Under the pieces are notes generated by a model, which saw only the letters and a program-made list of their open reading frames with translations, had not been told where the DNA came from and ran no database searches. Positions 1 to 64,000 of a stretch of DNA of 64,000 nucleotides are shown here, one piece after another (position 1 is the first letter of the stretch; every line of letters begins with the position of its first letter). The stretch comes from Candidatus Bathyarchaeota archaeon (lineage in GTDB: Archaea > Thermoproteota > Bathyarchaeia > Bathyarchaeales > Bathycorpusculaceae), in the NCBI GenBank assembly GCA_963815095.1, contig CAWFFH010000004.1, positions 1-64,000 on the forward strand, in the 5' to 3' direction. Both the position numbers and the translations under genes were made by a program.

Positions 1-543
1 ATGCTTAAGTACTACAGCAAAAGCGAACACGGATAAAAGCAGAGGCAGAATTGCTAATGCTGGAAACTCTGGAACGGATGGATTTGCAGAAGGCGTTGGG
101 GTTCCTGTAGATACATAAAACGATAACGGCTCAGACGCTATGCTATCCTCTACTCCACCAAAGTATATGCCATAATATATCCATCGAGCCGCGTATACTA
201 CAACTTGATGTTTACCATTCGATAAGTCGTTTAACGTGACGTTTCCACTAATTGTAACGTTAGAGTGACCATCTAAACAATAACTAAAAGTATCTATTCC
301 CCAGCGTCCTTTTTCACTCACCGATAAGTTTGGTGGTAAATCAAATGTGCCGTTGGTTTGAACAGTAAATACAAGCGAAATGACATTAGAGTAATTTGAA
401 TTAAGAGTTGGGCTTACTATAGAAATCTGAGGTGCTGGAGGAATAGGTAGAGATTGCGCTTTTGTCAGTTCAATTGCTATCGATGAAAATGACATCATTA
501 TTAGAATCAGAACTAAAGCCAAACTCTTACGTAGATTACCCAT
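1..543 (-). CDS. Secreted surface protein with PEF-CTERM-like anchor (3' end runs off the window)
   Basis: Manual translation from the ATG at 543: MGNLRKSLALVLIL...SVPEFPALAILPLLLSVFAFAVVLKH; signal peptide plus PEF-TM tail. Confidence 0.8.
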   Translation of the reverse strand, partial: MGNLRKSLALVLILIMMSFSSIAIELTKAQSLPIPPAPQISIVSPTLNSNYSNVISLVFTVQTNGTFDLPPNLSVSEKGRWGIDTFSYCLDGHSNVTISGNVTLNDLSNGKHQVVVYAARWIYYGIYFGGVEDSIASEPLSFYVSTGTPTPSANPSVPEFPALAILPLLLSVFAFAVVLKH

Positions 544-577
544 AGGTTAAAGATAAAACGGTTTTCAATAAAAGGTT

Positions 578-647
578 ATAGTTAATATTTCATGACTAAC
601 ATTCGTCAAACTTTCTTGACTAAGCCCAGTCAACGTTTCTTGACCAA
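578..647. repeat. Three tandem motif-A palindromes (consensus TTAGTCAA-N6-TTGACTAA), 24-bp period
   Basis: ATAGTTAA-TATTTC-ATGACTAA (578), TTCGTCAA-ACTTTC-TTGACTAA (602), CCAGTCAA-CGTTTC-TTGACCAA (626). Confidence 0.8.
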
Positions 648-676
648 ACAAACGTAGTCTAGATGGGGGAAAAGGT

Positions 677-1228
677 CTAACCACTAATCTTTCTTTTTCT
701 TGTTCCGCATACTATAATTGTCAATCCTGATAAGGCAACACCTAAACCAAGATAGAAAAATTGGAAAGGAAGTAAGGGAACATTTTGGGTTACATCTCTA
801 TATGCTGTCTCTGACCATTGTTTGGTTACTTGCCAATGAACGTCCTTTGAAGTAAATGTGCTTGAACTAATAAGAACAAAGTTGTAGCTTGAGTTTTGAG
901 GGACTGTCCAGTTTATGTTAACGGTTGTTAGGTTTGGATATGATAAGTAAGTTGTCGAACCATTATTAACTGTGAAGTCTATGCGTTTGCTTGAATTTAC
1001 GTTAACTTGAATATTCAAGTAGTCTCCAGCATTTAGAGAAAGTCCATCAGCAACTTTTGACGTTGGAGCTACATCCATCAAAAGACCAAAGCAACCTATA
1101 AGCACCATTGATTTTGGAATTTGATATGCCTCACTTGTGGTTTTGGGAAAGGAAACAAGCGTAAATGCGGTTAATAGAACGCCCAAAATAAGTGCAATAA
1201 TTCCAATAGCCAAGAGTGCTTTTTTCAT
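677..1228 (-). CDS. Membrane protein with N- and C-terminal TM helices and a beta-rich extracellular domain
   Basis: ORF track; hydrophobic ends and basic tail. Confidence 0.75.
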   Translation of the reverse strand: MKKALLAIGIIALILGVLLTAFTLVSFPKTTSEAYQIPKSMVLIGCFGLLMDVAPTSKVADGLSLNAGDYLNIQVNVNSSKRIDFTVNNGSTTYLSYPNLTTVNINWTVPQNSSYNFVLISSSTFTSKDVHWQVTKQWSETAYRDVTQNVPLLPFQFFYLGLGVALSGLTIIVCGTRKRKISG

Positions 1229-1269
1229 TTAATTTGCTTCCGATAACCAAGTTATTAATCTAACTTTTA

Positions 1270-1306
1270 GTTCTATTGACGGAACAAGCTGTTCCAAGTA
1301 TGGAAC
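1270..1306. promoter_or_regulatory. Motif B: tandem GTTCY-N6-RGAAC palindromes (putative operator)
   Basis: GTTCT-ATTGAC-GGAAC aagct GTTCC-AAGTAT-GGAAC, 42 bp upstream of the start at 1228. Confidence 0.7.
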
Positions 1307-1453
1307 ATATAAAAGCTGATTCTAAACATGGTGTGGGTACACCCAAGCGTGGGAAAAGGTCTACTTACTTAGTGAAACAGTTTTTCGCCTTCTCTCATGA
1401 AAGACGGTTCTCTAAGCCAGCGACCAACTTATCCTGAAAGCCAGTAAACCAAA

Positions 1454-2500
1454 CTACGCACCAATCTTTTTTAGCTTTTCTCCATAACGCCTCGTATTAG
1501 CACAGCTATAGACCTCACGCCTACTTAGCATGAACCAAACAATCTTAAGCATCTTACAAGCAACAGCAACAGCAGCCTTCTGATCACCACGCCTAGCCCT
1601 CACACGCTCATAAAACCCAGCCAATTTCTCATCATACTGCACAGCAGTCCTCGCAGCCTCAACCATAACCCACCTCAACAAGCTAGAACCACGCTTAGTA
1701 ATCCTACCAGTATACTCAACATTCCCAGATTGATGCACCGACGGAGCCAAACCAGCCCAAGAAATCAACTTCTTATAACTACTAAACCGCGTTATCGGAC
1801 CAATTTCACTATGAATCAACAATGCACCATAAACATCAACACCAGTCAAGCTAAGTAGCAACCGAACATCCTCATCCTCACAAGCGATTTTTCGAATAGC
1901 TTTATCCACCATCCCGACCTGCAAGTTAATAGATTCAATCAGCGAAAGATGGTTTTCCAAAATCAGTCTATCAAGCTCATTAAGTATCAGTGACCTCATC
2001 CAAGCAATTCCACCTTTACCGAACATATCTGAGAATTCACAACGATAACTATACTTGTCAACGATTGCATGTGCCTTGTTCTTTATAGCCGTGCGCATTC
2101 TAACCAAGCTCAGCCTATGCCTAACTAAACCTCGCATTTCACGTATGCTTCCTTGCGGAACATAGCTTTCAGCAACAAGATCAGCTCTCAGCAAATGCGC
2201 CAAAATCCTAGCATCCACCTTATCAGTTTTTATTTTCGCTGAAGCTATCACTTTAGTCTTCAATGGATTAGCCAGCACTACCTTAATGCTTCTATTATCC
2301 AATGCATCGTATATGCTTAGCCACAAATTCCCTGTAGATTCCATAACAACCTGATCCTCAACAGTTAGCATAGACGTCAAAGACTCTATTCCTTTAGTGT
2401 TGTTTTCAAAGAAGAATTCGCTCTCGATGGCGCCGGTTTGATTCATTATTGCTGCTCTGCATTTGGCTTTGCCAACATCTACTCCTACATATCTCACCAT
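1454..2500 (-). CDS. IS110-family DEDD transposase (bridge recombinase)
   Basis: VGVDVGK, MESTG and KTDKVDA motifs; C-terminal GLAPSVHQSG / ITKRG / A.VAVACK motifs. Confidence 0.95.
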   Translation of the reverse strand: MVRYVGVDVGKAKCRAAIMNQTGAIESEFFFENNTKGIESLTSMLTVEDQVVMESTGNLWLSIYDALDNRSIKVVLANPLKTKVIASAKIKTDKVDARILAHLLRADLVAESYVPQGSIREMRGLVRHRLSLVRMRTAIKNKAHAIVDKYSYRCEFSDMFGKGGIAWMRSLILNELDRLILENHLSLIESINLQVGMVDKAIRKIACEDEDVRLLLSLTGVDVYGALLIHSEIGPITRFSSYKKLISWAGLAPSVHQSGNVEYTGRITKRGSSLLRWVMVEAARTAVQYDEKLAGFYERVRARRGDQKAAVAVACKMLKIVWFMLSRREVYSCANTRRYGEKLKKIGA

Positions 2501-2511
2501 TTTTTTTCTTT

Positions 2512-2637
2512 CTCCTGCTGGCTTTCAGGCTGCAATCTCTCATACGGGCGAATGCCCAGTTCTATAGCAGCTCAGGTCAAGCCCAGTCTAAAAATCGGCC
2601 GCAAGGGCCAAGAAGGCACCGGACTAGCCAGCAAGAG
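2512..2637 (-). ncRNA. Putative IS110 bridge RNA
   Basis: Possible 12-bp closing helix plus two stem-internal-loop-hairpin domains; loop sequences match the target (GCCUUCU, UUUUUAGA) and donor (AUGAGAGA, UAUAG..CU) sites. Confidence 0.8.
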
Positions 2638-4005
2638 TTACTTTCTCACTCGTCTTTCATATAGTCTAAAAAGCAATAACGCGACACATATTACAATAAA
2701 CGCAATGGCGACCAAGAAATAAATACCCACAGACGCAGTTGGTGAAGATTCAGATATTTGATGTTCAAATGGTGGCTCTTCAAAAACAACGGACGAATAT
2801 GCGGTTGCCCAGTCAGGTAAGCTGATACTTACGCTTGAAGTATTAAACTCAGCCAAAAGAGGATAATTATCTCTTCTTGTTACATCGATAATAAAGGGTG
2901 AATCTCCGATGCCATCGCCATTTGCATCTGATCCGTTGTAACTGCTCCAATAATTACCTCTTTCTCCATTGTCAAAAGAACCACCCTGATGTGCTGTCCA
3001 ATTATGGTCTGTTCCAACTATTACAGTGTCCGTGTTTACATCCTGACTATTATTGACAAAATTATTATCATAGAAGACATTGTTTGCCCCAATTCCCCAA
3101 ATGTTTGCGACATAAGCTCCATCTTGGTTTGCGGTTACTTGGTTACCAAAATAGGTGTTGTTGTGTCCTTCCGTGGCGGCTTTTATCCCAACATCATTAT
3201 TCATTATTTCATTTTTTCCCAAAACGCAATTTGACGCATCACTTGATGTGCCTATACCACAGGTGCTATTGCTAATTTGATTGTTAAAAACTATATATCC
3301 ATCGCCGCCTACCGCTATTCCATTGCCATCCGTGACTATGTTTCCGCAAATAATGTCAGTAGTATGGGTAGCAACCATAGACCCAAGTGCATTATTTACC
3401 CAAATATCGCCGATTACCCTGTTTCCAGCGATGATGTTGTTCGATGAACTATAACATTCAACGCTTCCCCTGACTGTGTTTTGGGTAAAAATCTGGTAAG
3501 AACCCATCAAGAAAACAGAGTTATTTTGAATGATGTTACCTGTTATCAGAGTATTGTTTCCGTTAATAAGATAGAGACCACCCATACTTGTGGCATTGCT
3601 CGAAAATGTGAAGCCTGAAATCTTAACGTTATCAGCGGTAACTTCAAGTGAATTTTCGTAACTGGAAACTTGACTCCAATCAAATGGAATCGGATTATCG
3701 TATTCTATCCATTTAGGGCTAAGTTTGATTTGAGTAGTGGATTGGTCTTCACCTTTGAGCCAAACAGTTTTGTTAATAACTAAACTTGATTCAAAATACG
3801 TACCGCTTTTAACAAAAATAGTGTCGCCATTTGTAGCGTTTCCTATCGCTGTGGTAACAGTCGGGTAGTCATCTGGAACAACGATTGTTCTACTTTGGGC
3901 TTTAACGGTCGAAGGTGGTAGAAAAACTAAGGACATAAAGAATAATAAAACAAGAAATAATGCGAAGGTTTTGCCGATTTTGCCCATGCTTAGTAATAGG
4001 TACAT
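2638..4005 (-). CDS. NosD/right-handed beta-helix surface protein; C-terminal tail replaced by the IS insertion
   Basis: IVVPDDYPT, GDTIFVKSGTY, GNYWSSYNGSDANGDGIGD, DNYPL motifs; likely start MGKIGK at 3987. Confidence 0.85.
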   Translation of the reverse strand: MYLLLSMGKIGKTFALFLVLLFFMSLVFLPPSTVKAQSRTIVVPDDYPTVTTAIGNATNGDTIFVKSGTYFESSLVINKTVWLKGEDQSTTQIKLSPKWIEYDNPIPFDWSQVSSYENSLEVTADNVKISGFTFSSNATSMGGLYLINGNNTLITGNIIQNNSVFLMGSYQIFTQNTVRGSVECYSSSNNIIAGNRVIGDIWVNNALGSMVATHTTDIICGNIVTDGNGIAVGGDGYIVFNNQISNSTCGIGTSSDASNCVLGKNEIMNNDVGIKAATEGHNNTYFGNQVTANQDGAYVANIWGIGANNVFYDNNFVNNSQDVNTDTVIVGTDHNWTAHQGGSFDNGERGNYWSSYNGSDANGDGIGDSPFIIDVTRRDNYPLLAEFNTSSVSISLPDWATAYSSVVFEEPPFEHQISESSPTASVGIYFLVAIAFIVICVALLLFRLYERRVRK

Positions 4006-5372
4006 AGAAGCGTTAAAAGTGTTTTTGTATAGGTTTCTTGACTAAGTGAATATTTTTTAGTCCAAGTTTCTTGACTAAACCATTGATTACCCTTCGTACA
4101 ATAAACTAACAACCCAGCAGCCACAACCATCGTAGTAAGCAACAATAGTGATGCCCAGAAGGGAACCTCTGGAACAGTGGGAGTCGGAGTTGGCGAAGGT
4201 GTTGGGATTGATGGCAAAACGGATGAAATATTATAAGCGTAAAGGTTTCCCTCATAAGGTTGAACATATAGAATACCGTTTGCGTAGCTAAAAGAAGACA
4301 AGTTAATTCCACCGTTTTGATTAGTCCAAAGCGGATAAGTCCAAAGTTGTACACCGTTCGTTATATTTAGAGCATAGAGGATATCGCCATTGACAGCTGC
4401 ACCAGCAATGCATACTACGTTATCAATAACTACAGGGGATGATTCTATCTGAATAATATTTGATTTCCAGATTTGAGCATTGTTGGAAGCATTGATGGAA
4501 TAAATGTTGTTGCCATATAATTGAGCCTCTATGTAAACCTCATCAGGTCCAGCAACAGCTGAAGTGCCGCCAACAATATCGGCGATAATGCTGCGGTCAA
4601 TGTCTAACTTTTTACCGTTAGTTGCGTTTAAAGCAAAGTATTCGACAGCTTCATTATTGATGTAAACTACGCCGTTGAGAACCTTAGGGGAGCTATCAAT
4701 CCATAAACCTGTATCGTAATTCCAAAGCAAGATGCCTGTAGAAGCGTTTATGGCATATACGTGGTGGTCGCCACTTCCGATGAAGACAACTCCATTGGAG
4801 AAGACTGGAGCTGTATAAATTTGCCAAAAGGAAGAACCTAATATGCAATGCCAAAGTTGGATGCCGTTTGAAGCGTTAAAAGCGTAAACGCTGTTATCGA
4901 TAGAGCCAATGAAGACAATTCCATTAATTACGGATGAGGGATGACTGAGGTGTCCTATTGGGGATTTCCAAATTATGTCCCCGGTGGAAGCGTTTAGAGC
5001 GTAAACGTTGGTGATTGAACCGATGTATATTATTCCGCTGGAAACGGTTAGCGAAGGAGTAAAAGGGGAGATTGTTTGAATGTCGGAGGAAGAAACCTCT
5101 GAATATGCGTTAAAGCTCCATAAGACGTTGGCGTTTTCATTGTCTAACGCGTAGATGCTGCCATTTTTTGTGCTCACGTAAATTATGTTTTTGGCAGTGG
5201 ATAAAGAATAAGCTAAATCATTTGAAGAGTTCCAAATGACTGTTCGAGTAATTGAAACAGATGGGTTTGTGCTATTTTGAGCACTTGCAGGGTTAACTAT
5301 CAGCGTCGTCAGGCATGACATAGAAATGATGAAAGTAAGGAATAATGCGAAAGTCTTGTTGGTTTTACCCAT
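3990..5372 (-). CDS. PQQ-like (BamB-type) beta-propeller surface protein with PT linker and PEF-like anchor
   Basis: Repeats of V(F/Y)IGS.D..VYA.NAS.G...[16 protein letters not shown] followed by a TM helix; the tail reads through motif A. Confidence 0.85.
   Translation of the reverse strand: MGKTNKTFALFLTFIISMSCLTTLIVNPASAQNSTNPSVSITRTVIWNSSNDLAYSLSTAKNIIYVSTKNGSIYALDNENANVLWSFNAYSEVSSSDIQTISPFTPSLTVSSGIIYIGSITNVYALNASTGDIIWKSPIGHLSHPSSVINGIVFIGSIDNSVYAFNASNGIQLWHCILGSSFWQIYTAPVFSNGVVFIGSGDHHVYAINASTGILLWNYDTGLWIDSSPKVLNGVVYINNEAVEYFALNATNGKKLDIDRSIIADIVGGTSAVAGPDEVYIEAQLYGNNIYSINASNNAQIWKSNIIQIESSPVVIDNVVCIAGAAVNGDILYALNITNGVQLWTYPLWTNQNGGINLSSFSYANGILYVQPYEGNLYAYNISSVLPSIPTPSPTPTPTVPEVPFWASLLLLTTMVVAAGLLVYCTKGNQWFSQETWTKKYSLSQETYTKTLLTLLCTYY
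4024..4078. repeat. Two motif-A palindromes
   Basis: TTTGTATA-GGTTTC-TTGACTAA (4024) and TTAGTCCA-AGTTTC-TTGACTAA (4057). Confidence 0.75.
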
Positions 5373-5408
5373 ATTTAGTAATAGGGGTATAGAGGCGATA
5401 AAAGACTA

Positions 5409-5430
5409 TTCGTAAACAAAGATTGATAAA
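5409..5430. repeat. Degenerate motif A
   Basis: TTCGTAAA-CAAAGA-TTGATAAA, 37 bp upstream of the ATG at 5372, the same spacing as other copies. Confidence 0.5.
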
Positions 5431-5432
5431 GG

Positions 5433-5471
5433 TCATTGCTTCAAGTTAGCGGTTTTTCGATGCCTTCTAAA
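5433..5471 (-). pseudogene. Orphan C-terminal tail of a surface-protein gene (FRRHRKTANLKQ*)
   Basis: Minus strand reads TTT AGA AGG CAT CGA AAA ACC GCT AAC TTG AAG CAA TGA with no upstream ORF. Confidence 0.65.
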
Positions 5472-5649
5472 AGTTGCCTGAAATAGGTTAATCCATTAGC
5501 AGCTTTTTAGTTTTAAGAAGCCCGACAAAAAAGGCTGTGACGAAAAAAAGCGATGATTCGAAATGAGCCTATCGGATAACCTAATCGAACATCTTTGGGA
5601 AGCATCGCAGTCACTCTTTTTTAGCTTCACAAATGATAGGAATCTTTGT

Positions 5650-6570
5650 TTAAGGTTTGGTGTGCTCGATAAGTGTCATGTCCATGCTCATGTTCATTGC
5701 GTAGTTCAAAGTTGCTGATTGAGTAGAAACACTTTCTTGCATGCTTGCCTTAATTTGCCTCATCGTTCCATATTCCATGTAAATTTGATAGTTCATATCC
5801 ATGCTTATGGTAATGTTTGCTGGTGTAAAGTTGCTCATTCCGCTTAACGGCGAATGATAGTTCATTCTTAAGTCGTTGCTTGTAATGTCTATCCTGAAAA
5901 CTTTGTATGTTCCTGCAGGCACTGTGAGGTCTTGGATGCCTTTGAAAGTCATTTTTAGGCCGCCAGTTATCCCAAGGCTTGAGTTTCCAGTTGGAAATGG
6001 CACATTTACAGAGTCGCCCACTTTGACTTCTGGCTGGTTTAGCAGCTGGGCAAGATAGGAAGTACTTGTTAAGCCGTTGTTGGGTATTTCTTGCTGTGTG
6101 CTTCCAAGGTTAAGAAGGTAAGTTGAATATCCAGTTTTGTTCATTTTCTCAATAATTGAGACGCTAATTGGTTTGTTGTTTAGATTATTCATTGTCATTG
6201 TATGATTCAAAGTATAGTATTCACCGTCAAAACCAGTGACTTCTATGGTTTGCTGGGAATTAATGGTAGTATTCTTAGGCATAATAGTGCTAGATCCAGT
6301 TGCCAAAGCCGAATTATCGTAACTGGCAGTTATAGTTGAGTCATAAACCATCTTCTCGCCAACAGTATAATCAACATTTAGAGGTATTACCGATTGGCCA
6401 AGAGGAACAAAAAGTGCTATGCCAATAATTGCAACGGCAGTAATGGCCACCAAAGAAAAGAACTTTTTCCCAAGCCACCTTCGCTTGACAGGCGTAGATG
6501 AAATTGTTTGTTCATTTGCACTGGGCAATTCTGGAGATGATGCCACTAGTTTATCTCGAATGTCATTCAT
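5650..6570 (-). CDS. Membrane-anchored extracellular protein
   Basis: N-terminal TM helix; LTVPAGTYKVFRI motif. Confidence 0.8.
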   Translation of the reverse strand: MNDIRDKLVASSPELPSANEQTISSTPVKRRWLGKKFFSLVAITAVAIIGIALFVPLGQSVIPLNVDYTVGEKMVYDSTITASYDNSALATGSSTIMPKNTTINSQQTIEVTGFDGEYYTLNHTMTMNNLNNKPISVSIIEKMNKTGYSTYLLNLGSTQQEIPNNGLTSTSYLAQLLNQPEVKVGDSVNVPFPTGNSSLGITGGLKMTFKGIQDLTVPAGTYKVFRIDITSNDLRMNYHSPLSGMSNFTPANITISMDMNYQIYMEYGTMRQIKASMQESVSTQSATLNYAMNMSMDMTLIEHTKP

Positions 6571-6610
6571 ACGTATTACCTGTCAGCCATTTAGTAGTTT
6601 TATGCTTATA

Positions 6611-6647
6611 GCTCTACTGACAGAACACTTTGTTCTACCAGTAGAAC
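6611..6647. promoter_or_regulatory. Motif B tandem palindromes
   Basis: GCTCT-ACTGAC-AGAAC acttt GTTCT-ACCAGT-AGAAC, 41 bp upstream of the start at 6570. Confidence 0.75.
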
Positions 6648-6650
6648 AGC

Positions 6651-6965
6651 CTAAGGTCCTTCAGTCTCAACTTTCAATTCTAAAAATTTTAGTAACAGCA
6701 ACAACAAAGCCAAAAGAACGGCAACAAACCATACGCCAACCAACTCCAAGTACACAACATTACCTGTACGATAGAATAACTGGAAGAGGAGTATACCAAA
6801 AACACCTTCCAATCCTGCACCAACAGGACCTATGGCGTAAAAGAAACGCTTGTTCTTTGCTCGAAGTTTTGAAAAACAGACTGAACAAGTAATCGGATTC
6901 AAGTTATTGAATGACAAGACTTTCCGAACTTCAATTTTGCTACCACACTTTGGACAAACGACCAA
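6651..6965 (-). CDS. Zinc-ribbon protein with two TM helices
   Basis: CPKC...CSVC followed by two hydrophobic helices. Confidence 0.7.
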   Translation of the reverse strand: MVVCPKCGSKIEVRKVLSFNNLNPITCSVCFSKLRAKNKRFFYAIGPVGAGLEGVFGILLFQLFYRTGNVVYLELVGVWFVAVLLALLLLLLKFLELKVETEGP

Positions 6966-7012
6966 TCTTTTCTACCTCCAAATCAAGAACAGACTCTACA
7001 TTGCAGCTTTTC

Positions 7013-7504
7013 TCATACAGTCTTTTTCTTCCAGCTATCATTCTGAGTTTTCTTTCGCAGCCACATTCCTTCGCTAAGAAACAAAACCATAGCAATGGCG
7101 GTTGGCCCCAGTAAATAGAAGAGATACAACTCTGGAGTTTGGCCACTTTGGAAGAAGGGAATCGCTATTGCTATTGCTTCTACGACTAATATGCCGATGA
7201 AAAAGAATGCATAAAATATTAGTCGCGGAACTAAGGTTTTTCCTATCCACAAGTGACCGCTGATGTTTATTTTTTCTTTGATTCTGTATTCGCCATAATC
7301 ATCCTTTGTAATTAAACCTAGTGATTCCAGTTTTTGCAGGTGCCAATACGCAACGCTTGGGCTGCTCAGATTTGCGAGCCGCATGGTTTCGCGTGGACCT
7401 AACGGTTTACCTTCCTTTACCATACACGAATAAACGTTTAGGGTTGTACCTTCAAGTTCTTCTCCGTTTGTCAATTTATGGCTCCCCTTTGATAAATGCT
7501 TCAA
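7013..7504 (-). CDS. Membrane-anchored winged-HTH transcription regulator
   Basis: GPRETMRLANLSSPSVAYWHLQKLESLGLI wHTH followed by two TM helices. Confidence 0.8.
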   Translation of the reverse strand: MKHLSKGSHKLTNGEELEGTTLNVYSCMVKEGKPLGPRETMRLANLSSPSVAYWHLQKLESLGLITKDDYGEYRIKEKINISGHLWIGKTLVPRLIFYAFFFIGILVVEAIAIAIPFFQSGQTPELYLFYLLGPTAIAMVLFLSEGMWLRKKTQNDSWKKKTV

Positions 7505-8678
7505 TACCGTTGGGAGAGAGCTGGAATGTTTGGCTACCTAAGAGTACAGCGTTGTAAATGTATCCGTTGGGAGTAATTTGGAGTTGCACTGGCTTAAGCC
7601 ATGTAGCTGTTGCAAGAGTGTTATAATATACTCCGTCTACTGGCATGTTATTAATGAAGCTAGTTATTGATCCATAGAGAGTTATGCTCCCGTTTCCAAG
7701 ATTTGCGAGGGTGCTGTTTGTTCCCTCCGCGTTGTTGTAAGATTGCATCCCTGTGAAAGCTATAAGTTTTGATTGGTGCGGATCCCAAACGTAGCTAAAT
7801 CCTGTTCCGCCTGACCATTTGAGTGTTGGACCGTTGGAGTTGTACGTGTGCCAATCAGGAAATGAAGTTACTGGACCGACACTTGAATTCATATTTTGAT
7901 AGATTGGTGTGCCCGAGGCTAACACTTGATCTACAAGGGTATTGCTTGCAAGAACCATCGGTTGAGGTATGCCCGGTTGTACTCTTCCGGTTACATCCAC
8001 CCATCCTCCGTTAATGTAAATTTGAGTCTGGGACATTTTTGTGGCATCATAGGATTCGCCTATTGGAACGCCCTCTATCCAGGTGCCTTCATCAGTTGCA
8101 TTTTCTGGCAAATCAGGAATTGAAGATAAGGTTCTATGCTGTGGAGTCATTATTTGAAAAACGTTATAGGGATAATTCTTCCCAGGAATCCATGTTGTGT
8201 TTACCCATTTGCCGTCCAGCCATACCCCGTTTACGACACCGCCAAAACTAACGCCTGGATCTTTCGCGTAGCCTCGGTTGAAGGATTCTCCGCCTAATGC
8301 TGAATTAACTATGTTTATGTTTTGAGCAGCTGCAAAGCCCATCTCATGCATCTTAGCGCTCAAATCAGAGAGATTAGTTACGTTAGCAATAACTGTGTAA
8401 GTTACGTTTGTGAAAGGAATAGACTCAGTAACGTTCACTGAAGAGTAGTTGCCAGTCAATGGGTCAAGAACCCATTTTCGCACAGTCTGGTTCTGCTGCC
8501 ACTCAATAACAGTCAGATTAGCGTACAATATATTGATGCTAAAATCTGCTTTTTGTCCTTCGCTGGCATGTGGGTAAGGTTTAACGTCCAATGGCACTAT
8601 GAGCATTGGCGCCGCAAAAGCCGTTCCACTTAACAAGGCTAAAACAGCAACGATGATGAGTTTGACCTTGAAATCCAT
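7476..8678 (-). CDS. Secreted/extracellular protein overlapping the downstream wHTH gene
   Basis: Signal peptide; 400-aa ORF whose end overlaps the regulator start. Confidence 0.75.
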   Translation of the reverse strand: MDFKVKLIIVAVLALLSGTAFAAPMLIVPLDVKPYPHASEGQKADFSINILYANLTVIEWQQNQTVRKWVLDPLTGNYSSVNVTESIPFTNVTYTVIANVTNLSDLSAKMHEMGFAAAQNINIVNSALGGESFNRGYAKDPGVSFGGVVNGVWLDGKWVNTTWIPGKNYPYNVFQIMTPQHRTLSSIPDLPENATDEGTWIEGVPIGESYDATKMSQTQIYINGGWVDVTGRVQPGIPQPMVLASNTLVDQVLASGTPIYQNMNSSVGPVTSFPDWHTYNSNGPTLKWSGGTGFSYVWDPHQSKLIAFTGMQSYNNAEGTNSTLANLGNGSITLYGSITSFINNMPVDGVYYNTLATATWLKPVQLQITPNGYIYNAVLLGSQTFQLSPNGIEAFIKGEP

Positions 8679-8717
8679 ACACTGTCACCGCAAACTATTG
8701 TCTTATTGTGCTTATTA

Positions 8718-8754
8718 GCTCTGGTCATAGAACGTTTCGTTCTAACAGTAGAAC
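8718..8754. promoter_or_regulatory. Motif B tandem palindromes
   Basis: GCTCT-GGTCAT-AGAAC gtttc GTTCT-AACAGT-AGAAC, 40 bp upstream of the start at 8678. Confidence 0.75.
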
Positions 8755-8852
8755 AAGCACAAATTCTCAAAAGTAACTCTGTCGAAAAATACATTTTGGT
8801 CAGCTTAACGGAAGAAGTTGTTCTCAAAAACGTAAACTTAGCATTTTAAATA

Positions 8853-8900
8853 GGTCACTAATATTGGAAACTCTGGAACGGTTGGAGATGGGTTGGTCAA
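8853..8900 (-). pseudogene. Remnant of a PEF-CTERM gene end
   Basis: Minus strand reads TNPSPTVPEFPILV with no intact ORF. Confidence 0.5.
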
Positions 8901-8993
8901 ATCAGAACTTGCTTGTATGGTGGATCAACTGTTGAGTGCATCTCAAATTTTATAAAGCAACCATCGCGCCATACTGTTTTAGGGACCGCTTGC

Positions 8994-9077
8994 ATGACTG
9001 ACTTCAATAATGACGAACAAGCTGCAGAGGCAATCTGTAGGGTATTAACTGCTCTAGTAACTGTTGACTGGAGCTGA
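8994..9077 (+). CDS. 27-aa mini-ORF resembling the N-terminus of the next gene
   Basis: MTDFNNDEQAAEAICRVLTALVTVDWS* versus MAINFNDKEQANKAIYTAILAL. Confidence 0.45.
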   Translation: MTDFNNDEQAAEAICRVLTALVTVDWS

Positions 9078-9081
9078 AAGG

Positions 9082-9540
9082 ATGGCCATAAATTTTAACG
9101 ATAAAGAGCAGGCAAACAAAGCAATCTACACTGCTATATTAGCACTGAATTCTCCTTATGCCCTGCAGACTGACGCTGTGTTAGTTCAAGCTGCGCCGGT
9201 TCAGAACCAATGGTACACCGTTTTAGACACCAAAGTGAATGCTCGTATCTACTCGATTGTGCCAATCGTTTGGGTTGCCGATGAGACAATAGAAATTAGA
9301 ATTACCACGAAAAATCGCACGTTTACAGGCAGCTTCAACGCAACGCACACGACTTACTATTGGGCGTTTTTAAAGATGTACGGTGAAGGCTTAGACTTTG
9401 ACACCGCAAATAAGCGATTAGCTGGCTTTGATGCTCCCTTAGAAGATCCTAGCATAAAAATCGAGATAAGAAAGACAACTGCTAACGGCGCTGGGAATCT
9501 GGAGTGCCGGGTTGTTTGGGCTCAAAAAGAAACAGCCTAA
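9082..9540 (+). CDS. Hypothetical beta-rich protein, possibly a virion component
   Basis: ORF track (in-frame ATG at 9082); orientation and style match the proviral segments. Confidence 0.6.
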   Translation: MAINFNDKEQANKAIYTAILALNSPYALQTDAVLVQAAPVQNQWYTVLDTKVNARIYSIVPIVWVADETIEIRITTKNRTFTGSFNATHTTYYWAFLKMYGEGLDFDTANKRLAGFDAPLEDPSIKIEIRKTTANGAGNLECRVVWAQKETA

Positions 9541-9559
9541 TTTTTGGCTTCTTCATGCT

Positions 9560-10485
9560 TTATCCAGTGTTTTTCCCTCTTTTCTTGAGCTTGGCGTAGA
9601 CCAGCACGGCTGCAACCACTGCAACAAATAAGAGAGCAGCTGAAACAGGCACTAATGGGAAAGGCTCTGTCCGTGGAGGTTCCGCACCAGTATTAATGGT
9701 CGGATGCATTGTTGTGATAGGTGTAGCTGATGGAAAAAGGCTAAAGTTAGGAATCTCAAAATCGGTTATCGGGTTAACTAATGGATGGTAATCAATGCTT
9801 CTGCCCGTTGCCCACGAGTATCTATCATCTATGTAGGGTGTGTTCCAGATTCCCAACCCTTCAACTTGGGTGGCGTTAGGATATTTGATTGTGTAGTTGC
9901 TCCAGTAGTTCCTATCCACAAAGGGTGCATCTGCTAAATCAACAAGTGTGCCACTGTCAAAGAAGTTGTTTTCAGTTAGGACATCATGTCCTCCAAGGTT
10001 ATAATCGACAAAAATATAGGAATCAATGAAAAAAGTTGTTTTTTACGACATTTCCTTCTCCGGTGCGCTAGGATATGAATTCGGGTGTTTTCGAAGCGGT
10101 TGCCTATGAAACTGTTGTTGTTTGAGGGAGTGTATATGCCTTCTGAGGAGGTGGAAATTCGCAGATTCTTCACTAAGACATTACCGTATGCATTAAAGGT
10201 CTCATCATGTCCAACAAGATTTATACCTCTCCCGTTCCCTTCAAGGGTATGTCCCGCTCCATCAATTGTAATGCCAGCTTTCTGAACTGTTATGGTGCCA
10301 AAAATATCTACTATAAAGGTGTAGGTGCTCCCGTTTCGTTGAAGCCAAGTAAAATCGGTGTTTGGTTCAACGCTTCCATCTGCCTTAATGGTTAGATTGA
10401 GCGGTTCTTGCGCTCTAACAGGTAGCATAACAATTGAAAGGGAAACTATGAAGCTTATTGTAATTAGTGCAATTAGGGCTTTCAT
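9560..10485 (-). pseudogene. Frameshifted NosD-like beta-helix surface protein with EPF-TM anchor
   Basis: ORFs 9976-10509 (ITIDGAGHTL) and 9560-9919 (RNYWSNY, DYHPL, TEPFP-TM) form one gene broken by indels. Confidence 0.75.
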
Positions 10486-10530
10486 TTGGTATCTCCAATA
10501 GGTGTCCAAAATTTTTGTTTTATAAGGGTT

Positions 10531-10552
10531 TTCGTCAAGGAACCTTGACTAA
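10531..10552. repeat. Motif A
   Basis: TTCGTCAA-GGAACC-TTGACTAA next to the BRE/TATA of the 10485 gene. Confidence 0.75.
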
Positions 10553-10670
10553 GCACTCAATGGACGAGAATAGTGTAATTTGTTTTAGTATTTTGTGATT
10601 AAAGTCAATAGCTCAAGTCTTATAACGGCTAGCTGACAAACCCTCTCTAAAATGCAGGGGTAAGTCAGTT

Positions 10671-11397
10671 TTGAAACTGCATGCACTACTAAATCTCTAC
10701 AACGATCGAACCTTCATTGCGGCGATGCTTGAGAGCATCCGAGACATCGCAGACTCATTGATAGTTGTGGATGGCGCCTATTCGCAGTATTTGGAGCACT
10801 ACAAAGCCTTTGTTCCAGACGCAAAAGCATGGAGTACCGATGGCAGCCTTGAGATCATCGAAGCCTTCCAAGACAAACCCGAAGTCCATATCTTTAAAAC
10901 TAAGGATGAAAATACCTGTTGGGAAAACCAAGCGGTTAAGCGTAACTTTTTGATCGAGCAGGTTCCCGATGGCGATCCCGTTTCTCATTATCGATGCAGA
11001 CGAGATGATAATGGGCGATGCGCAAGAGGCGCTTGAGAAGTTCTATGAATCGGGCTGTCTAGCGATGCAAACTCCGCTCTACACTCCTGGTCTGCAGCAG
11101 GACCGCATCATTCCCCGTTGGCATCCCCGAGTATTCATCAAACGCCCAGGCATGCACTACAAAGGCACTCATTGGCACCTCCGAGACAAAGCCGACCGCA
11201 TCATAGAAGAGAAATATCCTATGTTCTTCACAGACCTCACAGCATTGGTTCACCTCAAGAGCTTCAAGGACAACTCACGGCTGATTCCCCATCAAAACTA
11301 CATGTTAACCCTAGCCGAGAGGGGATGGACCGAAACCTCCCCCGGGCAAACAAAAGAAGGCGAAAAGAAACCATGGATAGAAGAAACCAAACCATAG
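10671..11397 (+). CDS. GT-A fold (GT2-like) glycosyltransferase, frameshifted near 10975
   Basis: IVVDG, STDGS, KRN and FLIIDADE (DxD) motifs split over two ORFs. Confidence 0.75.
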
Positions 11398-11651
11398 AGC
11401 AATTTGTACGAGACACTGACTTCATGGCTAAGCTCAAAGCAGCCCTCGAAAATATTGAGCAAGGCAGAGGCTTCGCAGTTTTTGAAGGCCTCCAAAAAAA
11501 GGGCACCTGCAACATCGCCATAACCTTTGACGGCAAAGACAGTCTTTACGTGGCTGCCCTGGATCTTTCAAGCGTAAGACCTGAAGTGCGTGTCAAACAA
11601 GAAACCCCCAAAAACATAGAAAGCAAACCTGAGAGGTCTGGCAAGAAATGA
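11373..11651 (+). CDS. Hypothetical protein
   Basis: MDRRNQTIEQF...; translationally coupled to its neighbours. Confidence 0.55.
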   Translation: MDRRNQTIEQFVRDTDFMAKLKAALENIEQGRGFAVFEGLQKKGTCNIAITFDGKDSLYVAALDLSSVRPEVRVKQETPKNIESKPERSGKK

Positions 11652-12697
11652 GTCAGATGAGCTATAATGCGGAATATGATGCATCAACCGTACTTGAGCA
11701 GCCGCAGAATAAGACAAAGCTCAAAGTGCTCAACCTCGCTACTCAAGACATGGCAGGGGCAGGATACTGTCTTAGTCATGCCCTAAACAAGCTACCCGAT
11801 GTCCAGAGCATTAATCTGCGCACAAGCAACAACTACCTAAACTATCCCTCGATGTCAGAAGCCCGCCACTATGGCAAAGAAGGCTGCAAACAAATCGTCG
11901 AAGACGCCGACGTCGTCATTTTCCACAGTGCCGTACGACCCTTTTTTGATGCCTTCCAACTTGACAAAGAGAAGCTAAAAGCCAAACGTAAGTTCGTCTA
12001 TTTCCATGGTAGCGAATGCAGAAACTATGGTGAACAAATTATCAAGGACGCCAAGGATGTTATGGGCGACTTTGACATCCTCGTCTCTACACCCGACCTC
12101 TTAACACTGGTTCCACCAGAGAATAGTTATTGGCTACCTGTTGCCCGGGACTTTAAGGCCATCAAAAACAAATACGGCGACAACGCGGAGGATCAGGCTG
12201 CTCTCAGGGGCTGGGCTGAGCTTAAACGCCGCACGGTTCTTGGGCATGCACCGACAAACCTGCAGCTCAAGGGCTCAGCGCTCTTCTATAAGGTTATAAC
12301 CGAAATAATTGAAACCATCGATGATGTCGAGTTTCAAAGCATCAAGGATCTGCCCTGGGATAGCTGCCTGCGACTTCTGCGCACAGTTAACGTTCTATAT
12401 GATCAGCATGTCATCGGTAGCTACGGTATGGTTGCAGTGGAAGCATCCATTTTTGGCGCTGCAGTTTTCTGCAAACTCAAGCCCGAAGTTGCGGCATTCA
12501 TCGAAAAGGAGACAGGAGAAAAACAGCCTTTCATCCAATGGATAGATGAGGATGAGCTTAGGACCCAGAGCTTTATGATAGCCCAAGACCCCAAGCTGCA
12601 GCAAGAGTTCGGAGCTAAAACATACGAGTTCTGCCACCGACTCCACGATGACATCAACGTAGCAACACGCTTCATGCGCCTGCTAGAGAAAACTTGA
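11648..12697 (+). CDS. GT-B fold glycosyltransferase-like protein
   Basis: FHGSE, HAPTN..LKG and DQ..IGSYGMVAVEA motifs. Confidence 0.75.
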   Translation: MSQMSYNAEYDASTVLEQPQNKTKLKVLNLATQDMAGAGYCLSHALNKLPDVQSINLRTSNNYLNYPSMSEARHYGKEGCKQIVEDADVVIFHSAVRPFFDAFQLDKEKLKAKRKFVYFHGSECRNYGEQIIKDAKDVMGDFDILVSTPDLLTLVPPENSYWLPVARDFKAIKNKYGDNAEDQAALRGWAELKRRTVLGHAPTNLQLKGSALFYKVITEIIETIDDVEFQSIKDLPWDSCLRLLRTVNVLYDQHVIGSYGMVAVEASIFGAAVFCKLKPEVAAFIEKETGEKQPFIQWIDEDELRTQSFMIAQDPKLQQEFGAKTYEFCHRLHDDINVATRFMRLLEKT

Positions 12698-12703
12698 GAG
12701 GTT

Positions 12704-13293
12704 ATGCGACTTTTGGGTTACCGTGGACGTTCCCCAACTCTGCAGGATATGCTCAACTATTGGGAGAGTAGAGCCTCCTCCTACTATGTTGAGGATCCCT
12801 TCGGCAGAAGTATTCTAAAAGCTTTCATAGACAAGCTCCAGCCGCAGAGCCTAATCGAAATCGGCTGCGGCAACGGGGAACTTTTGCAGCTCTACAGGAA
12901 CGTACCTAGCGCTGTAGGAGTTGACTGGAGCGAAAACATGCTTCAGAGAGCAAACCAACGTAAAGCCCGCCACTTTTTACCCAACCTGAGGCTTTGGCGC
13001 CATGACATAACACAATGCGCCCTCAAGGACACTACGACGTCGCCGTTACCCGCACAGTCCTAATGCACATTCCACCGGAGGCTATGGAGAAAACCGTGCG
13101 CCACGTTGCTAAATGTGCCGATCGATTTCTCATCTTCGAGTACTTTGAGTCCATTAAAACCGTTCCTTTGGCGCCGCATAATTGGCTACATGACTATGTC
13201 TCGCTTTTTGAGAAAGAAAACTGTGAACTCATCGAAAACTACGCCCGAGCAGACCTACCCCAGGTGCTTTTCGTATTCCAAAAAAAGCAGTAG
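12704..13293 (+). CDS. Class I SAM-dependent methyltransferase, frameshifted near 13020
   Basis: IEIGCGNG and GVDWSENML, then YDVAVTRTVLMHIP in a second frame. Confidence 0.8.
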
Positions 13294-13349
13294 ACTGCAC
13301 CCCAAGGTCAACAAAAATGCAGAAAAACTGTAGTTTCATCCTTAATGTG

Positions 13350-13395
13350 TTAGTTAAGAAACCTTGACTGTTCTTAGTCAAGAGTCTTGTACGAG
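13350..13395. repeat. Two tandem motif-A copies (24-bp period), opposite orientation, between convergent genes
   Basis: TTAGTTAA-GAAACC-TTGACTGT and TTAGTCAA-GAGTCT-TGTACGAG. Confidence 0.7.
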
Positions 13396-13475
13396 AAGTC
13401 TTTCATTGAAAGCTCGAAAACCTGCTTCAGAGATTAAGTAGACTTTACGAAAGAACACTTAAGGTGTATAAGTAA

Positions 13476-14840
13476 TTACAAAGTTTTACGCTGACTGTTT
13501 TTTCGTCTAAGCAAAATCGTTGAAACAACAATTAATGCAACGACAACCGCTATAGCCACTGGCAAAATAATTTGCAAAGGTAATTCTGACTTTTCTGGTA
13601 GGTTTGGCGTCACTGAAGGTACAGGTGAGGCTGTAGGTTGCGGTAGGAAAGGTTGTGTCTTAAGTAGGTAGTAGACATTACCGTGACTCATCGTTTGCCA
13701 TTCACCCCCAATAAGCAGACTACCATCCTTGGCTTCCATCAAAGAATGCGCTTGATAACCGTATTGACCTCTATCACCGTAGGTTTGATTCCACTCCACA
13801 GTTCCTTGAGCATCCGTTTTAAGCAACCAAACCTTGCCAAAGCTTGCTGTACCAGCAAAAGCCAAACCGCCGTCACTAGATATTATTGCAGAATTTAATC
13901 TGCCACCAGTGTAAACGTTATGGAGAAAGGTGCTTGAGACATTGTAGGTTTTTGTCCATTGCACAAAGCCATTCGAGTCGGTTTTTATGACTTTTGCAAT
14001 TCCTGTGAAATCCGTCAAAATGTAACCTCCATCGCCAGTTTGAACCACTTCTTTATTACCCCATGTACTTTCTCCTGAATCGTAAGTTCTACTCCAAATC
14101 AAAGAGCCTGATGAACTTATTTTCAACAAAACAAGGTCAGCTGCATTGGTTGAGATTTCTGTGGCTTCTTTATTGTATGCATAACCTGTAACTATGAAAT
14201 TGCCATCTTCTGCCTGGATCAGTTGGGACAATTCAGCAAACTGGTATTGAAGAGTTTTACTCCAAGAAAGTCTTCCTTGGGAATCGGTCTTCACCATCCA
14301 AAGCGAGGACAAGTTATGGGTGCCTAATTCTGTTCCTGATATGGCAAAACCCCCATCATTTGTTTGCACCATAGAAATCCCATACCCATTATGCGAAAGA
14401 GTGCGGTTCCACTCTATGGTGCCGTTTAAATCTACCTTGATGAGTTCAACTCTATTGTTTTTTCCGCTGGCAAAAACATAGCCTTGATCGCTTGTTTGTG
14501 CCAATCCGCCCACATAGGCAAAATCATATGAGGTTGACCCATTAAACCATCTCTCCCATTCGATATTTCCCGTTTTGTCTATTTTTAGCAAAATTACTCT
14601 TGCCACTTCATAAGATAATCCCGAATAGTGATTTTTAGGAGCTAAAAGAACGTACCCGCCATCTGTGCTTTGAACCATGAAGTTTATTGCATCGTCGGGA
14701 TAAGCTTCGGTGTAATATTTTTCCCATTGAATAACTGGCTCATTGACGTTTTGAGCAGTAGCATCTTGTTTGGTTGTCAGAGGACTCAGTAATACAATTA
14801 ATGTTAATGTCGCTACCCAGATTTTTTTATTATTTAGCAT
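13476..14840 (-). CDS. Beta-propeller surface protein (QT.DGG repeats) with C-terminal TM anchor
   Basis: Repeated (Q)T.DGG.../KTD..G...W..T motifs; likely start MLNNKK. Confidence 0.85.
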   Translation of the reverse strand: MLNNKKIWVATLTLIVLLSPLTTKQDATAQNVNEPVIQWEKYYTEAYPDDAINFMVQSTDGGYVLLAPKNHYSGLSYEVARVILLKIDKTGNIEWERWFNGSTSYDFAYVGGLAQTSDQGYVFASGKNNRVELIKVDLNGTIEWNRTLSHNGYGISMVQTNDGGFAISGTELGTHNLSSLWMVKTDSQGRLSWSKTLQYQFAELSQLIQAEDGNFIVTGYAYNKEATEISTNAADLVLLKISSSGSLIWSRTYDSGESTWGNKEVVQTGDGGYILTDFTGIAKVIKTDSNGFVQWTKTYNVSSTFLHNVYTGGRLNSAIISSDGGLAFAGTASFGKVWLLKTDAQGTVEWNQTYGDRGQYGYQAHSLMEAKDGSLLIGGEWQTMSHGNVYYLLKTQPFLPQPTASPVPSVTPNLPEKSELPLQIILPVAIAVVVALIVVSTILLRRKNSQRKTL

Positions 14841-15044
14841 TAATCCATGTTTGGGCTGTATGCTTAAATGCCTTTGCAATAACGTTCATCTTTATTAGAG
14901 TGGAAGTTCCAACCCAATCAGCATCGAAAAACCATCTTTCAAAACAAACCGAACGTTTAAATGAAAAAGCATAAACTAAAAATACTAAGAAAAGCTTCGG
15001 GAAACTTAACTTTACTAAAGTTCTTTCAAAAGTTATATTCGGTT

Positions 15045-15110
15045 GGATCCGTTTGCAAGTTTGAATTCTAAAAATAGGGTCTAATTGGGGTGAATACCAG
15101 ATTTCCATAA
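15045..15110 (-). repeat. Truncated inverted copy of the 5' end of the 22508 gene
   Basis: Reverse complement TTATGGAAATCTGGTATTCACCCCAA...TTAGAATTCAAACTT.CAAACGG matches 22506-22570. Confidence 0.85.
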
Positions 15111-15258
15111 ACTCCATTTGTGAACACGTGCCATTTTTGTTTTTTCCTCTAAACAAAAAGACTAATGCTTCTTAGTTAGCGCTTGTGGCTTCACCTATGC
15201 AACAACACATCTTAATTATTCTGTTTCAAGATAGATGCGAAATAGCGAGGTTAAAGAT

Positions 15259-15496
15259 ATGATTTCTGCAGTGGTTCTATTAAATACGGATTCAGGTACC
15301 CAAGACCAAATACTAGAAAGCCTAAAGCTCGTTGACGGCGTAGAAGAAGCACACGCACTCTACGGGGTCTACGATCTGTTAGTCAAAATCAAAGGAAACT
15401 CCGTCGATAAGCTTAAGAGAAATAGCCAAACAGCGAATAAAACCAATTGCAGGCGTAAATAGTTCACTGACATTGATGATAGTTCAGGACAACTAA
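15259..15496 (+). CDS. Lrp/AsnC ligand-binding (RAM) domain protein, frameshifted
   Basis: AVVLLNT...GVEEAHALYGVYDLLVKIK; second frame ends GVNSSLTLMIV. Confidence 0.75.
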
Positions 15497-15557
15497 TTTT
15501 TTTTGTTGTTTCAGCTTGTGACAGCATTATTTTATATTATTTTCAATCGGTAATATT

Positions 15558-15690
15558 GATCAGGCATAGTCCGACAAAGCATTTAGTTGGGCTGGTTTGG
15601 CTGCTAACAAGAGATAAGCATGTATGTGCCCCTCTTTTGCCTTATCGATGTTAGCACATGGCTAAGCTAGCTTAACCCTTTCTTTTCCCC
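15558..15690 (+). ncRNA. Long-hairpin ncRNA family, copy 1
   Basis: TTTATA at 15531; 16-bp basal stem 15586-15601/15661-15676 with 5 G-U pairs, 4-nt bulge, 8-bp inner stem, pyrimidine-rich tail. Confidence 0.75.
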
Positions 15691-15780
15691 TCTCGACTAA
15701 AACCTGTTTCAACAATCTATCTGTTTCAGTTTCTTTGTTGTCAGCTTTTGCAATGTTAGCTATTTCCAAGTTATTCAGAT

Positions 15781-16005
15781 TTAAGATTTAGCATTCTGCT
15801 CTTTATAGAGCTGCAATACTTCTGCGACAGCTATCAAAATGCCAAGGGTTCCAAACACAATTCCAGACAGATTGTTATCATACCTAAAACCTGGAATAGG
15901 ATTCACTGTCCCATTAGAGAAAACAAAAATAAATCCAGTTAAACCACCAATAATTCCAATGATAAATAATAAAAGGCGAGTTAATGTTGCTCTCTTATAT
16001 TTCAT
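15781..16005 (-). CDS. Small two-TM membrane protein
   Basis: ORF track; two hydrophobic helices. Confidence 0.6.
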   Translation of the reverse strand: MKYKRATLTRLLLFIIGIIGGLTGFIFVFSNGTVNPIPGFRYDNNLSGIVFGTLGILIAVAEVLQLYKEQNAKS

Positions 16006-16102
16006 TCTTTTTAACCTTGAGTATATTCTACACTATGAAGTTTTAATCGTTTGCTAGAAAAAATTATGTTTGAACTTGGGCTTTTATCTCTATAAGAGAC
16101 TG

Positions 16103-16429
16103 TTATATGCACTGAAGAGGCCTTGCAATTGAGGAGTTCTTCAGTTCATGTCCCTTATTTAGAAGTTCTAGCGCCTCATCATTTGTTATTCCGAAAGGGA
16201 GAAAATCTTTATGAAAACTATCTACATGTCTGCGTACTACAGTTATGGCTTCACATATATCGCCTAAGATTTCAAAACTGTAACCGCACGGACATCGACC
16301 TTTTAACCTTCTCCTCATACCCAACATCTCCTCAATCGACTCAAACATATCATGCTGAGATATATACTTCTGTGACTGTGTAGGCGCAATTACAAGACTA
16401 TCATTTGCAGATGTTAGTTTTGCTAACAA
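16103..16429 (-). CDS. Small putative metal-binding protein
   Basis: CPCG...H...H pattern. Confidence 0.5.
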   Translation of the reverse strand: MLAKLTSANDSLVIAPTQSQKYISQHDMFESIEEMLGMRRRLKGRCPCGYSFEILGDICEAITVVRRHVDSFHKDFLPFGITNDEALELLNKGHELKNSSIARPLQCI

Positions 16430-16593
16430 GTCCTTTTATAATTCAGAAAAAACCAACTTTTTCTGAAGACAAGTTCAATAAAAATGCAAAAGGCTGCTTT
16501 GTTTCTAGCCTCGACCACCACTTTTCTTCTTTTGTGTCTGGAGTGGCCTAAACTGAAAAGCACAGTAAGGAAGAGTAAGAAAATTACTAAGCT

Positions 16594-17082
16594 CTATGGT
16601 GGGGGTGGAGGCGGAATGTTTGGCGGGATAATGTTATTCAGGTATTTGTTTTTTCTTCCTCTTCTTTGGTCTTGAATCCAGAACAAACCATAAACTAGTA
16701 TATAGCAAAGGAAGTAAGCGACCAGTATTATGGTGTATTGGTTTAGGTAATCAATTTCATTTATTGTTTTATTGATCACTAAATTATAGTCTAAGTAAAG
16801 GAGCCCTAAACTGACAGCAAAAATAGGTATTACAAATGGTGTTGTCTTGCGAACAAGGTACGCCCTTTTTTTATCTCGTGAAAATGGCTCTAAAAATATT
16901 AGAGTAAAATAGGTAATATAAGTGACATTACTGATGAAATTAGCAGTGTCATTCTCAATTAAGTGGTTGATTTCCTGAAGATACACCCAAAAAGTTATCG
17001 CAATAAATGTTGAAAAAATTATCGAGTAGTAGACTATTCGCTTCCAATTCCTACGGGAAAAGCCTTGTTTCTCAACAGCCAT
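16594..17082 (-). CDS. Four-TM membrane protein with poly-Pro tail
   Basis: Likely start MAVEKQ; hydrophobic helices. Confidence 0.65.
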   Translation of the reverse strand: MAVEKQGFSRRNWKRIVYYSIIFSTFIAITFWVYLQEINHLIENDTANFISNVTYITYFTLIFLEPFSRDKKRAYLVRKTTPFVIPIFAVSLGLLYLDYNLVINKTINEIDYLNQYTIILVAYFLCYILVYGLFWIQDQRRGRKNKYLNNIIPPNIPPPPPP

Positions 17083-17189
17083 AATAACTCTATATCCGTG
17101 TTTGCTTTTAAAACTAATCCAACCTTTTTTTCCAGTACATGGCAAGTTGTTTTTGGGCGGCATCCAAACGGTGATGCTGTTAACAGTCT

Positions 17190-17310
17190 CCTCAGGTGGC
17201 AAGGGGCAGGCAAACCCACAGCGTCGAACACGCCTTTCTCAGTTTCTCTAGCCACTGGTATACGATCTTTGATTAGTCCTTCGCTATATTTGAGCCACAT
17301 TCCTTTTGAA
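17190..17310 (-). pseudogene. Remnant resembling a DNA polymerase X thumb domain
   Basis: KGMWLKYSEGLIKDRIPVARETEKGVFDAVGLP..PPEE resembles the PolX C-terminal GL...TE..(I/V)F..LGLP..PP..R pattern. Confidence 0.5.
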
Positions 17311-17321
17311 AAAGCGGTGTT

Positions 17322-19614
17322 TTAGTAATCTAAGAGATTTTTTTGGTTTTGTCCTGAGATTGTTTCATAAACCGATTGGGTTGTGTAGCCTGCAAAGCTA
17401 AGCAGATTGGCTGCCGAGGCATAGAGCAAAGACAAGTACCTCTTGTTGTCTGGGTTAGTATCTTCTACAATAAGTTGCGCTGCTTTCACTCTGCGCTCAT
17501 GCCGCTTATCTTCTGAGTGGGTGAAAACAAACTTTACGCTGTTGCCCGCATGGACTTCGCAGCCTTCCTTGATTAATTGCTCAGCCGCGATCACTTGACT
17601 GACGTGCTGTTTGTAGTGCTTGGGATTTTTCGACAGATGCTTAGAAATAATTAAATCGCCAATAGGCACATCACCGTCAAGTAGCTTTTGTCGATAAGCT
17701 TTCACAACATCAAACGCTTTGGGAATCTTTTGCATAAACTCACTTGAGTTATTAGCTTCACAGAAAACACGTTGATCATGTCCATTTGGGCATTGTAAAC
17801 AAACTTTGGAGTGTCATGTTTGCGCACTTCTAAGCCTCTGACTTTTAGTTTTCCGCTCTCCATAACCCCATAATAACGGTTTAAAACGCCAATGTTGGGA
17901 TGCATCTTGGAGGGCAAGAACACAATCCATTTGTATCGTCCCTCAAAATTCAGCGGAACCCCAATATCTTTACTTACCTGCTTGCATAACGCGTCGTATT
18001 CTTCCAAAGTGGCGTCTTCCTTTTTGAGCCAAAGCGAATCCACAATTCCATGCAGAACCTCAAACCCTCGACCCTCAGAAATTCGAGCAGCCCTAAGAAA
18101 CGCTTCCCTCCCAAACGCGCAAACCCCAATGTGCCCATCAACCGTTCCAAACTTCGCGTTCCTATAACCCAAATACCCAAAACAGGTAACTAGAATCCAC
18201 TTCAAAGCAGTCTGTCTATTATCGAACATCTCCTTAAGTTTTGGATCTTTGGTTTCATCTCTTAACCTCTTGTAGAGCAACCGTTTGGAAACAACAAGCT
18301 TCAAAGCTCTTGGAACAACACCTTCCCGTTTCTCACAAATGTTATAGTTTAACTCTGGAATGCGCAGATGCGAGTCTGGGCAGCACTTGCAAAGAACCGT
18401 TTCAGCAGAGATGTTGTTGTTAACCATTAAACTTGGATACATTGATGAAAAATCCACTTCGCCTGTGTTGTCGTGAATGCCTACTTTTGGCTCGTAAACA
18501 AAACCGCCTCGGTCAGCAACGAGCAGTTCATAGGCTGATTTGAAGGCTTCAGGGATGCTTTTGTTTCTTGGAATCAAAATTTCTTGTTTAAAGGCTTGGT
18601 AGAACTGCAGCGAAGACATGCTTGAGCCGATGGATGAACGTGATGAAGTGTGCAGGGGTGCTCGGCAGGTTCTTGCTATTTCAAATAGGCCTTGGAAGCT
18701 GGCTTCATTCAGAATGAAGGTGTTGCCTGCGTCGATGTGGACTCTTCCATAAAGTCGAACGGTTGGAGCTCTGTAGAATGTGCGTCCATAGGAAAAGAAA
18801 GTCTTTCCTTGCGCTGCTTTAGGGACAAAAGGCACTTCATCCCTACTTAAAATAAACTTGTCAGACACACCGCTTACGATTGCCCGTTGGAGCAAATAAG
18901 AGAAAAGATACGAGTCCCCACCATTGGTCACTATTAAATCTGGGTCAAGATCCTTCACCATTTTACTTAGTTGTAAGAGCTTTTCTCCTTCATCACCCGA
19001 GTCGATAATGATTTGTTTTTCATCTTGGTTTAAGATTATGCTTGCAATTGGGTCTTGGAGATTTGCGATTTTCCCCGATTTAGCGATCTCAACTTTCAAT
19101 TGCATTAGTTCGCAGCGGTGGAATCGAGTAGTTTACGCTTTCAACAGAATCTTGAAGAGTGTATTTTAGGCCCGTCTTTGAGGACTTCAACTTCTAAGAA
19201 AGCAAGAGGAAATAAATCATGGGCAAAAAAGTAGGTTCTATCCCCACGCAGATCACTGTTATGAACTTCGTAAGTCAGGTAGTCGCCTAATTTTAGTATT
19301 TGATTAGTTAGGGATGAAACCTTTCTGCAATCCTTGAGCGTTATTTCTAAGACTCTTGATTTTTCTGAATCCATCGGGTTCGCAAATTTGTAAACAAAAT
19401 CCCAATTGGCGATGTTTTCATTTGAATAGATGCGCCCGACAAGTTTTTCGACATCTTCTTTCTTGCCTGAAACGTAAATCTTTGGTTGGAACTTGTCGGT
19501 TAATCTAATTCTTTGCCCGTTTTCACTTATGATCCAAACTGCCATCTCTCCAACATTAGCTGGGTAGACGTCGAATATCCAGCCGCGAATCTTAGGGCTG
19601 CCGCTTGATTGCAT
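17322..19614 (-). CDS. polB2: Family B DNA polymerase of the PolB2 group, split into three ORFs by frameshifts
   Basis: DFSSMYPS, Q.ALKWILVTCFGYLG, degenerate motif C HGIVDS, KVRGLE; ORFs 19141-19614, 17702-19105, 17322-17735. Confidence 0.85.
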
Positions 19615-19852
19615 CCAAAGCCTTCTCTAATCGGCAAATCTTCACTTGTTGGGACAGGAGAATCGACATGACCATGGGTTCGAAAAGAATTGGGTTTGTG
19701 GCGTTGCTTCCTGCTGAGGCATAACTTCTGCAAGCGTCCATTAAAGCGTCAAATGCTGCCTTATCCTCAATTCTCAAGGCTTTTTCAAAACCACACCACC
19801 GATTAATTTCATCCTCCAAGGCCATTCGGTAGGATTCAACAGTTTTGCCCAT
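19592..19852 (-). CDS. Small PolB2-operon protein (arCOG07300-like)
   Basis: MGKTVESYR...ALR..D...FD.L pattern; lies between the RadA-like gene and polB2. Confidence 0.7.
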   Translation of the reverse strand: MGKTVESYRMALEDEINRWCGFEKALRIEDKAAFDALMDACRSYASAGSNATNPILFEPMVMSILLSQQVKICRLEKALDAIKRQP

Positions 19853-20608
19853 TACGCATTACCCTCCGCAAAATCTACCAACGTCAAATCTTCTAAAGGA
19901 AGCTCGGCAACTTTTGAGGATAGGTAGGGATGTTTTTCTAAAACAAATTGCCTGGAATAACTTGTTCTTCTTAGAGAAAGAACAACGTTTGCTTTGGCAT
20001 TTGTTAGGGTTTGGAGGGAGCTGTTTCTTGTGGTGTTTGGGTGTTGGGGATAGGTTGCAATTACTATGGTTTGGGTTTCTCTTGCAAAGTTTGAAAGAAA
20101 AGTCGTGACTTGGCTGAATATATCGTTGGGCTTCATCTTCAGGAATATCTTTGTCTAAGAAGAATCCGGCAATATCTGAGATTATGACCAGTTTAGCGTT
20201 GTATTTTTTGATTGATTCCTTTAGATGATGCATAATCAGCGAGGTTGCTTGGTAGGCTGTGAAGGCTCTTGAAATGTAGATGTTGTCTAAAACCTGTTTG
20301 GGGTTAAGATGGCAAAGCTGTGCAAGTCTGGCTATTTGATAGAGCCCAAACGTGTTGCCACCATCAATGAAGATAACATTGCTTTGTAATCCGCCTAGTT
20401 GGGTAGGAAGTTGGGATTTTACGCACAATAAGGAAGTTAAAGATGAAACAGATGAACCTTGTAGAACTGCAAAATCACCCAGTGCGAATCCTGGAAAAAT
20501 CTCATTCACGTTTCTTAGGTTCAGTGGAAAAATCGGTTGAGATAGTGCAGGCTTAACAATTGTATTTTGAATCAAATCACCAATTCTCCTATTTGTTGAG
20601 GATAGCAA
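19852..20608 (-). CDS. RadA/Rad51-like protein with degenerate Walker A, frameshifted near 20120
   Basis: QLP..LGGL, VIFIDGGNTF, IYISRAFTAYQ, LVIISD; no GKT motif. Confidence 0.8.
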
Positions 20609-20777
20609 AAAGCAATTTTGAGCATTTAAGTCATGACTTCAAAAGACATTTCTTCATAGTGGAGACTAAAGTGAAAGTGATCAGTAGATTTTTTAGCCAA
20701 TACTTTAGCTTTAATTAGGATTGCAACCAATTGATAAATCCTCGATAGTTAGCGGATAGACTTGTATTGGTGAGAGT

Positions 20778-21053
20778 ATGCTAAAGCCTTCGTTTGCAGA
20801 GATTTGGAAAAGAATAGTAGCTAGTGAAAATGAGAAATTCACAACTATCTCCAATTTACCCTTCACTTATGAAATAAGTGGCACCGCTTTGTTTCCAATT
20901 GGAACTAAATATAAAATTTTGAAAGCGGACTTCGCCAAAGCCTATGAGTATGTCCCGATTGAAAGTTCAAGCGTCATTTCAAAACTTGTAAAAGGATCCG
21001 ATTATATTTGGTCGATTTTTCAAGACGAGAGAATTTCTAAAAAAGAATGGTAA
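20778..21053 (+). CDS. Hypothetical protein
   Basis: 91-aa ORF with an RBS-like GGTGAG upstream. Confidence 0.65.
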   Translation: MLKPSFAEIWKRIVASENEKFTTISNLPFTYEISGTALFPIGTKYKILKADFAKAYEYVPIESSSVISKLVKGSDYIWSIFQDERISKKEW

Positions 21054-21256
21054 TTTAACCAGTAAGAAAAGAAGAAAAGCACATACCAACAGAGGTTAGC
21101 CATGGAAGTATTCTTCTAACCTGGCATGCTGGGCGAAAAAAAGGCAAAGTCAAATACTTTCTGCCCAATAAGCTGAAACTCAATTAATTATTCCCTGACA
21201 GCAACGTTTGCCAAGAAAAATAGCCTTTCACAAAAATAACAAAATAGTTTTTTGTT

Positions 21257-21392
21257 TAGGGGAGAAGGCGTGATTGGGTGGATTTAGCCTTGTGCAAACA
21301 TCGGGCAAGACGAAGAATGGCAGTACGACCTTGCCTGATTTTGGCAGCCAAATCCGCCCAACCAAAATGCTATGTTGGACTTGTCTGATCAA
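21257..21392 (-). ncRNA. Long-hairpin ncRNA family, copy 2
   Basis: About 200 bp including the promoter is homologous to 15495-15690; hairpin at 21274-21362. Confidence 0.75.
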
Positions 21393-21493
21393 CAATACCG
21401 ATTGAAAATAATATAAAATAATGCTCTCACAAACTGAAACAACAAAAATTCGATCTATGGCAATTTTAAAAAAGGTCTAATCACTTTAGAGTA

Positions 21494-22471
21494 TTGGATC
21501 TTATGTGTTTTTATAAGCCGATGCTTGCCAAACCTGTTTCTAAGCCCTTTTCTGGCAAGGATTGGATTTTTGAGATGAAGTGGGATGGTTTTCGAGCGAT
21601 AACTTACGTTGACGACTTCTTTACAGTTCAGAGTCGCAATGCCAAGGAACTCAAAACATTCTTTCCCGAATTAGATGAACTCAAGCAACTAACAAAAAAT
21701 GTTGTACTCGACGGTGAAATCGTAACCATGAAACAAGGAAAAGTTGACTTTCACTCACTCCAAGAAAGAGGACACGTTATTTCTGCTAGGGAGGTCGAGC
21801 GTTTGCAACAAAAGTCGCCAGCAACTTTCGTTGTTTTTGATATTTTAGAGAAGGATGGGCAGCCACTTGTAGACTTACCTTTGATGGAAAGAAAGGCGAT
21901 TCTAAAAGAATCGGTCAAAGTAGGCTCGCACGTAATAATCAATGATTATGTTGAGGAGAAGGGCGAACAATTCTACCTGGCAGTTTTGCAGCAAGACCTG
22001 GAAGGCATGGTTGCCAAACGCAAAGACAGCTGCTACGAACAAGGACTAAGGACAGGAAGCTGGCTAAAAGTAAAGAACATAAAAAGTTGCGACTGCGTAA
22101 TCTTTGGGTATTCTAGAGGCGAAGGAGCCAGAGAATCGACATTTGGCGCTTTAGTTGTTGGCCTTTACGATAAAGATAGAAAACCAGTCTACATTGCTCA
22201 TGTTGGCACCGGGTTCACCCAACAATTACTCGAGGATCTTATAAGAGATTTCAAGAAACTCAAACGATCTTCGGCACCTTTTATCGCTAGGGACATGGAA
22301 GCGATAACGTGGATTGAGCCTAAGCTTGTCTGTGAAATTATCTATCAAGTAGTTACGAGCGATTGTCGGTTAAGGATGCCAAGCCTCCACACTTTAAGAA
22401 TCGATAAAGAACCCAGCGAATGCACCATAGATCAAATAGAAGGCAAAGGCAAATGCTTTATTGACAAATGA
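21494..22471 (+). CDS. ATP-dependent DNA ligase (LigD/LigC-type ligase domain)
   Basis: KPMLA, EMKWDGFR, LDGEIV, FDIL, EGMVAK, WLKVK, VGTGF, LRMP..LR.DK. Confidence 0.93.
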   Translation: MDLMCFYKPMLAKPVSKPFSGKDWIFEMKWDGFRAITYVDDFFTVQSRNAKELKTFFPELDELKQLTKNVVLDGEIVTMKQGKVDFHSLQERGHVISAREVERLQQKSPATFVVFDILEKDGQPLVDLPLMERKAILKESVKVGSHVIINDYVEEKGEQFYLAVLQQDLEGMVAKRKDSCYEQGLRTGSWLKVKNIKSCDCVIFGYSRGEGARESTFGALVVGLYDKDRKPVYIAHVGTGFTQQLLEDLIRDFKKLKRSSAPFIARDMEAITWIEPKLVCEIIYQVVTSDCRLRMPSLHTLRIDKEPSECTIDQIEGKGKCFIDK

Positions 22472-22507
22472 AAAATCAAATATACAACTTATCTACAAAA
22501 GAAAATT

Positions 22508-22828
22508 ATGGAAATCTGGTATTCACCCCAAGAGACCCTATTCTTAGAATTCAAACTTACAAACGGCTCCGGATGGTTAACCAACAACCGCCTAATAATC
22601 GTGGAACACAAGCCAGGCAAGCTTAACGAAGGAAAACCCCAATACTATTCTCTAAAAAACTTTGAAAAAGCCTAAATAAAAGACACACCCCTGACCGCAC
22701 AATTCCAAACCGGAAAAGTCAAAATCCAACTCCCAACCAACGCCCCAAGCCTACTCCAAGAGATCAAAGACTTCATAGAAGAAGCAGCAAAACAATGTAA
22801 CAAACCTGAAACTCAACAAGCATATTAA
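22508..22828 (+). pseudogene. Small gene with an internal TAA at 22673 (possibly PH-like)
   Basis: MEIWYSPQETLFLEFKLTNGSGWLTNNRLII...EKA*IKDTPLTAQF...; the frame stays open after the stop. Confidence 0.6.
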
Positions 22829-22918
22829 CAAATCCACATTTTAGGGAGAAACTTACGTTACAAAAAACTTATCGCTAAGAGTAAGGATATACTAATCGAT
22901 AATCGGAGAGTCTGTATT

Positions 22919-24421
22919 ATGCTATTTAGGCAGTTCATCAATAGAAAGGGTATAGCAATTGGTTTGATTTTGTTTTTTGCTATTTCCTTTTTGTTTACGG
23001 GTTTAGAGGTTCTTAGTGCGGATCCTTCAGTAGGTAATAGCGATTGGGCAATGTTCCAGCACGACCTATCACATTCAGGGTCCTCTCCGTCCACCATGCC
23101 AAATACAAACAATACCCTATGGAGCTACCGTACAAATAGTGTTGATTCCTCTCCTGCTATTGTCGGTAACAGAGTCTACGTGGGAGGAATAGATGGCAAG
23201 GTGTATTGTTTAGATGCTGTTACGGGCGCGTTAATATGGAACTTCACAACTAAAAACCCCTTTCTTGGCGTTCGTGATTCTCCTGCTGTTGTCGACGGCA
23301 AAGTCTACATTGCATCAGACCAACAGTTTTATTGTTTAGATGCTTTGACGGGTGCGCTCATTTGGAACTACACTACAACCAACTTTTTACAATCATCTCC
23401 TGCTGTTGCAGACGGCAAAGTCTATTTCGGATCAAACAACAATAACCTTTATTGTTTGAATGCTACAACAGGTGAGCTTGTTTGGAGCTACACCACCGGA
23501 AGCAGTTTTCCATCATCTCCTGCTGTTGTCAACGGGGTCGTCTATGTAGGCTCCTATGATGACCATAAAGTCTATGCTTTAAACGCTACCAACGGCCATC
23601 AACTTTGGAATTACACAACAGGTCTTATGGTTTCTTCATCTCCCGCTGTTGTCGGTAACGAAGTTTACATTGGATCGGTAGATGGCAAGGTTTATTGTTT
23701 AAATGCTCTAACAGGTGTGTTCATATGGAGTTACAATACAAACAATCGTATCGATTCTTCTCCTGCTGTTGTCGATGGAAGGGTCTACATAGGATCGGAG
23801 AGCAATAAGACGTATTGTTTGGATGCTGTTACAGGTGCATTCATATGGAGTTATACCACGGGCGGTTGGGTTCAGCCATCCCCTGTCGTTGCAAATAGCA
23901 AAGTTTGCATAGGATCGGGCGACGGTAAGGTTTATTGTCTAAATGCTATTACGGGTGCTTTTATTTGGAGCTACATTACTAGTGGGTTTATTCAGTCGTC
24001 TGCTTCTGTAGGCAACGGAATTATTTACATAAGCTCATCTGACGGCAACCTTTACGCTTTTGGTAATTCTCCTATACCTTCTCCAACAATAACGCCAACT
24101 CCAACACCTACTCCAACTCCAACAGCAACACCAACGCCAACCCCCTCACCAACCCCAACTCCCTCTTCATATCCAAGCCCCACGGTCAGTTTCAATACTA
24201 CAACCACTGTAGCTCCGACATCAACTCCAACAGTTACGCCAACGCCAACTCCAACAGTTACGCCAACGCCAACTCCAACAGTTACGCCAACGCCAACAAC
24301 TTCTCCTTTCCCGTCTCCTACAATTCCAGAATTTCCTTACCAAACAGTGGGAATTGCTTCAATTGTCTTTATGATCATAGTCTTATCATCGGTCAGTATT
24401 TCTAAGAAGAAGAAATCCTGA
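22919..24421 (+). CDS. PQQ-like beta-propeller surface protein with PT linker and PEF-CTERM anchor
   Basis: DWAMFQHD, ~40-aa SSPAVV.G.VY.GS repeats, TIPEFP-TM-KKKK. Confidence 0.9.
24222..24293 (+). repeat. Three 24-bp tandem repeats in the Pro/Thr linker
   Basis: CAACTCCAACAGTTACGCCAACGC x3. Confidence 0.9.
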
Positions 24422-24585
24422 GCATAAATTATTGAAATCCGAGACACAGACTTTAGTGAAAGAAAATCTAAAAACATCAATAGATCAAACTGTAATTCAA
24501 AGAAACGCAAATTCGATAAAAAGTGTTTGTATCAGGCAGAAGTTTTTTTAGCCTGGATTGAGTTTAAAGATATCGGTGTCTCGTC

Positions 24586-24948
24586 ATGCCTGCAAAGGTA
24601 TTCGTAGTTTATCCAAAGGAAATTATCCCAAAAGAAGTAGATCAAAAAAGCGCTAACATGCTTTTTGCCGGGAAAGGATGGGAAGGATCTGAGCTTGATT
24701 TTTCAGAGGTCGAGAAAAGCCTTAAGACAATACTGACGATGTTTAGCAAATTAGAAGAAACGTTTCCAAAATATGGTGTTGATGAGGCTAAATTGTCTGT
24801 GGGGCTCACAGTGGATGAGGCGGGGAATGTACGAGCAGGTATCGCAGCTAATTTTCTTAATATAATAAAAGCCAAAACCGAAGCGGAACTTCAAGAAAAA
24901 AATAGTAAGAATACCATGATAGAGATAACTATTAAACGGATTCATTGA
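24586..24948 (+). CDS. Pepco/Trypco-like small protein
   Basis: Helix followed by Y.VDE..LSVGLTV...G...G..-.....IEITIKR architecture. Confidence 0.55.
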   Translation: MPAKVFVVYPKEIIPKEVDQKSANMLFAGKGWEGSELDFSEVEKSLKTILTMFSKLEETFPKYGVDEAKLSVGLTVDEAGNVRAGIAANFLNIIKAKTEAELQEKNSKNTMIEITIKRIH

Positions 24949-24952
24949 CAAT

Positions 24953-25756
24953 TCATAAATCGATAACTTCGATGACCGAGCTTTGGGACTCAGCAAAATC
25001 CTCCCCATAAACGCTTTCAAGTGCATCTTTAAAATGGAAAAATAGCGCTCTCTGCGAAATATTCTGCGAAAATGAGAAGTCATAACCCGCTCCAATCAAT
25101 TCTCGGAGCACTGTATCCAGCGAAGAAAAAGGATTTTGGGCCTGGACATTGAAGTAAACGTCAAAGATTTTTTTATAACTAATCTTTTGGTACAAGAACT
25201 GCCATGGCTTTAGAAAATCTAAATACATAGACGAGAAGCAAGGGTTCTTGGGGCTAACGATGCGCCAATCTTCATAGCATTGGTGCAATTTGCTTTTTAA
25301 AACAATTCCAACAAATAATTCTGTCAAGCCCTCAAAGATAAACTTCAAGTTTTTTGCAAAAAACTGCGGTCTAGAAAAAGAGGATCTGCTATGTAAGATT
25401 TCATGAATGAGTTGCGAATAGCATGAAGTCTCCTTAACAATGAAAATACGTCCGCTTTCCATATCATAGGAGCTGCATAAGCGTGGATCCTTATAATCAT
25501 CACCACGTATCCTCATAAATTCTTCCGCGGAAACAGTTAAAACTTCAACGTTTTCATCAACCTTGGTAAATACAGTAGAGAATAATCTGTCAGGGATTTC
25601 GCATGCTGACAGCTCTTTTGCACGATTCGTTTTAAAACCGATTGTCTCCTCAATTAAGATAGCGGCGGTTTGAGCATCTATCGTATAATCTGGCGGGTTG
25701 GTGAATTGTTTAATAGTTACGGAGTATTTATTGCACCGTTCACCTAGGTGTGTCAT
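24953..25756 (-). CDS. Gluzincin-type zinc metallopeptidase
   Basis: LIHEILH with a downstream FEGLTE third-ligand motif. Confidence 0.75.
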   Translation of the reverse strand: MTHLGERCNKYSVTIKQFTNPPDYTIDAQTAAILIEETIGFKTNRAKELSACEIPDRLFSTVFTKVDENVEVLTVSAEEFMRIRGDDYKDPRLCSSYDMESGRIFIVKETSCYSQLIHEILHSRSSFSRPQFFAKNLKFIFEGLTELFVGIVLKSKLHQCYEDWRIVSPKNPCFSSMYLDFLKPWQFLYQKISYKKIFDVYFNVQAQNPFSSLDTVLRELIGAGYDFSFSQNISQRALFFHFKDALESVYGEDFAESQSSVIEVIDL

Positions 25757-25837
25757 TGCCCTTTAGTTACACACTAAGGATTAAAATAAATTTTGGAAAC
25801 AATAGAAAAGTTTATTATACTTACATAAAATTTATAT

Positions 25838-26683
25838 GTGTATAGTACACTATACAGCCACCATGGCTGGCAAGGTGATAAATTTTTGATAAAAACTGAA
25901 TACATAGTTGATCGATATGCTCAAAGCTTAACAAAACATGATGTCAAACTATTATTTGAAAAGCTCAGAGCAAATACTGGAAATGTAGTTGCAGCAACTA
26001 ACTTAGCTAATATACAAAGAAAAACTGTCTATGACTGGGACAGTAATACTGATGATGTCAAGTTATCTACAAAGAAAAAGATACTCACTGCAAGCCTACA
26101 AGCTAATTCACATGAAACTATTCGATTTCTTATTGAAAAGAATTCTAATGATTATCATGAGCTTTTAGCAAGATACATTTCCATGATTGATGATGACATA
26201 CAATCAGCAGAATCGGTAGATGAAATAAGAGAGTTATGTCCAAAGCTTGATGAATTAATTAATTCTCACATTGGCGCTATTCATGATACAAAAATTATTG
26301 AGCTAGACGATATTATTACCACAGTTAATCAGAAATGCAAAGCAGCTGGTGTAAAAGAAATTGCAAGGAATGTAAGCTTTGTAGAACCAACAACTCTCCC
26401 GACACGATTCATACAATTGCTGGATTTGTTCAAAAATCAAAACCATCTTCAATGCGATGAACTATCTTTAGTAACGGGATTGCCACTTGATATTGTCAGC
26501 GAAGCTTGTGAAATTGAAAACTATGCTCCTTTAGAGTCATCTACAGAAGCTACACAAAAAGACTATGCCCGGTCTGTCTCAAAAGGAGACAAACGACTGT
26601 CATTAGCGCTGCACACTCAAACTCTAAGAAGCTCAACATTCAGTCAACGTGGCTTAGGCTACATAGATTCAAAACTGAAATAA
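25838..26683 (+). CDS. HTH-containing protein
   Basis: GNVVAATNLANIQRKTVYDW HTH; possible second HTH ELSLVTGLPLDIV. Confidence 0.6.
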   Translation: MYSTLYSHHGWQGDKFLIKTEYIVDRYAQSLTKHDVKLLFEKLRANTGNVVAATNLANIQRKTVYDWDSNTDDVKLSTKKKILTASLQANSHETIRFLIEKNSNDYHELLARYISMIDDDIQSAESVDEIRELCPKLDELINSHIGAIHDTKIIELDDIITTVNQKCKAAGVKEIARNVSFVEPTTLPTRFIQLLDLFKNQNHLQCDELSLVTGLPLDIVSEACEIENYAPLESSTEATQKDYARSVSKGDKRLSLALHTQTLRSSTFSQRGLGYIDSKLK

Positions 26684-26684
26684 G

Positions 26685-27320
26685 GTGCAAAAAATGAGTG
26701 AATTACGAATTAGTATACTCAAAGGCGAACAAGCGTTTCCTTCATTCATACAGGACGCAAAGCAACTAAATGCTATACCAACAAACAAAATAGTAGAATT
26801 CGTTGATTGGACTGTTAGACATGAAACCCTTGACATATCTCTGACTGAGAAGGATGCTACTGAAGCTGCAGGAAAATTTGGAACTACAATCACTGACCTA
26901 TTAAGCGCTCTCCGAATAACATTATACTATTTTACAAGAGGTACGAAAGTAACAGAATCCGATTTAGTTTCTGACTTCCAAAAACTCGGTTTTGACTCCA
27001 GTAAGGCTGAGCTGATAATCCAAACCTTGAAAACTGCTTGGAATGACCCCGTAGCAAAACAGTACCTGGCAAAAGCGCGAAAAGAAGCGCTCCCAGAATT
27101 AACAACTATCCACTGGAGAGTAGATGTAAGATATGCTAGCAGCGATTACCTGCCTGAGCCTGAAGCAGTAGCTATTATGAAATTGGGTACCAACGGTCAA
27201 AAGCCTGGAAGTCATATTCACTTTGAGCTAGACTTAAATGAACTAATCTGGCTCGAAAATGAAATAGCAAAAATGAAAAAAGAGTTAATAAGCGCGCAGC
27301 AGAAGCTAAAGCAATCGTAA
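26685..27320 (+). CDS. COMM-domain (COMMD-like) protein
   Basis: Helical N-terminal domain followed by LPELTTIHWRVDVRYASS...EAVAIMKL...IHFELDLNELIWLENEIAKMKKEL. Confidence 0.75.
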   Translation: MQKMSELRISILKGEQAFPSFIQDAKQLNAIPTNKIVEFVDWTVRHETLDISLTEKDATEAAGKFGTTITDLLSALRITLYYFTRGTKVTESDLVSDFQKLGFDSSKAELIIQTLKTAWNDPVAKQYLAKARKEALPELTTIHWRVDVRYASSDYLPEPEAVAIMKLGTNGQKPGSHIHFELDLNELIWLENEIAKMKKELISAQQKLKQS

Positions 27321-27704
27321 CTTTCTTTAAAGTTCTTTTCTTTTTTACAGGCTTTTCTTCATTATCAGCTTCCTTGGTGAGATGAGCAAAAATGAAATGT
27401 CAATTGCTATATTTTCCCAAAATAGGTAAAGTTGTGTTTGTGCTAGTGCCAGCTTGCGATTTCTGCAAAAAATCGACAAAGAAAAAATTAACTATGTTAC
27501 TTTTTCAGTTTCTTCACGATTATAAAAACATCACAAACTCTCTTGCTGTCGATCGTAATATAGGCGCCGTTTGTAACTCTGAGTGACAAACTAAGCATTT
27601 TGAACCCGTCAAAATGCTGGTTAGAGTTTAACCTTTTGGCTTTTGCGCTTTTGACCCTAAATTATATATGCCAAGATGTCGCTAAATGTTTTGGGGACGT
27701 ACAA

Positions 27705-27920
27705 TTGAATCGGCTAGAAGCTATGTCGCTGCTGAAAGAATTAGTGGCTATCAATCTTGTAGATCCAACGTACCTTCATGTCTCATTGAGAAAACTTGAT
27801 GATTATCAGATTCAGATTAAATGTGATCATAATAAAGAAATAGAAATGTTTGCTAAAAAACATGGTTTAAAGATTGAAGAGGATAAGGAAAGAAAATATT
27901 TGGTTATTTATAAGGAATAG
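27705..27920 (+). CDS. Small hypothetical protein
   Basis: Likely TTG start, MNRLEAMSLLKEL. Confidence 0.6.
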   Translation: MNRLEAMSLLKELVAINLVDPTYLHVSLRKLDDYQIQIKCDHNKEIEMFAKKHGLKIEEDKERKYLVIYKE

Positions 27921-28055
27921 AGAAATTGGTGTTAAGTGGGCTTAGCCTTGTGCTAACATTTGCTGAAATCGAGAGAGAGGAGAAAATGTGGAAATTCGCC
28001 TTATCAAGCATTAGCTGCCAAACCCACTCAACTACTTGTTGGGACGTATCTATGG
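27915..28055 (-). ncRNA. Long-hairpin ncRNA family, copy 3
   Basis: Basal stem GUUGAGUGGGUUUGGC/GCUAAGCCCACUUAAC (28032-27931), CAAG bulge, CTTATATTTT promoter near 28080. Confidence 0.75.
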
Positions 28056-28497
28056 GCAAATAGAAAATATTTAAAATAAAATATAAGATAGTGTTGTCTC
28101 GTTTTGTAACAACTGTTCTAATTATTAATGGCGGTCTGCTCTCAGGGTCATAGAAAAGAGATAGGCTCGGGTCTAGGGGAAACCCATCATTAAGCAAACA
28201 TAAGAAAATCCATCAAACAGAAATATAAGGTTTATTGATTCTTCATATACCATTCTTAGTTCTTTTCCCTTATATGAATAAGTTCGGTGCTCGCTGGAAA
28301 AATAATCTTTCTGCCATTTACTGGGAAGTCAGGCTTTACATACTCAGATTTTATGCCTTAATTCCTTAACAAGTTTAAATTAACAAATAAAACTCATTCA
28401 ATTAAAACTATTTAAAAAAGCTTCTAAGAGGATAAGTCCTGACTTCATCGAAAAATTAAAAACCACACCGCTGCAAACTCGATTTGAGGCTACCTGA

Positions 28498-28761
28498 TTG
28501 GTCGATCGGTCCTATCAAGTTAACAAGCAAACGGATATCAAATATTTCGGCTGGATGGAAGTTGACGTCGAGTTGAGCCAAAATGATACAGCGACGTTTA
28601 GCGAATTTTCTGTCGCTGAAAACATTAATGTTGCTACTCTTGTACGTAAAAGTGACGCCACAGAGCTGACTTGTAGCATAGCCAACAACCAAGTGACTTG
28701 CACTAACGCAGGAGTGAACATGCAATGTGTTCTGTTTTTGGTGGGAGTGAAGGCGGTTTAA
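28498..28761 (+). CDS. Proviral small structural-region protein
   Basis: First ORF of a tightly packed + strand viral operon. Confidence 0.6.
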   Translation: MVDRSYQVNKQTDIKYFGWMEVDVELSQNDTATFSEFSVAENINVATLVRKSDATELTCSIANNQVTCTNAGVNMQCVLFLVGVKAV

Positions 28762-28762
28762 A

Positions 28763-29122
28763 ATGGGCATCATAGTTAACGCTGAGCTTATCAAGTCAAC
28801 GCTCAACATTCCCACTGCAGTCTCAAACCAATCCATAGAGAACCTAGCCGATGCTACAATTGATGTTCTCAACAGTTTAGGTGCTGATCTTCCCAATATG
28901 AGCGGCAACTCTGGGACAAAAACGCTCAGCTTAGACAGTAAAAACAGAGGCAAGTTTTGGCTGGCCATCCGGGCAACCTACAATAGCCTAAAAGATCTAA
29001 CGCAAAAAAGCGTTGGAGATATCTCTTTTACTCCTGCAGATTTGCTTAGCAATGATGCGGTTATGCAGCAGCTGCAGAAAGTCGCTCAACTATCAACAGA
29101 TGTCACGGCTAGGAGAGGTTAG
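28763..29122 (+). CDS. Putative head-tail connector/adaptor
   Basis: Size, helical character and position; KSVGDISFT-like motif. Confidence 0.45.
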   Translation: MGIIVNAELIKSTLNIPTAVSNQSIENLADATIDVLNSLGADLPNMSGNSGTKTLSLDSKNRGKFWLAIRATYNSLKDLTQKSVGDISFTPADLLSNDAVMQQLQKVAQLSTDVTARRG

Positions 29123-29133
29123 CGCTGGGTAAG

Positions 29134-30747
29134 GTGCCGCAGGACTATCATGATTTTTGCCTCTATTTTGGGGAGTGGCTCTATGCTGTCACGGCAGACG
29201 TCACCCTGGATGCTCCTGCAGCCCAGAAGAACATGACAGTAGAAAACGGCGCCGTTTTTGCTGCTAATATGCCTGTCTGGATTAAAGACAGTGCACATAG
29301 TGAATGGAACTATGTAGATTCAGTTTTAGGCAACGTGGTTACCCTCAAAAATAACCTGCAATACACTTACTATGTCGCCAAAGGGGCAGAGGTAGATCAC
29401 CCAGATACCAGCTTTGGCAAAGCAGCTTTTGCATCAGCCTTTGCATTGGAGTATCTCTATGAAGCCTACTCTGCAGGGCAATTCCAAAGCAGCCAAGCAG
29501 CCATATTAACACGAATAGGGGAGCTAGCTGATTTTATCTTAACTCAGCAATGCACAAACCCTGCAATGCAAGCCTATGGTGGATTCAAAAGCGCTGAAGG
29601 CTCAGTCGCATACTACTCGATCGATGGCGGGCGCTGCATTCCAGCATTACTGAAGGCCTACAAACTTACCAACAACTCTGCCTATCTTGATGCTGCAAAA
29701 TTGGCTGGGTACACTTTCCTCTATAACATGCAGCACATCCCAGCAAGTCTAGGGCTAACGGATACCTACTATGGCGGCTTAGCAATGTATGTCACTGACA
29801 CCGACGCCTATGGGGTGATGATGATGGTCGAGGACTGCTACGACATCATCGGGCTTACCATGCTAGCTCGCATCTACGACTCAGGCAACGCAGCGCGGTA
29901 CAATGGCATTGTTGAAGATATGCTCAAGTTCTATCGGGAAGGACTTGAGAACTTTTACCTCTATTATGAAGCCCCACCTTCTGGCGCTGGAAAATGGTAT
30001 CGTATTGGATTGGCTGATGAGCAAATCTATGACGACCCCGTGAGCTATGCACTGCTTGGACTCTATACTTACGAAGGCTTTAGTCAAACTGTGCAGCGAG
30101 TCTATGACTTTCTGCAGAATATTCCCCAAAACGGCACCTACCCAGATTATCAGCCCAACGTTTGCTGGCCAGGATACATTAACGTAGTTACCAGGGCACC
30201 CGATTGCCCCTACTACGATGCAGTCACAATCGGGATCCTCGAGAGCATCCGCAAAGTTGTTGACAAGCCCAGCTATGAGCTCGCCTACCAAATCGCCACA
30301 AAATATGCTAAGAGTTTTCTCTATTGGGGACCTATCTACAAAGACTATTCACCGGTGACGCCTCAAAAAGCAACAACAGAGGTTGCATGGCTAGCTCGCA
30401 TGTATGTCAACTATAGCCTGCCTCAAACTGATTTTAGTATGTTGCTCGAACACGAGGGAGAACGAGTTGAGCTCTATTCAGTTAAACAAGCAGCGGACAT
30501 CACAACTTATGCGCCTGCCCTGGTAATGCCTGCAGTGATCAAGAATGCATCGGTCAAAGAAACACTCATTGAAGCAGGCTATATCCTAACGGATTACTTG
30601 GTGATGTACTCGCTAATTCCAGTGCGTCCTCGAGACAAGATCAGACGTCGAGGAGCTGACTACGAAGTGCAGACGGTACAAAAGATCATTTTAGAAAACC
30701 AGCCAATGGGCTATAAATCTGATTTGCGGAGGCTGCAGAACAATTGA
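29134..30747 (+). CDS. Alpha/alpha-toroid-like domain fused to a head-closure-like C-terminal domain
   Basis: ALLKAYKLTNNSAYLDAAK-type helical repeats; C-terminal ~105 aa VRPRDKIRRRGADYEVQTV. Confidence 0.55.
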   Translation: MPQDYHDFCLYFGEWLYAVTADVTLDAPAAQKNMTVENGAVFAANMPVWIKDSAHSEWNYVDSVLGNVVTLKNNLQYTYYVAKGAEVDHPDTSFGKAAFASAFALEYLYEAYSAGQFQSSQAAILTRIGELADFILTQQCTNPAMQAYGGFKSAEGSVAYYSIDGGRCIPALLKAYKLTNNSAYLDAAKLAGYTFLYNMQHIPASLGLTDTYYGGLAMYVTDTDAYGVMMMVEDCYDIIGLTMLARIYDSGNAARYNGIVEDMLKFYREGLENFYLYYEAPPSGAGKWYRIGLADEQIYDDPVSYALLGLYTYEGFSQTVQRVYDFLQNIPQNGTYPDYQPNVCWPGYINVVTRAPDCPYYDAVTIGILESIRKVVDKPSYELAYQIATKYAKSFLYWGPIYKDYSPVTPQKATTEVAWLARMYVNYSLPQTDFSMLLEHEGERVELYSVKQAADITTYAPALVMPAVIKNASVKETLIEAGYILTDYLVMYSLIPVRPRDKIRRRGADYEVQTVQKIILENQPMGYKSDLRRLQNN

Positions 30748-31749
30748 GCTTAAATGAAAACCCCATGTCAACTGTGCTCCGATTAATCGACAATCGCATC
30801 GTAGTAGTGAAGGATAACCAAGCGCGGGCTAAGATCAAATGTAGCGAAGAAAACATTGATCGAGAGCTTCTAAAAGACTATGACGCCCAAATCACAGCTG
30901 CTCTGATGCCAAACACCCAGGTGCAGCGGCTAAGCTTAAACGGAAAACTACGCCGTCGCATACCGTTGATCAAAGTTACAGCTGTCTCCATGAATAAGGA
31001 GATGTCAACGGCAGACCCGGGCAAAAAGATGAGAGACAAACTCACGGAGCAAATTCTGGCCATAATCCAAGAGTGCCGCGCCATCCCGTTTGAGACAACA
31101 TACAACTTTTACGGTCTCGGCTACCCCGAAGGCACACCACACAAAGCCCTAGATGCAGTAGCGGTCTCAGATCTAGCTCCCTCGAGCGCTACCTGGGCAG
31201 AACTCAGCGCACCAAACTACCAAAAAGTCTGGAGCAATGACGACATCATGCATTCAAAAGCAACGTCAACTGCAGGGCAATACCCTGAGATGTTATTCCG
31301 TTTTAAGATCGGGAAGAAAGACAACTTTGATCTGCAGCCTCTGGAAACATGCGTCAAAAGTATTGTTCTGACTTTTGTAGGCTATGGTCTTGCAGCAGCT
31401 GGAAACGGCGTTACATTTCAAGTCTGGAACCACACTACAAGCGCCTGGGCAAATGCTCAATCAAGCAGTGGTGGCGCCAAAGAAACCCTAACAATAACGC
31501 TAGCTGTGCCCTTGACAGACTATATCGACGCTGATGGGTACTGCTGGGTAATGGCTAGAACAAAGAATCCCAGCGCTGGAGCATGCAACAACTCTCTATT
31601 GTGACTTTATCCAGGCATTCATTCAGGTTAAAGGGCTATCTCACATTGACGTCGAAACCTACGGTCACTCCGACGATCTCAGCGTCAAACCAATCCTCTT
31701 CAAGGCAGAATTTATTCTCAAAGGCTGGTTATTCGAGAACATAACTTGA
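30744..31749 (+). CDS. Putative tail terminator/neck protein with an inserted domain, frameshifted near 31590
   Basis: Position before the tail tube; the frame continues to GWLFENIT*. Confidence 0.5.
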
Positions 31750-31767
31750 TGGTAACGGTGAAATGAA

Positions 31768-32626
31768 ATGGTTGAAACATATGGCGTAGACCAAGAACGC
31801 ATCTACTACGTAAATGAAACAGTAAAAGGAACAACACCTGCAACACCTGCAATGCTAGGCGTCCCCCATGAATCACTCGACCCGGGAATAAACCCAAACA
31901 ACCTACTGCTAAGATCAGGCGGCAGCTATGACCTAGTCGCCATAAAAAGGGGCACACGAACAGCAACGCTAAAAGTAACCTACCCTCTGCCCTCGTCAGC
32001 TCCCATAAGCCTACTGCAGTATGCTAAACGAGACCTCGACACATCCCTAGCCGTTCAAGTGCTCTACTACAAAGGCGCCTTCGCAACAGCAACCGACATT
32101 CTAAGCCTAGTCTATAACTACATGCGCATAGCCAAAGCTTCTGTCAGCTGCGAGATCGACGACGTCATCAAAGCATCGCTTGAGTTGATCGGACAAAATG
32201 TTACCCCAGGCACCAGCAAAATCGCCGACGCAACCTACACCGATCACGTAGGCGCGGTAGCTTTCAATGAAACTGCAGTAACCATAGGCGCGACAACAGA
32301 AGACCGAGTAATCGGCTGGAAATTCGATATTGTCAACAACCCCAAACAGGTTCCGGTAATTCGAAGTGCTAACGGCTACTTGGCAAAATACGTGCCCTTT
32401 GGGAAACGTCAGCTTAGTGGTGAAGTGCGCTTCGAATTTGAAAGCATGACAGAGATGGCCGCAGTTCTCGCAGACACTCAGCAAAATATCGCATTCGGTT
32501 TAGGCGGCGCCGTCTATTGCAACTTTTCAAAACTGTAAGTGGTCAAACGTCACTCATTCCAAGTGGCTCGACGACCTAATCCAGTGCACGGCAACCTTTG
32601 ATGCAACAAGCCTAACTATTGTGTGA
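31768..32626 (+). CDS. Major tail tube protein, frameshifted near 32515
   Basis: Y..ET..GTTP, WKFDIVNN and GKRQLSGEVRFEF motifs. Confidence 0.75.
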
Positions 32627-32670
32627 TATGTGAGGTTTTAAAAACAAAACTCTTAGACATCCTGTAATAG

Positions 32671-33209
32671 ATGGTTGAAATGGAAACGCAAACAGTAAAG
32701 ATTGACAAGCGCTTCGGGAGCCAATTTGAAGGATCCTATGAGTTTCGCCAAATTACACAAGGCGAGTATGAGAAGGTCCTCGTAGGCTACATGGATGCAG
32801 TGGGCAAGGTTGCCAAGCAGGATATTTTGAAACTTAATCGGGAGTGCCTCTGGAATTCCCTGGTAAGTCAGCCTTCCTCGAAACCGTTGACTAAAGATAT
32901 CGTAGTTCAAGGGCGCCTTCCCTATGGTCTAAGCCTCAAACTGCAGGGAATATACGACAAAATTAACGGCATAGACATGGAAGAAGAACGTTTTTTACCA
33001 TCGCCATCACAGGAAAGCGCCCCCACGCCAAACTCACAAAGTTCATAATGTGCGAGCGATTCGGCTGGACAGAAAAAGAGTATGACGAAACCTCAAGAAA
33101 GACGCTCATCGAGTTCACTCTAATCCTACGTACACTCGATAAAATGGCACAAGAGGAAGCAAAGAAGGCGCAACAAGAACAGGAGTCGCATAAGCCCCAT
33201 GGCAGTTGA
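32671..33209 (+). CDS. Tail assembly chaperone G/GT with a programmed -1 frameshift
   Basis: G ORF 32671-33048; slippery T TTT TTA at 32991-32997; -1 frame open to 33209 (CERFGWTEKEYD). Confidence 0.8.
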
Positions 33210-33567
33210 CGTCTACCTAAACATTGACGGTACAGAAGAGTTTGTCCAGGCAATCCAGCGTTTTGATGTTGCGCTCCAGGAGAAAGTCCGGGAGTGGCTA
33301 TATAATTGGGCGCAGCGGGTAGCCTCTGAGGCAAATCGTCGAGCTCCGGAACGAACAGGGTACCTCAAAAGCGCAATCTATGCAACTGTCCAGGAATGGG
33401 TCGCTTTGGTTGGGGCAAGGGCAGCCTATAGTTATTTTGTTGAGTTTGGGACTCGCTACATGATGGCTCAGCCGTTTCTGTATCCAGCAGTTCAGGAGTA
33501 CCTTCCTGAGCTCGAGACAAATATTATAGGTGCAATCGAACAAGCAAAAACTGAGGCTGGGCTATGA
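33199..33567 (+). CDS. HK97 gp10-like tail/neck protein
   Basis: APERTGYLKSAI, YSYFVEFGTRYMMAQPFLYPA. Confidence 0.88.
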   Translation: MAVDVYLNIDGTEEFVQAIQRFDVALQEKVREWLYNWAQRVASEANRRAPERTGYLKSAIYATVQEWVALVGARAAYSYFVEFGTRYMMAQPFLYPAVQEYLPELETNIIGAIEQAKTEAGL

Positions 33568-34107
33568 GTTTCCGAGAAATCGTATGTTCCATCCGAGCGG
33601 TGAATCGAGCTAGTCATGAATTCAATCGCATTCAAACAGACGCCGAGTCAATGGCTGCAAGAATCAAATCTTTAGGGTCTGCGCTAGCCGGGATCGGTGC
33701 TGCAGGCGCCTCCGTGGGATATCTCGCTAACATGTTTGGAATCCTAAACGACGAACAAGCCAAAGTTTTCAACGGCACAATGATGTTGATCTCCGTTGTC
33801 GGTGTACTTATGAGGACTCAAACTGGCTTGGCTATAGCTCAAAAGGTCTATGCTGCAGCCTGCGCTTTTGCAACTGCAGTGCAAAATGCCCTCAACATCA
33901 GTTATGGCACCTTTCTCGCATCTGACTGGGGTTGGTATTGCAGTGATTGCGGCTGCTGCAGTTGCAATGTATGCTTTCGCTAACAGTATGAATATGGCAA
34001 CGGCTAAGCGTGCAAAACTTCAACTCTTCTGCCGCTCAAACTCCTGCTCGCGTTAAAGGGCATTATCGAGCGGTGACGCTGGGTTGCTACGACGAGGGAT
34101 AGAATAA
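33564..34107 (+). CDS. Very short tape-measure-like protein (~180 aa), frameshifted
   Basis: IRAVNRAS N-terminus; Ala-rich LTGVGIAVIAAAAVA segment; follows the chaperone and gp10 genes. Confidence 0.6.
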
Positions 34108-34109
34108 AA

Positions 34110-36940
34110 ATGGCAGTTGTCGAACCTGCAGCTCCAGCAATCGGCTTAATTTTTGGCGCCGTAGCCCCCCCAAACTGACGTTGTTGAACTCTTCGTGCAC
34201 TTCGGCTGCAGCAAAGAAGTAAGCAGCTATGAGGTGAAACTCATACAATTGGAATGGCAAATACAGCCCCAGCTGGAGCCTACCCAATTACAGTGGGAAT
34301 GAGATGGCTCAATCTCCCTAGGGCAGAACCCCAAACATGCCTCTAGCTTATGACGCTGCGAGTGGAAAACGTCAAGTACCACGTCAAGCCCAGACAGAAA
34401 ACTACGTCATTAGTTTCTGGTCGCTGCTGGGGTGAGCGCCTATTCCGCAGGACAGTAACTGCAAACTATACGCTCATAAAAGGCGAAGAGATCGTCAAAG
34501 ACTTGATGGATTATTATGCAGGCCTCAGCCACGTTAGAGGCGCCGTGCAACTTGTAGAAAACACAGATACAACTTATAGCTCAGTAGCTCGAATACGAGG
34601 ATTCGCCAGTATGGGATATCCTCAAATATATAGCAGAAACAGCCGACAAATCAGGAGTTATAGGCTTTGATTTCAGAGTCGCGCCGGACGGCAAATTTGA
34701 GTTTTTCCCCAAGCTACTCCAAAACAAACGCAACAGTAATAGTCGAAAACATTGATGAGTCAGCTGTGTATGAAATAGATATCATCCGAATAAGAAACAA
34801 AGTCACTGTCTATGGGTTAGCCGATAAAAGCATCCCAACGGATAAGGTATCCTGGACACGCAGCCTAACTCCCTCAGATGGCGACTGGCAGCGAGACACA
34901 GGCGCCTAACTCAATAGATGCAACAGGAGCTCCAGACGGCGGTCCATGCGTCAAAGTTGCTGTTGCCTCCAACTATTGGGGAGGCGCCTACTCTTGAGCT
35001 TCACGCAGGCAGCGAAGTAAACACAAACAAGTATCCTACCCTGGACCTGCAGCTCAAAATGGCAGACACCTATTCTGGCACAGGGGAGCTTACCATATTT
35101 GACAGCTCTCTAAGGTCAGCAGCCAAAAATATCTCAGTTTCTCCAGACGTAACTTGGCATACTCTGGAAGTAGGCGTCGGCGCAGCCTATGCTAACCAAT
35201 GGGAATTTGTCGACCCAGCTTTTGATTGGACACGTGTAAAAACCGTTCGAGTAACCTTGTATTTTCCTTCAGGCGTCGGTAGCGGAAACTTTTGGATACA
35301 TGGTCTCTATTTTGGTGGTGCTCGCTACTCTGCAGTCGTTGAAGATCTTGCAAGCCAAGCAGCCTGGACAGACGGAGAGGCACGGGAATATTCTGAGACT
35401 GATGAGGAGCTCTGGAGCGACGAGGAATGTGAACGCCGAGCAGCTTCTCTTCTGGCATATCTCAAAGACCCAGCCGAATACGTTCACGTAGTAAGTACCA
35501 TTCTAGACTATGGAACCTCGCCTATCTTGGGAGGTGATGAATTACACGTCCATCTTCCAAACGAAAAAGTAGATAGTGACTTCCGGGTGGAAAGCGCTGA
35601 ATACAGAGTACCTCAAGAAGACCCTCTAACACTCGAAATTACCTTGGATCTCGGAAAGGAACCTCCACAACTTGCCGACTTTCTATATGGCCTACGTTGC
35701 CATTCACCAAACGTGGAAAAACTTAGCAGAACCAAACTGGGCAAAAGAGGAGTTCCAATTACCTCGAACGGTAGTGGTGGCAATGGCAGCTCTATTTTTT
35801 ACAGTAACGTTGAAGTCGACAAGACAGCACCCGTGTATAATTTGTTGACTGGTCGCACGCTCAAGGCTGCATTTGGGCATGATGGCGCCAATACTTTCTT
35901 AGTTGCATATTTGGGCAGTATTGTGTTAAGGGCTCCTACGGGGCATATTTTACCTGATGATGATGGTAGCCTTGATTTGGGTGATACGTCTATAGGTAAA
36001 CGGTTTGGTTCATCTGCACCTTAAAAATGATCTTTGGGTAGCAGGGGTTCAAACTGTAGACACTTTTGGTCGTGTAGCTCTGAATAGTTTTCCAAGAGAT
36101 GATGCAGGAAAAGTGCTTGAGGCTCAAGGTACTAACTTTGCTCCAATGTACGTTGATCCAAACAACCGTTATGTTCCAGCTGCACATACCCATGAAAGCC
36201 TTGTTAGTGGTACTAGACACGTTGCGATTGACCCAGATAATGCTGTCTTGAACTTTTATGATGACGCAAACTTAAAAGGTGCCATAGGGCACGACGGAGC
36301 AAACTTTTTCGTAGTCGCATACGACGGCAATCTCATTCTCTATTCAGCAACAGGTAAGATTCTGCCCAATACTGACGGCGGCGAAGACCTTGGAACAACG
36401 AGTTCCGCTAAACGGTTCGGCTCGCTACACCTAAAAAATGACCTCTGGGTTGCAGGCGTTCAAACAATCGAGACAAGCGGCAGAGTCAACATGGCTGGAA
36501 TGCCACGAGATACAGCAGGACTGATCATAGAAGCTCAAGGCGCTGGGTTCTATCCAATGTACGTCAACCCCAACGGCAGATATACTCCTGCAGCTCACAA
36601 CCACGCCAACATATATCCTGCAGGAGGCAATAACACCGGGTCATGTGGGGACACATCGAATTATTGGCATGTAATGGCGGGAGATAGCGTCTGGTACAAT
36701 GCCCTCGGCCACATGGACTACATGGATGACTTAGCCGTTATCAAACGAATTAAAATGAGTAAAAAAGTCGATGCTCAGGGCGTTCCATTGATCGATAATA
36801 AGAGCTTGCCTGAGGAGATGCGCTCCAAATCAGGTCTTGTGCACGGTGGGCATCTTTTGGGTTTAGCGATTGGGGCGATTAAGCAGTTGAATGCGAAAGT
36901 CGAGTTTCTAGAAAAACAGTTATCAAACGCGAGTGGTTAG
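34110..36940 (+). CDS. Tail tip/fibre protein with multiple frameshifts, an internal duplication and a chaperone-like C-terminus
   Basis: IRNKVTVYG, D..SQ..., duplicated GHDGAN...KRFGSLHLKNDLWVAGVQT...MYV.PN.RY.PAAH, C-terminal GAIKQLNAKVEFLE. Confidence 0.65.
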
Positions 36941-36953
36941 GAGGTGAAAATGA

Positions 36954-37274
36954 ATGGATTTGCAGATTCTGCTCGGTCCCTTTTTTCCCTATGTGGTCTC
37001 TATCGTTATCACATTGATGTATTCTACACTGGGTAAGACGTCCAGCGGGGAACCTTTCGATGCGAACAAGTTTTTGACGACTTTAGGCGTGCAAGTGGCT
37101 GCCCTGGTCAGCATCGGCTTTGCAGGTGAACCAAACATTACGGCATTAGCGCCCTCGGTTGTAACGGTGCTGTTCATGAAGGCATATAGTATCCACAAAA
37201 AGCGGAACGCTAGCCCAAAATCGTCACCGACTACGGTATCGATCTCGTACCAAACAGAAAAGACTACTATTTAG
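36954..37274 (+). CDS. Small membrane protein, holin-like position
   Basis: Two to three TM helices, GGAGGTGA RBS, end of the tail operon. Confidence 0.5.
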   Translation: MDLQILLGPFFPYVVSIVITLMYSTLGKTSSGEPFDANKFLTTLGVQVAALVSIGFAGEPNITALAPSVVTVLFMKAYSIHKKRNASPKSSPTTVSISYQTEKTTI

Positions 37275-37453
37275 CAGCTCTTTTCTCTTTTTTTGCCATC
37301 TGATTATATCTAGTAACTGTAACAAATCGGTCATTTGAATTCACTGGCTTTCTCTTTTCATCTGTTTAAGGATATAACATTTTTCAAGCAATTTATCGAA
37401 GCAAAAACTTAAAGCTAAAAACTACAATAGATTGAGAAAAAAGGGGAAACGGA

Positions 37454-39349
37454 TTGGCTGAACTTTTGGAGTTGGATAATTTGTACGAACATCTTGAAGA
37501 GAGAGCCATCGATTACAAATATCGAGATATCGCCAACCTTTTCCAAAAAATACGCGATAAAAAGCATGTGGCGAAAAAGCCTGATTTAGAGGCAATAGCT
37601 CAATGGGAAATGAATGTTTTCAATTTCTCCGTTGCCCAAAATGTTGTTAGTCCATCTTGGACTTTTCCTGACTCGGAAGGAAAACTGGTGAGCCACCCAA
37701 CATACGATGATTTTGTTCCTACATCATATGATTATATTATCAGAAGACTCGAATCAACAAACAACCCGATGCTCAAGGCAAGATACGCTCATGTATTGTG
37801 GTTTAGCCCTAAGAAACACGGCAAATACGCACTTTTAGCAGCAGATAAGTATCTTGAACTAATTAAGTTCTACGAACAGAAAGACAAAGAAAATCCGCAA
37901 AAATACTTTGGTTTCGATGTCTTAACTGCTGTAGAAAACGCTATTCTCATTTCAAGAAATATTAATGATACGACCAGAACAGACTTAGCAAAATCGGAAG
38001 TGAAACGTCTGATTTTCAATTTCAATGCAGAAAGCACTTGTTTGTTCAGGGTTCGCTCAGATTTGTTTGGATTAATGATAAGGGAGAAAACGATATTTTC
38101 AAAAGATGATTTTACTGGCATTGGAGAACTATGCTTCAACTTTTCTAAATCATTGGGAGATCCGCATCAAGCGATCTCTATTCTGAAACTTGGCAAAATG
38201 GTTGAAGAAAAAGCAGGAATAACCATCTACAACTGGGACGAATTGATTGCGGAATCATATGAAAAAATGATGAACGCGAACCTACAAAATAACAAACATG
38301 TTGCCATTGAATTTTGTGGCAAAGCGTTAGAGTATTACCAGCTTGCAAAAAATGAAAAGAAAAGCGAAAAACTAGAAGCTATTTACACAGAATTAAGCGG
38401 AAGCCTTGAATTCCCAAAAATTGAGGTTGAGATTGACCTTAAAGAATACATCGTTGACTGTGAAGAAAAAGTAACAAAATTGATGAAGTTTACATCTGAA
38501 CAAATAATTGGCTTCATTATGACGGATAAAAACTTGCTACCCGATTATACCGTGACAAAAGAGTTAACACAGAAAATCTTAAAACAGTTTCAGATGCAAG
38601 CTATTCTTCCAATAACTCTTACCGATGAGCAGGGACATACCGCTCAATGCTTCACAACAACACAAGAAATTGAAGTCTATCATACACTTCATCAATATCA
38701 TATGATTCTTGAGAACTATTGTTTGCGCTTTCTAAATATGGTATTCATTGAAGGATTGAAAGAGAACAAAATAACATATGAAGCGCTTATGGAATTTTTT
38801 CAAAAGTACAGCTGGTTCGGCAAAACTATTCCTAAAAAAAGATTCAATAAAGAGGTTCCAGACAATTGGTTAAGCTTGTTAGCGCCATCATTGTTTGAAT
38901 ATTTCGCTCAAATGGATTATTGGAGGGTTTCGGGAAATTATCCAAACTTAGTCTTGTGCATCGATTCATTGGTATTAAAGATTGAAGGATTACTTAGAGA
39001 AATGTTCTTTTTCAATGGTATAGCCACTTTTACTTCAAAGGCAGACAAGAAACATGGAAAGAGAATTACTTATGAAAAGGAATTAAATGCTCTTTTGAAC
39101 GAGAAAAGAATAAGCGAGTTGTTTGACCCTGATGACCTTTTGTTGTTCAAATTTGTACTCATAGAAAAAACAGGATACAATTTAAGGCATAAGATAGCGC
39201 ATTCCTTGATGCGTAGTGTTGAATATCAAATTCACTACATGCATCTCTTGATACTCATACTGCTGAAACTCAGCAGTTACAATCTAACAATAACGAGAAA
39301 AACTGAATCTAAAGAAAAATGTGAGTCAAAACCGAGTGAATCTAATTGA
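37454..39349 (+). CDS. DUF4209-like protein with a C-terminal HEPN-type RxxxxH motif
   Basis: IEGLLR...G.NLRHKIAHSL; AT-rich cargo gene. Confidence 0.7.
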   Translation: MAELLELDNLYEHLEERAIDYKYRDIANLFQKIRDKKHVAKKPDLEAIAQWEMNVFNFSVAQNVVSPSWTFPDSEGKLVSHPTYDDFVPTSYDYIIRRLESTNNPMLKARYAHVLWFSPKKHGKYALLAADKYLELIKFYEQKDKENPQKYFGFDVLTAVENAILISRNINDTTRTDLAKSEVKRLIFNFNAESTCLFRVRSDLFGLMIREKTIFSKDDFTGIGELCFNFSKSLGDPHQAISILKLGKMVEEKAGITIYNWDELIAESYEKMMNANLQNNKHVAIEFCGKALEYYQLAKNEKKSEKLEAIYTELSGSLEFPKIEVEIDLKEYIVDCEEKVTKLMKFTSEQIIGFIMTDKNLLPDYTVTKELTQKILKQFQMQAILPITLTDEQGHTAQCFTTTQEIEVYHTLHQYHMILENYCLRFLNMVFIEGLKENKITYEALMEFFQKYSWFGKTIPKKRFNKEVPDNWLSLLAPSLFEYFAQMDYWRVSGNYPNLVLCIDSLVLKIEGLLREMFFFNGIATFTSKADKKHGKRITYEKELNALLNEKRISELFDPDDLLLFKFVLIEKTGYNLRHKIAHSLMRSVEYQIHYMHLLILILLKLSSYNLTITRKTESKEKCESKPSESN

Positions 39350-39852
39350 ACGATTTAATCTTCAAATGCAAAAAATGCGGTACTTGCTGCCGAGGTCTTT
39401 TTGTCGAAGAATTTGGCATGTTGCAGGGATTGTGCTTAACTGAAGAAGAGACGAAAGAGTTTGACTCAAAATTCATTATGCCTTACATCGCTATTGGTTA
39501 TAAGGAACCAACAACCATCGTATATTATCAGCTTATCCTTGCGGATTGCCCACATCTAAATGAGAAAAATGAATGCAAAATTTATGAAAAAAGACCCCTA
39601 ATTTGTAGAGTGTTCCCTATTCACCCTGATATTAATCATACCGTAATTCTACCGAAATGCCCTCAAATTGAAAAGCATTGGAGCCGAGAAGGGGAAATTT
39701 GCCCTGTAGCTATTGAGGATGATGAGATAGAAGGCGCTTTAACGAGGTTGAACATCCGTTCCCTAACTCACAGGAAAGAATGTTTAGAGAAGGGTTTGCA
39801 TTTCTGGTATTTTGATTTGGCGACGAAAAAATGGAATTCATCAAATAAATGA
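39346..39852 (+). CDS. YkgJ-family Cys-cluster protein
   Basis: CKKCGTCC, CPHL, CKIYEKRPLICRVFP. Confidence 0.88.
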   Translation: MNDLIFKCKKCGTCCRGLFVEEFGMLQGLCLTEEETKEFDSKFIMPYIAIGYKEPTTIVYYQLILADCPHLNEKNECKIYEKRPLICRVFPIHPDINHTVILPKCPQIEKHWSREGEICPVAIEDDEIEGALTRLNIRSLTHRKECLEKGLHFWYFDLATKKWNSSNK

Positions 39853-39886
39853 GGATAACTTTTTGAATATTCCGCTGAAGCACGTT

Positions 39887-40276
39887 TTAGTCTCTTAGGC
39901 GTTTTTGTGCTTCCTGGCTGACTTGGAAGCTGTAGGTCACGTAGGTATAGTAGCGTACATTGCTGTAATCGGTTGATGAATCTACGTCTTCGCGATTGTA
40001 AGCAGCTAAAATAGTTTCTAATTCGTCTAGTAGCTTTTGCCCTGCCTCTGAGGTTCTAATAGTGGTGAAGCTGGAATCAGGGGCTATTCTCTCTTTTCTA
40101 TATGGCTGGAAGTCTTTGGGGATTGCGGTAACTTCGATTTTTATGGAGCTATAGTGTTCGGTGACTACGCTGACTTTGATTTCAGGGTGCTTTTCGCGGA
40201 TTTCTGCTTTGACTTTTTTGGCGATTTCTTTTAGTGGTAGATGCTTGGTTCCTTGGTATTGTAAGCCTTCAAACAT
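39887..40276 (-). CDS. LPD29-like mobile-element protein
   Basis: AK.VK..I...HP..KVSV....SSI.I...YN....DS.TDY.NV.YY. Confidence 0.6.
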   Translation of the reverse strand: MFEGLQYQGTKHLPLKEIAKKVKAEIREKHPEIKVSVVTEHYSSIKIEVTAIPKDFQPYRKERIAPDSSFTTIRTSEAGQKLLDELETILAAYNREDVDSSTDYSNVRYYTYVTYSFQVSQEAQKRLRD

Positions 40277-40619
40277 TAGAATCTTCTCCGTTTAGTTGCG
40301 GATATTTGCCGTTCTCGTTTGCAATGCAGCTTGGGCATTTGGACATATAATGTAGAAATTTGGAGTGGTCGAATGTAATTACGCAAACTTGGAGTCCCCC
40401 GTTTCCGTCAGGGCTAACTTGATAGTATTTGTCGTCAAGATCAACAACTACTGTTATTTCTTCATGGCTTGTTTCTTCGCTACGTGGAATAACAAGGTCA
40501 AAATCGCCAAATATGCGACTGATATTGGTGAACTTTTTTGTACTTTCACGGTATTGTGGGAAAGATTGGTATTCAGTGAAGAATATCGGTTTATTTATTC
40601 GGTTTTCTGTTTTATTCAT
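40269..40619 (-). CDS. Hypothetical proviral protein
   Basis: ORF coupled to the LPD29-like gene. Confidence 0.55.
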   Translation of the reverse strand: MNKTENRINKPIFFTEYQSFPQYRESTKKFTNISRIFGDFDLVIPRSEETSHEEITVVVDLDDKYYQVSPDGNGGLQVCVITFDHSKFLHYMSKCPSCIANENGKYPQLNGEDSNV

Positions 40620-41063
40620 TTTTTTCGCCTTCTTTTCCCCAGTTAGGCAAGCTAGCTGAGGTTGAAAAGAAACGTAAAACGTGATGACTTCTCTAAGAGT
40701 CTGAAAGTTGTTAGACGTCTGTTGATAACTTTTAGCTTAACTTACTGGAAAAGCATGTTTTTTCTAGGCTAAGCTTGATGAGAGCTTGCTTTGAAAGGGT
40801 ACTTTTTATAAAAATATAAAATAGCTGAGCGTTTTTTCTCTTAAGTTATTTTTTAGCTAAAACGTTATTTCTAGTCTAGCATCTAGGCGCCGAAGAGAGA
40901 TTTTATTGCTAAGCTTAGCTCTAGTCTTTCTAGTAAAAGTTTTTAGAGTTTTTATTAAGCGTTAAAGTATTAAATCTAACTAGTAGACTAGTTCTAGCCT
41001 TAGACTTTCTAAAAAAACTAGCCTTAACGCTTAAGCTTAGTCGCTCTCTTTTTCGCATAATCT

Positions 41064-41080
41064 TACTGTAATTTACAGTA
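41064..41080. promoter_or_regulatory. 17-bp operator, perfect palindrome
   Basis: TACTGTAA-T-TTACAGTA directly before TTATAA. Confidence 0.75.
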
Positions 41081-41155
41081 GTTATAAGCTTTTGTCAGCA
41101 AAACAGGATAAAGATTAAGCGGTAAAACGGGCACATAGCAAGCGGAGACTTGATT

Positions 41156-41305
41156 GTGGAAAGCGACTATAAGTGCAAGAAATGCGGTTTTACGTTCCCC
41201 AAAGAAGGCGCCAACATCAGCGGCGGAGAGAGCTATCTCTACGGGTTCCATGTGCACTGCCCAAAATGCGAAGCAGTTGTAGAGCAGTTTGTTAAGCCTA
41301 ATTAA
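41156..41305 (+). CDS. Zinc-ribbon protein (49 aa, not in the ORF track)
   Basis: MESDYKCKKCG...VHCPKCEAVV. Confidence 0.65.
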   Translation: MESDYKCKKCGFTFPKEGANISGGESYLYGFHVHCPKCEAVVEQFVKPN

Positions 41306-41517
41306 TTTTCATAAAAGTTAAATGTTGAATGCTCAAATCAAAGAGTAGAGGGCGATAACTCAGTTGAGCAACTTAAAACTTAGAGGTAGTTTTAATTCTC
41401 ATCATACTGTTATGCAAATAACGATTCTATTCTGGTTAACTGCCCCGTTTTTTGGGCTAGGTGTTGATGATTTTGCTGGGGGGTATCTGTTGGATCATAA
41501 ACACTTGAGAGATCTGT

Positions 41518-41646
41518 TTGCACGACAATAACGAAGTTGAGCTTGAAATCACCGAGGATTTATACAATAAAATTGAGGATTGCGCAAAATCTAAGGGTTT
41601 AAGTGTTGATGATTTCCTTTCATCTGTTCTTCGACCACCTGGTTGA
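41518..41646 (+). CDS. Possible RHH/CopG-like mini-protein
   Basis: VELEITEDLYNKIEDCAKSKGLSVDDFL; overlaps the 3' end of the convergent gene. Confidence 0.45.
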   Translation: MHDNNEVELEITEDLYNKIEDCAKSKGLSVDDFLSSVLRPPG

Positions 41647-41785
41647 GTTGATAGGTGACGTAACCGGTGAAACTGTTGATGCCTTTTTTTATTAGCCATT
41701 CTTTTTGGGCTTTTTTATACTGGTTCATAAAATAATCGTAGACGTCTTTTTTGACAGTTATGCTCATGTAGCCTTTTTCAGGCAA
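41591..41785 (-). CDS. RHH-like regulator (putative repressor)
   Basis: GYMSITVKKDVYDYF beta-helix pattern. Confidence 0.65.
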   Translation of the reverse strand: MPEKGYMSITVKKDVYDYFMNQYKKAQKEWLIKKGINSFTGYVTYQLNQVVEEQMKGNHQHLNP

Positions 41786-41802
41786 TTATCTCGCTTCCCT
41801 TC

Positions 41803-41951
41803 TACCGTAATTTACTATATAGAAATTTACGTTTAGAGTATTTAAAGAATATTACTTTTTTCTCAAGATATCACGCTCACTACTGTAAGTTACGGTAAAC
41901 CTTATAAAGAAAACTCTCCCAATTAGCAAATAACTACCGTAACTTAAGGTA
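41803..41951. promoter_or_regulatory. Divergent promoter region with three 17-bp operators
   Basis: TACCGTAA-T-TTACTATA (41803), TACTGTAA-G-TTACGGTA (41881), TACCGTAA-C-TTAAGGTA (41935); TATA-like TTTAAA (~41842) and CTTATAAA (~41901). Confidence 0.8.
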
Positions 41952-41981
41952 ATGGAAGAGAGAGAAACGAGGTAAAAAACA

Positions 41982-42164
41982 ATGCCTGTGGAAGGTTTCA
42001 AAACTATAACGGTCAGCCAAGAAGTCTATGATAAAATAGAAAACTTTGCTGAAAAAACACATCGCAGCGTTCCCAAGGCAGTTGAGTTTCTTATGGAAAA
42101 AGCGGATGTAGCCCGTAGACGACAAGAAAAACGAAACGCCCAGGAGAGTCGGACTAACGGTTAA
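41982..42164 (+). CDS. RHH-like regulator (Cro-like position)
   Basis: GFKTITVSQEVYDKIENFAEKTHRSVPKAVEFL. Confidence 0.75.
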   Translation: MPVEGFKTITVSQEVYDKIENFAEKTHRSVPKAVEFLMEKADVARRRQEKRNAQESRTNG

Positions 42165-42295
42165 GCAGGCGAATTCTTGGGGAACAGGTTTGTTGAGGAC
42201 ACCACCTTTAGAGCGGCCAGCTTTAAGCTCGCTTTCATACTCCTCCGCCGTCCTAAACAAGAATTCTGCTTTAAACTTGGAAGGTTGGAACTTTC

Positions 42296-42484
42296 ATGGA
42301 AAAAACCGCTGTTATAGAAGAGAGTAAGGGGTTTTCTCAGCTTTTAGATAGGGTTTGGTGCCCTATTTGTGGCGGAGAATTAGAAGTCAAGAAAATCGAT
42401 GGTAAGCGTATTCTAAATTGTACCAGGGATGGAGCGATGAAGGCTTACCTTGACAAAGACCCAAAAGTTGGAAGTGAGAGTTGA
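42296..42484 (+). CDS. Zinc-ribbon early protein
   Basis: CPICGG...C. Confidence 0.6.
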   Translation: MEKTAVIEESKGFSQLLDRVWCPICGGELEVKKIDGKRILNCTRDGAMKAYLDKDPKVGSES

Positions 42485-42708
42485 TGCCTGAAGAAATTCT
42501 GCTAAAATATGCTGGACAGTCAACGACTAAGCGGAAGGATAAAGAAGGCAACATAATTTCCGTGCATACCGTGCGCCTACAGGACGATAGAAAACACTTT
42601 AAACTAAGCATTAGTAGCGGCGACGAATCGCTCTTTGAGCATTACGATGAAGACTGTGAACTGCCGATTATTCTGGGAAAAAGCAGCCAAACAAAGCTAA
42701 CGGAGTAA
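42481..42708 (+). CDS. Hypothetical early protein
   Basis: Coupled ORF with a QTKL PIP-like tail. Confidence 0.55.
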   Translation: MMPEEILLKYAGQSTTKRKDKEGNIISVHTVRLQDDRKHFKLSISSGDESLFEHYDEDCELPIILGKSSQTKLTE

Positions 42709-42710
42709 TT

Positions 42711-42923
42711 TTGTTGTCGGCGTCCTCTGTTAAGTCTGAGAGTTTGCTTGATTTTCTCAGGCCTCAAAAGCACAAAACACCGAATTCTGGGTCTGAATCG
42801 AGTAAGCTCAGAAAACAGTTTTTTATAAATGCGGAGTGCCGCCAATGCCAATACAAAGGTTCTCAATACTGCTGGAATACTTGTTCCATTAATACTTTGA
42901 AGAAATCGGGAGGCGCCTATTAG
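42711..42923 (+). CDS. Cys-rich hypothetical protein
   Basis: CRQC....C..C. Confidence 0.45.
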   Translation: MLSASSVKSESLLDFLRPQKHKTPNSGSESSKLRKQFFINAECRQCQYKGSQYCWNTCSINTLKKSGGAY

Positions 42924-42924
42924 A

Positions 42925-43290
42925 ATGCCCCGAAAGCCACTTTGGGTTAGGCTGCTGTTAATGCCGTTTCTTTTGCCTCTTGCTGGGGTGGGCTGGGTAA
43001 TGTTCTATTTTGGCTCTAAAAAAACGGAAGCTGTGGGTGGAGTGGATAAGACTTTACCGCCTTGCGCGAGAGGGAGCTTTGACTGCAAAAACTGCCCTAA
43101 GCCCATGGTAGCTCTAAGCGGAAGCGGCGATTTGGCGCCTTGCGATGGAACGATTTATTTCTGCAAGTTTGCCACAGCCAGCACCACGACTCCAGCTTGT
43201 CCTCGGTATAACCTACAAAATTATGCTTGCACGCATGGCGGGGGATCTTGCGTAGGATACAAGAAAAGGAGAAATTACTATGCCTTTTAG
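42925..43290 (+). CDS. TM plus Cys-rich hypothetical protein
   Basis: N-terminal TM helix and multiple Cys. Confidence 0.5.
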   Translation: MPRKPLWVRLLLMPFLLPLAGVGWVMFYFGSKKTEAVGGVDKTLPPCARGSFDCKNCPKPMVALSGSGDLAPCDGTIYFCKFATASTTTPACPRYNLQNYACTHGGGSCVGYKKRRNYYAF

Positions 43291-43513
43291 CATTGACTTT
43301 TCAAAAGATAAACCTACCCAGGACAAATTCAAGCAAGATTTAGGTTTCTGTCCGCGATGCAAAGACCCAATTCAGCCAGAGCATATCGAAGGTTATGCAA
43401 GCCGATCTGTCGACGGAGTGTTGTTCTGCACTCTTTGCGCTTGGCACCTCGAAGGCGATCCAAACGAACGGAAAAAATGGGCAAAATTGGCAAAAGCGGA
43501 GGCTTCTATTTGA
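43280..43513 (+). CDS. Zinc-finger protein
   Basis: CPRC...CTLC. Confidence 0.6.
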   Translation: MPFSIDFSKDKPTQDKFKQDLGFCPRCKDPIQPEHIEGYASRSVDGVLFCTLCAWHLEGDPNERKKWAKLAKAEASI

Positions 43514-45405
43514 TGGCTAGTGAGGAGGGAAAAGTTGGCTTGCATTCTAAGAGCTTTCGCCCACGCAAAGCCGGTGAGGATAGTTGCAAGTCAGTTACTA
43601 CCATAACTGCCGGCGCCAGCTCCCAAATCCTCAAATCTGTTTATGTCAGGTATAGAGACCACGCCTTTTTCAGGAATGTTCAGTCACCCGTAGTTGAAGC
43701 GGTAATTCGGGAAGCGTTGGGCTGGGTTAAAAAAGAGAATGATGAGGTTATGCTTATCGAGTGTGATAGACCTCTTCTGGAGGGCTTCAGTGGCTTTAAT
43801 GGTGTGGTTATTCTTAAAAACTGCATCGTTTCCATGGTTGAGTTGCCGCTGGACCGTTTTTCAAGTGGAACTTTAAATTGTTCGGCTGTTAAAGAGAGAG
43901 TGAGTACTGCGCTTCTAGCCAAAAGAAGCGAAAAACTCACCCCTAAAAACAAGCGGAAGGGGCAAGAATTGATAGAGCGAAAAACGCAACCTATAGTAAT
44001 AGAGCGAAAACGTAACCTCACCGTTGATGACCTAAAAAAACTCAATCTGCCACTGCAATTCCAAGGCAAATTCGTCATTATCGAGAAAACCTTGAACAAC
44101 ATACGACTGCAAAATCCTCTTAGCTTAGAGCTCAGCAAAATCTTAGCAACCGGAGAAACAGGACTCGTAGACTACATCATACGCAGCTGCCTCAACAAGT
44201 ACCCCAACATTATTCCCTACATCTTTGAACATCAAAGCATGGTAAGGATGTCCCGGCACTTTCTACGTTACTGCTGCGGTTCTCTTGAGAGCTGTCCCAC
44301 ATATGCACTGCGATTCAAAAAATATGCTGACTGGCTCGGATACAGCCCTGATTTAATCATCCAAGATGTCAAACCTGTTGGCGCAATTCCCGATCCCCTA
44401 AAAGTGCAAAACCACTGTGGATTCTTAAGCGACTACTTAGCCGCCCTACAAGACAGCGATCTTAAGCCAGGCGCAGTCTGCAACTACATTAAAACAGTCA
44501 AAACCTTCTATCGCACCAATGGAGTAAAAAAAATTGAACTAGACGAACCCTTGAGCCGAAAAGTATCTCACAAAGACAGAGCACCCAAACCCGAGGAACT
44601 CTCGGTAATGCTAGATAAAGCCGCTACCCGTGAAAGCTTTGTCATCGCAGGCGTTGCAACAGGAGGCTTCAGAGAAGGCACCTTTTCCAAACTGAAATAC
44701 CGCCACGTCAAAGAAGACTTAGAAGCCGGACGCGTACCCATCCACATCCATATCGAAGCCAGCATTACCAAGGGTAAATACCACGATTATGATACATTCC
44801 TGAACGCTGAAGCCAGTCATTTCCTCAGATTATACATAGAGGAAAGAAGACAAGGCACCGATGGAATGCCGCCAGAAACAATTACCGACGAATCGCCACT
44901 GGTAAGAAACAGCCACGTCGCAAACAGAGTCTTAGCCGTCAGCGAAAAAACCATCCGAAAAATCGTCCATGACTCCGCTGTCGAAGCAAAGGTCGCAAAA
45001 AAACTACCTAACAGCTGGATGTATAGCGTTAGAACCCATAGCTTAAGAAAATTCTTCAGAACCCAATTAAGCGCGGCAAAAATCGACGACGAAATCATCA
45101 AGTACATGATGGGAAAAACAATCGATACCTACGAAGATGTTCAGAGCTTGGGCATTGAAACCCTTAGAAACCTATATTCAGCCGCAGGATTAGCCATCAG
45201 AGCGAAAACCAAAGTAAACCGCATTGATCAACTCAAAGAAATCATACGCGGCTGGGGAGAAAACCCCGAGGAAATTCTCGCCAAAGATATCTTGATACGT
45301 AGCAATCAGACGGTCGAAACAGACGAACAGATTCAGAACCATCAGTTATCCGTTCTAGCAACCGAACTTAAGCAGATTATCCGCAAGGAGGTTACGGAAA
45401 AATAA
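43513..45405 (+). CDS. Tyrosine recombinase/integrase with an in-frame N-terminal extension
   Basis: GGFREGT (R), TKGK (K), HSLRKFF (HxxR), YMMGK..DTY (Y); plausible starts at 43513 or ~43969. Confidence 0.9.
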   Translation: MASEEGKVGLHSKSFRPRKAGEDSCKSVTTITAGASSQILKSVYVRYRDHAFFRNVQSPVVEAVIREALGWVKKENDEVMLIECDRPLLEGFSGFNGVVILKNCIVSMVELPLDRFSSGTLNCSAVKERVSTALLAKRSEKLTPKNKRKGQELIERKTQPIVIERKRNLTVDDLKKLNLPLQFQGKFVIIEKTLNNIRLQNPLSLELSKILATGETGLVDYIIRSCLNKYPNIIPYIFEHQSMVRMSRHFLRYCCGSLESCPTYALRFKKYADWLGYSPDLIIQDVKPVGAIPDPLKVQNHCGFLSDYLAALQDSDLKPGAVCNYIKTVKTFYRTNGVKKIELDEPLSRKVSHKDRAPKPEELSVMLDKAATRESFVIAGVATGGFREGTFSKLKYRHVKEDLEAGRVPIHIHIEASITKGKYHDYDTFLNAEASHFLRLYIEERRQGTDGMPPETITDESPLVRNSHVANRVLAVSEKTIRKIVHDSAVEAKVAKKLPNSWMYSVRTHSLRKFFRTQLSAAKIDDEIIKYMMGKTIDTYEDVQSLGIETLRNLYSAAGLAIRAKTKVNRIDQLKEIIRGWGENPEEILAKDILIRSNQTVETDEQIQNHQLSVLATELKQIIRKEVTEK

Positions 45406-45440
45406 CCCACAAAAATAGTACTTACGCCCATATAACACTG

Positions 45441-45458
45441 CGAGTCCCTCCGGACCCG
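45441..45458 (+). other. attR-like tRNA 3'-end fragment
   Basis: CGAGTCCCTCCGGACCCG equals T-loop, T-stem and acceptor 3' strand of an archaeal tRNA (Arg-like). Confidence 0.75.
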
Positions 45459-45517
45459 TTGCTGTCCTAAGAATTTATACTGAATAAATCAATAGTACAA
45501 ATGCTCTTGCACAGCAA

Positions 45518-45534
45518 CGAATCCCTCCGGACCG
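45518..45534 (+). other. Second, degenerate att-like tRNA 3'-end fragment
   Basis: CGAATCCCTCCGGACCG, 77 bp after the first copy. Confidence 0.65.
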
Positions 45535-45638
45535 CTCAATTTTCTTCTCACTTGTTATTGCGTTTTGAAGTCACATACAGTAAATAATCAGGTCCCCGTC
45601 TTTTATTTTGAGTTTTTGTTGGATGCAATCTCAGGTTT

Positions 45639-46265
45639 TTGGCGGTTGCTTTGAATAAGAAGGTTTTTTCTCGGTTCCGAAAAGATAGGGAGGAAGCTCT
45701 TACTGACGGCATATTTGCAACGGTCATGACTATTTTAGTGCTTAGTTTGGTGGTGCCTACCGTAACGGGCCCAAACGCTTCTGCAACATTACAAGCCGAC
45801 GTTTACAATCTTATACCAGACCTGCTTGCTTATATTGTTACTTTTGTTTTTCTTGGTGTACTTTGGATAAGCCACCAGAATATGTTTAGTCACATCGAAA
45901 TCATTGATCTTAGAGTTTTATGGATAAACATATTTTTGCTGCTTAGCGTTGCGCTTGCCCCTTTTTCAACTGCGCTTCTTGGCAGATATCCTCTGCAACC
46001 TATCGCGGTCCTTGCTTATGGGGTAAATGCATTGGCAGTTTCAATATTATTTAACATTCTATGGTTCTATCCGCGAATTCAGCACTTGACGCATGAGGAA
46101 CCAAACCAAGAAGTTATTTTAAAAAGGAGTCGAATTGTTATTGTTGGGCCTTTCGCTTATAGTTTAGCTATTATTTTCTCCTTTGTGGCGCCTGTGGTCA
46201 GTTTGGGATTGTATGCTTTTGTGACGGTATTCTACCTTATTTTCGGAGGAAGATATTTCCATTGA
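45639..46265 (+). CDS. TMEM175-family (DUF1211) channel
   Basis: R.EALTDGIFATVMTILVL, W..H, PFST. Confidence 0.9.
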   Translation: MAVALNKKVFSRFRKDREEALTDGIFATVMTILVLSLVVPTVTGPNASATLQADVYNLIPDLLAYIVTFVFLGVLWISHQNMFSHIEIIDLRVLWINIFLLLSVALAPFSTALLGRYPLQPIAVLAYGVNALAVSILFNILWFYPRIQHLTHEEPNQEVILKRSRIVIVGPFAYSLAIIFSFVAPVVSLGLYAFVTVFYLIFGGRYFH

Positions 46266-46374
46266 CAAAATCCGCTTTTGCAATAAACCAAAAAACAGTT
46301 AATCTGTATCTATTGGCTTAGCAAATCTTAAATCTGCCTTCCTTTGCATAAGGAAGTGAGAAGGAAGCGATATC

Positions 46375-47325
46375 ATGGTAGATATACTCTTAGTCTTAGC
46401 AATAGTTGTCCCCTTAATTGTAGTTGTATATGCATTAATTTCGTCTCTGCGAATTGTTAGGCCAACCGAAAAAGGTTTGGTGGAGAGGCTTGGCAAATAC
46501 CGCCGGTTTGTCGAAGGAGGCGTAACATTTCTTTTTCCCTTTATTGATCGCATAATAAAAGTTAACGTTACCGAACGGATGACTCCTGTTCAGCGCCAAG
46601 ATGTGATTACCAAAGACAAAGTTTTCATGGGCGTAGATGCCGTCGTATTTTACAGAATCAAACCAGACGAAGTATCAGTTAAGGCGTCACAGTATGCTGT
46701 CGCAAGTTTTGCTGCTCAAATTGACACTCTTGCACGAACAGTTCTAAGAGACATCATAGGCGGCATGGACATGAGCGTAGCCAACACATCGCGACCCATA
46801 ATCAATGCCAGCCTAAAAACAGCCCTAGACGAGCAGACCGAAAAATGGGGTATCGAAATAGTAAGGGCAGAAATCAAGGACCTTGAACCCCCAAGAGAAC
46901 TCATCATATCAATGGAGTCCGTGCTCAAAGCAGACAACGACCGCCAAGCAGCCGAGAAAACCGCCATAGCACAAGCTACATTGGCAGGAGGACAGAAAAA
47001 CGCAGCGATTCAAGTTGCTGAAGGACAAAAACAAGCGGCGATTCTTCAAGCTGAAGGCCAAAAAACTGCTACAATTGCTATAGCTGAAGGCGACGCCCAA
47101 GCAACCAAACTACGCAACGAAGCATTAACCACCTACTTCAAAGATAGTGCCATAACATTCAAGCAGCTGGATACGATTTCCGCATCATTGCAAAACAATA
47201 CAAAGATAATTGTTCCAGAAGGGAAAGCTATTTCACTGATACTCAATGAGCAGGAGAATCTTACAAAAGCAACCATCCTCCCAATACCCCCACCGCCGAC
47301 TCAGAAAAGCAGCAAACAAATGTAA
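46375..47325 (+). CDS. SPFH/stomatin-like protein
   Basis: GLVERLGKY, QDVITKD, WGIEIVRAEIKD, AEGQKQAAIL repeats. Confidence 0.92.
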   Translation: MVDILLVLAIVVPLIVVVYALISSLRIVRPTEKGLVERLGKYRRFVEGGVTFLFPFIDRIIKVNVTERMTPVQRQDVITKDKVFMGVDAVVFYRIKPDEVSVKASQYAVASFAAQIDTLARTVLRDIIGGMDMSVANTSRPIINASLKTALDEQTEKWGIEIVRAEIKDLEPPRELIISMESVLKADNDRQAAEKTAIAQATLAGGQKNAAIQVAEGQKQAAILQAEGQKTATIAIAEGDAQATKLRNEALTTYFKDSAITFKQLDTISASLQNNTKIIVPEGKAISLILNEQENLTKATILPIPPPPTQKSSKQM

Positions 47326-47357
47326 AACCGCTAAATACGGCTTTTTTTAGAAGCCTT

Positions 47358-47774
47358 TTACTCTTTTTGTTTTTTAACGTAATCTTTTATCATTTCTTCA
47401 TGTTCAAAAGCCAAGGGCTGGGGAAGATCGTTCAAGCTAAAGAGCTGTATTTCTTGGACTTCGCTATCTTGCTTTTTGATTTCTCCGCCTACAGGTTTTA
47501 GTAAAAAACATGTAGGGTAATACTCGTATTCGATGTCATCTTTGACACCTTTTTCAACATATTCGCCAACCTTGTTCATAATTGCTACGTCGAGTCCTGT
47601 TTCCTCCTTAACTTCCCTAATAATGGTTTGTTCGACGGTTTCGCCAGGGTCCATTCTACCCCCCGGCAACGCCCAGTAACCAACGAATGGACGAGTGTTA
47701 CGTTTAATCAGCAAAATCTTGTTACTTGGAAACGGTATTATGGCGGTTGAGGTTTTACCAGTATACTTTTTCAA
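47358..47774 (-). CDS. Nudix hydrolase
   Basis: GGRMDPGETVEQTIIREVKEETG Nudix box. Confidence 0.93.
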   Translation of the reverse strand: MKKYTGKTSTAIIPFPSNKILLIKRNTRPFVGYWALPGGRMDPGETVEQTIIREVKEETGLDVAIMNKVGEYVEKGVKDDIEYEYYPTCFLLKPVGGEIKKQDSEVQEIQLFSLNDLPQPLAFEHEEMIKDYVKKQKE

Positions 47775-47788
47775 TTTTTAAGCGCCCA

Positions 47789-48574
47789 TTATGTTGTTAA
47801 TTTCAATCTCCAATTTATTACAATCGTCACAACGAAGATTGTTACGCCTGCGAAAACAACCATTGGTCCAGGAGGAAAACCCAGATAAGCGGACAACAAT
47901 ACTCCCGAAAAGGCTGATATCGACCCAAAGATTGCACTAAATAGTGCATATCTTCTCATTCCTGAGCTTAAATTTTTTGAAGCTACTGCTGGAACAATAA
48001 CAAGGAATCCAACCAACAATGTTCCAACTATGCGAATACCAACAGCGACTACAAGTGATACAAGAAACAGGTAAGCCAGATTGGTTAGGGCAACATTTAT
48101 GCCTTTAGAGATTGCAAGGTCCTCCGAAATCATGGTCAGAACTAATTTCTTATAAATTAATTTTGTAAGCAAAATCGCTGCAATCGAAATTATTATTGCT
48201 ATAACCGCATCAATCATACCTACTTGAGATATATCACCAAACAATGCCTCAAGCAAATCCGTTTGCGGAATTATCAATATGCCGATAGCTAACGCGAGGG
48301 TAAACATTACGCCTACCAAAGCTTCAAAAGAAATCTTAGTGGTTCTTTGTAACTGCCAAATTATGACCGCTGAACCAAACAGAAACGCGAATGCTCCTAA
48401 AAACTGGTTAAAATGAAATAGTATGCCTATGGCAATACCCGGTAGTGCCACATGCGACAATGCATCTCCAACAAGCGCCATTTTCTCTAAAACCATCAAT
48501 GAACCTAAATAACCTGCTGATACTCCAACAAAAACTGCAACTAAAGCACTGTAAATAAGTGTTTCAATTATAAT
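47789..48574 (-). CDS. Zn/Mn ABC transporter permease (ZnuB-like)
   Basis: GDALSHVALPG and LFGD; the frame extends upstream of 48499 with a TM helix but has no ATG. Confidence 0.88.
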   Translation of the reverse strand: MIIETLIYSALVAVFVGVSAGYLGSLMVLEKMALVGDALSHVALPGIAIGILFHFNQFLGAFAFLFGSAVIIWQLQRTTKISFEALVGVMFTLALAIGILIIPQTDLLEALFGDISQVGMIDAVIAIIISIAAILLTKLIYKKLVLTMISEDLAISKGINVALTNLAYLFLVSLVVAVGIRIVGTLLVGFLVIVPAVASKNLSSGMRRYALFSAIFGSISAFSGVLLSAYLGFPPGPMVVFAGVTIFVVTIVINWRLKLTT

Positions 48575-48576
48575 TT

Positions 48577-49344
48577 CTAGTTCTCTCCTCTTTCGGTTTC
48601 AACGCAAACTGTTTCGCCATAGATTTGTCTTTGAATTTCCGGTTGCACAATTTGACCTGCTGGTCCGCAGAAGGTAACGCACTTGTTTATCGCAAGCAAA
48701 GCGTCGGCGTATTCTTGGACAATATGGATGTTGTGAGTTATTAAGAAAATCGTTATTTTCTGGGTTTTCTTGATGTCGTTGAGCATTAGGTATATTGGTT
48801 CTTCACTGTCCATGTCCACGCCCGTGGTGGGCTCATCCAAAAGCAACACATTGGGATTATCATTTAATGCCCACGCGATTAGAACCCGCCGAAGTTGTCC
48901 TCCAGAGAGAACCCCTAACCGCTTATCTAAGATTGTATTATCAAATAACCTAACTTTTTTCAGTGAATTCTCAACATCCAATCCGTTTCCAATAGACAGG
49001 AATTCTCTAACTGACATTGGAATATCGGAGACAGCAACATATTGCGGGACGTAGCCAATTTTCACTTTCCCTGTCCATTCGATTGAACCTGTATGCGGAA
49101 TAAGATTTAGTAGAGTTTTAAGAAGAACAGTTTTTCCTGCACCGTTTGGTCCTAGTATGGCTAAGGTTGTTCCTTTTTCAACGTTGAAATTTATATGGTC
49201 AAGTAAAGTTTGATTTTGTAATTTTACTCCAAGATTTGAGACTTTCAATATGTAATCGTTACTGCCTTCAACCACAACTTTCACACCATAAATAACAGTA
49301 CTGATGTACAAATTGTATGCAATAAGTATTTTGAACAGCAACAC
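48577..49344 (-). CDS. Zn/Mn ABC transporter ATPase (ZnuC-like)
   Basis: GPNGAGKT, IGYVPQ, LSGGQ, LLLDEPT; true start probably ~49275. Confidence 0.92.
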   Translation of the reverse strand: MLLFKILIAYNLYISTVIYGVKVVVEGSNDYILKVSNLGVKLQNQTLLDHINFNVEKGTTLAILGPNGAGKTVLLKTLLNLIPHTGSIEWTGKVKIGYVPQYVAVSDIPMSVREFLSIGNGLDVENSLKKVRLFDNTILDKRLGVLSGGQLRRVLIAWALNDNPNVLLLDEPTTGVDMDSEEPIYLMLNDIKKTQKITIFLITHNIHIVQEYADALLAINKCVTFCGPAGQIVQPEIQRQIYGETVCVETERGEN

Positions 49345-49346
49345 AA

Positions 49347-50960
49347 CTATCTTACTCGGTTAAGCAAGGTTTGCTGCTCATTGGCAGAGAACCAGCCCTC
49401 ACCTTTAAGGTACGATAAGCCTTTCTCAACGTTTTCCCTGAATTCAACGTTATCTAAGAGGTTGTTTCTTTTTACTAAATCATAGAGTTGACTTTCAAAC
49501 ATGCTTTTTTGTTTAGCTTGGTCTTCAACTTTTGAGATTAGAGCCGTTATTACTTTGAAGCGGGGCACAAGTAAATCTTTAATTTTTGATAAGCCAAATG
49601 CTCCCTTAATTTTTGCTGAAAAATCAAAGAGACTAATTATTGAAGGCGAGAGCATAACGTAACGTCTAGATAAGTCTGTCTCATAACAAACAACAAGAAA
49701 AGGTACATAGAACAATGCGGGGCTGTTCAAGAATTGATCTCTAAAGCCAAGTGCTTCAAAATTGGCATTGAAAGATTCCCTCAACGTAAGGCTCGTGGTT
49801 AAATCTTCAAGCACTGGCCTCTCAAGCCTAAACAGCTTTTTCGCTTCTACTGTAAAAACACGGATTTTAGTTTCACGGGCTGCTTGGAGATTAAGGATAG
49901 GTTGCCGTTTCAACTTCGTTTCTGATTCGAGCTGAAGGTTTAATTGTGAACTTTCTTGGGTCTTCTTTTTGCTTAATTTTTTAGAATTGTCTTCTATTGT
50001 GCTCAAGTCTTTTTTTAGTTCTTTAATCTTTTTTTGGGTTTGCTTGATTTTCTCTTTCCATCTTTTCTCGTAGATAGCATGATTCTTTGTTGCTTGGCTT
50101 TTTGCTTTGCGTTCGAAATCCTTTATCTTGTTTTCATTGTTTTCGATGTTTTTTTTTGTTTTTGCATTCTTTTTTTGCAGGCGATGAAGTTCTTTATCGA
50201 AGCGATTTGCTAATCTGCCTATTTTCACTTTATAATCTTTGTTAAGTTTCGTTATTTGGGGGTTTACGAATTCTTCCAAGGCCCTTATTTTAGCGTTCAT
50301 TTCTTCGGTAACTGCTTTGGCTTCATAGTCGAGTTCGGTTATGTATTGCTCAGTTGTCTTGTTTACGAAGTTTATGCATTCGGGCAGTTTTATTGCTTCG
50401 TCTGTAGATGATAATCGTAATTTTTCAAAGTCGGAAAGCATCATTGTAATCGTTGACTGTTCAAGAACGGAAGGAAGCAAAGCTACATTGATTTGCCCTG
50501 TTATTTCAGCAGCCTCTTTACGGTAGCCAGTAAATTCTTTGTTAAAATCCAAATTTACTATTAAATTTCTGAAATCAAATTGTTTTTCCTTTGTTGATTT
50601 CTGAAAATAGTTGGTGTGATTTAACAGGAATGTGTAGTAGTTTTCTTTGGGTTTCGAATTTGTCTCTAAACTTTCCATATACTCTTTGACCGATGGAGCC
50701 TCAAGGAAAGAAACATTTAGTGATGAATCGTTAAAGCCGTCAAATACAAAGATTAAGTCGTTTTTGGGAGCTAACCACAAAGGATAGCCGACTTTTGATA
50801 GACACACGAGTTTTTCTTCAGGTTGCCTTGCGATAAATCCGCCGCCTTTTTCACGCTTAAATTCGGCAAAAGCGAACGTAGATGCTGCCTCAACCTCAGT
50901 TGAACTGGTTTTCGAGTTTGAGAAAGGAAGGATAAACCGTTTGGGTGGAGAGTTTAACAT
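49347..50960 (-). CDS. Coiled-coil hypothetical protein
   Basis: YPLW N-terminal domain, Lys-rich coiled coil, FYVPF. Confidence 0.75.
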   Translation of the reverse strand: MLNSPPKRFILPFSNSKTSSTEVEAASTFAFAEFKREKGGGFIARQPEEKLVCLSKVGYPLWLAPKNDLIFVFDGFNDSSLNVSFLEAPSVKEYMESLETNSKPKENYYTFLLNHTNYFQKSTKEKQFDFRNLIVNLDFNKEFTGYRKEAAEITGQINVALLPSVLEQSTITMMLSDFEKLRLSSTDEAIKLPECINFVNKTTEQYITELDYEAKAVTEEMNAKIRALEEFVNPQITKLNKDYKVKIGRLANRFDKELHRLQKKNAKTKKNIENNENKIKDFERKAKSQATKNHAIYEKRWKEKIKQTQKKIKELKKDLSTIEDNSKKLSKKKTQESSQLNLQLESETKLKRQPILNLQAARETKIRVFTVEAKKLFRLERPVLEDLTTSLTLRESFNANFEALGFRDQFLNSPALFYVPFLVVCYETDLSRRYVMLSPSIISLFDFSAKIKGAFGLSKIKDLLVPRFKVITALISKVEDQAKQKSMFESQLYDLVKRNNLLDNVEFRENVEKGLSYLKGEGWFSANEQQTLLNRVR

Positions 50961-51013
50961 TGCAGCATCAATGAAGGTATAAAGGATTGGTTTTTTAAAA
51001 CTTGTCCTCAAGC

Positions 51014-52357
51014 TTAGCCCATAAAGAAATCCGATATCCTCTTTTGAAACAGAGCCTTTTTTAATAATTCACTCTGTTGTATCCAGCGTTGCATCGGAAT
51101 CTCAAATCTGCTGCTGATGAATTGGAGGGATTCGGCGAGGTTTTTGAACAGGTGGGGTTTTTGGTGCATGGCGTTGCGTACATTTTCACGGACTTGCCAC
51201 ACCCCAATGGGCATGATGTAACCCGGTCGGGCTTCTCTTAGTACTATAGCGATGGCTTGGCGGCGTTCTTTTTGAAGTTGTTCGCAAATAGCCAAGCGAG
51301 CGGAATAGTAGCAGCCTCCAATTTGGGCATAGGTGGTGCGTCCGCTATTGCCTTCCCAATCGCTAAATATTGCAATGTTTGAGCCTGCAGGGTTCCAAAC
51401 GGTGCCCGGCCACCATGCTTCCATCGATTCATAGCTCCATTGAGCCGGAATCATCAAAATCTCAAAAACGTTATCCATGTAGATAGATTCGTAAACTCGG
51501 TACTCGTTGATTTCGGGAAAAGTTTTGACTTTTTCTCGGAGATTCTTGGAGATAATGTCATCGACGGCTGTAATGCTCCATCTGGTTGGGACAAGACGAC
51601 GTTTCTTTTCTACTCCGAAGGCGCCGACGCTGAAAGCTTTCTGAATCTTACTGACCATAACGCCTCGGTTGTAGAGCTCAACCACTGCATTGGTTGCCTT
51701 CAAATCTGTATCATAGTAGGCTCTCTCGATTTTGTCATCGTAGCGTGCGTTTCCGACATGGAGGTCGCGGATTGGTGCTGATGGACCAAATGGCTGTATA
51801 TCATCATCTAAGTAGATGGACCCTTGAGGCTTTTTTGTGAGGTTAAGTTCAATGTCTACGCAGCTATCGGCGAGGGCTAATTCCCGAGTCTGATCCAAGA
51901 TTTTACCTCCTTCCATAAACTTTTGTACGTTAACCCTGTGCTTGCCGCGAACAAGCAAACTGCGAAAACCAACAATCTCATCCATTGACTTCCCAAACCA
52001 GCGCTCAGGTAAATCATAAATCTCTGTGTCCTCATGAACAGGCGGTACAAGCGGTCCTGCGTAAACGTTAGGGTACCCAATTCTTCCGATAAATACGCTT
52101 GGCGGAGACATGCCATCGATGTCTTCGCGGGACATTAGTGGGACGCTTTTGAGAAAGTAATTGACTTTTACCATTATTGGGCAACGGGTTTTGCCGCATA
52201 ATGCTCGGGCACCCTTACAGAGGACGCATACGCTGTCTTTGCTGGCACGGGTGGTGATTTGTTGCTGATCGATGGCGTTGCCGTTTATTTTCTTTATTAC
52301 GTCTACTAGCCAGTTATCGGGTTTTGTTGTCGCTTGGGTTTTTTGGATGAGCGTCAT
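51014..52357 (-). CDS. nreA: Nre-family DNA repair protein
   Basis: C..CKG...LCG...CP, SPPSVFIGR.GYP, RRLVPTRWSITAVD, GCYY, C-terminal PIP box QKRISDFF. Confidence 0.92.
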   Translation of the reverse strand: MTLIQKTQATTKPDNWLVDVIKKINGNAIDQQQITTRASKDSVCVLCKGARALCGKTRCPIMVKVNYFLKSVPLMSREDIDGMSPPSVFIGRIGYPNVYAGPLVPPVHEDTEIYDLPERWFGKSMDEIVGFRSLLVRGKHRVNVQKFMEGGKILDQTRELALADSCVDIELNLTKKPQGSIYLDDDIQPFGPSAPIRDLHVGNARYDDKIERAYYDTDLKATNAVVELYNRGVMVSKIQKAFSVGAFGVEKKRRLVPTRWSITAVDDIISKNLREKVKTFPEINEYRVYESIYMDNVFEILMIPAQWSYESMEAWWPGTVWNPAGSNIAIFSDWEGNSGRTTYAQIGGCYYSARLAICEQLQKERRQAIAIVLREARPGYIMPIGVWQVRENVRNAMHQKPHLFKNLAESLQFISSRFEIPMQRWIQQSELLKKALFQKRISDFFMG

Positions 52358-52434
52358 GTTCGCTGTGATAATTATGTTGTTGTCTCATATGTTTTTTTCT
52401 ACATGAAAATGTATAAAACGCCCTTTTTTTAACT

Positions 52435-53013
52435 TCATCTATCATAAAGTAGTCGTGTAATCTTTTTTATGAACAACATCAAACGTTTCGGAAGTTTTGG
52501 TTTGGCCTCATCCACCATTTTCCACACAGTGGGAAGCGGAAACGGAGTTATGTTTGCGTCTATAATTTTTAGTTCCCCGTCGATTCTCTTAAGGTTGTCT
52601 GCTTTAATGTCAAAGAGACCATACTTGTACACAATCCCTCTTAAATTATCCAATTCCTGTTGGGAAACTATCGCAGGAGACCCATACTGCTGCAACAGGC
52701 AGTATTTAGTGTGCCAAAAAATTTTAGCAAACAGTTGATGCCTCTGACTCTCAGGGACTCGCTTGTAGGCCCGATGGTCATTCTCAATACTCCTTTTTGC
52801 CCCAACTTTGAGAACGATTCCCTGATCTTCTGAGTGGATTCCGAAAACAATTTTGTGCCAACCAAAATTTTTAACATAAAAATCCGGAAACGCCTTCAGG
52901 ACTAATTCCTTTAATTCTTCTTGAGAAATAACCGATGTTACGTTTGAGTGCATGTACAGGTCTATTAAATGGTCGATTTGCCTGGCTTTATAATGGAGCA
53001 TTTTGTACTTCAA
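52435..53013 (-). CDS. Hypothetical protein, possible minimal kinase-like fold
   Basis: VLKVG, DIKADN and IIDA motifs. Confidence 0.5.
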   Translation of the reverse strand: MKYKMLHYKARQIDHLIDLYMHSNVTSVISQEELKELVLKAFPDFYVKNFGWHKIVFGIHSEDQGIVLKVGAKRSIENDHRAYKRVPESQRHQLFAKIFWHTKYCLLQQYGSPAIVSQQELDNLRGIVYKYGLFDIKADNLKRIDGELKIIDANITPFPLPTVWKMVDEAKPKLPKRLMLFIKKITRLLYDR

Positions 53014-53259
53014 GGTTTAAGCGCTCAAAAAATTCTATATATCATTAGACCATAGGCGAATAATAAACCTAAAACGCTTTTTCATGTAATCCATACTCCA
53101 TGCATGAAAAGAATTGGCTCAGTCTCACAATAGACACTATTTTATCCACTCAGTTTCACCTGATTGGTTGCTGTATTGGAGGAAGAACAAAAACAGTTGA
53201 AGAATTTTGTTTGTTGTTGTTCATTCGACTGGAAACTAAATCGTAATGCTTCAAGATGA

Positions 53260-53720
53260 TGCTTTGTCACGAGTTGTTGAAGACAACAACATTTTGCCCG
53301 TGTGGACACCTCCCAAAAAGGCAGAGTGACCACTGCTCTTAGAGCTAACAGTCACGTTGTGGGATATATGGGCGAAGGAATTAATGATGCTCGGTCTTTA
53401 AAAACTGCAGATGTAGGCTTATCGGTGGAAAACGCGGTTGATGTTGCCAAAGATCTGCTGACTTTATCCTTTGACATCTGACTTAACCGTTCTAGGCCAA
53501 GGTGTTTGGAATGCAGAAGACCTTCGGCAACTCCATGAAGTACATCATGATTGGGGTAAGTTCAAACTTTGGTACAATGTTTAGCGTTGCAGGAGCATCC
53601 CTGTTCCTAAACTTTCTGCCCATGACGGCGATTTAAATCCTCCTAAACAACCTATTGTACGACCTTTCAGAAGAACCATATCAACAGACAACGTTGACGA
53701 TGAGTATATAGAAAAACCCT
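53260..53720 (+). pseudogene. Decayed C-terminal fragment of an MgtA-type Mg2+ P-type ATPase
   Basis: VGYMGEGINDA, ADVGLSVENAVDVAK, FGNSMKYIMIGVSSNFG, LLNNLLYD, with indels and stops. Confidence 0.8.
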
Positions 53721-53852
53721 AAAAACTGGTTATTTACTACATAAGAAGAACTAATCACCTGTAGATGCTTTACCTAAAACGGATTAGTATTCAAGATTCT
53801 TTGTGTGTTCTGAATAATCGTGTATTTTTTAACATTTAACGATAAAAGTAAA

Positions 53853-53930
53853 TGGCGCCCAGGCCGGGATTCGGACCCGGGTCCTACGGGCGACAGCCGT
53901 ACATACTAGACCGAACTATACTACCTGGGC
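53853..53930 (-). tRNA. tRNA-Asp (GTC), CCA encoded, no intron
   Basis: GCCCAGG acceptor stem, TACGG-CTGTCGC-CCGTA anticodon arm, T-loop TCCGAAT. Confidence 0.92.
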
Positions 53931-54178
53931 ATAAGCGCCGCAACAATACTGACAACTTTAGCTAATTAACCTTTCTCGGATTAGACGTTGAATAGTTTGT
54001 TTATAACGTGGCTGTTTCTTATTGGAGCACGTTTGTTAGATTTTTATTTGGTTTAGCGACATTTTAATACTGTTTAGAATTATTACTGGGTATAATGTTT
54101 AAGGGTGGGTGAATCAAGTTCCTAAAAACTGATGGCAATGCAGTTCTACAGAAATATTGGGTTCCCATAGTCCTGCTG

Positions 54179-56017
54179 ATGTTGACAGCAGCTGCGTTTG
54201 TCTTCGGCGACATCGGCATCTTCACCGCGTTGGTCTTCACTTTTTTAGTACCAGGTTTAATTGCACACAGATTTTTCAATTTAAAGCCGCATGAAATCTG
54301 GGCTTTCGTACCCATCTTCAGCATTTTAGTCTCCGTTACTCTAATTTACTATCTGTCTTTGTCCTTTGGATATTCACAGAACACCATAATTTTCAGTTTT
54401 CTCGCCTTAACCTCAATCTACGCGTTGGTAGTTTACGAGAAAGGCGAACCAATACAATTCCCCAAGTTTCGCAAACTAAAACAGATTAAAAAGACCAATT
54501 TATTGATTTTTGCGATTATATTTCTCGTCAGTCTTGCGGTCCTTTACCAAAGCGTCTGGCGCAGCGACCAATACGGCATTGTACTCACGGGGTCGAATTG
54601 GCAAGACACACCCTTCCATTACGAAATAATCGAATCCCTCAACCAAGGTAACTTCCCACCCCAAACCCCCAACTACATCGGCACCCCTATGACGTACCAT
54701 TACTTTGTAGATTTTCACACTGCTATCATTGAGAAAATGTATGGATATTTGCCCGGGTTGTTGCCTGTTTTAAATGCCTTGTTCATTTTGGTGTTCGGAG
54801 TATCGATTTATGCTTTGGCGCGACCTTACGGCAGAAAAGCTGCGGTTATCGCTACGATTTTAGCAGTTTTTGGTTGGGGGCTAAGCTATTTTGGCTTGTT
54901 CTCTACTCTGTTTAATGGGCAGTTTGATCCGAACCAAAATTACATTTACCAGTTTGGCAAGTTGTTTGGGTTGCCGTCCATGTTTGATAATTTGCTCCAG
55001 CAGCGTCCGTTGCTGGTTGGGTTGCCAGCGTTTGCGTTTGTGTTGGCTTTGCTTAAGGATATAGGTAACAAAAACCGCTTAATCCTTGCAGGCATACTCA
55101 CGGGGTTGGTATATCAGTTCCATAATGTGGCGTTCTTCTGTTGCTACGTCGTCTTCGCTATCTGTCTCATCCTAAACGTTAAACGGATCAAATTCAGCTA
55201 CTTGTACTTCTTGATTCCAAGCGTGTTTGCTTTGCCGTTTATTTTTGGCGGCGGTCCACCGTTAACGCTTGCTTTTAGTACCTCTTTTATTGCCCAGTTT
55301 GCCCAGAACCCCTTCATCTATTACTTCCTTAACCTCGGCATTCCATTCATACTAGCGATTGTCTCGTTTATCAAGCCTGGACACGAATACCTGAAGATAA
55401 CCTTCCTGCTATTGGTTTTGATTCCAAACATTTTGCTGTTAACGCCTTGGGTTTGGGATATGTACAAGTTTTTCATGTTTGCATGGATACCCATCGTGGT
55501 TTTAGCTGGTATAGTTTTGGCTAAAACGCCACGTATCGTTATAGTTACTTTGGTTTTGCTTTCAATAATCACATCAGCCAGTGTAATCATCTACAATGTT
55601 GAAACAAACTATTCTGGAGCAACTATGAGCGAGTACCAGTTGGGGTTGTGGGTTCGTGATAATACACCGCAGAACTCGGTGTTCTTGACTTACTATGGGA
55701 TTCATGAGCCGCCCAGTATGATTGGCGGTCGGTTACGGGTGACGTCATATTTCTATTGGCCATATGGTCATGGAATTCCGATGGATCAGGTTTTCCAGAG
55801 AGCTCATGATGTCGATGTGGCATACACGGGCAACGAAACACAGTTGGTAGGGGTGGTTCGCGAATACAATGTATCATATGTTTATGTTGGAAATGAAGAG
55901 TTGAGCAACTACCCCAATTGCGTTGCGCATTTCAATTCGATTCGGTTGCTTACGCAGGTTTATACGAATGAGAACTTGTTAATCTATCAAGTTGACTGGT
56001 CGCAAATGGGCACCTAG
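54179..56017 (+). CDS. Multi-pass membrane protein, GT-C glycosyltransferase-like
   Basis: NWQD.PFH, FPP..P.Y.G....YHY, many TM helices, C-terminal WVRDNTP..SVF and YNVSYVYVG. Confidence 0.7.
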   Translation: MLTAAAFVFGDIGIFTALVFTFLVPGLIAHRFFNLKPHEIWAFVPIFSILVSVTLIYYLSLSFGYSQNTIIFSFLALTSIYALVVYEKGEPIQFPKFRKLKQIKKTNLLIFAIIFLVSLAVLYQSVWRSDQYGIVLTGSNWQDTPFHYEIIESLNQGNFPPQTPNYIGTPMTYHYFVDFHTAIIEKMYGYLPGLLPVLNALFILVFGVSIYALARPYGRKAAVIATILAVFGWGLSYFGLFSTLFNGQFDPNQNYIYQFGKLFGLPSMFDNLLQQRPLLVGLPAFAFVLALLKDIGNKNRLILAGILTGLVYQFHNVAFFCCYVVFAICLILNVKRIKFSYLYFLIPSVFALPFIFGGGPPLTLAFSTSFIAQFAQNPFIYYFLNLGIPFILAIVSFIKPGHEYLKITFLLLVLIPNILLLTPWVWDMYKFFMFAWIPIVVLAGIVLAKTPRIVIVTLVLLSIITSASVIIYNVETNYSGATMSEYQLGLWVRDNTPQNSVFLTYYGIHEPPSMIGGRLRVTSYFYWPYGHGIPMDQVFQRAHDVDVAYTGNETQLVGVVREYNVSYVYVGNEELSNYPNCVAHFNSIRLLTQVYTNENLLIYQVDWSQMGT

Positions 56018-56086
56018 CATTTACAATGGAGGTCCATATAGCATCTCGACAAGTCTTAAATACAAAAAACAATAAAAATACAACCC

Positions 56087-56506
56087 ATGACAACTAAATC
56101 AGCCAGCAAAATCTCAATCCACAAAATCCTCGTGCTATTCATTATCATTAACATCATCGGAGACCTCGGCAACGTTGCATTCTGGTGGGCAAGCATTTCT
56201 TCGCGAGAAGCATCCCTAAACACAGGATACATCGGAGTCGCTTTAGGCGTCAACAATGCCCTCACTATAGGCACAGTAGTTCTCCTAGTTGTTGCAGTCG
56301 CCTACATTGCAGCGTTTTTCGGCTTAATGAAGCAGATGAAGTGGGCGCTGCCATTAGTCATCGCCATCTCCATAGTGAACCGCGGACTTGCGCTAGTTCT
56401 CTACTTCGTCAGCCCCGCATTTGCTTTCTGGGCAGTCTGGACAATAATACTCGTAGCCCTTGCATACCTTGATTGGCGAAAGATGAACACCACAATGTCA
56501 CAGTAG
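56087..56506 (+). CDS. Four-TM membrane protein
   Basis: ORF track; hydrophobic helices. Confidence 0.75.
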   Translation: MTTKSASKISIHKILVLFIIINIIGDLGNVAFWWASISSREASLNTGYIGVALGVNNALTIGTVVLLVVAVAYIAAFFGLMKQMKWALPLVIAISIVNRGLALVLYFVSPAFAFWAVWTIILVALAYLDWRKMNTTMSQ

Positions 56507-56535
56507 CGACACACGCATACATTTCCTAAATTTTT

Positions 56536-57024
56536 TTATTTCTGGCTTACTGGTGCTTGATGTTTTTTGCCTGAAATGTAATCTATGTCTATTCTTCCCA
56601 TTGTTGTATAAGTGAGTTTTTCAGGTTTAATTTTGGCCAGTTTCGCTTCAGGGTTGAGGGATACTTGCCGAACAAGCACTTCCATTGCGTGCTTTTTCTC
56701 ATTTAAATCGGAAATTAGACACAGTTTGCCGCTAAATTGAACCGATGTATACGCATAATCGCATTCTTCAGTTACCCCAAAATCTAGCAATGCTTGTCCC
56801 CAAACGTTGGGGTTGGCTTTTCCGTAGATGAGTTTTTTACCTTCAGGTGCGCAGTGGAAATAGAGGCAGTTTTTGGTTTGATCGTATCCGTGGCTTAATG
56901 AAACAAGATAAGGTTCGTTTTCCATGCAGAGGGCAACTGTTACATACTTGGTAGCTTTGAGAACCTGACGCATCTCATCAGCGTCGGTGATTTCCCGTTC
57001 TTTACGTCTAACATGAAAAGACAT
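56536..57024 (-). CDS. Pyridoxamine 5'-phosphate oxidase-like (NimA-type) flavin-binding protein
   Basis: RRKEREITD, PYLV.LS, LYFHCAPEGKK, ISGK. Confidence 0.88.
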   Translation of the reverse strand: MSFHVRRKEREITDADEMRQVLKATKYVTVALCMENEPYLVSLSHGYDQTKNCLYFHCAPEGKKLIYGKANPNVWGQALLDFGVTEECDYAYTSVQFSGKLCLISDLNEKKHAMEVLVRQVSLNPEAKLAKIKPEKLTYTTMGRIDIDYISGKKHQAPVSQK

Positions 57025-57051
57025 GAATGCATTTTAAGCGAAAAGGGAATA

Positions 57052-57576
57052 TTAACTTTTTTCGCGCCGCAAGCCATGGTAAGCATTAACCACTTCTGCC
57101 TTGACGAAACACACGACGTCGGGTGTAAAAATAGCTAGCGATGCCAAGAGGAAGTTGAGAGGGAAAACAAGTGGGGATTCAAAAAGGTTACCTCCGTAGG
57201 ATCCATTGATGTTTTGCATGTAGCCCCAGAATTGAAACAGAGACCAACCAGCGGTCCACAGCCACGCACCACCAAGCCGTGCCAAAAACTTCCGCCTTCC
57301 ATTGAACCCTTCGCTGTGTAGATTGGCGTATAGGATTTCTCCTGCGATTGCACCTGCGCCTCCGGGGAAAAACGCGTTAACTAGAACTTTCTCCACAATA
57401 TTTCCGGGAACATATGGGGTAACCCATGGAACCATAAACATGCTCAAGATTGGCAGGTGAATGTTGCCTGTTACAAGCCTAATCGTTGCAGGTATAGAGT
57501 AGATGAGGGCGGCGCAAATTTGCCAAACCCAAAACCGCCTGCTTCGAAGCATGTTTACAATGGCTCTTGTATACAT
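57052..57576 (-). CDS. Membrane protein
   Basis: ORF track; hydrophobic helices. Confidence 0.7.
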   Translation of the reverse strand: MYTRAIVNMLRSRRFWVWQICAALIYSIPATIRLVTGNIHLPILSMFMVPWVTPYVPGNIVEKVLVNAFFPGGAGAIAGEILYANLHSEGFNGRRKFLARLGGAWLWTAGWSLFQFWGYMQNINGSYGGNLFESPLVFPLNFLLASLAIFTPDVVCFVKAEVVNAYHGLRREKS

Positions 57577-57768
57577 AGCCTTTAAAGAATTCTTGATGTA
57601 TTAAAAATCTTTTCAAAATAGCTGAATTAAGTTTAACGGAACCTCTTAAATAGAAAGGCTTAAGGTAGACAGACTATGCCTTTGAATATTAATAATTTTC
57701 ATGTTCGGAGATATGCCTTTAAGCAGCTTCTCTTGTTTTGGGTAAATTGAAATTGTGTTGATGAATTA

Positions 57769-60333
57769 ATGCGAGATATTGATGTTGACTCAGTAACAGG
57801 ACTTTCAAGCGCTGAGGTTTCCCAAAAATTAAAAGAAGATGGCTACAATGAATTGCCCTCTTCCGGAAAACGAACCGTATTCAGCATAGCGTTCAGTGTA
57901 TTAAAAGAACCAATCTTCCTGTTGCTTGTTGCAAGCGGTAGCTTATACTTCATTCTTGGCGACGTCACCGAAGGCATAGTGCTTTTGAGCTTTGTTTTCG
58001 TCATCATCGGCATCACTGTTTACCAAGAACAAAAAACTGAAAATGCATTAGATGCACTAAAGAATCTTTCAAGCCCCAGGGCTCTGGTAATTCGGGATGG
58101 TGTGCAAAAGAGGATTCCTGGACGCGAAGTTGTTTCAGGCGACATAATTATCCTATCTGAGGGCGACCGTGTTCCTGCCGATTGCCTTCTTTTGACCTGC
58201 AACAACCTGATGATTGATGAAGCACTTCTTACTGGCGAGTCAGTTCCAGTGCGTAAGGTTGCTTGGGATGGTGAAGAAAAAACTTACCGAGCAGGCGGCG
58301 ACGATTTGCCTTTTGCCTATTCTGGTACCCTAATAATTCAGGGACAAGCCATTGCCGAGGTCAAGAACACGGGGTCAAAGACTGAAATGGGCAAAATCGG
58401 GGTTGTTTTGCAGAAAGTAGAGCGGGATGAAACTAGGCTAAAGCAAGAGATTAGTCACATAGTGCGAAACAGCGCCATCGTGGGTCTTAGTTTATGTGCC
58501 ATAATAATAGTTGTCTACGGCTTCACACGTCTGGACTGGATAGAAGGTTTCTTAGCAGGTATAACCTTGGCTATGGCAATTTTGCCTGAAGAGTTTCCTG
58601 TTGTCCTAACCATTTTTCTTGCGTTGGGCGCTTGGCGTATGTCTAAGAAAAACGTACTTACCCGACAAGTTCATGCCATAGAGAACCTAGGCGGCGCCAC
58701 AGTTCTCTGCGTAGACAAAACAGGAACATTAACACAGAACAAAATGTCTGTCCACAAACTATTTTCTAATGGTAAATTGTGCGAAATAGAGTCCCATGTA
58801 AAGTTACCACCTGACTTTTGCCATGAACTCGTAGAGTTTAGCGTCTTAGCCTGTAAAGAGGACCCGTTTGACCCAATGGAGAAAGCAATTAAAAGTTTCA
58901 CTGAAGGCGAATTCGCCAAAACTGAGCATGTTCACGATGATTGGCAATTAGTGCAGGAATACCCACTTTCCCAAAAACTGCTTGCAATGTCTAACGTTTG
59001 GATTTCGCCAAGTGGGGACGATTACATAATTGCGGCGAAGGGAGCACCAGAAGCCATAGTTGACCTCTGCCATTTCGATTCCGCTAAAGCAAAAGAGTTG
59101 TCTGTTCACATTCAAGCGATGGCTCAGGAAGGCCTAAGAGTACTCGGAGTAGCGAAGTCATCGTTTAAGAAAACTGATTTGCCGCATGAACAACACGATT
59201 TCGCTTTCAGCTTTCTGGGGCTTATTGGGTTCGCTGATCCCATAAGACAAAATGTCCCAGGCGCCGTTAAAGAATGCTACAGTGCAGGTATTCGTGTAGT
59301 TATGATTACGGGAGATTACCCCTTAACAGCCCAAAACATTGGCCGCCAAATTGGTCTTAGGTCGCCTGAAAACTTCATTACCGGGATAGAACTAGACCAG
59401 ATGTCCGATGAAACTCTGAAAGAACGAATTGGGAATGTTAACATTTTCGCTCGTGTAGTTCCTGAACAGAAACTTCGCATCGTAAATGCTTTCAAAAGTG
59501 CTGGCGAAGTTGTAGCAATGACTGGAGACGGCGTAAACGATGCACCTGCGCTTAAATCGGCAAATATCGGCATAGCCATGGGTGGACGTGGCACTGACGT
59601 TGCGCGCGAATCTGCTTCGATGGTGCTTTTGGATGACGATTTCACATCCATAGTAAGCGGAGTACGGATGGGACGTAGAATATATGATAATCTAAAGAAG
59701 GCAATTGCCTACATCTTCTCAATTCATATTCCTATCGCTGGCATGTCAGTTATTCCTGTGCTGTTTGGGTGGCCACTAATCTTGCTTCCCTTGCACATTG
59801 TCTTTTTAGAATTAATTATTGATCCTGCATGTTCCGTAGTTTTTGAAACTGAAGGAGAAGAAGCCAATATAATGGCTCGTAAACCCCGTAGTATGGATAA
59901 GAAACTTTTCAATAGGGAAGCCGCAATAGTTGCTTTCTTACAGGGTTTTGTTGTTCTGGTTATTGTGGCTCTGATATTCGTAAGTATCATAAATCGAGGA
60001 CTCGGAGAACAAACCGCTCGAACAATGGCTTTCGCAACCATAGTCACCGCGAATCTCGCGTTAATTTTGGCAAACCGCTCATGGGCTCACACAATCATCG
60101 GAACACTCAGAAAGCCCAACAAAGCTTTCTGGTGGATAATAGTAATCGCAATGTCTGCGCTGATATTAGTTATCTATGTTCCCCAGCTTAGTGGGCTCTT
60201 CGCCTTTAGCCCTCTGAACCCGATAAACCTCTTCATCAGCATAGCTGCAGGATTAGCAAGCATAATCTGGTTCGAAATATACAAGGCAGCTAAAATCTTC
60301 AGAAATCGTGAGGACTCAAAAATTTTCAAGTAA
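57769..60333 (+). CDS. Type II cation-transporting P-type ATPase
   Basis: LTGES, PEEF, DKTGT, KGAPE, TGDGVNDAPAL. Confidence 0.95.
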   Translation: MRDIDVDSVTGLSSAEVSQKLKEDGYNELPSSGKRTVFSIAFSVLKEPIFLLLVASGSLYFILGDVTEGIVLLSFVFVIIGITVYQEQKTENALDALKNLSSPRALVIRDGVQKRIPGREVVSGDIIILSEGDRVPADCLLLTCNNLMIDEALLTGESVPVRKVAWDGEEKTYRAGGDDLPFAYSGTLIIQGQAIAEVKNTGSKTEMGKIGVVLQKVERDETRLKQEISHIVRNSAIVGLSLCAIIIVVYGFTRLDWIEGFLAGITLAMAILPEEFPVVLTIFLALGAWRMSKKNVLTRQVHAIENLGGATVLCVDKTGTLTQNKMSVHKLFSNGKLCEIESHVKLPPDFCHELVEFSVLACKEDPFDPMEKAIKSFTEGEFAKTEHVHDDWQLVQEYPLSQKLLAMSNVWISPSGDDYIIAAKGAPEAIVDLCHFDSAKAKELSVHIQAMAQEGLRVLGVAKSSFKKTDLPHEQHDFAFSFLGLIGFADPIRQNVPGAVKECYSAGIRVVMITGDYPLTAQNIGRQIGLRSPENFITGIELDQMSDETLKERIGNVNIFARVVPEQKLRIVNAFKSAGEVVAMTGDGVNDAPALKSANIGIAMGGRGTDVARESASMVLLDDDFTSIVSGVRMGRRIYDNLKKAIAYIFSIHIPIAGMSVIPVLFGWPLILLPLHIVFLELIIDPACSVVFETEGEEANIMARKPRSMDKKLFNREAAIVAFLQGFVVLVIVALIFVSIINRGLGEQTARTMAFATIVTANLALILANRSWAHTIIGTLRKPNKAFWWIIVIAMSALILVIYVPQLSGLFAFSPLNPINLFISIAAGLASIIWFEIYKAAKIFRNREDSKIFK

Positions 60334-60494
60334 AATCTCATTGCAGATTTTTGAAAAAGCTTGTTGGACTAATGTTGTAGGGAAAGTAGCGGGAACCTTA
60401 AACTACAACTTTTGTTAATTTCTAAAATAGACAAGGCAAGAATCAATAAATATAAAATTCTGTAATTGAGCGAGTATGTTGTTTATGTGGCTGT

Positions 60495-60625
60495 AGTCCA
60501 AAAGGAAGAGTTGAGCGGACCAAGCCATACACTAACCAAGACAAGGCCTAAAAATCGGGTGGGCAACGGCCTTTTCTTGGTTAGAAGCCAAATCCGCTCA
60601 ACTTTTGTTGGCTATCCCTTGCATT
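60495..60625 (-). ncRNA. Long-hairpin ncRNA family, copy 4
   Basis: Basal stem GUUGAGCGGAUUUGGC/GCUUGGUCCGCUCAAC (60602-60510), UAUG bulge, 10-bp inner stem, CTTATATTTT promoter near 60650. Confidence 0.75.
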
Positions 60626-60825
60626 CCTACTTAATGGTAAGTCGCCGGAAAATATAAGCCGATGTTGGTTACATCCTGATGTTACAAGTTTGAGAAAAGT
60701 GATTTTTCTGAATATATTTTCCATTATGATCCAAATATACCCGAAAACGAAAGACTAAGGTAACAAGGGTGAGCGAGTGTTTAAAAGAATAATCACCTCA
60801 TCTTAGTTATCTTGGAGATCACTGC

Positions 60826-62100
60826 ATGCCATCTTTCCAACCTGTCCGCGGAATGAGAGACCTAATCGGTGAAGAAGCCCAAACCTTCACATACATTATC
60901 AACAAGGCACGGGAAACCGCCTCCCTTTATGGCTACAAAGAAGTCATAACACCACACGTGGAACCCCTCGAATTGTTGAGTGCTAAGTCAGGCGAGGAAA
61001 TTAGGCAACGCATGTTTATTTTCAAAGACCTTGGCGATCGATTAGTCGCTTTGCGTCCAGAGTTTACTGCCTCAATTGCGCGGTTAGCAACAACTTCGCT
61101 GAAGAACGAGCCTAAGCCGCTCCGCATGTTCTCTGTTGGCACCGTTTACCGATACGATGAACCCCAACGTGGACGTTACCGCGAGTTTTGGCAATCAAAC
61201 TTCGAATTAATGGGCTCAGCCAAACCCGAGGCCGACGCCGAAATTGTTTTGCTTACAAATAATTTTATGAAATCATTGGGTTTGCATAATTACGCCTTCA
61301 AAATTGGCCACATAGGCGTGATTCGAGGAATCCTCAGCCAAGAAGGCGTAGAAGAGAAAACCCAGAATGCCGTTTTGCAACGGATGGATAAAAAAGAGTA
61401 TGATGAGGCGCTCAAACTTCTGGAATCGGAGAAGTGCCGAAGCATGCTGAGAGGATTAATTGAAATCAAGGGTAACGATTGGCTTGACTCGGTCGAGCAA
61501 ATCCAAAAACATGTTGCAAGCTGCGAAAAAGCCAAAGCTGCCGCAGAAAACCTCGCTGAAGTTATAAAACTCATAGTGGAAAGCACAGAGCTATCCATTA
61601 TTGTTGAGCCAGCATTCGCCCGAGGATTAGAATACTACACTGGCATTATTTTTGAAATCTACATTCCTGGATTGGAAATTGCGTTAGGTGGTGGCGGACG
61701 ATACGACAAGCTTATCGAAACCTTCGGCGGAGAACCTACACCAGCAGTTGGTTGCGCCCATGGAATCGACCGTGTTGCAATTGCCTTGCAAACCCAAAAG
61801 ACCCCTCTTACCCCAAAAAAAGAAAAGAAAGTTGCAGTTTTACCCATCACTGAAGCGATGAAGTTGGAAGCGCTCAAGATTTCTCAAGAATTACGTGCAG
61901 CGGGGATTACCGTTGAGTTTGAGGTTATGGGCAGAAAAATGGCGAAAGCCCTTGAAGATGCAGACAAACGCAAAGTAGACTTTGCCGTTATCGTTGGTGA
62001 ACGAGAACTCAAAGAAGGCGCCGTCGTACTCAAGGATTTAACTAAAAGGGAACAAAGCATAATCCCAATCGATAAACTGGTCGAAAAAATTAAAAACTAA
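60826..62100 (+). CDS. hisS: Histidyl-tRNA synthetase
   Basis: RGMRD, LRPEFT, YRYDEPQRGRYREF, RGLEYYTG, GGGRYD. Confidence 0.97.
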   Translation: MPSFQPVRGMRDLIGEEAQTFTYIINKARETASLYGYKEVITPHVEPLELLSAKSGEEIRQRMFIFKDLGDRLVALRPEFTASIARLATTSLKNEPKPLRMFSVGTVYRYDEPQRGRYREFWQSNFELMGSAKPEADAEIVLLTNNFMKSLGLHNYAFKIGHIGVIRGILSQEGVEEKTQNAVLQRMDKKEYDEALKLLESEKCRSMLRGLIEIKGNDWLDSVEQIQKHVASCEKAKAAAENLAEVIKLIVESTELSIIVEPAFARGLEYYTGIIFEIYIPGLEIALGGGGRYDKLIETFGGEPTPAVGCAHGIDRVAIALQTQKTPLTPKKEKKVAVLPITEAMKLEALKISQELRAAGITVEFEVMGRKMAKALEDADKRKVDFAVIVGERELKEGAVVLKDLTKREQSIIPIDKLVEKIKN

Positions 62101-62120
62101 AAAGGAAAAATAGATTGTTG

Positions 62121-62138
62121 AAGCCTCAAAAGAGGCTT
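62121..62138. terminator. Hairpin between convergent hisS and glnA
   Basis: AAGCCTC-AAAA-GAGGCTT. Confidence 0.45.
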
Positions 62139-62145
62139 AATTTCT

Positions 62146-63510
62146 TTAGAGACGTTTAATGTAGCGGTTAACTTCCCACTCGGTAACTTGGGTGCGGTAT
62201 AGATCCCATTCGTTGCGTTTCTCTTTGAGGAAGTTCTCGAATGCGGTTTGACCGAGGGTTTCCTTCATTAAGTCGCTGGTTTCGAATTCGTCGAGGGCTT
62301 CTTTTAGTGACTCTGGCAGTGAAACGATGCCGCGGGCTTTGCGTTCTTCGTAGGTCATATGATAAACGTTTAGTTCTACTGGGTCGCCTGGGTCGATTCT
62401 GTTCTTGATCCCGTCTAAGCCTGTTGCTAAGAGCACAGCGAATTGTAAATATGGGTTGCCTGAACCATCTGGACAGCGGATTTCGCATCTGGCTGCGCCT
62501 TTTCTTCCTCCGAAGTTGGGTACGCGGATGAGTGGACTGCGGTTCTTGTGTGCCCATGCAAGGTAGACAGGTGCTTCGTAGCCCGGTACTAGGCGTTTGT
62601 AGCTGTTAGGCCATGAATCTAGAACTGCTGCCATTTTTCGTCCATGGGCAAGTTGTCCTCCGATGAAGTTTCTGGCTATGTCTGAGAGGAAACCGTTCTT
62701 TTCGTCATCTGAGTAGAACATGTTTTGGGTTATGTCTTTGTTCCATAGGCTTTGGTGAACGTGCATGCCGCTGCCGTTGATGCCTTGGAAGGGTTTAGGC
62801 ATATAGGTGGTCACGTAGCCTGCTCGTGCCGCAACTACTTTCCCGCACATCTTCATGGTTATGGCGCGGTCAGCAGTAACTAGGGCTTCTCCATATTTGA
62901 AGTCAATTTCGTTTTGTCCCAACGCGACTTCGTGGTGGCTGAGCTCGATTTCTATGCCAAAAGCTTCTGCCGTATCGGCAATTTCTCGTCGTAAATCATC
63001 GGTTAAGTCGCTAGGGTGGAAATCGAAATAGCCTGCTAAGTCAATGGGAGTTGGTAAGCCACCAGTTTCGCTCTCTTTCACTATGAAGAATTCTAGTTCA
63101 GGAGCACAAATGAAAGTGTAACCTGCTTTTGCGGCTTTTTCTACGGTGCGTTCAAGGACGTAGCGTGGATCGCCTTCGAAGCGTTTGTTCTGTGGAGTGT
63201 ATATGTCGCAGAGGAGTCTGCAGGATGATTTCTCTTTTGGTCTCCAAGGTAGAATTGCAAAGGTAGTTGGATCTGGGAAGAGAACCATGTCGGATTCTTC
63301 GATTGGCCTGTAACCTGTGATTGAGGATCCGTCAAAGGATTGGCCGTTTTCAAAGATGCTTTCCATGTTTTTGGAGCTGACAGCAATGTTTTTCAGCATG
63401 CCGTTTATGTCGGTGAATTGTAGTCTAACGAATTTTATTTCTTGCTCTTGAATTTGTTGGATAACTTTGGATACTGCTTCTTTCCACGCGGGGTTTTTGA
63501 AATTTTTCAT
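62146..63510 (-). CDS. glnA: Glutamine synthetase type I
   Basis: FDGSSI, PELEFF, HHEVA.GQ.EI, NGSGMHVHQS, YKRLVPGYEAP, NRSPLIRVP. Confidence 0.97.
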   Translation of the reverse strand: MKNFKNPAWKEAVSKVIQQIQEQEIKFVRLQFTDINGMLKNIAVSSKNMESIFENGQSFDGSSITGYRPIEESDMVLFPDPTTFAILPWRPKEKSSCRLLCDIYTPQNKRFEGDPRYVLERTVEKAAKAGYTFICAPELEFFIVKESETGGLPTPIDLAGYFDFHPSDLTDDLRREIADTAEAFGIEIELSHHEVALGQNEIDFKYGEALVTADRAITMKMCGKVVAARAGYVTTYMPKPFQGINGSGMHVHQSLWNKDITQNMFYSDDEKNGFLSDIARNFIGGQLAHGRKMAAVLDSWPNSYKRLVPGYEAPVYLAWAHKNRSPLIRVPNFGGRKGAARCEIRCPDGSGNPYLQFAVLLATGLDGIKNRIDPGDPVELNVYHMTYEERKARGIVSLPESLKEALDEFETSDLMKETLGQTAFENFLKEKRNEWDLYRTQVTEWEVNRYIKRL

Positions 63511-63730
63511 TTTTTCTTATTCTCCTTGTGAGGCTTGGCTTTAGTCTCCATATGTTATGGAAATCAGATTAAACGTAAACATATATAAATTTATCGCTTT
63601 GAAATTATAGATAAATGTTCATTAATTATGCAAATCAATGAAATAATGTGCAACAAACACTTGCATTATGCACTGCAAAAAAATGTTGAAAAAAACCATT
63701 TAACTAGTCAAATAACCAAAAATTCAACCA

Positions 63731-64000
63731 TTATCGCTCTCTTCGCAGGAAATCACCAATATCCAATACGTTTTTAACCACAATTTTATTACCAACAACG
63801 GAATCGCGCAGGTTTTCAACAATTCTGCCGAAACCTAAACATTCGCCAAATTCATTGAACACCAACGTATTAGTCTCCTTCCTGCCTGGGCCTTGAACAC
63901 GCACAATGCTTTTCCTCAAAACATCCCTGCCACAAATAAAAAGCCACGCAGCCTTCTTATCCAATATGACTCGATAAGCTTCTTTTTTAGCAAGCATTCC
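63731..64000 (-). CDS. PUA-domain protein (NIP7-like), 5' end outside the window
   Basis: AAWLFICGRDV...LGFG...DIGDFLRRER. Confidence 0.75.
   Translation of the reverse strand, partial: GMLAKKEAYRVILDKKAAWLFICGRDVLRKSIVRVQGPGRKETNTLVFNEFGECLGFGRIVENLRDSVVGNKIVVKNVLDIGDFLRRER

Follow-up and report, generated by a model that had tools for sequence, protein, structure and literature searches.

A 22-bp palindrome beside BRE/TATA at surface-protein genes of a Bathyarchaeota genome: a putative transcription-factor operator

A palindromic sequence recurs between the genes of a surface-protein array in the window analyzed here, i.e. a 64-kb stretch of DNA from an uncultured soil archaeon. The question that this locus raises is whether the palindrome is a recombination site, at which genes are exchanged as cassettes, or a site bound by a transcription factor. 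Both readings were offered by the initial annotation, whose headline was the first of these, a dif-like element.

The palindrome itself is real. A PWM scan of the window recovers all nine copies at the coordinates originally given, with scores of 11.6–31.9 bits, and nothing outside these copies exceeds 8.0 bits. With up to 3 mismatches, the sequence TTAGTCAA-N6-TTGACTAA occurs seven times, against 0.59 expected and a maximum of 2 in 100 shuffles. The 24-bp period described for copies 578/602/626 and 13350/13374 is correct; the 4024/4057 pair has a spacing of 33 bp. The polarity of the site is confirmed as well, with GAAA after the first arm in six of the nine copies when each is read towards the gene that follows. 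As had been described, the sites lie after the end of one gene and before the TATA of the next, and the 13350/13374 pair is without a gene behind it. The distance from a site to the ORF's first start codon is 18–58 nt. The sites and the genes behind them are as follows.

1..543, minus strand: putative target gene, truncated by the window end; predicted from its translation to be secreted, the start resembling a signal peptide and the C-terminus forming an anchor (..VPEFPALAILPLLL..)
566..573, minus strand: TATA-like box of gene 1–543, caataaaa, the reverse complement of which is TTTTATTG; ATG at 543
578..599, minus strand: putative promoter-proximal operator copy of gene 1–543, degenerate, 11.6 bits, followed after 4 nt by TTTTATTG on the minus strand
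602..623, minus strand: second putative operator copy at the gene 1–543 promoter, 24 bp upstream of the first, 29.3 bits, 1 mismatch
626..647, minus strand: third putative operator copy at the same promoter, another 24 bp upstream, 18.2 bits
2638..4005, minus strand: putative target gene, predicted secreted NosD/beta-helix protein (Pfam NosD, 9.3e-17)
4024..4045, minus strand: putative proximal operator copy of gene 2638–4005, 21.3 bits; a TATA-like box begins 5 nt past its end
4057..4078, minus strand: putative distal operator copy of gene 2638–4005, 33 bp upstream, 28.1 bits
3990..5372, minus strand: putative target gene, predicted secreted PQQ/BamB-like beta-propeller (Pfam PQQ_2, 5.6e-35), the tail of which reads through copies 4057 and 4024
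5409..5430, minus strand: putative proximal operator copy of gene 3990–5372, degenerate, 13.5 bits; a TATA-like box begins 5 nt past its end
9560..10509, minus strand: putative target gene, here split into ORFs 9976–10509 and 9560–9919 (from the ORF list and comparison with the copy on C6)
10531..10552, minus strand: sole putative proximal operator copy of gene 9976–10509, 31.9 bits; TTATAAAA begins 4 nt past its end
13350..13371, plus strand: putative distal copy of an orphan plus-oriented promoter, 16.1 bits, homologous to promoters at C2:6659-6725 and C3:1077708-1077769
13374..13395, plus strand: putative proximal copy of the orphan promoter, 17.1 bits, with a weakened TATA (tctttCattg) next to it and no gene behind

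The gene at 1–543 matches no family in a Pfam search. The 3′ end of 2638–4005 is replaced by an IS end (..LLLFRLYERRVRK*), and an unbroken copy of the gene at 9560–10509 is found at G000:C6:89394-90386 (330 aa). Several other claims about the window did not hold. The basic tail LVKKP*, proposed to be encoded by the site, is used by no ORF in the window, and ORF 3990–5372 crosses copies 4024 and 4057 in another frame (..FSQET..). The block at 10671–13293 had been termed virus-like; a PHROGs search of it returned nothing beyond a generic methyltransferase match. Nor do 10531 and 13350 form a bracketing pair around it, 10531 being the minus-strand promoter site of 9976–10509 and 13350/13374 the plus-oriented orphan promoter. 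The sites mark junctions in the window only because the genes of the tandem array are each preceded by a promoter of their own.

The motif is not confined to the surface-protein array of the window. A PWM scan of the whole genome (a 2.69-Mb Candidatus Bathyarchaeota MAG in 9 contigs) shows 70 sites of at least 13 bits, which fall into 47 clusters on 8 of the 9 contigs; at 14 bits or more there are 65 sites, versus 5 in the reversed genome. Sixty of the 70 lie outside ORFs and 10 inside, in a genome that is 79% coding by a crude ORF set. A TATA-like hexamer begins 4–6 nt past the site end in 34 of the 70, on one side only and at exactly 5 nt in 24, whereas the frequency for random non-coding 22-mers is 4.8% (binomial P = 3.6e-26; gene calls are the crude ORF set, made with no gene finder, and the hexamer list was chosen by the authors). 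Twelve of the 47 clusters consist of a lone site without a TATA-like box, and some of these may be chance matches.

Two classes of site are distinguished by their place in the promoter. The proximal copy reads TTAGTCAAG-N4/5-CTTkACrAr; its last bases overlap the BRE and it ends 4–6 nt before the TATA. The distal copy, TTAGTCAAGAAAnnTTGACTAA, is more symmetric and is present at two thirds of the promoters. It is 24 bp from the proximal copy at 13 promoters, 32–35 bp at nine and 45 bp at one, in steps close to one turn of the helix. At position 20, distal copies have T (22 of 23) and proximal copies have G or A (33 of 34). The 5-nt gap between proximal copy and TATA begins with AA and ends with C in 32 of 34, and 21 of the 23 distal spacers have GAAA when read in the direction of the gene. 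The conserved arms are 8–9 bp long and enclose 4–6 variable central bases; conservation outside the 22 bp is seen on the TATA side only.

About 33 promoters of the genome carry the site. The genes behind them are nearly all predicted to encode secreted proteins, mostly surface proteins with a C-terminal membrane anchor, and include PQQ and Kelch propellers, NosD-type beta-helices, Ig-like proteins and many orphans. Their Pfam families are mutually unrelated. A hydrophobic, signal-peptide-like N-terminus is found in 27 of 30 genes behind proximal sites, as against 417 of 2383 (17.5%) in the crude gene set (P = 4e-18), and a hydrophobic C-terminus in 19 of 30 as against 173 of 2383 (P = 2e-15). 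The site is thus enriched in non-coding DNA before functionally coherent genes. The non-secreted members are a multi-winged-helix (multi-wHTH) regulator gene and a 59-aa zinc-ribbon-like ORF. However, only 20 of the 173 genes with both hydrophobic N- and C-termini have the site, and therefore the motif is not “the” surface-protein switch. A literal PEF followed by a helix and a basic tail ends 6 of the 30 target proteins, and gene 1–543 has a similar end; this may be a PEF-CTERM, the C-terminal PEF motif, membrane helix and basic tail of archaeosortase-sorted proteins. No NCBIfam sorting-signal model matched among 13 targets at E ≤ 0.01. The genome has one Exosortase_EpsH gene (51 bits).

The arrangement recurs in other species. 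Loci from 11 other genomes, 46 in all, contain 31 proximal-type sites, of which 30 have the 4–6 nt TATA offset; of 22 downstream ORFs, 18 are N-hydrophobic. Some of these loci overlap, and two sites are therefore counted twice. Of 61 genomes of the genus, 54 contain the motif at no more than one mismatch (0–28 per genome versus 0–1 for the reversed control), and none of 12 genomes from 11 other families of the order does. The 59-aa ORF behind double sites is also present in G004, G006 and G013. Sites are kept before orthologues whose flanking sequences have diverged.

The best candidate for the regulator is a family of triple winged-helix proteins with four cysteines (4-Cys triple-wHTH). A double site precedes one multi-wHTH paralogue of this family in eight genomes and in 19 further ones (19 of 27 loci), in total at least 27, and precedes the other paralogue in 0 of 13 copies. 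In all six loci compared, the double site at the multi-wHTH gene is present and the surrounding leader sequence has diverged. The 4-Cys family occurs in 57 of the 61 genus genomes. No member was detected in G004 (15 sites) or G043 (9 sites), both 92% complete. The single-contig genomes G002 and G013 have sites as well, but no site-bearing paralogue was detected in them. Conversely, G018 and G042 (98% complete) keep the family and show no overall site enrichment. A Pfam search of the candidate itself gave no TrmB match, TrmB appearing only in related Atlas clusters, and no match to the EarA, Ptr2 or Lrp families was seen among candidate regulators. The wHTH-membrane families are multi-copy and thus uninformative as regulator candidates.

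The offset from the TATA, the secreted regulon, the second upstream copy and the recurrence in other species together point to a transcription-factor operator abutting BRE/TATA. The palindrome is very probably bound by a sequence-specific transcription factor, for which it would serve as operator or upstream activating sequence. The second reading of the initial annotation is thereby strongly supported, i.e. by the rigid TATA offset, the secreted-protein regulon, the conservation across species and the pairing of copies by helical turns. The factor is probably a dimeric or tandem winged-helix protein. Archaeal activators typically bind directly upstream of the BRE and recruit TBP or TFB, according to PMC5512572, and a palindrome bound by TrmBL1 is described in PMC4706686 as giving activation when upstream of BRE/TATA and repression when downstream. 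The site is probably an activator site as judged by its position, and the overlap with the BRE could equally serve to block TFB. Each regulated promoter has one proximal copy abutting BRE/TATA, often together with a distal copy; the bound factor may help TFB/TBP onto the promoter and so activate it, and the two copies may be bound cooperatively.

The alternative with which the locus was introduced, a tyrosine-recombinase core site of the Xer/dif or pdif type with surface-protein genes exchanged as cassettes, appears extremely unlikely. The geometry fits, with inverted arms on both sides of a short asymmetric centre; species share little synteny in the surface-protein region; and three tyrosine recombinases in the genome are above the Pfam cut-off. 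However, archaeal dif is described in PMC2958812 as an 11-6-11 element (28 bp) with one such candidate per genome, in the termination region; here 70 sites in 47 clusters have arms of 8–9 bp and the distal side shows no conservation past the arms. A rigid distance to TATA and a polarity directed to the gene would serve no role in recombination. The copies form direct tandem pairs before single genes, not inverted pairs flanking a module, and thus do not resemble a pdif-module array. Homology of the multi-copy gene 9656–10571 stops at the outer edge of 10531 in at least nine matches, but homology that stops where a conserved motif stops is expected of an operator too, and one duplication (window 8865–10884, matching C6) continues through 10531 for another 330 bp. 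A single block is shared with two other species (G071 and G002); its breakpoints, at window 5516/5663 and 8765/8744, are at least 86 bp from any site, and the two 14-kb stretches around it in G071 and G002 contain no sites. At the regulator gene, all six of the six loci compared retain synteny through the double site. Breakpoints are thus unrelated to the sites in these species-level comparisons, the outcome that the initial annotation had itself named as counting against cassette shuffling, and junctions within the spacer were not found. No recombinase gene adjoins the arrays. ORF 43357–45405, taken earlier for an integrase at 43.5–45.4 kb, matches no Pfam family at E ≤ 0.001, Phage_integrase being sub-threshold (21.5 bits versus a cut-off of 27.1). 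Copy number, arm length, link to TATA and breakpoint position therefore leave the dif-like headline unsupported.

Three further explanations were considered. A promoter and signal-peptide module may have spread by duplication or gene conversion within surface-protein families. Window positions 3932–4019 match 5317–5404 at 77.5% DNA identity, several C3/C8 promoters match at 75%–85%, many N-termini read MGxIxKxFxLxL, and genes with similar promoter and signal-peptide DNA carry different Pfam domains. Such inheritance is nevertheless very unlikely to account for the site, since the promoters keep just the arms, AA..C and TATA while spacer and gap positions vary, the distance between copies changes in steps of about 10 bp, and the site stands before unrelated non-secreted genes as well (the multi-wHTH regulator and the 59-aa ORF). 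It is also retained before orthologues of 45%–65% protein identity, and some small genomes hold it almost solely at the multi-wHTH gene. It is similarly improbable that the bases beside TATA form an extended BRE read by one TFB paralogue, i.e. a promoter class of a basal factor. The genome does have three TFB genes (six TFIIB repeats in three ORFs), the proximal arm departs from the distal one exactly at the BRE (ACrAr and AAnnC), and C immediately before TATA occurs in 32 of 34 versus 27% of other promoters. But distal copies have no TATA behind them and are yet the most conserved and symmetric, and the conserved left arm is 14–22 nt upstream of the BRE, past the reach of TFB (a BRE of 6–7 nt as given in PMC5512572). 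An extended BRE may supplement the operator model; it cannot replace it. An RNA hairpin or cruciform that ends transcription of the upstream array gene is hardly credible. A perfect copy could form a 9-bp stem, a T-run (the TATA box itself) is next to the palindrome, and the window sites come after gene ends. However, a co-directional gene end is within 150 bp upstream at only 7 of 34 proximal sites and a divergent neighbour is found at 15 of 34. Changes in the arms are uncompensated, position 3 (A) standing unpaired opposite the G or A of position 20 in 33 of 34 proximal copies, and a mean of 6.1 of 9 arm positions are complementary.

Among known systems, the putative operator resembles the Xer/dif sites of bacteria and of archaeal XerA in being an imperfect inverted repeat with a short central region. 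It differs from their 11-bp arms and 6-bp spacer (PMC2958812) in arm length, in its 70 copies and in being tied to TATA. The TrmBL1 box of Pyrococcus furiosus (TGM, TATCAC-N5-GTGATA) is similar as the palindrome of a winged-helix regulator at some tens of promoters (PMC4706686). Its sequence and half-site spacing are different. TGM boxes serve a sugar-metabolism regulon and may stand on one side of the promoter or the other; here all 34 TATA-linked sites are upstream at a fixed 4–6 nt and the targets are secreted proteins. The EarA sites of the Methanococcus maripaludis fla promoter, the Ptr2 sites and the Sulfolobus ara-box are likewise immediately upstream of BRE/TATA and often multi-copy, and are reported in PMC5512572 to assist TBP or TFB in reaching the promoter. 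EarA also controls a cell-surface structure, but its sites as described are four 6-bp words at one operon, in contrast to a 22-bp dyad with two site classes at about 33 promoters.

All nine copies of the palindrome recorded in the initial annotation are present in the window, with scores of 11.6-31.9 bits against a position weight matrix made from the best copies in the genome (2.69 Mb, nine contigs, about 41% G+C), of which the window is C4:1-64000. The pattern TTAGTCAA-N6-TTGACTAA has seven matches in the window at ≤3 mismatches, where 0.59 are expected, and a scan of the remaining 50 kb of the window with the matrix shows no comparable palindrome match. The observation itself is sound. All genes from position 1 to 10509 are on the minus strand and their products display a signal-peptide-like start, most with a C-terminal membrane helix and a basic tail in addition. 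The described location of the sites before genes is also correct, as each site group is directly 5′ of a TATA-like box in the gene sense and the start codon is 18-58 nt past the site. The 13350/13374 pair, confirmed to have no downstream gene, is a plus-oriented orphan promoter with a weakened TATA that is homologous to two intact promoters elsewhere.

The palindrome is not peculiar to this gene array, as 70 sites at ≥13 bits in 47 clusters are spread over the genome. There are 74 matches at ≤3 mismatches, and 65 sites at ≥14 bits compared with five in the reversed genome. Ten of the 70 sites are inside open reading frames in a genome that is 79% coding according to our own crude ORF calls, which are the gene set used here. 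A TATA-like hexamer begins 4, 5 or 6 nt past the end of 34 sites (6, 24 and 4 sites, respectively), on one side only; the same offset is found by chance at 4.8% of 63,779 non-coding control positions (P = 3.6e-26). Clusters with a TATA call consist of 20 doubles with one proximal copy, i.e. one that ends 4-6 nt before the TATA, 12 single proximal sites, and one double with both copies flagged. Clusters that have no call are two doubles and 12 single sites.

The proximal and distal copies are distinguishable. The gene-oriented proximal consensus from 34 copies is TTAGTCAAG-(A/G)(A/T)(A/T)(C/T)C-TT(T/G)AC(G/A)A(A/G), and this is followed by AA, two free bases, C (32 of 34) and then TTTTA(T/A). 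Other promoters of the genome display only a weak A-rich BRE-like region, and a C before the TATA is present in 27% of them. The distal consensus, from 23 partners, is TTAGTCAAGAAAnnTTGACTAA. T occupies position 20 in 22 of 23 distal copies, compared with G or A there in 33 of 34 proximal ones; the arms differ exactly where the proximal arm meets the BRE. In 21 of 23 distal copies the spacer shows GAAA when read towards the gene; the proximal spacers comprise 21 that are GAAAC-like, 10 that are GTTTC-like and three ties. The orientation ascribed to the site is therefore real, however its polarity tracks the direction of transcription. Start-to-start spacing is 24 bp (13 promoters), 32-35 bp (nine) or 45 bp (one), with the partner absent at 11 promoters. 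These spacing classes are approximately one helical turn apart, which would fit two bound proteins that keep the same relative face.

A gene is found behind 30 of the 34 proximal sites. The N-terminus is hydrophobic in 27 of these 30 targets, compared with 417 of 2383 genes (P = 4e-18), and both termini are hydrophobic in 19 of 30, compared with 173 of 2383 (P = 2e-15). Two of the three targets that miss the N-terminal threshold are evident signal peptides slightly below it, and the third is a 327 amino acid protein with several winged-helix matches. The target families are mutually unrelated and include PQQ/BamB-like and Kelch propellers, NosD/right-handed beta-helix and Ig-like proteins, and many proteins with no family. 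As a site is present at only 20 of the 173 genes with both ends hydrophobic, the regulon is a sub-regulon of the surface proteome. A literal PEF, helix and basic tail is found in six targets and in the window gene at 1-543; no sorting-signal model of NCBIfam is recognised in 13 targets, and the genome has one exosortase/archaeosortase-family gene. One conserved non-secreted target encodes the candidate regulator treated below; the second is a 59-aa zinc-ribbon-like ORF (L040), which is behind double sites in the genome under study and in three others of the genus (G004, G006 and G013).

The initial annotation gave most prominence to a dif-like site for cassette shuffling, with a transcription-factor operator as the alternative. 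According to the available part of PMC2958812, dif has 11-bp arms around 6 bp, with a single 11-6-11 candidate per genome in the termination region. In contrast, the palindrome has arms of 8-9 bp and 70 copies, is tied to the TATA, is polar towards genes and forms direct tandem pairs. In species-level comparisons, breakpoints do not fall inside the spacer as a recombination site would have it. Window positions 5516-8765 are the sole block of the region common to other species (86-88% identity, G071 and G002). There is no site inside it, its ends (5516/5663 and 8765/8744) are at least 86 bp from any site, and the 14-kb loci around it in these two relatives have no site and different flanks. A duplication of window 8865-10884 (77-88% identity with C6:94027-89019) crosses the site at 10531 and ends 330 bp past it. 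Homology of the multi-copy gene at 9656-10571 does stop at the outer edge of site 10531, but on either interpretation a conserved motif would carry alignments as far as its own edge. The same gene is upstream of the candidate regulator's double site in six of six loci. The supposed virus-like block at 10671-13293 has a generic methyltransferase as its only PHROG match. The supposed integrase at 43.5-45.4 kb (window 43357-45405) is a 682-aa ORF that matches no Pfam family at E ≤0.001 and reaches only 21.5 bits for Phage_integrase, below the cut-off of 27.1. The genome's three clear tyrosine recombinases are encoded elsewhere (C3:1217914, C6:10001 and C3:564396). Copy number, arm length, the TATA link and the location of breakpoints outside of the sites argue against the dif/cassette proposal, and the operator alternative is most likely the right one.

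Several other features of this region were seen. The block at 5516-8765, outside of which nothing in the first 15 kb is kept in other species, has four genes. They encode a 400-aa secreted protein, a protein that combines a winged helix with membrane segments, a membrane protein with a zinc ribbon, and a secreted DUF3108-like protein. G+C is 45-46% at 10-14 kb of the window and about 40% around it. Three genes appear split into overlapping ORFs: 9560-10509 (a surface protein with an intact 330-aa copy on contig C6), 10671-11651 (no family) and 12704-13293 (methyltransferase). These are frameshifts or assembly errors. The ORF at 3990-5372 has no stop past its membrane anchor and continues for about 35 extra codons, which span the TATA box and the pair of operator copies of the gene that follows; its paralogue at C8:17862-18608 shows the same read-through.

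Four copies of an IS110-family element are present, with identities above 99% and a core of 1276 bp in each:

Window 1392-2667 (blast extent 1380-2696), with transposase ORF 1454-2500 on the minus strand, matching DEDD_Tnp_IS110 and Transposase_20
C3:1398550-1399866, IS110-family copy
C3:1060812-1062104, IS110-family copy
C4:83619-84914, IS110-family copy

The left flank is ..TTTTCG(AT)GCCTT, with AT missing in the window copy, and the right flank is AAAAAG; ..CAAyAA is next at three of the four copies. On the gene strand, three of the four insertion sites encode the basic tail (..LLFRRHRK..) that follows the membrane anchor at the C-terminus of a surface protein, and two of the genes hit now end ..LLLFRLYERRVRK*. 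Thus the target of the element is the conserved 3′ coding end of surface-protein genes and not the palindrome. Apparent empty targets (TTTCGATGCCTT-CT-AAA..) are at window 5455-5475, a relic gene end (..FRRHRKTANLKQ*) whose gene body upstream is gone, and on C6 near 94082-94123. Promoter and signal-peptide DNA is 77-84% identical between window 3932-4019 and 5317-5404, and between 4054-4187 and C8:17884-18017. The mature parts of these genes are of different families (NosD-type and PQQ-type), and the 3′ anchor parts are likewise shared. The surface-protein genes therefore look like mosaics with common end modules and variable passenger domains.

At ≤1 mismatch, 17 of 18 further genus genomes have the motif, and none of 12 genomes representing 11 other families in the order does. 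A wider draw shows it in 54 of 61 genus genomes with 0-28 copies per genome, compared with 0-1 for a reversed-pattern control. Among 46 loci from 11 other genomes, a count in which two sites enter twice by way of overlapping loci, the 4-6 nt offset is kept at 30 of 31 proximal-type sites, and the ORF downstream starts with a hydrophobic segment in 18 of 22 cases. Regulon size varies widely across the genus. G018 and G042 (98% complete) display no overall enrichment of sites and one clear double site each, and in five small genomes motif counts equal the control. A variant motif, TTAGTMAA..TTKACTAA, likewise gives counts equal to the control, thus there is no hidden regulon in the small-genome subclade.

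Among the non-secreted targets, C3:649363-650349 has the double site that scores best (28.9 and 30.5 bits). Alignment of 26 relatives of its product shows four invariant cysteines (C27, C30, C38 and C42), and the AlphaFold model (pLDDT 77) displays three winged-helix domains, together with a helical part at the N-terminus and a long helix at the C-terminus. We refer to this as the 4-Cys triple-wHTH family. A PDB sequence search gives no match at E ≤1 and Foldseek no whole-chain match at E ≤0.001; Foldseek matches are to single winged-helix domains only, e.g. ZitR, HlyU, BigR and Phr. In the Atlas, the neighbours are Bathyarchaeota clusters that carry HTH_45, HxlR and TrmB domains. Within the genus the family occurs as two forms. 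The slowly evolving form does not have the site (0 of 13 loci, and none in a separate locus set), and the fast-evolving form has the double site in eight genomes, in 19 of 27 further loci and in all of another six loci. A tree places the eight site-bearing genes in one weakly supported group (81/43), which includes one gene that has no site.

In G005, G016, G017 and G047 the sole match at ≤1 mismatch precedes the candidate regulator gene, as does the best match at ≤2 mismatches in G057. This suggests that the site-bearing gene is under self-control. Evidence against the family comes from G004 (15 sites) and G043 (nine sites), both 92% complete, where no member was found, and from single-contig G002 and G013, where sites are present but the site-bearing form was not found. 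Absence of the family from three of 54 motif-bearing genomes is within genome incompleteness, but any core gene would match this. The family is a candidate binder of the palindrome, with a chance of being the actual binder that we put well below even.

In the site-free form, as in its relatives from four other families, a different palindrome, ATGACG..GTCAT, is found just 3′ of the gene's own TATA. It directly follows a TATTTAAA/TATATAA box, is present in two copies in most loci, and has GTCA/TGAC cores in common with the operator. The loci are:

C3:505724-507856 (L062), site-free paralogue in the genome under study (gene at C3:506324-507256)
L047, L055, L044 and L054, further loci with the palindrome
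L060, L061, L074 and L075, outgroup loci

A stretch of about 250 nt further upstream shows DNA-level conservation across families, in a pattern that may be that of a divergent coding gene.

The operator could belong to a Bathyarchaeota-specific 4-Cys triple-wHTH family that split into a slow copy, with two ATGACG..GTCAT copies downstream of its own TATA, and a fast copy with a TTAGTCAAG-type double site upstream of the BRE. Control would be purely of self in small-genome species, where the double site is nearly the only genomic copy, and elsewhere the box would have spread on a portable promoter and signal-peptide module to up to about 40 surface-protein promoters. As a whole this reading is unlikely. 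If true, one genus would show, step by step, how a cell-surface master switch that senses redox state or metals arose and expanded.

Other candidates were rejected. The wHTH-membrane protein L038 belongs to a large paralogous family with 10 matches in the genome, and close orthologues are in only three of 18 genus genomes; the wHTH-membrane ORF at window 7013-7504 has 0-10 copies per genome, also where the motif is nearly absent. Both are uninformative, as these multi-copy families do not track the motif counts. The 59-aa ORF L040 is found in only seven of 18 genus genomes, thus it is a target and no universal factor. A conserved hairpin in the regulator mRNA leader was also considered; the leaders appear to resemble alternative-start remnants (GGAGG-N-ATG) more than a covarying stem. 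Among the papers listed in the literature search there was no link between TTAGTCAAG or CTTGACTAA and archaea, and no work tying Bathyarchaeia to a regulon or binding motif.

Archaeal activators typically bind directly 5′ of the BRE and recruit TBP or TFB, e.g. EarA, Ptr2, the ara-box and TFB-RF1, as described in the available text of PMC5512572. TrmBL1, according to the accessible part of PMC4706686, is an activator when bound upstream of BRE/TATA and a repressor when bound downstream. A location just upstream of BRE/TATA favours an activator role, and with moderate confidence the box is most likely a predicted activator site rather than that of a repressor occluding the BRE. Three TFB (TFIIB-repeat) genes are present in the genome, and a class-specific BRE may therefore contribute to these promoters:

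C3:894868-895416, TFB gene
C3:1386522-1387073, TFB gene
C7:76524-77075, TFB gene

Bathyarchaeota are abundant and uncultured, and to our knowledge almost nothing is known of their gene control. The present analysis yields a precise, synthesisable cis-element, i.e. 34 natural promoters of uniform 4-6 nt geometry, with two classes of site and helically phased pairs, together with a defined surface-protein regulon and a short list of candidate regulators, and testing in vitro needs no culture. It is also cautionary, in that a short dyad is not necessarily a recombination site even when its centre is asymmetric and it lies within a variable gene array. The general view of archaeal transcription is unchanged; the probable operator is a new, well-defined case of an already known kind of control system.

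What the first reader, a model, noticed from the sequence alone, without database searches (positions are those of the whole stretch)
1391..2672. Archaeal IS110 with a decodable bridge RNA whose loops match its target and donor
Seen: the element has a TCT core at both ends. The empty target on + is GCCTTCTAAAAA and the circle junction (donor) is ATATAGTCTCTCATG. The minus-strand RNA from 2637 to 2512 can fold into two internal-loop hairpins. Loop 1 (around GGCC-CUUGC-GGCC) carries GCCUUCU (2617-2611), identical to left target plus core, and UUUUUAGA (2594-2587), complementary to core plus right target. Loop 2 (around GGGC-AUUC-GCCC) carries UAUAGaaCU, an imperfect match to the left donor, and AUGAGAGA (2543-2536), complementary to core plus right donor. 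Known: IS110 recombinases such as IS621 use a bispecific bridge RNA with a CT core. Inference: a compact (348 aa) programmable archaeal bridge recombinase. The CT-core strand is antisense to the transposase, and the element has subterminal IRs together with an upstream RNA.
Basis: partly seen in the sequence, partly recalled or inferred. Interest (0 to 1): 0.9.

Follow-up and report, generated by a model that had tools for sequence, protein, structure and literature searches.

The report
Archaeal insertion sequence with bridge RNA
This is a jumping gene of the IS110/IS1111 family in an uncultured archaeon whose upstream RNA carries readable guides for its insertion site and its own ends, an archaeal example of the already known bridge-RNA mechanism.

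Summary
Window 1394-2665 is a 1272-bp insertion sequence flanked by a CT core. It encodes a 348-aa DEDD/Ser IS110-family transposase on the minus strand and has a 165-nt upstream leader. That leader folds into a closing stem with two internal-loop hairpins.

Loop 1 carries GCCUUCU and UUUUUAGA, which match the two halves of the insertion site. Loop 2 carries UAUAG and AUGAGAGA, which match the two element ends. The genome has four near-identical copies, all in the same target.

In about 24 relatives (43-76% protein identity, Bathyarchaeia and Nitrososphaerota) the hairpins are conserved with compensatory changes. The loop sequences change in step with the flanks, giving 14 distinct two-sided targets. 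A haloarchaeal plasmid element (47%) decodes the same way by eye.

The bridge-RNA reading is therefore well supported by natural covariation, but not by direct RNA or recombination data.

The element is not IS621-like in detail. It has 10-bp subterminal inverted repeats, 7/3-bp terminal extensions and the IS1111-type guide order, yet its RNA lies upstream. Published work already notes this combination as a rare exception.

Verdict: a real new member of a known kind, of moderate interest.

The parts
1387..1391 (.). Target flank on the transposase-distal side (GCCTT on +), paired by the 5' side of loop 1
   Evidence: Shared by all 4 copies in the genome. It is the reverse complement of the guide at 2617-2611.
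1392..1393 (.). Core dinucleotide CT (AG in transposase sense), left copy on +
   Evidence: The same dinucleotide flanks both ends. Relatives show a 2-bp core, AG or TG.
1394..1453 (-). Right end of the element in transposase sense: 3-bp extension GAG (1394-1396) and subterminal inverted repeat (1397-1406)
   Evidence: GYCTTTCATGAG is conserved at this end in relatives. The 10-bp repeat ATGAAAGACG/CGTCTTTCAT was read.
1454..2500 (-). IS110-family DEDD/Ser transposase (bridge recombinase), 348 aa
2501..2665 (-). Left end / 165-nt non-coding leader that encodes the RNA
2512..2637 (-). Predicted bridge RNA: closing stem (2637-2626 with 2523-2512), target-binding hairpin (2625-2580), donor-binding hairpin (2571-2529)
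   Evidence: RNAfold. Covariance model R1 and pair counts give 97.6% of cells paired and 12 of 26 pairs with compensatory change. The ends of the RNA are not mapped.
2611..2617 (-). Loop 1, 5' side guide GCCUUCU, complementary to the transposase-sense strand of core plus right flank
2585..2594 (-). Loop 1, 3' side guide UUUUUAG plus ACU: identical to left flank plus core, then to the first 3 element bases (handshake-like)
   Evidence: The handshake concept is from Hiraizumi 2024.
2562..2566 (-). Loop 2, 5' side guide UAUAG, pairs with element bases 2-6 (CTATA)
   Evidence: Covaries in relatives: CTTTA/UAAAG, CCTTA/UAAGG, TTTTA/UAAAA, CTATA/UAUAG.
2536..2543 (-). Loop 2, 3' side guide AUGAGAGA, identical to right-end bases ATGAG plus core AG plus A
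   Evidence: The core part matches the element's core in 23 of 24 distinct elements.
2651..2660 (.). Subterminal inverted repeat at the left end (CGTCTTTCAT on +), followed by the 5-bp extension 2661-2665
   Evidence: Read. Conserved as TTATGAAAGRC in relatives.
2666..2667 (.). Core dinucleotide CT, right copy on +
2668..2672 (.). Target flank AAAAA on +, paired by the 3' side of loop 1

Best explanation
Window 1394-2665 plus a flanking CT core is an active or recently active insertion sequence of the IS110 family in the broad sense, in a Bathyarchaeia genome. Its 348-aa DEDD/Ser recombinase is guided by an RNA of about 126 nt transcribed from the leader upstream of the gene.

The RNA has a closing stem and two hairpins, each with an internal loop. 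The two sides of loop 1 pair with opposite strands of the insertion site. The 5' side pairs with the transposase-sense strand of core plus right flank, over 7-8 nt here and up to 11 nt in relatives. The 3' side is identical to left flank plus core, so it pairs with the other strand. It then runs 2-3 nt into the element's own first bases, like the handshake guides of IS621. Loop 2 pairs in the same way with the joined ends of the excised circle.

Recombination at the 2-bp core inserts the element without a longer duplication. In this genome the programmed site is the codons for a '...LLLF-RRHRK' tail behind a C-terminal membrane helix.

What is shown: the anatomy, four copies in one target, the conserved structure, and guide/flank/core/end covariation. 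What is inferred by homology with IS621 and ISEc11: the transcript, its ends, circle formation and catalysis.
For: Enzyme. PF01548 (E = 4.8e-28) and PF02371 (E = 7.4e-22). NF033542 'IS110 family RNA-guided transposase' scores 243.8 bits against a cut-off of 140. The IS621 structure 8wt6 matches at E = 6.1e-15, with all five catalytic residues aligned.

Mobility and site specificity. The genome has 4 copies with 0-1 mismatch over 1272 bp. All lie between ...GCCTTCT and CTAAAAAG, with unrelated DNA beyond about 15 bp. An uninterrupted paralogous site with a single TCT lies at window 5447-5475.

Structure. The sense strand folds at -54.3 kcal/mol (z = -2.54) and the antisense strand at -45.1 (z = -1.39). 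On 27 distinct sequences 97.6% of cells are paired, against 24-47% when partners are slid. Twelve of 26 pairs show change on both sides, against 3.0 +/- 1.2 in shuffles (0 of 500 reach it). Two U:G pairs are kept in 25 of 27 sequences, and these would be A.C on the other strand.

Guides. The contiguous Watson-Crick run between the loop-1 5' side and core plus right flank averages 7.48 in 21 cognate pairs, against 1.70 in 502 non-cognate pairs. The loop-1 3' side against left flank plus core averages 6.17 (n = 23), against 1.97 (n = 540). Fourteen distinct two-sided targets were seen. They include half-site retargeting: L034 and L038 share the left half and differ in the right half and its guide. 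The loop-2 core matches the element core (AG or TG) in 23 of 24 elements. The loop-2 5' guide is fully Watson-Crick to element bases 2-6 in 17 of 24.

Chance. Both loop-1 words occur together in 1 of 200,000 shuffles of the leader.

Wider family. A haloarchaeal plasmid element (47% identity) decodes the same way by eye.
Against: There is no direct evidence of the RNA. The only RNA-library signal is one 151-nt contig (window 2467-2616, 2 mismatches and 1 gap) from one estuary metatranscriptome. It cannot show strand, ends or even transcription.

No circle-junction or empty-site joint appeared in 3 DNA runs. Those runs are kept as contigs, which drop rare forms.

The loop-2 5' side does not pair with the core. 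AACU or its variants sit there and do not follow the AG/TG change, unlike IS621, where every guide includes the core. The two bases after the loop-2 3' guide fit neither the target nor the donor consistently.

Three of about 24 elements deviate. L042 has no in-register match, L053 has a core mismatch in the 3' guide, and L036 has an indel in the 5' guide match.

Relatives are kin, so the counts overstate the number of independent events. RNAalifold on the plain MAFFT alignment did not find the loop-1 hairpin by itself. I supplied that structure by hand and the alignment was then fitted to it.
Confidence: 0.85

Rival explanations
1. The RNA works as a seekRNA in the narrow IS1111 sense. Only loop 1 guides target choice, while the element ends are recognised by the protein through the subterminal inverted repeats. 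The loop-2 complementarity would then be a by-product or serve another role.
For: The element has IS1111-type ends: a 10-bp subterminal repeat and 7/3-bp extensions. Siddiquee 2024 describes seekRNAs of 70-100 nt with target matches and stresses end recognition as a family difference. The loop-2 5' side does not pair with the core, and most loop-2 bases are nearly invariant, so covariation events are few.
Against: The loop-2 3' side switches AG/TG together with the core in 23 of 24 elements. The 5-nt loop-2 5' guide follows three different changes in element bases 2-4. Durrant 2024 also predicts donor loops in IS1111-group RNAs.
Confidence: 0.08
2. The leader hairpins are only a 5'-UTR or DNA-level regulatory structure for transposase expression. 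Site choice would be made by the protein, and the loop/flank matches would be incidental.
For: The GGAG ribosome-binding motif lies in or next to the 3' strand of the closing stem, so folding could affect translation. There are no RNA data.
Against: In 14 different targets the guides change in step with the flanks. The joint chance match is 1 in 200,000. The homologous enzymes IS621 and ISEc11 need the RNA.
Confidence: 0.03
3. The element is a correctly decoded but now immobile fossil in this genome.
For: No circle or empty-site contigs were found in 3 runs. No exact unoccupied copy of the 13-mer target was found.
Against: The four copies differ by at most 1 base and all have intact 348-aa frames, which implies recent transposition. 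Contigs cannot show rare forms. One exact unoccupied 12-mer exists at C3:414942.
Confidence: 0.1

Closest known systems
IS621 (E. coli; IS110 group) and its bridge RNA
   Same: It has a DEDD plus Ser recombinase with aligned catalytic residues. The RNA is encoded upstream of the gene, with the target-binding loop first and the donor-binding loop second. Each loop pairs with both strands around a 2-bp core, which is CT in the window's element. The 3' target guide runs on into donor bases, like the handshake guides.
   Different: The guide order relative to the transposase strand is mirrored. [quoted passage not shown] This element has a 10-bp subterminal inverted repeat, against 2-3 bp in the IS110 group. 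Its left-donor guide omits the core. Protein similarity is low (58.9 bits). The host is archaeal, so the sigma-70 junction promoter of IS621 cannot apply.
IS1111-group elements with seekRNA (ISEc11, ISKpn4, ISPa11; Siddiquee et al. 2024)
   Same: It shares subterminal inverted repeats of about 10 bp and asymmetric terminal extensions of 7 bp (counting the core) and 3 bp. [quoted passage not shown]
   Different: Their non-coding region and RNA lie downstream of the transposase gene, whereas here they lie upstream. Whether the transposase falls in the IS1111 clade was not tested.
ISMtsp17 and the 'few' IS1111-type elements with an upstream non-coding region
   Same: Siddiquee 2024 states that ISMtsp17, an IS1111 relative, has its non-coding region upstream. 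That is the same combination as here.
   Different: I saw only that one sentence. No RNA or guides are described for it in the passages read, and its sequence was not compared.
Unnamed 'IS110 family transposase' element on Halanaeroarchaeum sulfurireducens plasmid pHSR2-01 (NZ_CP008875.1)
   Same: It has 46.8% protein identity. The leader is upstream, and the by-eye decoding is the same: 5' guide GUCUAAACA against right flank TGTTTAGAC, and 3' guide GGCCUUGACU against the left junction.
   Different: The RNA is too diverged for model R1 (8.7 bits, E = 0.08). The record annotates only the transposase. It comes from a cultured haloarchaeon, so it could be tested at the bench.

Membership tests
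IS110 family in the broad sense (DEDD transposase, RNA-guided) | [quoted passage not shown] | tested here: met
   98.3 and 78 bits, both above the cut-offs. NF033542 at 243.8 bits against a cut-off of 140.
IS110 family in the broad sense (DEDD transposase, RNA-guided) | Catalytic D-E-D-D in the RuvC-like domain and a conserved Ser in the Tnp domain | tested here: met
   D8/E54/D93/D96/S258 align with IS621 D11/E60/D102/D105/S241 (chain numbering is +2). These residues are invariant in alignment A1.
IS110 family in the broad sense (DEDD transposase, RNA-guided) | Sequence-specific insertion around a short core, without a longer target duplication | tested here: met
   Four of 4 copies lie in the same 13-15-bp site with a CT core. 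An uninterrupted paralogous site has a single TCT.
IS110 family in the broad sense (DEDD transposase, RNA-guided) | Non-coding end encodes a structured RNA with two internal loops complementary to target and donor | tested here: met
   This is shown at the sequence and covariation level only.
IS110 family in the broad sense (DEDD transposase, RNA-guided) | The RNA is made, binds the recombinase and is required for recombination; a circular intermediate forms | not testable with these tools
   There is only one 151-nt metatranscriptome contig, and no joints were seen in contigs.
IS110 group (IS621-like) | Long non-coding region and RNA upstream of the transposase gene | tested here: met
   The leader is 165 nt and the downstream end is 60 nt.
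IS110 group (IS621-like) | No subterminal inverted repeats, or only very short ones of 2-3 bp | tested here: not met
   A perfect 10-bp repeat lies at 1397-1406 / 2651-2660. It is conserved in relatives.
IS110 group (IS621-like) | In the RNA, the bottom-strand match (left guide) precedes the top-strand complement | tested here: not met
   Here the top-strand (transposase-sense) complement comes first in both loops.
IS1111 group | Subterminal inverted repeats of 7-17 bp, usually 11-13 | tested here: met
   10 bp.
IS1111 group | Terminal extensions of 7 bp (left) and 3 bp (right) beyond the repeats | tested here: met
   The left extension is AG+ACTAT = 7 if the core is counted with the left end, and the right extension is GAG = 3. 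How the authors count the core is my inference.
IS1111 group | [quoted passage not shown] | tested here: met
IS1111 group | Long non-coding region and RNA downstream of the transposase gene | tested here: not met
   The RNA is upstream. Siddiquee 2024 records such exceptions.
IS1111 group | Transposase falls in the IS1111 clade | not tested
   No labelled reference set was available. Two attempts to use other elements as controls led nowhere.

The most novel reading that the evidence does not exclude
This archaeal clade (Bathyarchaeia, Nitrososphaerota and probably haloarchaea) combines IS1111-type ends and guide order with an IS110-type upstream RNA that holds both loops inside one closing stem. 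It may be close to the arrangement from which the two bacterial groups diverged when the RNA gene moved between the ends. If so, it would be the natural place to test the proposed descent of archaeal C/D-box guide RNPs (Nop5) from IS110 recombinases. It would also be a source of bridge recombinases that use archaeal promoters and conditions.
Probability: 0.15. Interest if true: 0.6.

Novelty: new member of a known kind. Interest (0 to 1): 0.35.

Why it matters
Bridge and seek RNAs are a recently discovered way to programme DNA recombination, and almost all work so far is on bacterial elements.

This locus and its relatives give a clean, fully readable archaeal example. They also provide a natural series of 14 retargeted guide/target pairs, including changes in only one half-site. 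That is useful for learning the design rules of the IS1111-type geometry.

The clade does not fit either published subgroup definition cleanly. A related element on a plasmid of a cultured haloarchaeon offers a route to bench tests.

For genome annotation, it shows that the 165-nt leader of such 'IS110 family transposase' genes should be annotated as an RNA gene. It also predicts each element's insertion site.

Tried and rejected
Rfam, run with E-values on 1000-3200, gave only 4 chance-level hits and no bridge-RNA family.

RNAalifold on the plain MAFFT alignment found the closing stem and the loop-2 hairpin but missed the loop-1 hairpin, because the variable guides misalign. I replaced it with a hand-written structure and a covariance model.

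My first regex for the right end picked internal sites. I corrected it.

I tried multi-copy bacterial relatives as an in-session control for IS621-type geometry (Plantactinospora 7 loci, Sansalvadorimonas 8, Cyclobacteriaceae 3). Their flanks share no readable target, so I dropped them.

The Rhizobium plasmid element (36% identity) could not be decoded by eye. The E. coli/Citrobacter plasmid elements annotated as IS5708 family have a downstream non-coding region, and their guides could not be decoded either. Their value as an IS1111 control is therefore nil, and the guide-order comparison rests on published text.

In the three DNA runs laid, no circle or empty-site joints were seen. These runs are contigs, so the result is not evidence either way. 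The single RNA contig in X20 is only a weak hint.

The exact 13-mer target has no unoccupied copy. The 8 one-mismatch sites equal the count for the reversed-pattern control.

A transposase tree to place the clade in IS110 or IS1111 was not built, for lack of labelled references.

Supplementary files of the papers are closed, so Durrant 2024's supplementary tables may already list these archaeal elements.

No paper decoding an archaeal bridge RNA appeared in the listings.
Full report
WHAT IS THERE

On the minus strand of window 1454-2500 lies a 348-aa open frame. It carries the two Pfam domains of IS110-family transposases, PF01548 (E = 4.8e-28) and PF02371 (E = 7.4e-22). It scores 243.8 bits (cut-off 140) on NCBIfam NF033542, 'IS110 family RNA-guided transposase'. 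Its best solved relative is the IS621 recombinase (8wt6, E = 6.1e-15). In that alignment D8, E54, D93, D96 and S258 stand opposite the IS621 catalytic D11, E60, D102, D105 and S241 (the chain numbering is offset by 2).

The element interior is 1394-2665 (1272 bp). CT stands on both sides of it, at 1392-1393 and 2666-2667.

COPIES AND TARGET

The window's own genome (2.69 Mb, 9 contigs) holds four copies that differ by at most one base. All four lie between ...GCCTTCT and CTAAAAAG, and the DNA beyond about 15 bp is unrelated. They are therefore separate insertions into one site.

Three of the four sites are the 3' ends of long open frames (more than 340 aa upstream). Each ends in a hydrophobic helix followed by LLLF-RRHRK or LLLF-RRRK. 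With the element in place the frames end in LLLF-RLYERRVRK*, read from the element's first bases. The window's copy interrupts a NosD-like surface protein gene at 2638-4005.

An uninterrupted paralogous site lies at window 5447-5475: TTTTCGATGCCTTCTAAAAG, with a single TCT and one mismatch in the A-run.

The exact 13-mer has no unoccupied copy. The exact 12-mer has one, at contig 3 position 414942.

THE RNA

The 165-nt leader (2665-2501, minus strand) folds at -54.3 kcal/mol (z = -2.54) into a closing stem (2637-2626 with 2523-2512) that encloses two hairpins, each with an internal loop. The opposite strand folds worse, at -45.1 kcal/mol with z = -1.39.

In 200,000 shuffles of the leader, GCCTTCT occurred 1070 times, TTTTTAGA 433 times, both together once, and ATGAGAGA 928 times.

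Rfam has no family for this RNA.

RELATIVES

A search of 101 genomes of the same GTDB family found the transposase in 13, the own genome included.

A scan of one genome per prokaryote species found 255 stretches encoding a relative, of which the best 80 were kept. The closest relatives (43-76% identity) are all archaeal metagenome-assembled genomes titled Bathyarchaeia/Bathyarchaeota, Nitrososphaerota, Nitrosopumilales, Nitrosotalea or Promethearchaeati. Bacterial relatives start at 36% or lower.

One of these records is the same contig as a genome of the window's own GTDB family (L006 = L027). The 'archaeal' label for the window therefore rests on that kinship.

A covariance model was built from 21 leaders with a hand-written structure. 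It found 32 matches in 48 sources, 27 of them distinct. On these, 97.6% of pair cells are standard pairs, against 24-47% when the 3' partners are slid by 1-3 columns. Twelve of 26 pairs have changes on both sides, against 3.0 +/- 1.2 in shuffles (0 of 500 reach it). Two U:G pairs are kept in 25 of 27 sequences, and on the other strand they would be A.C. This points to a transcript of the transposase strand. The alignment was fitted to my structure, so it leans towards it. The slid controls are the fairer comparison.

GUIDES FOLLOW FLANKS

All relatives share the same ends: (A/T/G)C(T/C)TTATGAAAG(A/G)C at the left and G(T/C)CTTTCATGAG at the right. The core is 2 bp, AG in four elements and TG in the rest.

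In transposase sense, the 5' side of loop 1 is the reverse complement of core plus right flank. The 3' side of loop 1 is identical to left flank plus core.

I measured the contiguous match from the core outwards. Four divergent rows were dropped because their ends could not be placed: L055 and its duplicate L014, L047 and L046. Elements with fewer than 10 (right) or 8 (left) flank bases on the contig were also dropped. The results were:
- 5' side: mean 7.48 in 21 cognate pairs (range 0-11), against 1.70 in 502 non-cognate pairs.
- 3' side: mean 6.17 in 23 cognate pairs (range 0-8), against 1.97 in 540 non-cognate pairs.

The roughly 4-6% of non-cognate pairs that reach 6 are kin sharing a target.

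Fourteen different two-sided targets are represented. Several elements share one half-site and differ in the other together with its guide. L034 and L038 are one case, and L033 and L036 another. This is natural half-site retargeting.

Three elements deviate. L042 has no in-register match, and its right end carries an extra TGAG, as in L050. L053 has one mismatch in the core part of the 3' guide. L036 has an indel in the 5' guide match.

LOOP 2

The 3' side reads AUGAG plus core, and the core part equals the element's own core in 23 of 24 distinct elements. The exception, L042, is offset by one base in the alignment.

The first five bases of the 5' side pair with element bases 2-6, fully Watson-Crick in 17 of 24 and otherwise with G:T wobbles or a single mismatch. 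Three positions change together: CTATA/UAUAG, CCTTA/UAAGG, TTTTA/UAAAA and CTTTA/UAAAG.

Two things do not fit the IS621 picture. The bases after that 5-nt guide (AACU and variants) do not follow the core. The two bases after the 3' guide fit neither donor nor target consistently.

HANDSHAKE

The 3' guide of loop 1 continues with ACU, which is the first three bases of the element rather than of the uninterrupted target. It matches 3 of 3 bases in 16 of 25 elements, 2 of 3 in 8, and 1 of 3 in 1. In L027 and L028 both the guide and the element read AUU/ATT.

This is what the handshake guides of IS621 do (Hiraizumi 2024, passages). However, there is only one covariation event, and these bases could also extend the basal stem of the hairpin. 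I rate it as consistent with a handshake, not shown.

HOW IT COMPARES WITH WHAT IS KNOWN

In IS621 the left end carries the right-donor sequence and the RNA gene. [quoted passage not shown] The 3' side pairs with the top strand (Durrant 2024, passages; Nature 2026 PMC13626964, passages).

Here the order is the mirror image.

Siddiquee et al. 2024 (abstract and passages) report exactly this reversal as the difference between the two groups. In IS1111 the top-strand complement comes first, and in IS110 it comes second. They describe IS1111 elements as having subterminal inverted repeats of usually 11-13 bp, with terminal extensions of 7 and 3 bp. The window's element has a 10-bp repeat (1397-1406 / 2651-2660). 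Its extensions are AG+ACTAT (7, if the core is counted on the left, which is my inference) and GAG (3).

By ends and guide order it is therefore IS1111-type. By the position of the RNA it is IS110-type. It fails one published criterion of each group (see the membership table).

The same paper says that 'a few' IS1111-type elements, ISMtsp17 for one, have the non-coding region upstream. The combination has therefore been seen before, although no guides are described for it in the passages I read.

Durrant 2024 predicted bridge RNAs in 85.7% of IS110-group and 93.0% of IS1111-group elements of ISfinder, and used archaeal genomes in its database. Vaysset et al. 2024 count 662 archaeal IS110 recombinases in several clades.

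None of the listings showed a paper that decodes an archaeal bridge RNA.

A CULTURED RELATIVE

The best plasmid match is an element on pHSR2-01 of Halanaeroarchaeum sulfurireducens HSR2, at 46.8% identity and annotated only as 'IS110 family transposase'.

By eye its leader has the same logic. The 3' guide GGCCUUGACU equals the left junction GGGCCTTG|ACT. The 5' guide GUCUAAACA is the reverse complement of the right flank TGTTTAGAC. Model R1 barely sees it (8.7 bits, E = 0.08), so this decoding is by inspection only.

EXPRESSION AND MOBILITY DATA

Four soil-metagenome DNA runs of one study hold 0.78-0.87 of the sampled words. They may be the source of the assembly and are not independent support.

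When three of them were laid, contigs covered the element, and the loose ends were the flanks of the other three copies. There was no circle or empty-site joint, but contigs drop rare forms.

One estuary metatranscriptome run has a single 151-nt contig on 2467-2616, covering loop 2, part of loop 1 and the first codons, with 2 mismatches and 1 gap. It is a hint that a close relative's leader is in an RNA library and nothing more.

The covariance model finds no solo RNA genes in the genome, only the four copies inside elements.

VERDICT

It remains unproven at the bench.

It is a new, well-resolved archaeal member of a known kind, with an end/RNA arrangement that is rare but already noted. My confidence in the mechanism is 0.85 and my interest score is 0.35.

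Noticed in passing
window 5447-5475 (+): This is an uninterrupted paralogue of the insertion site, TTTTCGATGCCTTCTAAAAG. It shares at least 15 bp with the flanks of the occupied sites but has one mismatch in the A-run. It is not occupied, and the frame around it has stops, so it may be a gene remnant.
   Followed up: partly
window 2638-2667 (-) and the copies at G000 C3:1060825 and C3:1398577: In three of four copies the element sits in the last codons of a long gene for a protein with a C-terminal membrane helix. It replaces the basic tail RRHRK.../RRRK... with its own RLYERRVRK-stop, so the host protein keeps a basic tail. This may keep the insertions cheap for the host.
   Followed up: partly
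window 2501-2523 (-): The GGAG ribosome-binding motif of the transposase gene lies within the 3' strand of the RNA's closing stem, 12 nt before the ATG. Folding or processing of the RNA and translation of the transposase may therefore be coupled.
   Followed up: no
window 2637-2665 (-); first bases of the left end in all relatives: The conserved terminal TTTATGAAAG (CTATATGAAAG in the window) looks like an archaeal TATA box placed about 25-30 nt before the first base of the closing stem. In the circle, the right end plus core would lie where a BRE would be. This is speculative and was not tested.
   Followed up: no
L055:1335-1484 (= L014:1546-1695): This is a leader-like sequence whose loop-2 hairpin and 3' half of loop 1 are nearly those of L051, while its 5' third is unrelated. 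It sits upstream of a transposase only 36% identical to the window's. It may be a chimera or a remnant.
   Followed up: no
L042 and L050, right ends: The right end reads CATGAGTGAG, with an extra TGAG, and in L042 the loop-1 guides do not match the flanks in register. These may be decayed or mis-joined copies.
   Followed up: no
L061 (Sansalvadorimonas MAG): Two copies of a distant bacterial IS110-family element lie about 18 bp apart in tandem. Eight loci of this element show no shared flanking target.
   Followed up: no
window 1-5400 (-): There is a run of genes for secreted or anchored proteins with N-terminal signal-like and C-terminal hydrophobic segments: the 1-543 fragment, 677-1228, NosD-like 2638-4005 and 3990-5372. 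This is the gene class whose tails provide the element's target.
   Followed up: no

Follow-up and report, generated by a model that had tools for sequence, protein, structure and literature searches.

The stretch of DNA analysed here (the window; 64,000 nt, positions 1 to 64,000 of contig CAWFFH010000004.1 of the Candidatus Bathyarchaeota archaeon assembly GCA_963815095.1) carries on its minus strand a gene for a secreted NosD-like β-helix protein with a C-terminal membrane helix (2665..4005; PF05048, E 9e-17), which is cut after ...LLLFR in a 459-aa open frame by an insertion sequence (IS) of 1273 bp (copy A; 1392..2664, minus strand; ends taken from the alignment of copies). The transposase of the IS (348 aa; 1454..2500, minus strand) has a DEDD/RuvC-like domain and a Tnp domain, as identified with Pfam (PF01548, E 4.8e-28; PF02371, E 7.4e-22), with NCBIfam (NF033542, 'IS110 family RNA-guided transposase', 243.8 bits against a cut-off of 140) and with the structure of the IS621 transposase (8wt6, E 6e-15), to whose motifs IDTA, EATG, TDTVDA and ESGS its own VDVG, ESTG, TDKVDA and QSG align. 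Its gene leaves non-coding ends of 164 nt upstream and 62 nt downstream. Sequence and copy alignment placed subterminal inverted repeats of 10 bp, conserved in all relatives, at 2651..2660 (left, ATGAAAGACG) and 1397..1406 (right, CGTCTTTCAT, the complement of the left repeat), both on the minus strand. Bacterial relatives of the IS were found in Gemmataceae and Acidobacteriaceae, with the element ends outside the aligned stretch.

A blastn search detected four near-identical copies of the IS in the genome (99.2–100% identity), with one variable column inside the element in the displayed blocks of the four-copy alignment. All four occupy the same site, CTTTTT-AG-AAGGCAYCG, with a shorter right half in copy A. 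Its codons read L-F-R-R-H-R and follow a C-terminal membrane helix; three of the copies sit after the membrane helices of open frames of 342–459 aa. There is no target-site duplication, and AG(A) alone is common to the two junctions; because this shared core is present at both, the boundaries of the IS are ambiguous by 2–3 nt. The left flank CTTTTTAGA adjoins every copy, and the right flank is AGGCATCGAAAA in three copies and AGGCGAAAAA in one. The flanks are identical for 9 nt to the left and 12 nt to the right of the element, and past these points the copies adjoin unrelated genes.

The insertion exchanges one tail for another. Reading directly across the flanks, with the IS left out, gave the open frame ...LLLFR+RRKTVSLSK* with its stop at 1363-1361, as the earlier note had proposed; the displaced original tail RRKTVSLSK* (1361..1391, minus strand) serves as the right half of the target at copy A, where the consensus CAT is absent. 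An uninterrupted orthologue of the host gene, in genome G021, ends ...SFLLFRKYRKTAKAR*, with a 9-residue basic tail at the insertion point. In the interrupted gene, the open reading frame (2638-4005, minus strand) ends ...VALLLFRLYERRVRK*, its last 27 nt (2664-2638) coming from the IS: translation of 2638..2664 (minus strand) gives, in frame with the host gene, a substitute tail LYERRVRK followed by TAA, which ends one base short of the basal stem of the predicted RNA described below. This replacement, also anticipated by the note, is identical in 4/4 copies. It is identical too in a 91-nt left-end remnant in another species (G044), an independent insertion that is 95% identical, has the same guides and sits after ...AALLLFR of a Kelch-repeat protein. 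Archaeosortase-type sorting-signal models (NCBIfam and Pfam) had no match on the host proteins, and we therefore call these proteins 'C-terminally anchored' rather than PEF-CTERM; for some neighbouring tails the PEF label is our assumption. GACCTTTTCC, considered as an element enriched after stop codons, was rejected, with 21 matches against 18 for the reversed control.

Folding predicted a bridge/seek RNA in the leader of the IS (2513..2637, minus strand), consisting of a basal stem and two stem-loops, each with an internal loop. The single-sequence fold had a minimum free energy of -54.3 kcal/mol, with a z-score of only -2.08. An RNAalifold consensus of 14 related leaders kept the same two stem-loops, and 4 of its 23 pairs had changed on both sides; stem-loop 2 is invariant and so contributes no covariation support. 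Rfam (evalue mode, window 1200-2800) returned no match at gathering level, and a sub-threshold match to sR28 inside the transposase gene was rejected as chance. In loop 1, the 5′ strand (2611..2621, minus strand; RNA CGGUGCCUUCU, AGAAGGCACCG on the plus strand) is complementary to the sense strand of the core and right target half (AGAAGGCAYCG), and the 3′ strand (2586..2594, minus strand; RNA UUUUUAGAC) is the same as the left target half, the core and 2 nt of the left end of the IS. Loop 2, the predicted donor loop (2536..2566, minus strand; from the fold and the consensus), matches the ends of the IS itself: UAUAG, on its 5′ strand, is the complement of a CTATA close to where the left end begins, and its 3′ strand AUGAGAGA repeats the sequence of the right end and the core. 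In related elements this 3′ strand reads AUGAG-AG or AUGAG-UG, following a core of AG or TG.

If loop 1 specifies the target, its strands should change with the flanks of each element. Among 11 parsed related elements of Bathyarchaeia, representing 8 guide classes, both strands covaried with their own flanks, the 5′ strand with the right and the 3′ strand with the left. The longest exact match between loop and own flank averaged 7.1 nt (5′ strand) and 7.0 nt (3′ strand), compared with 3.35 (n=126) and 3.31 (n=120), respectively, for the flanks of other elements; the right flank of one element (L005) matches its own loop over only 4 nt. With the single site of all four copies and the match of both loop strands, this covariation upholds the proposal that the guide is set to the FRRHR tail.

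We conclude that this is very probably an active or recently active RNA-guided IS of the IS110 family, aimed, as judged from its sequence, at L-F-R-R-H-R tail codons. About 125 nt of the left end would fold into the bridge/seek RNA, whose first internal loop would set the target on both strands, the 5′ strand pairing with the sense strand of AG+AAGGCAYCG and the 3′ strand with the antisense strand of TTTTT+AG; the second loop would match both ends of the IS. Recombination at the shared AG core would then insert the element in one orientation and without target duplication. The 17–19 nt specified in this way would be codons at the membrane/cytoplasm boundary of a few C-terminally anchored secreted proteins in a Bathyarchaeia-like genus. 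Since the target consists of these codons, an in-gene insertion removes only the cytoplasmic tail of 9–15 residues, which would be replaced by 8 mostly basic residues and a stop encoded by the IS. We infer that the predicted RNA is expressed and directs the transposase, that host proteins remain functional after truncation and that read-through transcription from the host gene feeds the element.

We assign the IS to the IS110 family in the broad ISfinder sense by its domains, site-specific insertion and predicted structured-RNA end. Studies of IS621-like elements (PMC11208160, PMC13626964), including the description by Durrant et al. 2024 (PMC11208160) of the bridge RNA of IS621, a member of the IS110 group, show several features in common with this IS: a DEDD + Tnp transposase, an RNA encoded ahead of the transposase gene, within the left end (PMC11208160), target and donor loops that each read both strands and overlap at a short core, and the lack of target duplication. 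The transposase similarity is distant, however (the E value of 6e-15 given above), and the core, AG or TG in the transposase sense (CT or CA on the other strand), is unlike that of IS621. In the published description of IS621 and the IS110 group (PMC11208160, PMC13626964), the top-strand guide follows the bottom-strand (left) guide in the 5′ to 3′ direction. The order predicted for this IS is the reverse, its 5′ loop strand being the one that pairs with the sense of the right half. The IS110 group is also described as having no subterminal inverted repeats or ones of 2–3 bp, compared with 10 bp here.

These last two features fit the IS1111 group instead. According to Siddiquee et al. 2024 (PMC11187229), who described seekRNA for the IS1111-type elements ISEc11, ISPa11 and ISKpn4, the subterminal inverted repeats of the group measure 7–17 bp and, by description, the complement of the top strand lies 5′ of the bottom-strand match in the RNA, as it does in our prediction. 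The non-coding region of IS1111-type elements, by contrast, is nearly always downstream of the transposase gene, whereas that of this IS is upstream; an exception is ISMtsp17, an IS1111 relative that likewise has its non-coding region upstream (PMC11187229). Judged by these features, the element would be of IS1111 type, but with its predicted RNA upstream of the transposase. The same paper gives a precedent for guidance to coding sequence in ISEc21, an IS110-type element with an RNA guide on conserved codons of a paralogous gene set (PMC11187229). The codons targeted by ISEc21 belong to the catalytic core of other mobile elements, which its insertion inactivates; this IS, in contrast, enters surface-protein genes of the host at their final codons, leaving ectodomain and anchor intact. 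Among the matches listed in a literature search on such elements, none mentioned Bathyarchaeia or Bathyarchaeota.

The element, from a lineage of uncultured archaea, is a candidate natural example of an RNA-guided recombinase with its guide set to a short coding motif, and because the host frame runs on into the left end and soon terminates there after a short basic tail, the host loses only the cytoplasmic tail. Its ends and guide order of IS1111 type, together with an upstream RNA, would define a compact family (RNA of ~125 nt, protein of 348 aa), naturally diversified into the 8 guide classes seen, that could serve for a comparison of both arrangements. Knowledge of the mechanism itself is unchanged, as the IS adds one more member to a kind already known.

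In this genome the target is present in few copies and nearly exhausted. The earlier note had likened it to a multicopy motif of the REP kind, and here it did not stand: PMC11208160 gives repeated host sequences, the high-copy REP, as the natural targets of IS621, whereas this IS uses a low-copy coding motif, intact twice in 2.69 Mb, with six sites in all (four occupied, two empty). The 14-mer TTTAGAAGGCAYCG is nevertheless more abundant than chance allows, being expected 0.04 times in the genome and found intact twice, and it is also split by the IS in three of the four copies. A search with the right half of the target gave 8 exact matches, all of them accounted for. In 40 relatives, the intact motif occurred 0–2 times per genome (5 of 24 genomes of the same genus, 0 of 16 of other genera), and 6/7 of these sites lie in the same kind of tail. 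A crude scan of the genome, blind to tails whose helix contains a charged residue, gave 217 frames with a C-terminal anchor, and the only LLLFR-type tails recognized among them were the three interrupted ones; a strict search for the HRK-tail pattern gave 2 matches. Such elements can evidently persist on very few sites.

One of the two empty sites lies in the window. This site (O1; 5433..5474, minus strand, core AG at 5468-5467) reads TTT AGA AGG CAT CGA ... at 5471-5433, that is, FRRHRKTANLKQ*, between two genes on the same strand and 60 nt upstream of the start of a PQQ-repeat gene. It is an intact empty target, and it fits the guide region at 2611-2621 better than the occupied site does: the loop 1 strand pairs with it over 11 positions (10 Watson–Crick and one rG-dT), but with the site of copy A over only 7 (AGAAGGC) before diverging, because CAT is absent there. 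The gene to which its tail would belong is missing directly upstream, where there are only 8 open codons, unlike a membrane helix. The tail itself, its better fit to the guide and the missing gene had been read correctly by the note. Gene-less tails of this kind make up three of the six sites (O1 and O2, empty, and site B, occupied), and all three keep only 6–9 nt to the left of the core.

We give roughly an even chance to the view that the IS had no part in the origin of the orphan tails: gene loss or rearrangement in tandem arrays of surface-protein genes would have left them behind, still recognizable to the guide. At the DNA level, a module made of tail, intergenic spacer and the start of the following gene is repeated, tail cassettes are widespread in the genus, and O1 and site B each precede another surface-protein gene by 60–75 nt, the position of real tails in arrays. 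Two observations fit this view poorly, as the three orphans all break within 6–9 nt of the core rather than somewhere along a gene of ~1 kb, and the right-half search yielded no longer remnants. The presence of orphans at 3/6 sites is suggestive of deletion driven by the IS. The note had combined such deletions with a multicopy safe harbour resembling that of REPs for IS621, a combination that we regard as improbable. In its favour, every in-gene insertion spares the membrane helix and ends in a short basic tail, the orphans consist of a minimal target and downstream tail only, one of them (site B) is occupied, and the G044 remnant represents a deletion that began within an inserted copy. Against it, the motif is as scarce here and in the 40 relatives as described above, and the state before deletion was not found: synteny around O1 with the nearest relative, G075, holds down to window position ~5519 and then differs, ending ~45 nt upstream of the orphan and not at the core. 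The left flank of site B has its sole match over 72 nt in G059, which stops ~12 nt left of the core; its right flank had no match in 5 genomes. Reciprocal products, with gene helix, IS and a non-tail flank, were seen in 0/4 copies.

A more specific version, which we consider unlikely to a similar degree, is that the IS makes its own landing pads: recombination at the right junction would delete the adjacent gene and leave a minimal target and tail that can be re-invaded harmlessly. The recombinase might act at an AG site that is T-rich and matches only weakly, or two copies might undergo homologous recombination; site B would then be a re-occupied pad, and O1 and O2 pads still empty. If so, landing pads would turn a scarce coding target into neutral safe harbours while pruning the arrays of surface-protein genes. 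That the shared flanks were instead copied along with the IS by segmental duplication or homologous recombination, with the loop complementarity coincidental, is very improbable, for although near-identical copies could in principle arise by duplication, the flank identity ends at 9 and 12 nt with unrelated genes beyond, and guide and flank covary over 8 guide classes in other genomes.

The reading of an RNA-guided element aimed at tail codons also has to accommodate a further insertion. The note implied that copies would be confined to tails, which holds for the four copies of the assembly (all in genes or orphan tails), but not for a soil-metagenome contig (X4) in which the right end of a variant copy with 1 SNP is joined to a site with no insertion in this assembly; the right flank of this variant is not a tail and matches the right-hand guide over ~6 nt. 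Given this match, the 7 nt at copy A and 11 TTTTAGAAGG sites elsewhere in the genome that are all unoccupied, site use is not fully predicted by pairing alone. Neither a circle junction nor an empty-site joint was seen in the contigs of X1–X4 (window 5008-6000 uncovered). The X4 contig is an insertion polymorphism in nature.

Four copies of a 1273-bp IS110-family element, 99.2-100% identical by blastn, are present in the 2.69-Mb, nine-contig genome that carries the window (C4:1-64000): copy A in the window itself (1392-2664, minus strand), copy B at C4:83628-84900, and copies C (C3:1398579-1399851) and D (C3:1060827-1062099) on another contig. A single column within the element varies in the displayed alignment blocks of the four copies. 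The transposase ORF (window 2500-1454, minus strand, 348 amino acids) has both Pfam domains of IS110-family transposases, scores 243.8 bits against the NCBIfam model 'IS110 family RNA-guided transposase' (cut-off 140) and matches the solved IS621 transposase at E 6e-15.

We compared the junctions of the four copies. The left flank is CTTTTTAGA in all of them and the right flank is AGGCATCGAAAA in three and AGGCGAAAAA in copy A; beyond these short stretches the flanks are unrelated. Since AG(A) alone is common to both junctions, the empty target reads CTTTTT-AG-AAGGCAYCG, without duplication. The 164-nt leader is predicted to form a basal stem and two stem-loops, with one internal loop apiece (-54.3 kcal/mol, z -2.08). 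The 5′ strand of loop 1 (GGUGCCUUCU) is complementary to the core and right target half, and its 3′ strand (UUUUUAGAC) equals the left target half, the core and two bases of the IS left end. In loop 2, UAUAG complements CTATA near the beginning of the left end; AUGAGAGA is identical to the right end together with the core.

Copies A, C and D each follow a C-terminal membrane helix. The open frames they interrupt, 459, 342 and 416 amino acids long, respectively, code for a NosD-like β-helix protein and for two others whose Ig/OmpL47-like matches are weak. The earlier note had described a substitute tail in the window, and this holds: the host ORF (2638-4005) ends in LLLFRLYERRVRK and a stop, with its final 27 nt contributed by the IS, and excision restores LLLFR+RRKTVSLSK with a stop at 1363-1361, also as proposed. 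Insertion would retain the helix and first arginine of the host protein, and eight IS-encoded residues of net positive charge would replace the native tail of 9-15 residues. The IS-supplied TAA ends one base ahead of the predicted basal stem. The IS always points in the same direction as its host gene, so that transcripts reading through into it could be a source of the RNA; PMC13626964 shows this for IS621.

The intact target 14-mer occurs 0-2 times per genome among 40 relatives, in 5 of 24 same-genus genomes and in none of 16 genomes of other genera. Of the seven motif sites in relatives, six come immediately after a hydrophobic helix, in open frames of 69-280 amino acids reading FRRHRK... 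to a stop; the exception, L080, has no such helix-plus-tail context. In G021 the orthologue of the copy A host gene (75% nucleotide identity) carries no interruption and terminates in SFLLFRKYRKTAKAR. A 91-nt left-end remnant in G044, 95% identical to the IS and with the same guides, follows the AALLLFR segment in a Kelch-repeat protein and there, too, encodes LYERRVRK before a stop; this insertion arose independently, in another species. The earlier reading of AGAAGGCACCG in the guide region was confirmed at window 2611-2621, and the proposal that the guide is programmed against FRRHR tails proved right, with insertions, relatives' sites, G021 and G044 in agreement. Its description of the motif as multicopy was not borne out, as the whole genome has two intact copies (0.04 expected) and six sites. 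A crude scan of the genome returned 217 C-terminal-anchor frames, among which only three LLLFR-type tails were recognized, each beginning RLYE.

The nearest transposase relatives (57-76% identity) come from records titled Bathyarchaeia or Bathyarchaeota MAGs, and related IS DNA is found in 13 of 119 other same-genus genomes. Leaders of related elements retain both stem-loops and the ends TTATGAAAGAC and GTCTTTCATGAG. In the RNAalifold consensus computed from 14 leaders, four of the 23 pairs show both-sided changes, all within stem-loop 1; stem-loop 2 does not vary. The loop 1 strands differ among related elements and track their own flanks. Over 12 parsed elements, with averages that include the unparsed row L001 (a cut locus), the mean longest exact match to the element's own flank is 7.1 nt for the 5′ strand and 7.0 nt for the 3′ strand, compared with 3.35 (n=126, maximum 9) and 3.31 (n=120, maximum 5) against other elements' flanks. 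The parsed elements form eight guide classes, with sharing among L003, L004 and L008, among L001, L002 and L102, and among L106, L107 and L109. The 3′ strand of the donor loop is AUGAG-AG or AUGAG-UG, in step with the element's core. Conserved fold and loop-flank covariation are together the signature of a predicted bridge/seek RNA.

Some targets of these relatives have features of their own. L003, L004 and L008, three copies in one Nitrososphaerota-titled MAG, share the target CTATTGC-TG-CTGGAA, with a recurring GGCTTGGACCTGCGAA motif on either side within about 80 nt; this target seems to be placed inside a repeated unit. At L002/L101 and L102 (target GAAGT-AG-TAGTC), the inverted complement GACTACTAC lies about 25-30 nt downstream in the right flank, so that the target resembles an arm of a putative terminator- or REP-like hairpin. 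L105 (G046:C26:17256-17556) is a 300-nt right-end fragment (84% identity, query 975-1273) whose left part is missing, with AGTATACCC after the solo right end.

Sequence-based predictions suggest a mode of working like that described for IS621 (PMC11208160, PMC13626964), whereas the guide order is reversed and the IS has 10-bp subterminal inverted repeats; PMC11187229 gives these two features as hallmarks of IS1111-type elements. The same source describes ISMtsp17, one of the rare relatives of IS1111 whose non-coding region lies upstream, as in the IS, and ISEc21, an IS110-type element that targets conserved codons. Each single feature therefore has a precedent; new in detail are the way they are combined, the lineage of the host and the resulting tail swap.

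Three of the six sites lack a gene: the empty orphan tails O1 (window 5433-5474) and O2 (C6:95308), and occupied site B. As the earlier note had read it, the window tail (5471-5433) is FRRHRKTANLKQ with just 8 open codons upstream; at site B the open frame has just 16 codons. All three retain 6-9 nt left of the core and the entire tail on the right, and a search with the right target half turned up neither longer nor shorter remnants. Another surface-protein gene begins 60-75 nt downstream of O1 and of site B, as is the case after real tails in arrays. The deletions suggested earlier are compatible with this pattern, which fits IS-linked loss of the upstream gene. Comparison with relatives recovered no ancestral state; where relatives align at the orphans, similarity does not run to the core but ends 12-45 nt short of it.

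The IS is present in contigs from four soil-metagenome runs of one study, with loose ends that correspond to the flanks of copies B, C and D. In run X4, one contig (861 nt) passes from the right end of a variant with one SNP into 30 letters identical to C3:1064586 onward. This site (TTTTC-AG-AAGGTCTG, C3:1064574-1064615) is empty in the assembly; copy D is 2.5 kb away, and there is overlap with the stop codon of an opposite-strand 272-amino-acid frame ending PPPPPPPAQTF. Its match to the guides is confined to the surroundings of the core, and the genome's eleven other TTTTAGAAGG sites are unoccupied. This off-target insertion may be a local hop.

Just upstream of surface-protein gene starts we observed palindromic boxes (TTAGTCAAGAAAnnTTGACTAA) that occur in pairs, spaced by 24-35 nt, with a T-rich TATA-like stretch after them (window 600-660 and 4020-4085, C3:7634, C3:730591, C4:291714 and other places). 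GTCAAGAAA occurs 93 times compared with 47 for the reversed control, with eight pairs at 20-60-nt spacing. The boxes are likely to be an operator or promoter module of the surface-protein regulon. A PQQ-repeat gene (3990-5372, minus strand) runs about 35 codons beyond its C-terminal helix, crossing the next gene's promoter boxes (window 3990-4100) and overlapping the start of that gene at 4005; the PQQ-repeat gene may no longer have its original stop. Downstream of copy B, a surface-protein gene (C4:84976-85778; 4977-5779 of excised locus L119) looks frameshifted, being divided between two overlapping frames (170 and 99 amino acids), and carries a related tail, LALAFRKHRNPDK, at its end.

Follow-up and report, generated by a model that had tools for sequence, protein, structure and literature searches.

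What are the four long hairpins in this 64,000-nucleotide stretch of Bathyarchaeia DNA (the window, taken as a whole), and what could they do? The initial annotation saw in them an unrecognised multicopy family of stand-alone RNAs of about 130 nt, each with a conserved protein-binding scaffold and a variable recognition loop. All hairpin coordinates, strands and stem sequences were verified, as were the bulges, the CC(A/G)ACA leaders, the TTATAT boxes and the pyrimidine-rich tails. In the first copy (c1, 15503–15690, + strand) the whole unit can be read in sequence: operator-like box (15503–15526), TATA box TTATAT (15532–15537), leader, hairpin (15586–15676), and a tail with a T-run (15683–15686) followed by CCCC. 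The c1 hairpin consists of a 16-bp basal stem, a 4-nt 3′ bulge CAUG, an 8-bp second stem and an apical stem-loop; the covariance model matches at 15572–15700 with 123.5 bits, and the promoter profile at 15503–15539. The other three copies lie on the − strand and were located by covariance model and promoter profile. Copy c2 (21249–21445, 100.3 bits) has its box at 21445–21422, TATA at 21416–21411 and a hairpin at 21362–21273 with bulge CAAG. Copy c3 (27907–28113, 93.5 bits) has its box at about 28113–28090, TATA at 28086–28081 and a hairpin at 28032–27931, with bulge CAAG and a longer apical part. Copy c4 (60486–60688, 96.7 bits) has its box at 60688–60665, TATA at 60657–60652, a hairpin at 60602–60510 with bulge UAUG and a T-run at 60503–60500, and is divergent from the HisRS gene (60826–62100).

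Folding of each window hairpin against 200 dinucleotide shuffles gave −37.2 kcal/mol for c1 (z −4.05), −37.7 for c2 (z −4.45), −32.7 for c3 (z −3.38) and −47.2 for c4 (z −7.44); one shuffle was as stable for c3, and none for the others. The opposite strand was clearly less stable in c1 (−18.7), c3 (−22.3) and c4 (−39.8), and equal in c2 (−37.6). Among 97 unique copies, 95 fold as a single hairpin and 88 are more stable on the claimed strand (mean −37.3 vs −26.6 kcal/mol). The shared fold, a 16-bp and an 8-bp helix with a 4-nt bulge on the 3′ side, is retained via compensatory changes. RNAalifold recovered the same 24-pair structure from a structure-blind MAFFT alignment of 10 copies of this genome, in which 8/24 pairs had changed on both sides. 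In 40 copies from 19 genomes (alignment A3), 91.9% of cells were paired, vs 21–45% with the partner slid by 1–3 columns, and 14 of the 24 pairs had changed on both sides; none of 500 shuffles reached the observed values, in an alignment that was fitted to the model and whose sequences are related, so that these tests are not independent of kinship. Copies from metagenomes paired at 91.6%, with a 5′ strand fixed by the search pattern used; only 5 of their pairs had changed on both sides, which 145/500 shuffles matched, so that covariation in this set is not above shuffles. G-U pairs recur at fixed positions (35/39 and 65/67 at one pair), and a C-A mismatch recurs at another stem pair.

The stem sequence is conserved far beyond the pairing requirement, and some G-U pairs are near-fixed, which fits a protein-binding scaffold. 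Of the scaffold in the initial annotation, then, the conservation stood, and the binding is what we infer from it. An internal loop near the upper stem is purine-rich and, in Watson-Crick register, 3×2.

Each gene begins with a near-palindromic box (TTGTTGtTTCA-n3-TGTgACAACA, containing GTTGTnnCAAnTTGnnACAAC) a few bases upstream of the TTATAT TATA box. Across 86 unique loci most box positions are conserved at 84–100% (in percent, T94 T99 G100 T98 T87 G86 .. T84 C93 A93 in the first half and T92 G100 T80 G67 A87 C93 A90 A91 C99 A99 in the second), and TATA positions at 91–99%. The best nine matches of the promoter profile in this genome all lie in front of family members, and TATA starts 51–61 nt upstream of the stem in 61/87 loci. 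The purine-rich leader of about 25 nt ends in (CUAAGA)GCC or CCAACAA and is followed by the hairpin of about 90 nt. In the tail, six G-poor nucleotides precede UUUU and (C/G)CCC: the first positions after the stem (+1 to +6) contain almost no G, and T reaches 73–97% at +7 to +10. We read the UUUU as a putative oligo-U terminator. An own archaeal-type promoter and a U-run at fixed position in every copy are consistent with the proposed stand-alone RNA, here of 125–135 nt, its ends being predictions from promoter geometry. T5+ runs occur inside the apical loop of 51/97 copies; in archaea such runs might themselves terminate transcription, at odds with a full-length hairpin RNA.

The genome (2.7 Mb) holds 12–13 copies, the covariance model giving 12 matches at E ≤ 1.2e-6 and 2 weak ones. 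Copies within the genome are old and diverged, with a mean column identity of 60%. The family is present in 18/24 genomes of the same genus, with 1–9 copies each, and 72 more full-length copies were found on metagenome contigs. Outside the genus, searches of 145 genomes (69 other genera of the same family), of 16 genomes representing other families of the order and of viral contigs gave no copy. As far as searched, it is confined to one Bathyarchaeia genus. No Rfam family matched, either at gathering thresholds or at E ≤ 10. The hairpin RNA gene thus constitutes an undescribed, multicopy, paralogous and strand-specific family without library match, and very probably, judging from its sequence features, a real family of transcribed structured RNA genes.

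The initial annotation also pointed to a search for a co-occurring protein family, and one of about 66–70 aa was found. Its member in the window (27708–27920, + strand; profile match E 2.1e-25) faces c3 in convergent orientation; the tail of c3 enters the 3′ end of the gene in antisense and overlaps its stop codon. The protein is predicted as helix-strand-strand-helix-strand-strand (AlphaFold2 model, pLDDT 87). By eye it is not conspicuously basic; neither Pfam, NCBIfam nor PDB yielded a relative, and no RNA-binding fold was detectable. In 25 genomes of the genus, copy numbers of RNA and protein correlate (Spearman 0.85), and a member lies within 1 kb of 15/85 RNA matches, in varying orientations, where a rough estimate expects about 0.5. 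Both are absent from a four-genome clade and separately from G023 in a HisRS tree, and also from G120 and G187; joint absence counts as about two independent events on this single-gene tree. Nine genomes from four other genera carry the protein family too (1–4 copies); the RNA model has no match in them, and a laxer search of 5 of these 9 gave nothing better than E 0.27. Hence the link between the two families is partial, and that this protein is the partner of the RNA is a tentative and rather doubtful proposal.

Our preferred reading, with a probability of roughly 0.45, is that these paralogous genes encode a stand-alone, transcription-factor-controlled, protein-binding small RNA of about 125–135 nt. 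According to this model, a dimeric transcription factor at the palindrome would turn on all RNA genes together, and the RNA would act in trans as a protein-binding scaffold or decoy rather than a programmable guide. The protein would recognise the basal helix, which is nearly invariant, rich in G-U pairs and bulged; two UUUUUG-type runs may offer additional binding sites, and the small alpha/beta protein is the leading partner candidate. That the RNA works mainly by binding protein has, from sequence evidence, slightly less than an even chance.

The pyrimidine-rich loop invites a different reading, in which the apical loop, the leader or the tail pairs in trans with purine-rich, Shine-Dalgarno-like regions of mRNAs and the hairpin serves mainly for stability. 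Loops are on average 77% pyrimidine and differ among paralogues, several with CCUC/CUCC-like runs, and the antisense c3 tail would suit such pairing. However, sequence is most strongly conserved where the RNA is double-stranded, and the 5′ half of the loop varies even between orthologues, while the stem, leader and tail remain constant and the terminal U-run is mostly conserved (T4+ in 79/97 copies). Such drift looks like relaxed constraint, not like a programmed guide set, and the variable recognition loop gains little from it. The suspected complementarity to mRNAs or mobile elements was also at chance level genome-wide (13–19 nt, E 0.016–4), except for 16 nt identical to part of an IS110 transposase gene; although that gene has four copies, this counts as a single independent match. 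We regard base-pairing small RNAs as unlikely. Adjacency to the small-protein gene could instead indicate a two-gene module, toxin-antitoxin-like or cis-antisense, in which the RNA controls or is controlled by its neighbour. The enriched adjacency, the correlated copy numbers and joint absence, and convergent pairs with 3′ ends 0–40 nt apart (c3, C3:1491900 and G022:C7) agree with it, but 70/85 RNA copies lack any member within 1 kb, and orientation and spacing vary (upstream, downstream, same or opposite strand). Moreover, the protein gene comes with a TATA and SD-like sequence of its own at the four co-directional loci read, the protein looks soluble and matches no toxin-like family, and it persists without the RNA in other genera; this module is quite improbable.

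Genomic positions bear on two further readings. Copies occupy conserved but unrelated sites without a constant neighbour. Orthologous copies lie between the eL31 and aIF6 genes (clusters of 14 and 12 loci) and between the ilvD and TPP enzyme genes (about 10 loci). That the unit is selfish DNA, a promoter-carrying MITE- or SINE-like repeat without a cellular function of its own, would explain its genus-restricted, patchy distribution (0–12 copies per genome) and the differing occupancy between species: the eL31-aIF6 spacer of this genome, about 250 nt, holds no copy, and none of 80 other Bathyarchaeia loci has a copy upstream of HisRS, where c4 lies. Some copies also carry along an intact or decayed 34-aa zinc-finger micro-ORF, whose remnants imply a duplicated unit of at least 330 bp. 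However, the unit is asymmetric, its promoter lies outside the hairpin and its ends have no terminal inverted repeats; no target-site duplications were definable around copies; diverged copies still pair via compensatory changes and strand-specific G-U pairs; and orthologous copies are retained across species. RVT_1 had no match in this genome, and TnpB-type domains only sub-threshold ones; about 13 kb separate the window IS110 gene (1454–2500) from the nearest copy, no copy adjoins a transposase gene, and no transposase is a recurrent neighbour. These points, with the lack of viral matches, make a mobile repeat improbable, though a little less so than the two-gene module. A cis-acting leader or attenuator, in which hairpin and U-run set read-through into the downstream gene, is very improbable. 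The claim that no hairpin stands ahead of a gene on its own strand does not hold for the family at large: among 97 unique loci, 41 have a co-directional ORF (≥ 90 aa) as nearest downstream neighbour, 43 have a convergent one and 13 have none. One set of orthologous copies is followed by a membrane-protein gene that begins 1–55 nt past the element, and in another the gene for the TPP enzyme (acetolactate-synthase-like) follows at a distance of about 335 nt. On the other hand, 43 of the 84 loci with a downstream ORF, against 41, are convergent and at a smaller median distance (160 vs 338 nt), downstream genes are mutually unrelated, and the same promoter and RNA recur regardless of neighbour. 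Least probable of all is a diverged member of a described class missed by the libraries. The single long hairpin, purine-rich internal loop and U-rich 3′ end superficially recall H/ACA or Y RNAs, and the genome has IS110 transposases, but beside the lack of library and domain matches in this genome (TROVE and Piwi included), each candidate class has defining features that the hairpin RNA lacks.

TnpB omega RNAs and IS110 bridge RNAs are likewise structured, 100–200 nt long and possibly multicopy, and this genome has four IS110-family transposase copies; the hairpin RNA, however, has no two-loop bridge architecture or variable 3′ guide and adjoins no transposase gene. With archaeal MITEs and hairpin repeats it shares multicopy intergenic occurrence, a near-perfect inverted repeat of about 90 nt and patchy occupancy between species, but it differs in strand-specific G-U pairing with compensatory change, in a conserved promoter outside the repeat on one side only, in copies that are diverged and not near-identical, and in the absence of target duplications or whole-unit terminal repeats. 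Archaeal H/ACA RNAs are also hairpin-shaped and multicopy and have an internal loop close to the upper stem that is rich in purines; our RNA, in contrast, lacks a large two-sided pseudouridylation pocket, its three bases past the stem are not ANA (A only 23–43%), its internal loop is not a K-turn and its stem sequence is conserved, not target-specific. Y RNAs of the Ro60/Rsr system are closer in their about 100–130 nt, long conserved bulged stem as would-be protein site, pyrimidine-rich unpaired region, U-rich 3′ end and several paralogues per genome. Unlike them, our RNA has no Rfam Y_RNA match at E ≤ 10 and no TROVE-domain protein in the genome, its stem lies between the leader and the tail and is not formed by the extreme ends, and it carries a 4-nt bulge on the 3′ strand. 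Csr/Rsm small RNAs (CsrB, RsmX/Y/Z) are encoded by paralogous genes behind a palindromic activating box bound by one regulator, and sequester small RNA-binding proteins. Our family differs in being archaeal, without sequence or fold similarity, and in forming one long hairpin without repeated GGA loops; its small protein is alpha/beta (H-E-E-H-E-E) and not CsrA-like, with putative RNA binding. Although homologous to neither, the proposed system would resemble Csr/Rsm-type or Ro/Y-RNA-type systems in its logic. The likeness to Csr/Rsm lies in several paralogous small RNA genes per genome, each with a conserved palindromic upstream box, in a multi-paralogue family of very small proteins alongside, and, as proposed logic only, in protein binding rather than extensive base-pairing.

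The four hairpins of the window, c1 to c4 (15586-15676 (+), 21273-21362 (-), 27931-28032 (-) and 60510-60602 (-)), belong to a genus-restricted, multicopy and strand-specific structured element with a dedicated operator promoter, a fixed U-run and stable inheritance at several loci. Their stems, 4-nt 3' bulges, CC(A/G)ACA leaders, TTATAT boxes and pyrimidine-rich tails were confirmed as the initial annotation had given them. Folding z-scores of c1 to c4 were -4.05, -4.45, -3.38 and -7.44 relative to dinucleotide shuffles, and 0, 0, 1 and 0 of 200 shuffles folded as well. The opposite strand folded much worse for three of the four hairpins, and c2 was equal on both strands. For the copies of the window's genome, a structure-blind alignment folded with RNAalifold gave a consensus in which a basal helix of 16 bp is followed by a 4-nt 3' bulge and a second helix of 8 bp, with changes on both sides in 8 of 24 pairs.

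In an alignment of 40 copies from 19 genomes, 91.9% of cells were paired, compared with 21-45% when partners were slid, and 14 of 24 pairs had changed on both sides. These values were reached by 0 of 500 shuffles, a count that should not be read as a probability because the alignment followed the model and its sequences are related; relatedness and model fitting influence the covariation statistics in general. In the metagenome set, pairing was 91.6% and covariation did not exceed shuffles (5 both-side pairs, reached by 145/500), as expected with a 5' strand fixed by the search pattern, and this set is no independent support for the structure.

Across 97 unique copies, 95 fold as a single hairpin, and 88 are more stable on the claimed strand (mean -37.3 vs -26.6 kcal/mol). 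Sequence conservation of the stem is well above what pairing needs, and G-U pairs are almost fixed at some positions. One basal-helix pair repeatedly has C opposite A (columns 28/125 of the genome alignment and 28/129 of the metagenome alignment), being unpaired in 16/39 genome cells and 43/68 metagenome cells and U-A or C-G in the others; this recurrent mismatch may be a conserved non-canonical pair. With a median length of 14 nt, the apical loop is 77% pyrimidine. Runs of at least four T occur in the apical part of 79/97 copies and runs of at least five in 51/97, and the latter might yield a second, shorter RNA. By eye, the internal loop is 3x2 in Watson-Crick register and hence no K-turn, and short reading frames across the hairpin keep no conserved register between copies.

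Each hairpin stands behind a promoter of its own. The consensus TTGTTGtTTCA-n3-TGTgACAACAT-n4-5-TTATAT lies upstream of 86 unique copies, each position being conserved at 84-100% within the box and at 91-99% within the TATA box. Read from this consensus, the box is a near-palindrome of 21 bp, GTTGTnnCAAnTTGnnACAAC. In archaea, transcription starts about 26-27 nt downstream of the TATA box and is terminated at oligo-T; since the host is a member of Bathyarchaeia, the promoters are archaeal. In 61/87 loci, 51-61 nt separate the start of the TATA box from the stem, from which a leader of ~23-29 nt is predicted; it is rich in purines and has CUAAGAGCC-, GGAUAGCCAACAA- or GUCCAACA-type motifs at its end. 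The tail behind the stem begins with six bases almost devoid of G, followed by T at 73-97% in positions +7 to +10 and by (C/G)CCC; four or more consecutive T fall inside the first 16 nt of the tail in 84/97 copies. Promoter, hairpin and tail define a self-contained unit of ~190 bp with a predicted RNA of ~125-135 nt, and similarity between c1 and c2 covers just this unit.

When the window's genome was searched with the promoter profile, the nine best matches all stood in front of RNA family members. Weaker matches precede a few protein genes, including a small gene (15235-15462 (+)) just upstream of c1 that encodes a 75-aa stand-alone Lrp/AsnC ligand-binding (RAM) domain protein; its promoter-like site at 15174-15207 matches the profile weakly (E 0.0034). 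Relatives also lie beside RNA copies at three other loci, upstream in L034 and at the copy on contig C2 of this genome and downstream in L022. On contig C3 of the same genome, at 331929 (-), a promoter with a box of the family type (GTTGTTTCATGCTGTTACAAC ... TTTATAA) stands before a gene whose product is a small zinc-ribbon-like protein, and not before an RNA copy; use of the operator is thus not entirely restricted to the RNA family. A gene of the small-protein family described below (C3:332271-332477) adjoins this promoter.

The window's genome (2.69 Mb, 9 contigs, 98% complete) contains 12 strong and 2 weak copies, as found with a sequence profile and a covariance model (R1) built from 10 of its own copies; one of the weak copies, at C6:6974-7107, has the family promoter. 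Two copies on the 11-kb contig C2, a paralogue or variant of window 15-20.5 kb, form a 288-bp direct repeat. In the proposed search of related genomes, R1 matched 18 of the 24 remaining genomes in the genus (1-9 matches per genome) and none of 16 that represent the 11 other families of the order. A second model (R2), built from 40 copies, was applied to 145 genomes covering 69 further genera of the family and gave no match; this search may overlook weak relatives because its filters were stricter and few candidates were scored per genome, and all absences in other genera refer to covariance searches with filters, over a sample of genomes some of which are incomplete. With an exact IUPAC pattern of the 5' strand, 0 viral contigs and 109 metagenome stretches were matched, and the 80 metagenome loci returned gave 79 model matches. 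Four of these were cut by contig ends and three were weak opposite-strand shadows, and the remaining 72 were used. After merging and removal of duplicates, 97 distinct hairpins with both ends recognised were obtained.

ORF clustering round 40 and 111 loci gave no constant neighbour gene. The clusters that do recur are the small-protein family and orthologous flanking genes (eL31, aIF6, ilvD and a TPP enzyme). One RNA paralogue occupies the eL31-aIF6 spacer on the opposite strand (14 and 12 loci in the two clusters), another lies between ilvD and the TPP enzyme on the same strand (about 10 loci), and a third directly upstream of a membrane-protein gene (7 loci). Within orthologous groups, leader, stems and tail are nearly constant and the 5' half of the apical loop drifts. 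Together with the RAM-domain protein beside c1, the position of a paralogue between ilvD and an acetolactate-synthase-like gene may indicate a link to amino-acid sensing.

Accompanying micro-ORFs suggest that new copies are gained when a unit of at least 330 bp is duplicated. In one RNA subfamily, a micro-ORF for a 34-aa C2H2 zinc finger (CxxC...HxxxxH) stops shortly upstream of the promoter box, at a distance of about 95-105 nt from the RNA match and ~110-120 nt from the stem. It is intact at loci L150, L164/L202, L203 and L175, and decayed, with stop codons, beside other RNA copies at L014, L143, L161, L171 and L145; the window's genome has only a distant relative (C3:808304-808396). Two inverted RNA copies in genome G003 lie within an inverted duplication of >3 kb with 97% identity, which is not RNA-specific. 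Species differ in which sites are occupied. The site of c4, beside the HisRS gene (60826-62100), holds a copy in 0 of 80 HisRS loci of other Bathyarchaeia, and since only about 60 nt upstream of HisRS can be aligned, no clean empty site is definable. At locus L023 of genome G013, a 5S rRNA gene (929-1048 (-)) lies about 450 nt upstream of the RNA copy.

A DNA search with the c3 region showed that its most widely repeated part is not the RNA, but a convergent small gene (27708-27920) that overlaps the c3 tail with its stop codon. Related proteins have 66-93 aa. The AlphaFold2 model (pLDDT 87) has the order helix-strand-strand-helix-strand-strand. No relative was found in Pfam, NCBIfam or PDB sequences, and Foldseek against the PDB gave no significant one (best E 0.44, TM <=0.58). 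An Atlas search returned hypothetical clusters only, with scores <=0.83. World-wide, the profile of this small-protein family matched 625 clusters at E<=0.001, almost all of them stand-alone small proteins; a match in a 933-aa FN3-repeat protein was partial and spurious.

Within the genus, the link between RNA and small protein is clear. Over 25 genomes, the per-genome counts of the two have a Spearman correlation of 0.85. Each of the 18 RNA-positive genomes has two or more small-protein matches, and the six RNA-negative genomes gave 0, 0, 0, 0 or one weak match. Two additional genomes of the genus, G120 and G187, have neither. In the HisRS tree, genomes lacking both form one clade of four (support 100/99) and a separate lineage, G023, and joint absence would represent about two independent events on this single-gene tree. 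Moreover, a small-protein member lies within 1 kb of 15 of 85 RNA matches, in every relative arrangement, compared with ~0.5 expected by a rough estimate; in the window's genome, this holds for 3 of 14 members. Obligate partnership is opposed by the 70 of the 85 RNA copies that have no member nearby, by the protein gene's own TATA and SD-like sequence in all four co-directional loci read, and by nine genomes of four other genera with 1-4 members and no detectable RNA; a laxer RNA search of five of these nine gave nothing better than E 0.27.

Other features of the window deserve mention. A cluster at 17322-22471, possibly an integrated element that replicates itself, encodes a family-B DNA polymerase, here broken into two frames that overlap (17322-17735 and 17702-19105), a Rad51/RadA-like ATPase (19859-20608) and an ATP-dependent DNA ligase (21494-22471). 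Two paralogues of the polymerase region occur in the same genome, at C2:1-3212 and C4:230446-233645, with 78-88% DNA identity. On C2 the polymerase is intact (758 aa), and a 5.4-kb insert lies between the two 288-bp direct repeats, each with an RNA copy. A repeat of ~100-150 bp with 82-88% identity (window 15045-15146 and 22470-22570, C3:1334998-1335151 and C1:6088-6241) resembles the conserved start of a small paralogous gene, beginning ATGGAAATCTGG..., and its two window copies are inverted round the polymerase cluster. This 100-bp inverted match was rejected as a terminal repeat of the polymerase region, being the start of the paralogous gene at four places. An IS110-family transposase (DEDD_Tnp_IS110 and Transposase_20) is encoded at 1454-2500 (-); near-identical IS110 flanks occur at C4:1745, C4:84532, C3:1061731 and C3:1399483, and a 16-nt identity between its coding sequence and the 5' stem of c1 is taken as chance. 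A 211-aa protein (26685-27320 (+)) has a C-terminal match to the COMM domain (E 5.1e-06, above the Pfam cut-off), which is known mainly from eukaryotes.

From the arrangement of promoter and tail, each family copy would be transcribed as an RNA of ~130 nt, and a dimeric factor at the palindrome would probably co-regulate all copies; archaea are known to have activators with binding sites upstream of the TATA box. The invariant helix, fixed G-U pairs, bulge, drifting loop and two UUUUUG-type runs point to protein recognition rather than programmable base-pairing, and hence we favour a protein-binding scaffold or decoy RNA, for which the small alpha/beta family is the best candidate partner. The most probable alternative is a base-pairing sRNA acting through the apical loop. 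Its pyrimidine richness would suit such a role, and a variable recognition loop had been proposed from the window's four copies; the conservation pattern speaks against it, and a short-match search of the genome with its own RNAs gave chance-level matches only. Somewhat less probable is a selfish repeat that carries its own promoter. Copies do seem to multiply by duplication of the unit, and the conserved unit extends past the hairpin by at least 80 nt, on the upstream side only. Comparison of an occupied eL31-aIF6 spacer with the empty one of the window's genome (about 250 nt) revealed no terminal repeats or target duplications, in spacers whose A/T-rich sequence has diverged so far that the unit boundaries are not definable. 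A MITE with near-identical copies disagrees with a mean column identity of 60% among 10 copies of the window's genome, and one with strand-symmetric pairing disagrees with the strand preference of 88/97 copies.

Intermediate among the alternatives is a two-gene module of RNA and small protein, which would account for the shared copy number and joint absence and is opposed by the many copies that stand without a nearby member. A cis-acting leader is less probable again. Co-directional genes follow at 41 of the 97 unique loci, and the paralogue before the membrane-protein gene has the position of a leader; 43 loci have a convergent gene and 13 no ORF, so that orientation is random. These numbers also removed a convergent-gene bias suggested by the window's genome, where 9/11 copies face the downstream gene. 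Least probable of the five is a known RNA class that was missed. Beyond the favoured scaffold or decoy RNA, the hairpin RNAs and ~70-aa alpha/beta proteins could together constitute a new archaeal RNP system of expandable paralogous RNPs, switched together by one factor through the palindromic operator and serving as a sequestration, regulatory or defence network without homology to Csr/Rsm, Ro/Y RNA, Hfq/Lsm or CRISPR-type systems. We give this proposal roughly one chance in five.

Bathyarchaeia are abundant, uncultured archaea, and for a find made from sequence only the RNA family is unusually well defined, with about 100 distinct copies, strand-specific pairing, an operator conserved at 84-100% and a fixed terminator geometry. 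The operator offers a handle on the regulator of a candidate archaeal regulon of RNA genes, the conserved bulged G-U helix one on the binding protein, and the co-varying family of tiny orphan proteins a third. If RNA and protein work together, they would form a new archaeal RNP; otherwise the family is still a clean new entry for Rfam and a marker of the genus.

Every known class that was compared fails on a defining feature. Rfam (release 15, gathering thresholds) matched only tRNA-Asp at 53856-53930 in the whole window and left the hairpins unmatched, and at E<=10 ten copy-bearing loci gave 5S rRNA and two chance-level matches, none on a hairpin. ARAGORN, used for tRNA and tmRNA, likewise reported one tRNA-Asp and nothing at the four hairpin sites. 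For Y RNA, the Y_RNA model had no match at E<=10, and PF05731 (Ro60/TROVE) gave 0 matches in the 98%-complete genome, with control genomes matched as expected. Archaeal H/ACA sRNA is contradicted by the lack of a fixed ACA after the stem (A at 23%, 43% and 41% in positions +1 to +3 of 97 copies) and by a one-sided 4-nt bulge and small 3x2 internal loop in place of a two-sided pseudouridylation pocket. Archaeal C/D box sRNAs have C (RUGAUGA) and D (CUGA) boxes at the ends of an RNA of ~60 nt; by eye, these boxes are absent from the conserved columns, and the Rfam C/D models were unmatched.

RNAs of mobile elements and defence systems fit no better. For TnpB/IscB omega RNA, PF07282 gave one sub-threshold match (21 bits vs a cut-off of 26.3), near no copy, and no transposase is among the recurrent neighbours in 111 loci. 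The genome's four IS110 transposase copies, including the one in the window, adjoin no RNA copy, contrary to a bridge RNA. Retron or other reverse-transcriptase-associated ncRNAs and Argonaute guide precursors are opposed by 0 matches in the window's genome to PF00078 (RVT_1) and PF02171 (Piwi), respectively. A type I antitoxin RNA would conflict with a small-protein gene within 1 kb of only 15/85 copies, in variable arrangement, and with a protein predicted to be a soluble alpha/beta fold. In those parts of the literature that our search reached, no non-coding RNAs of Bathyarchaeia and no such RNA were found described. We rate the family itself as new, within the known kind of stand-alone structured small RNA gene families. 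In Csr/Rsm systems, several sRNA genes stand behind one palindromic activating box and are accompanied by small-protein paralogues; this is the nearest analogy to the present family, in logic and not in homology.
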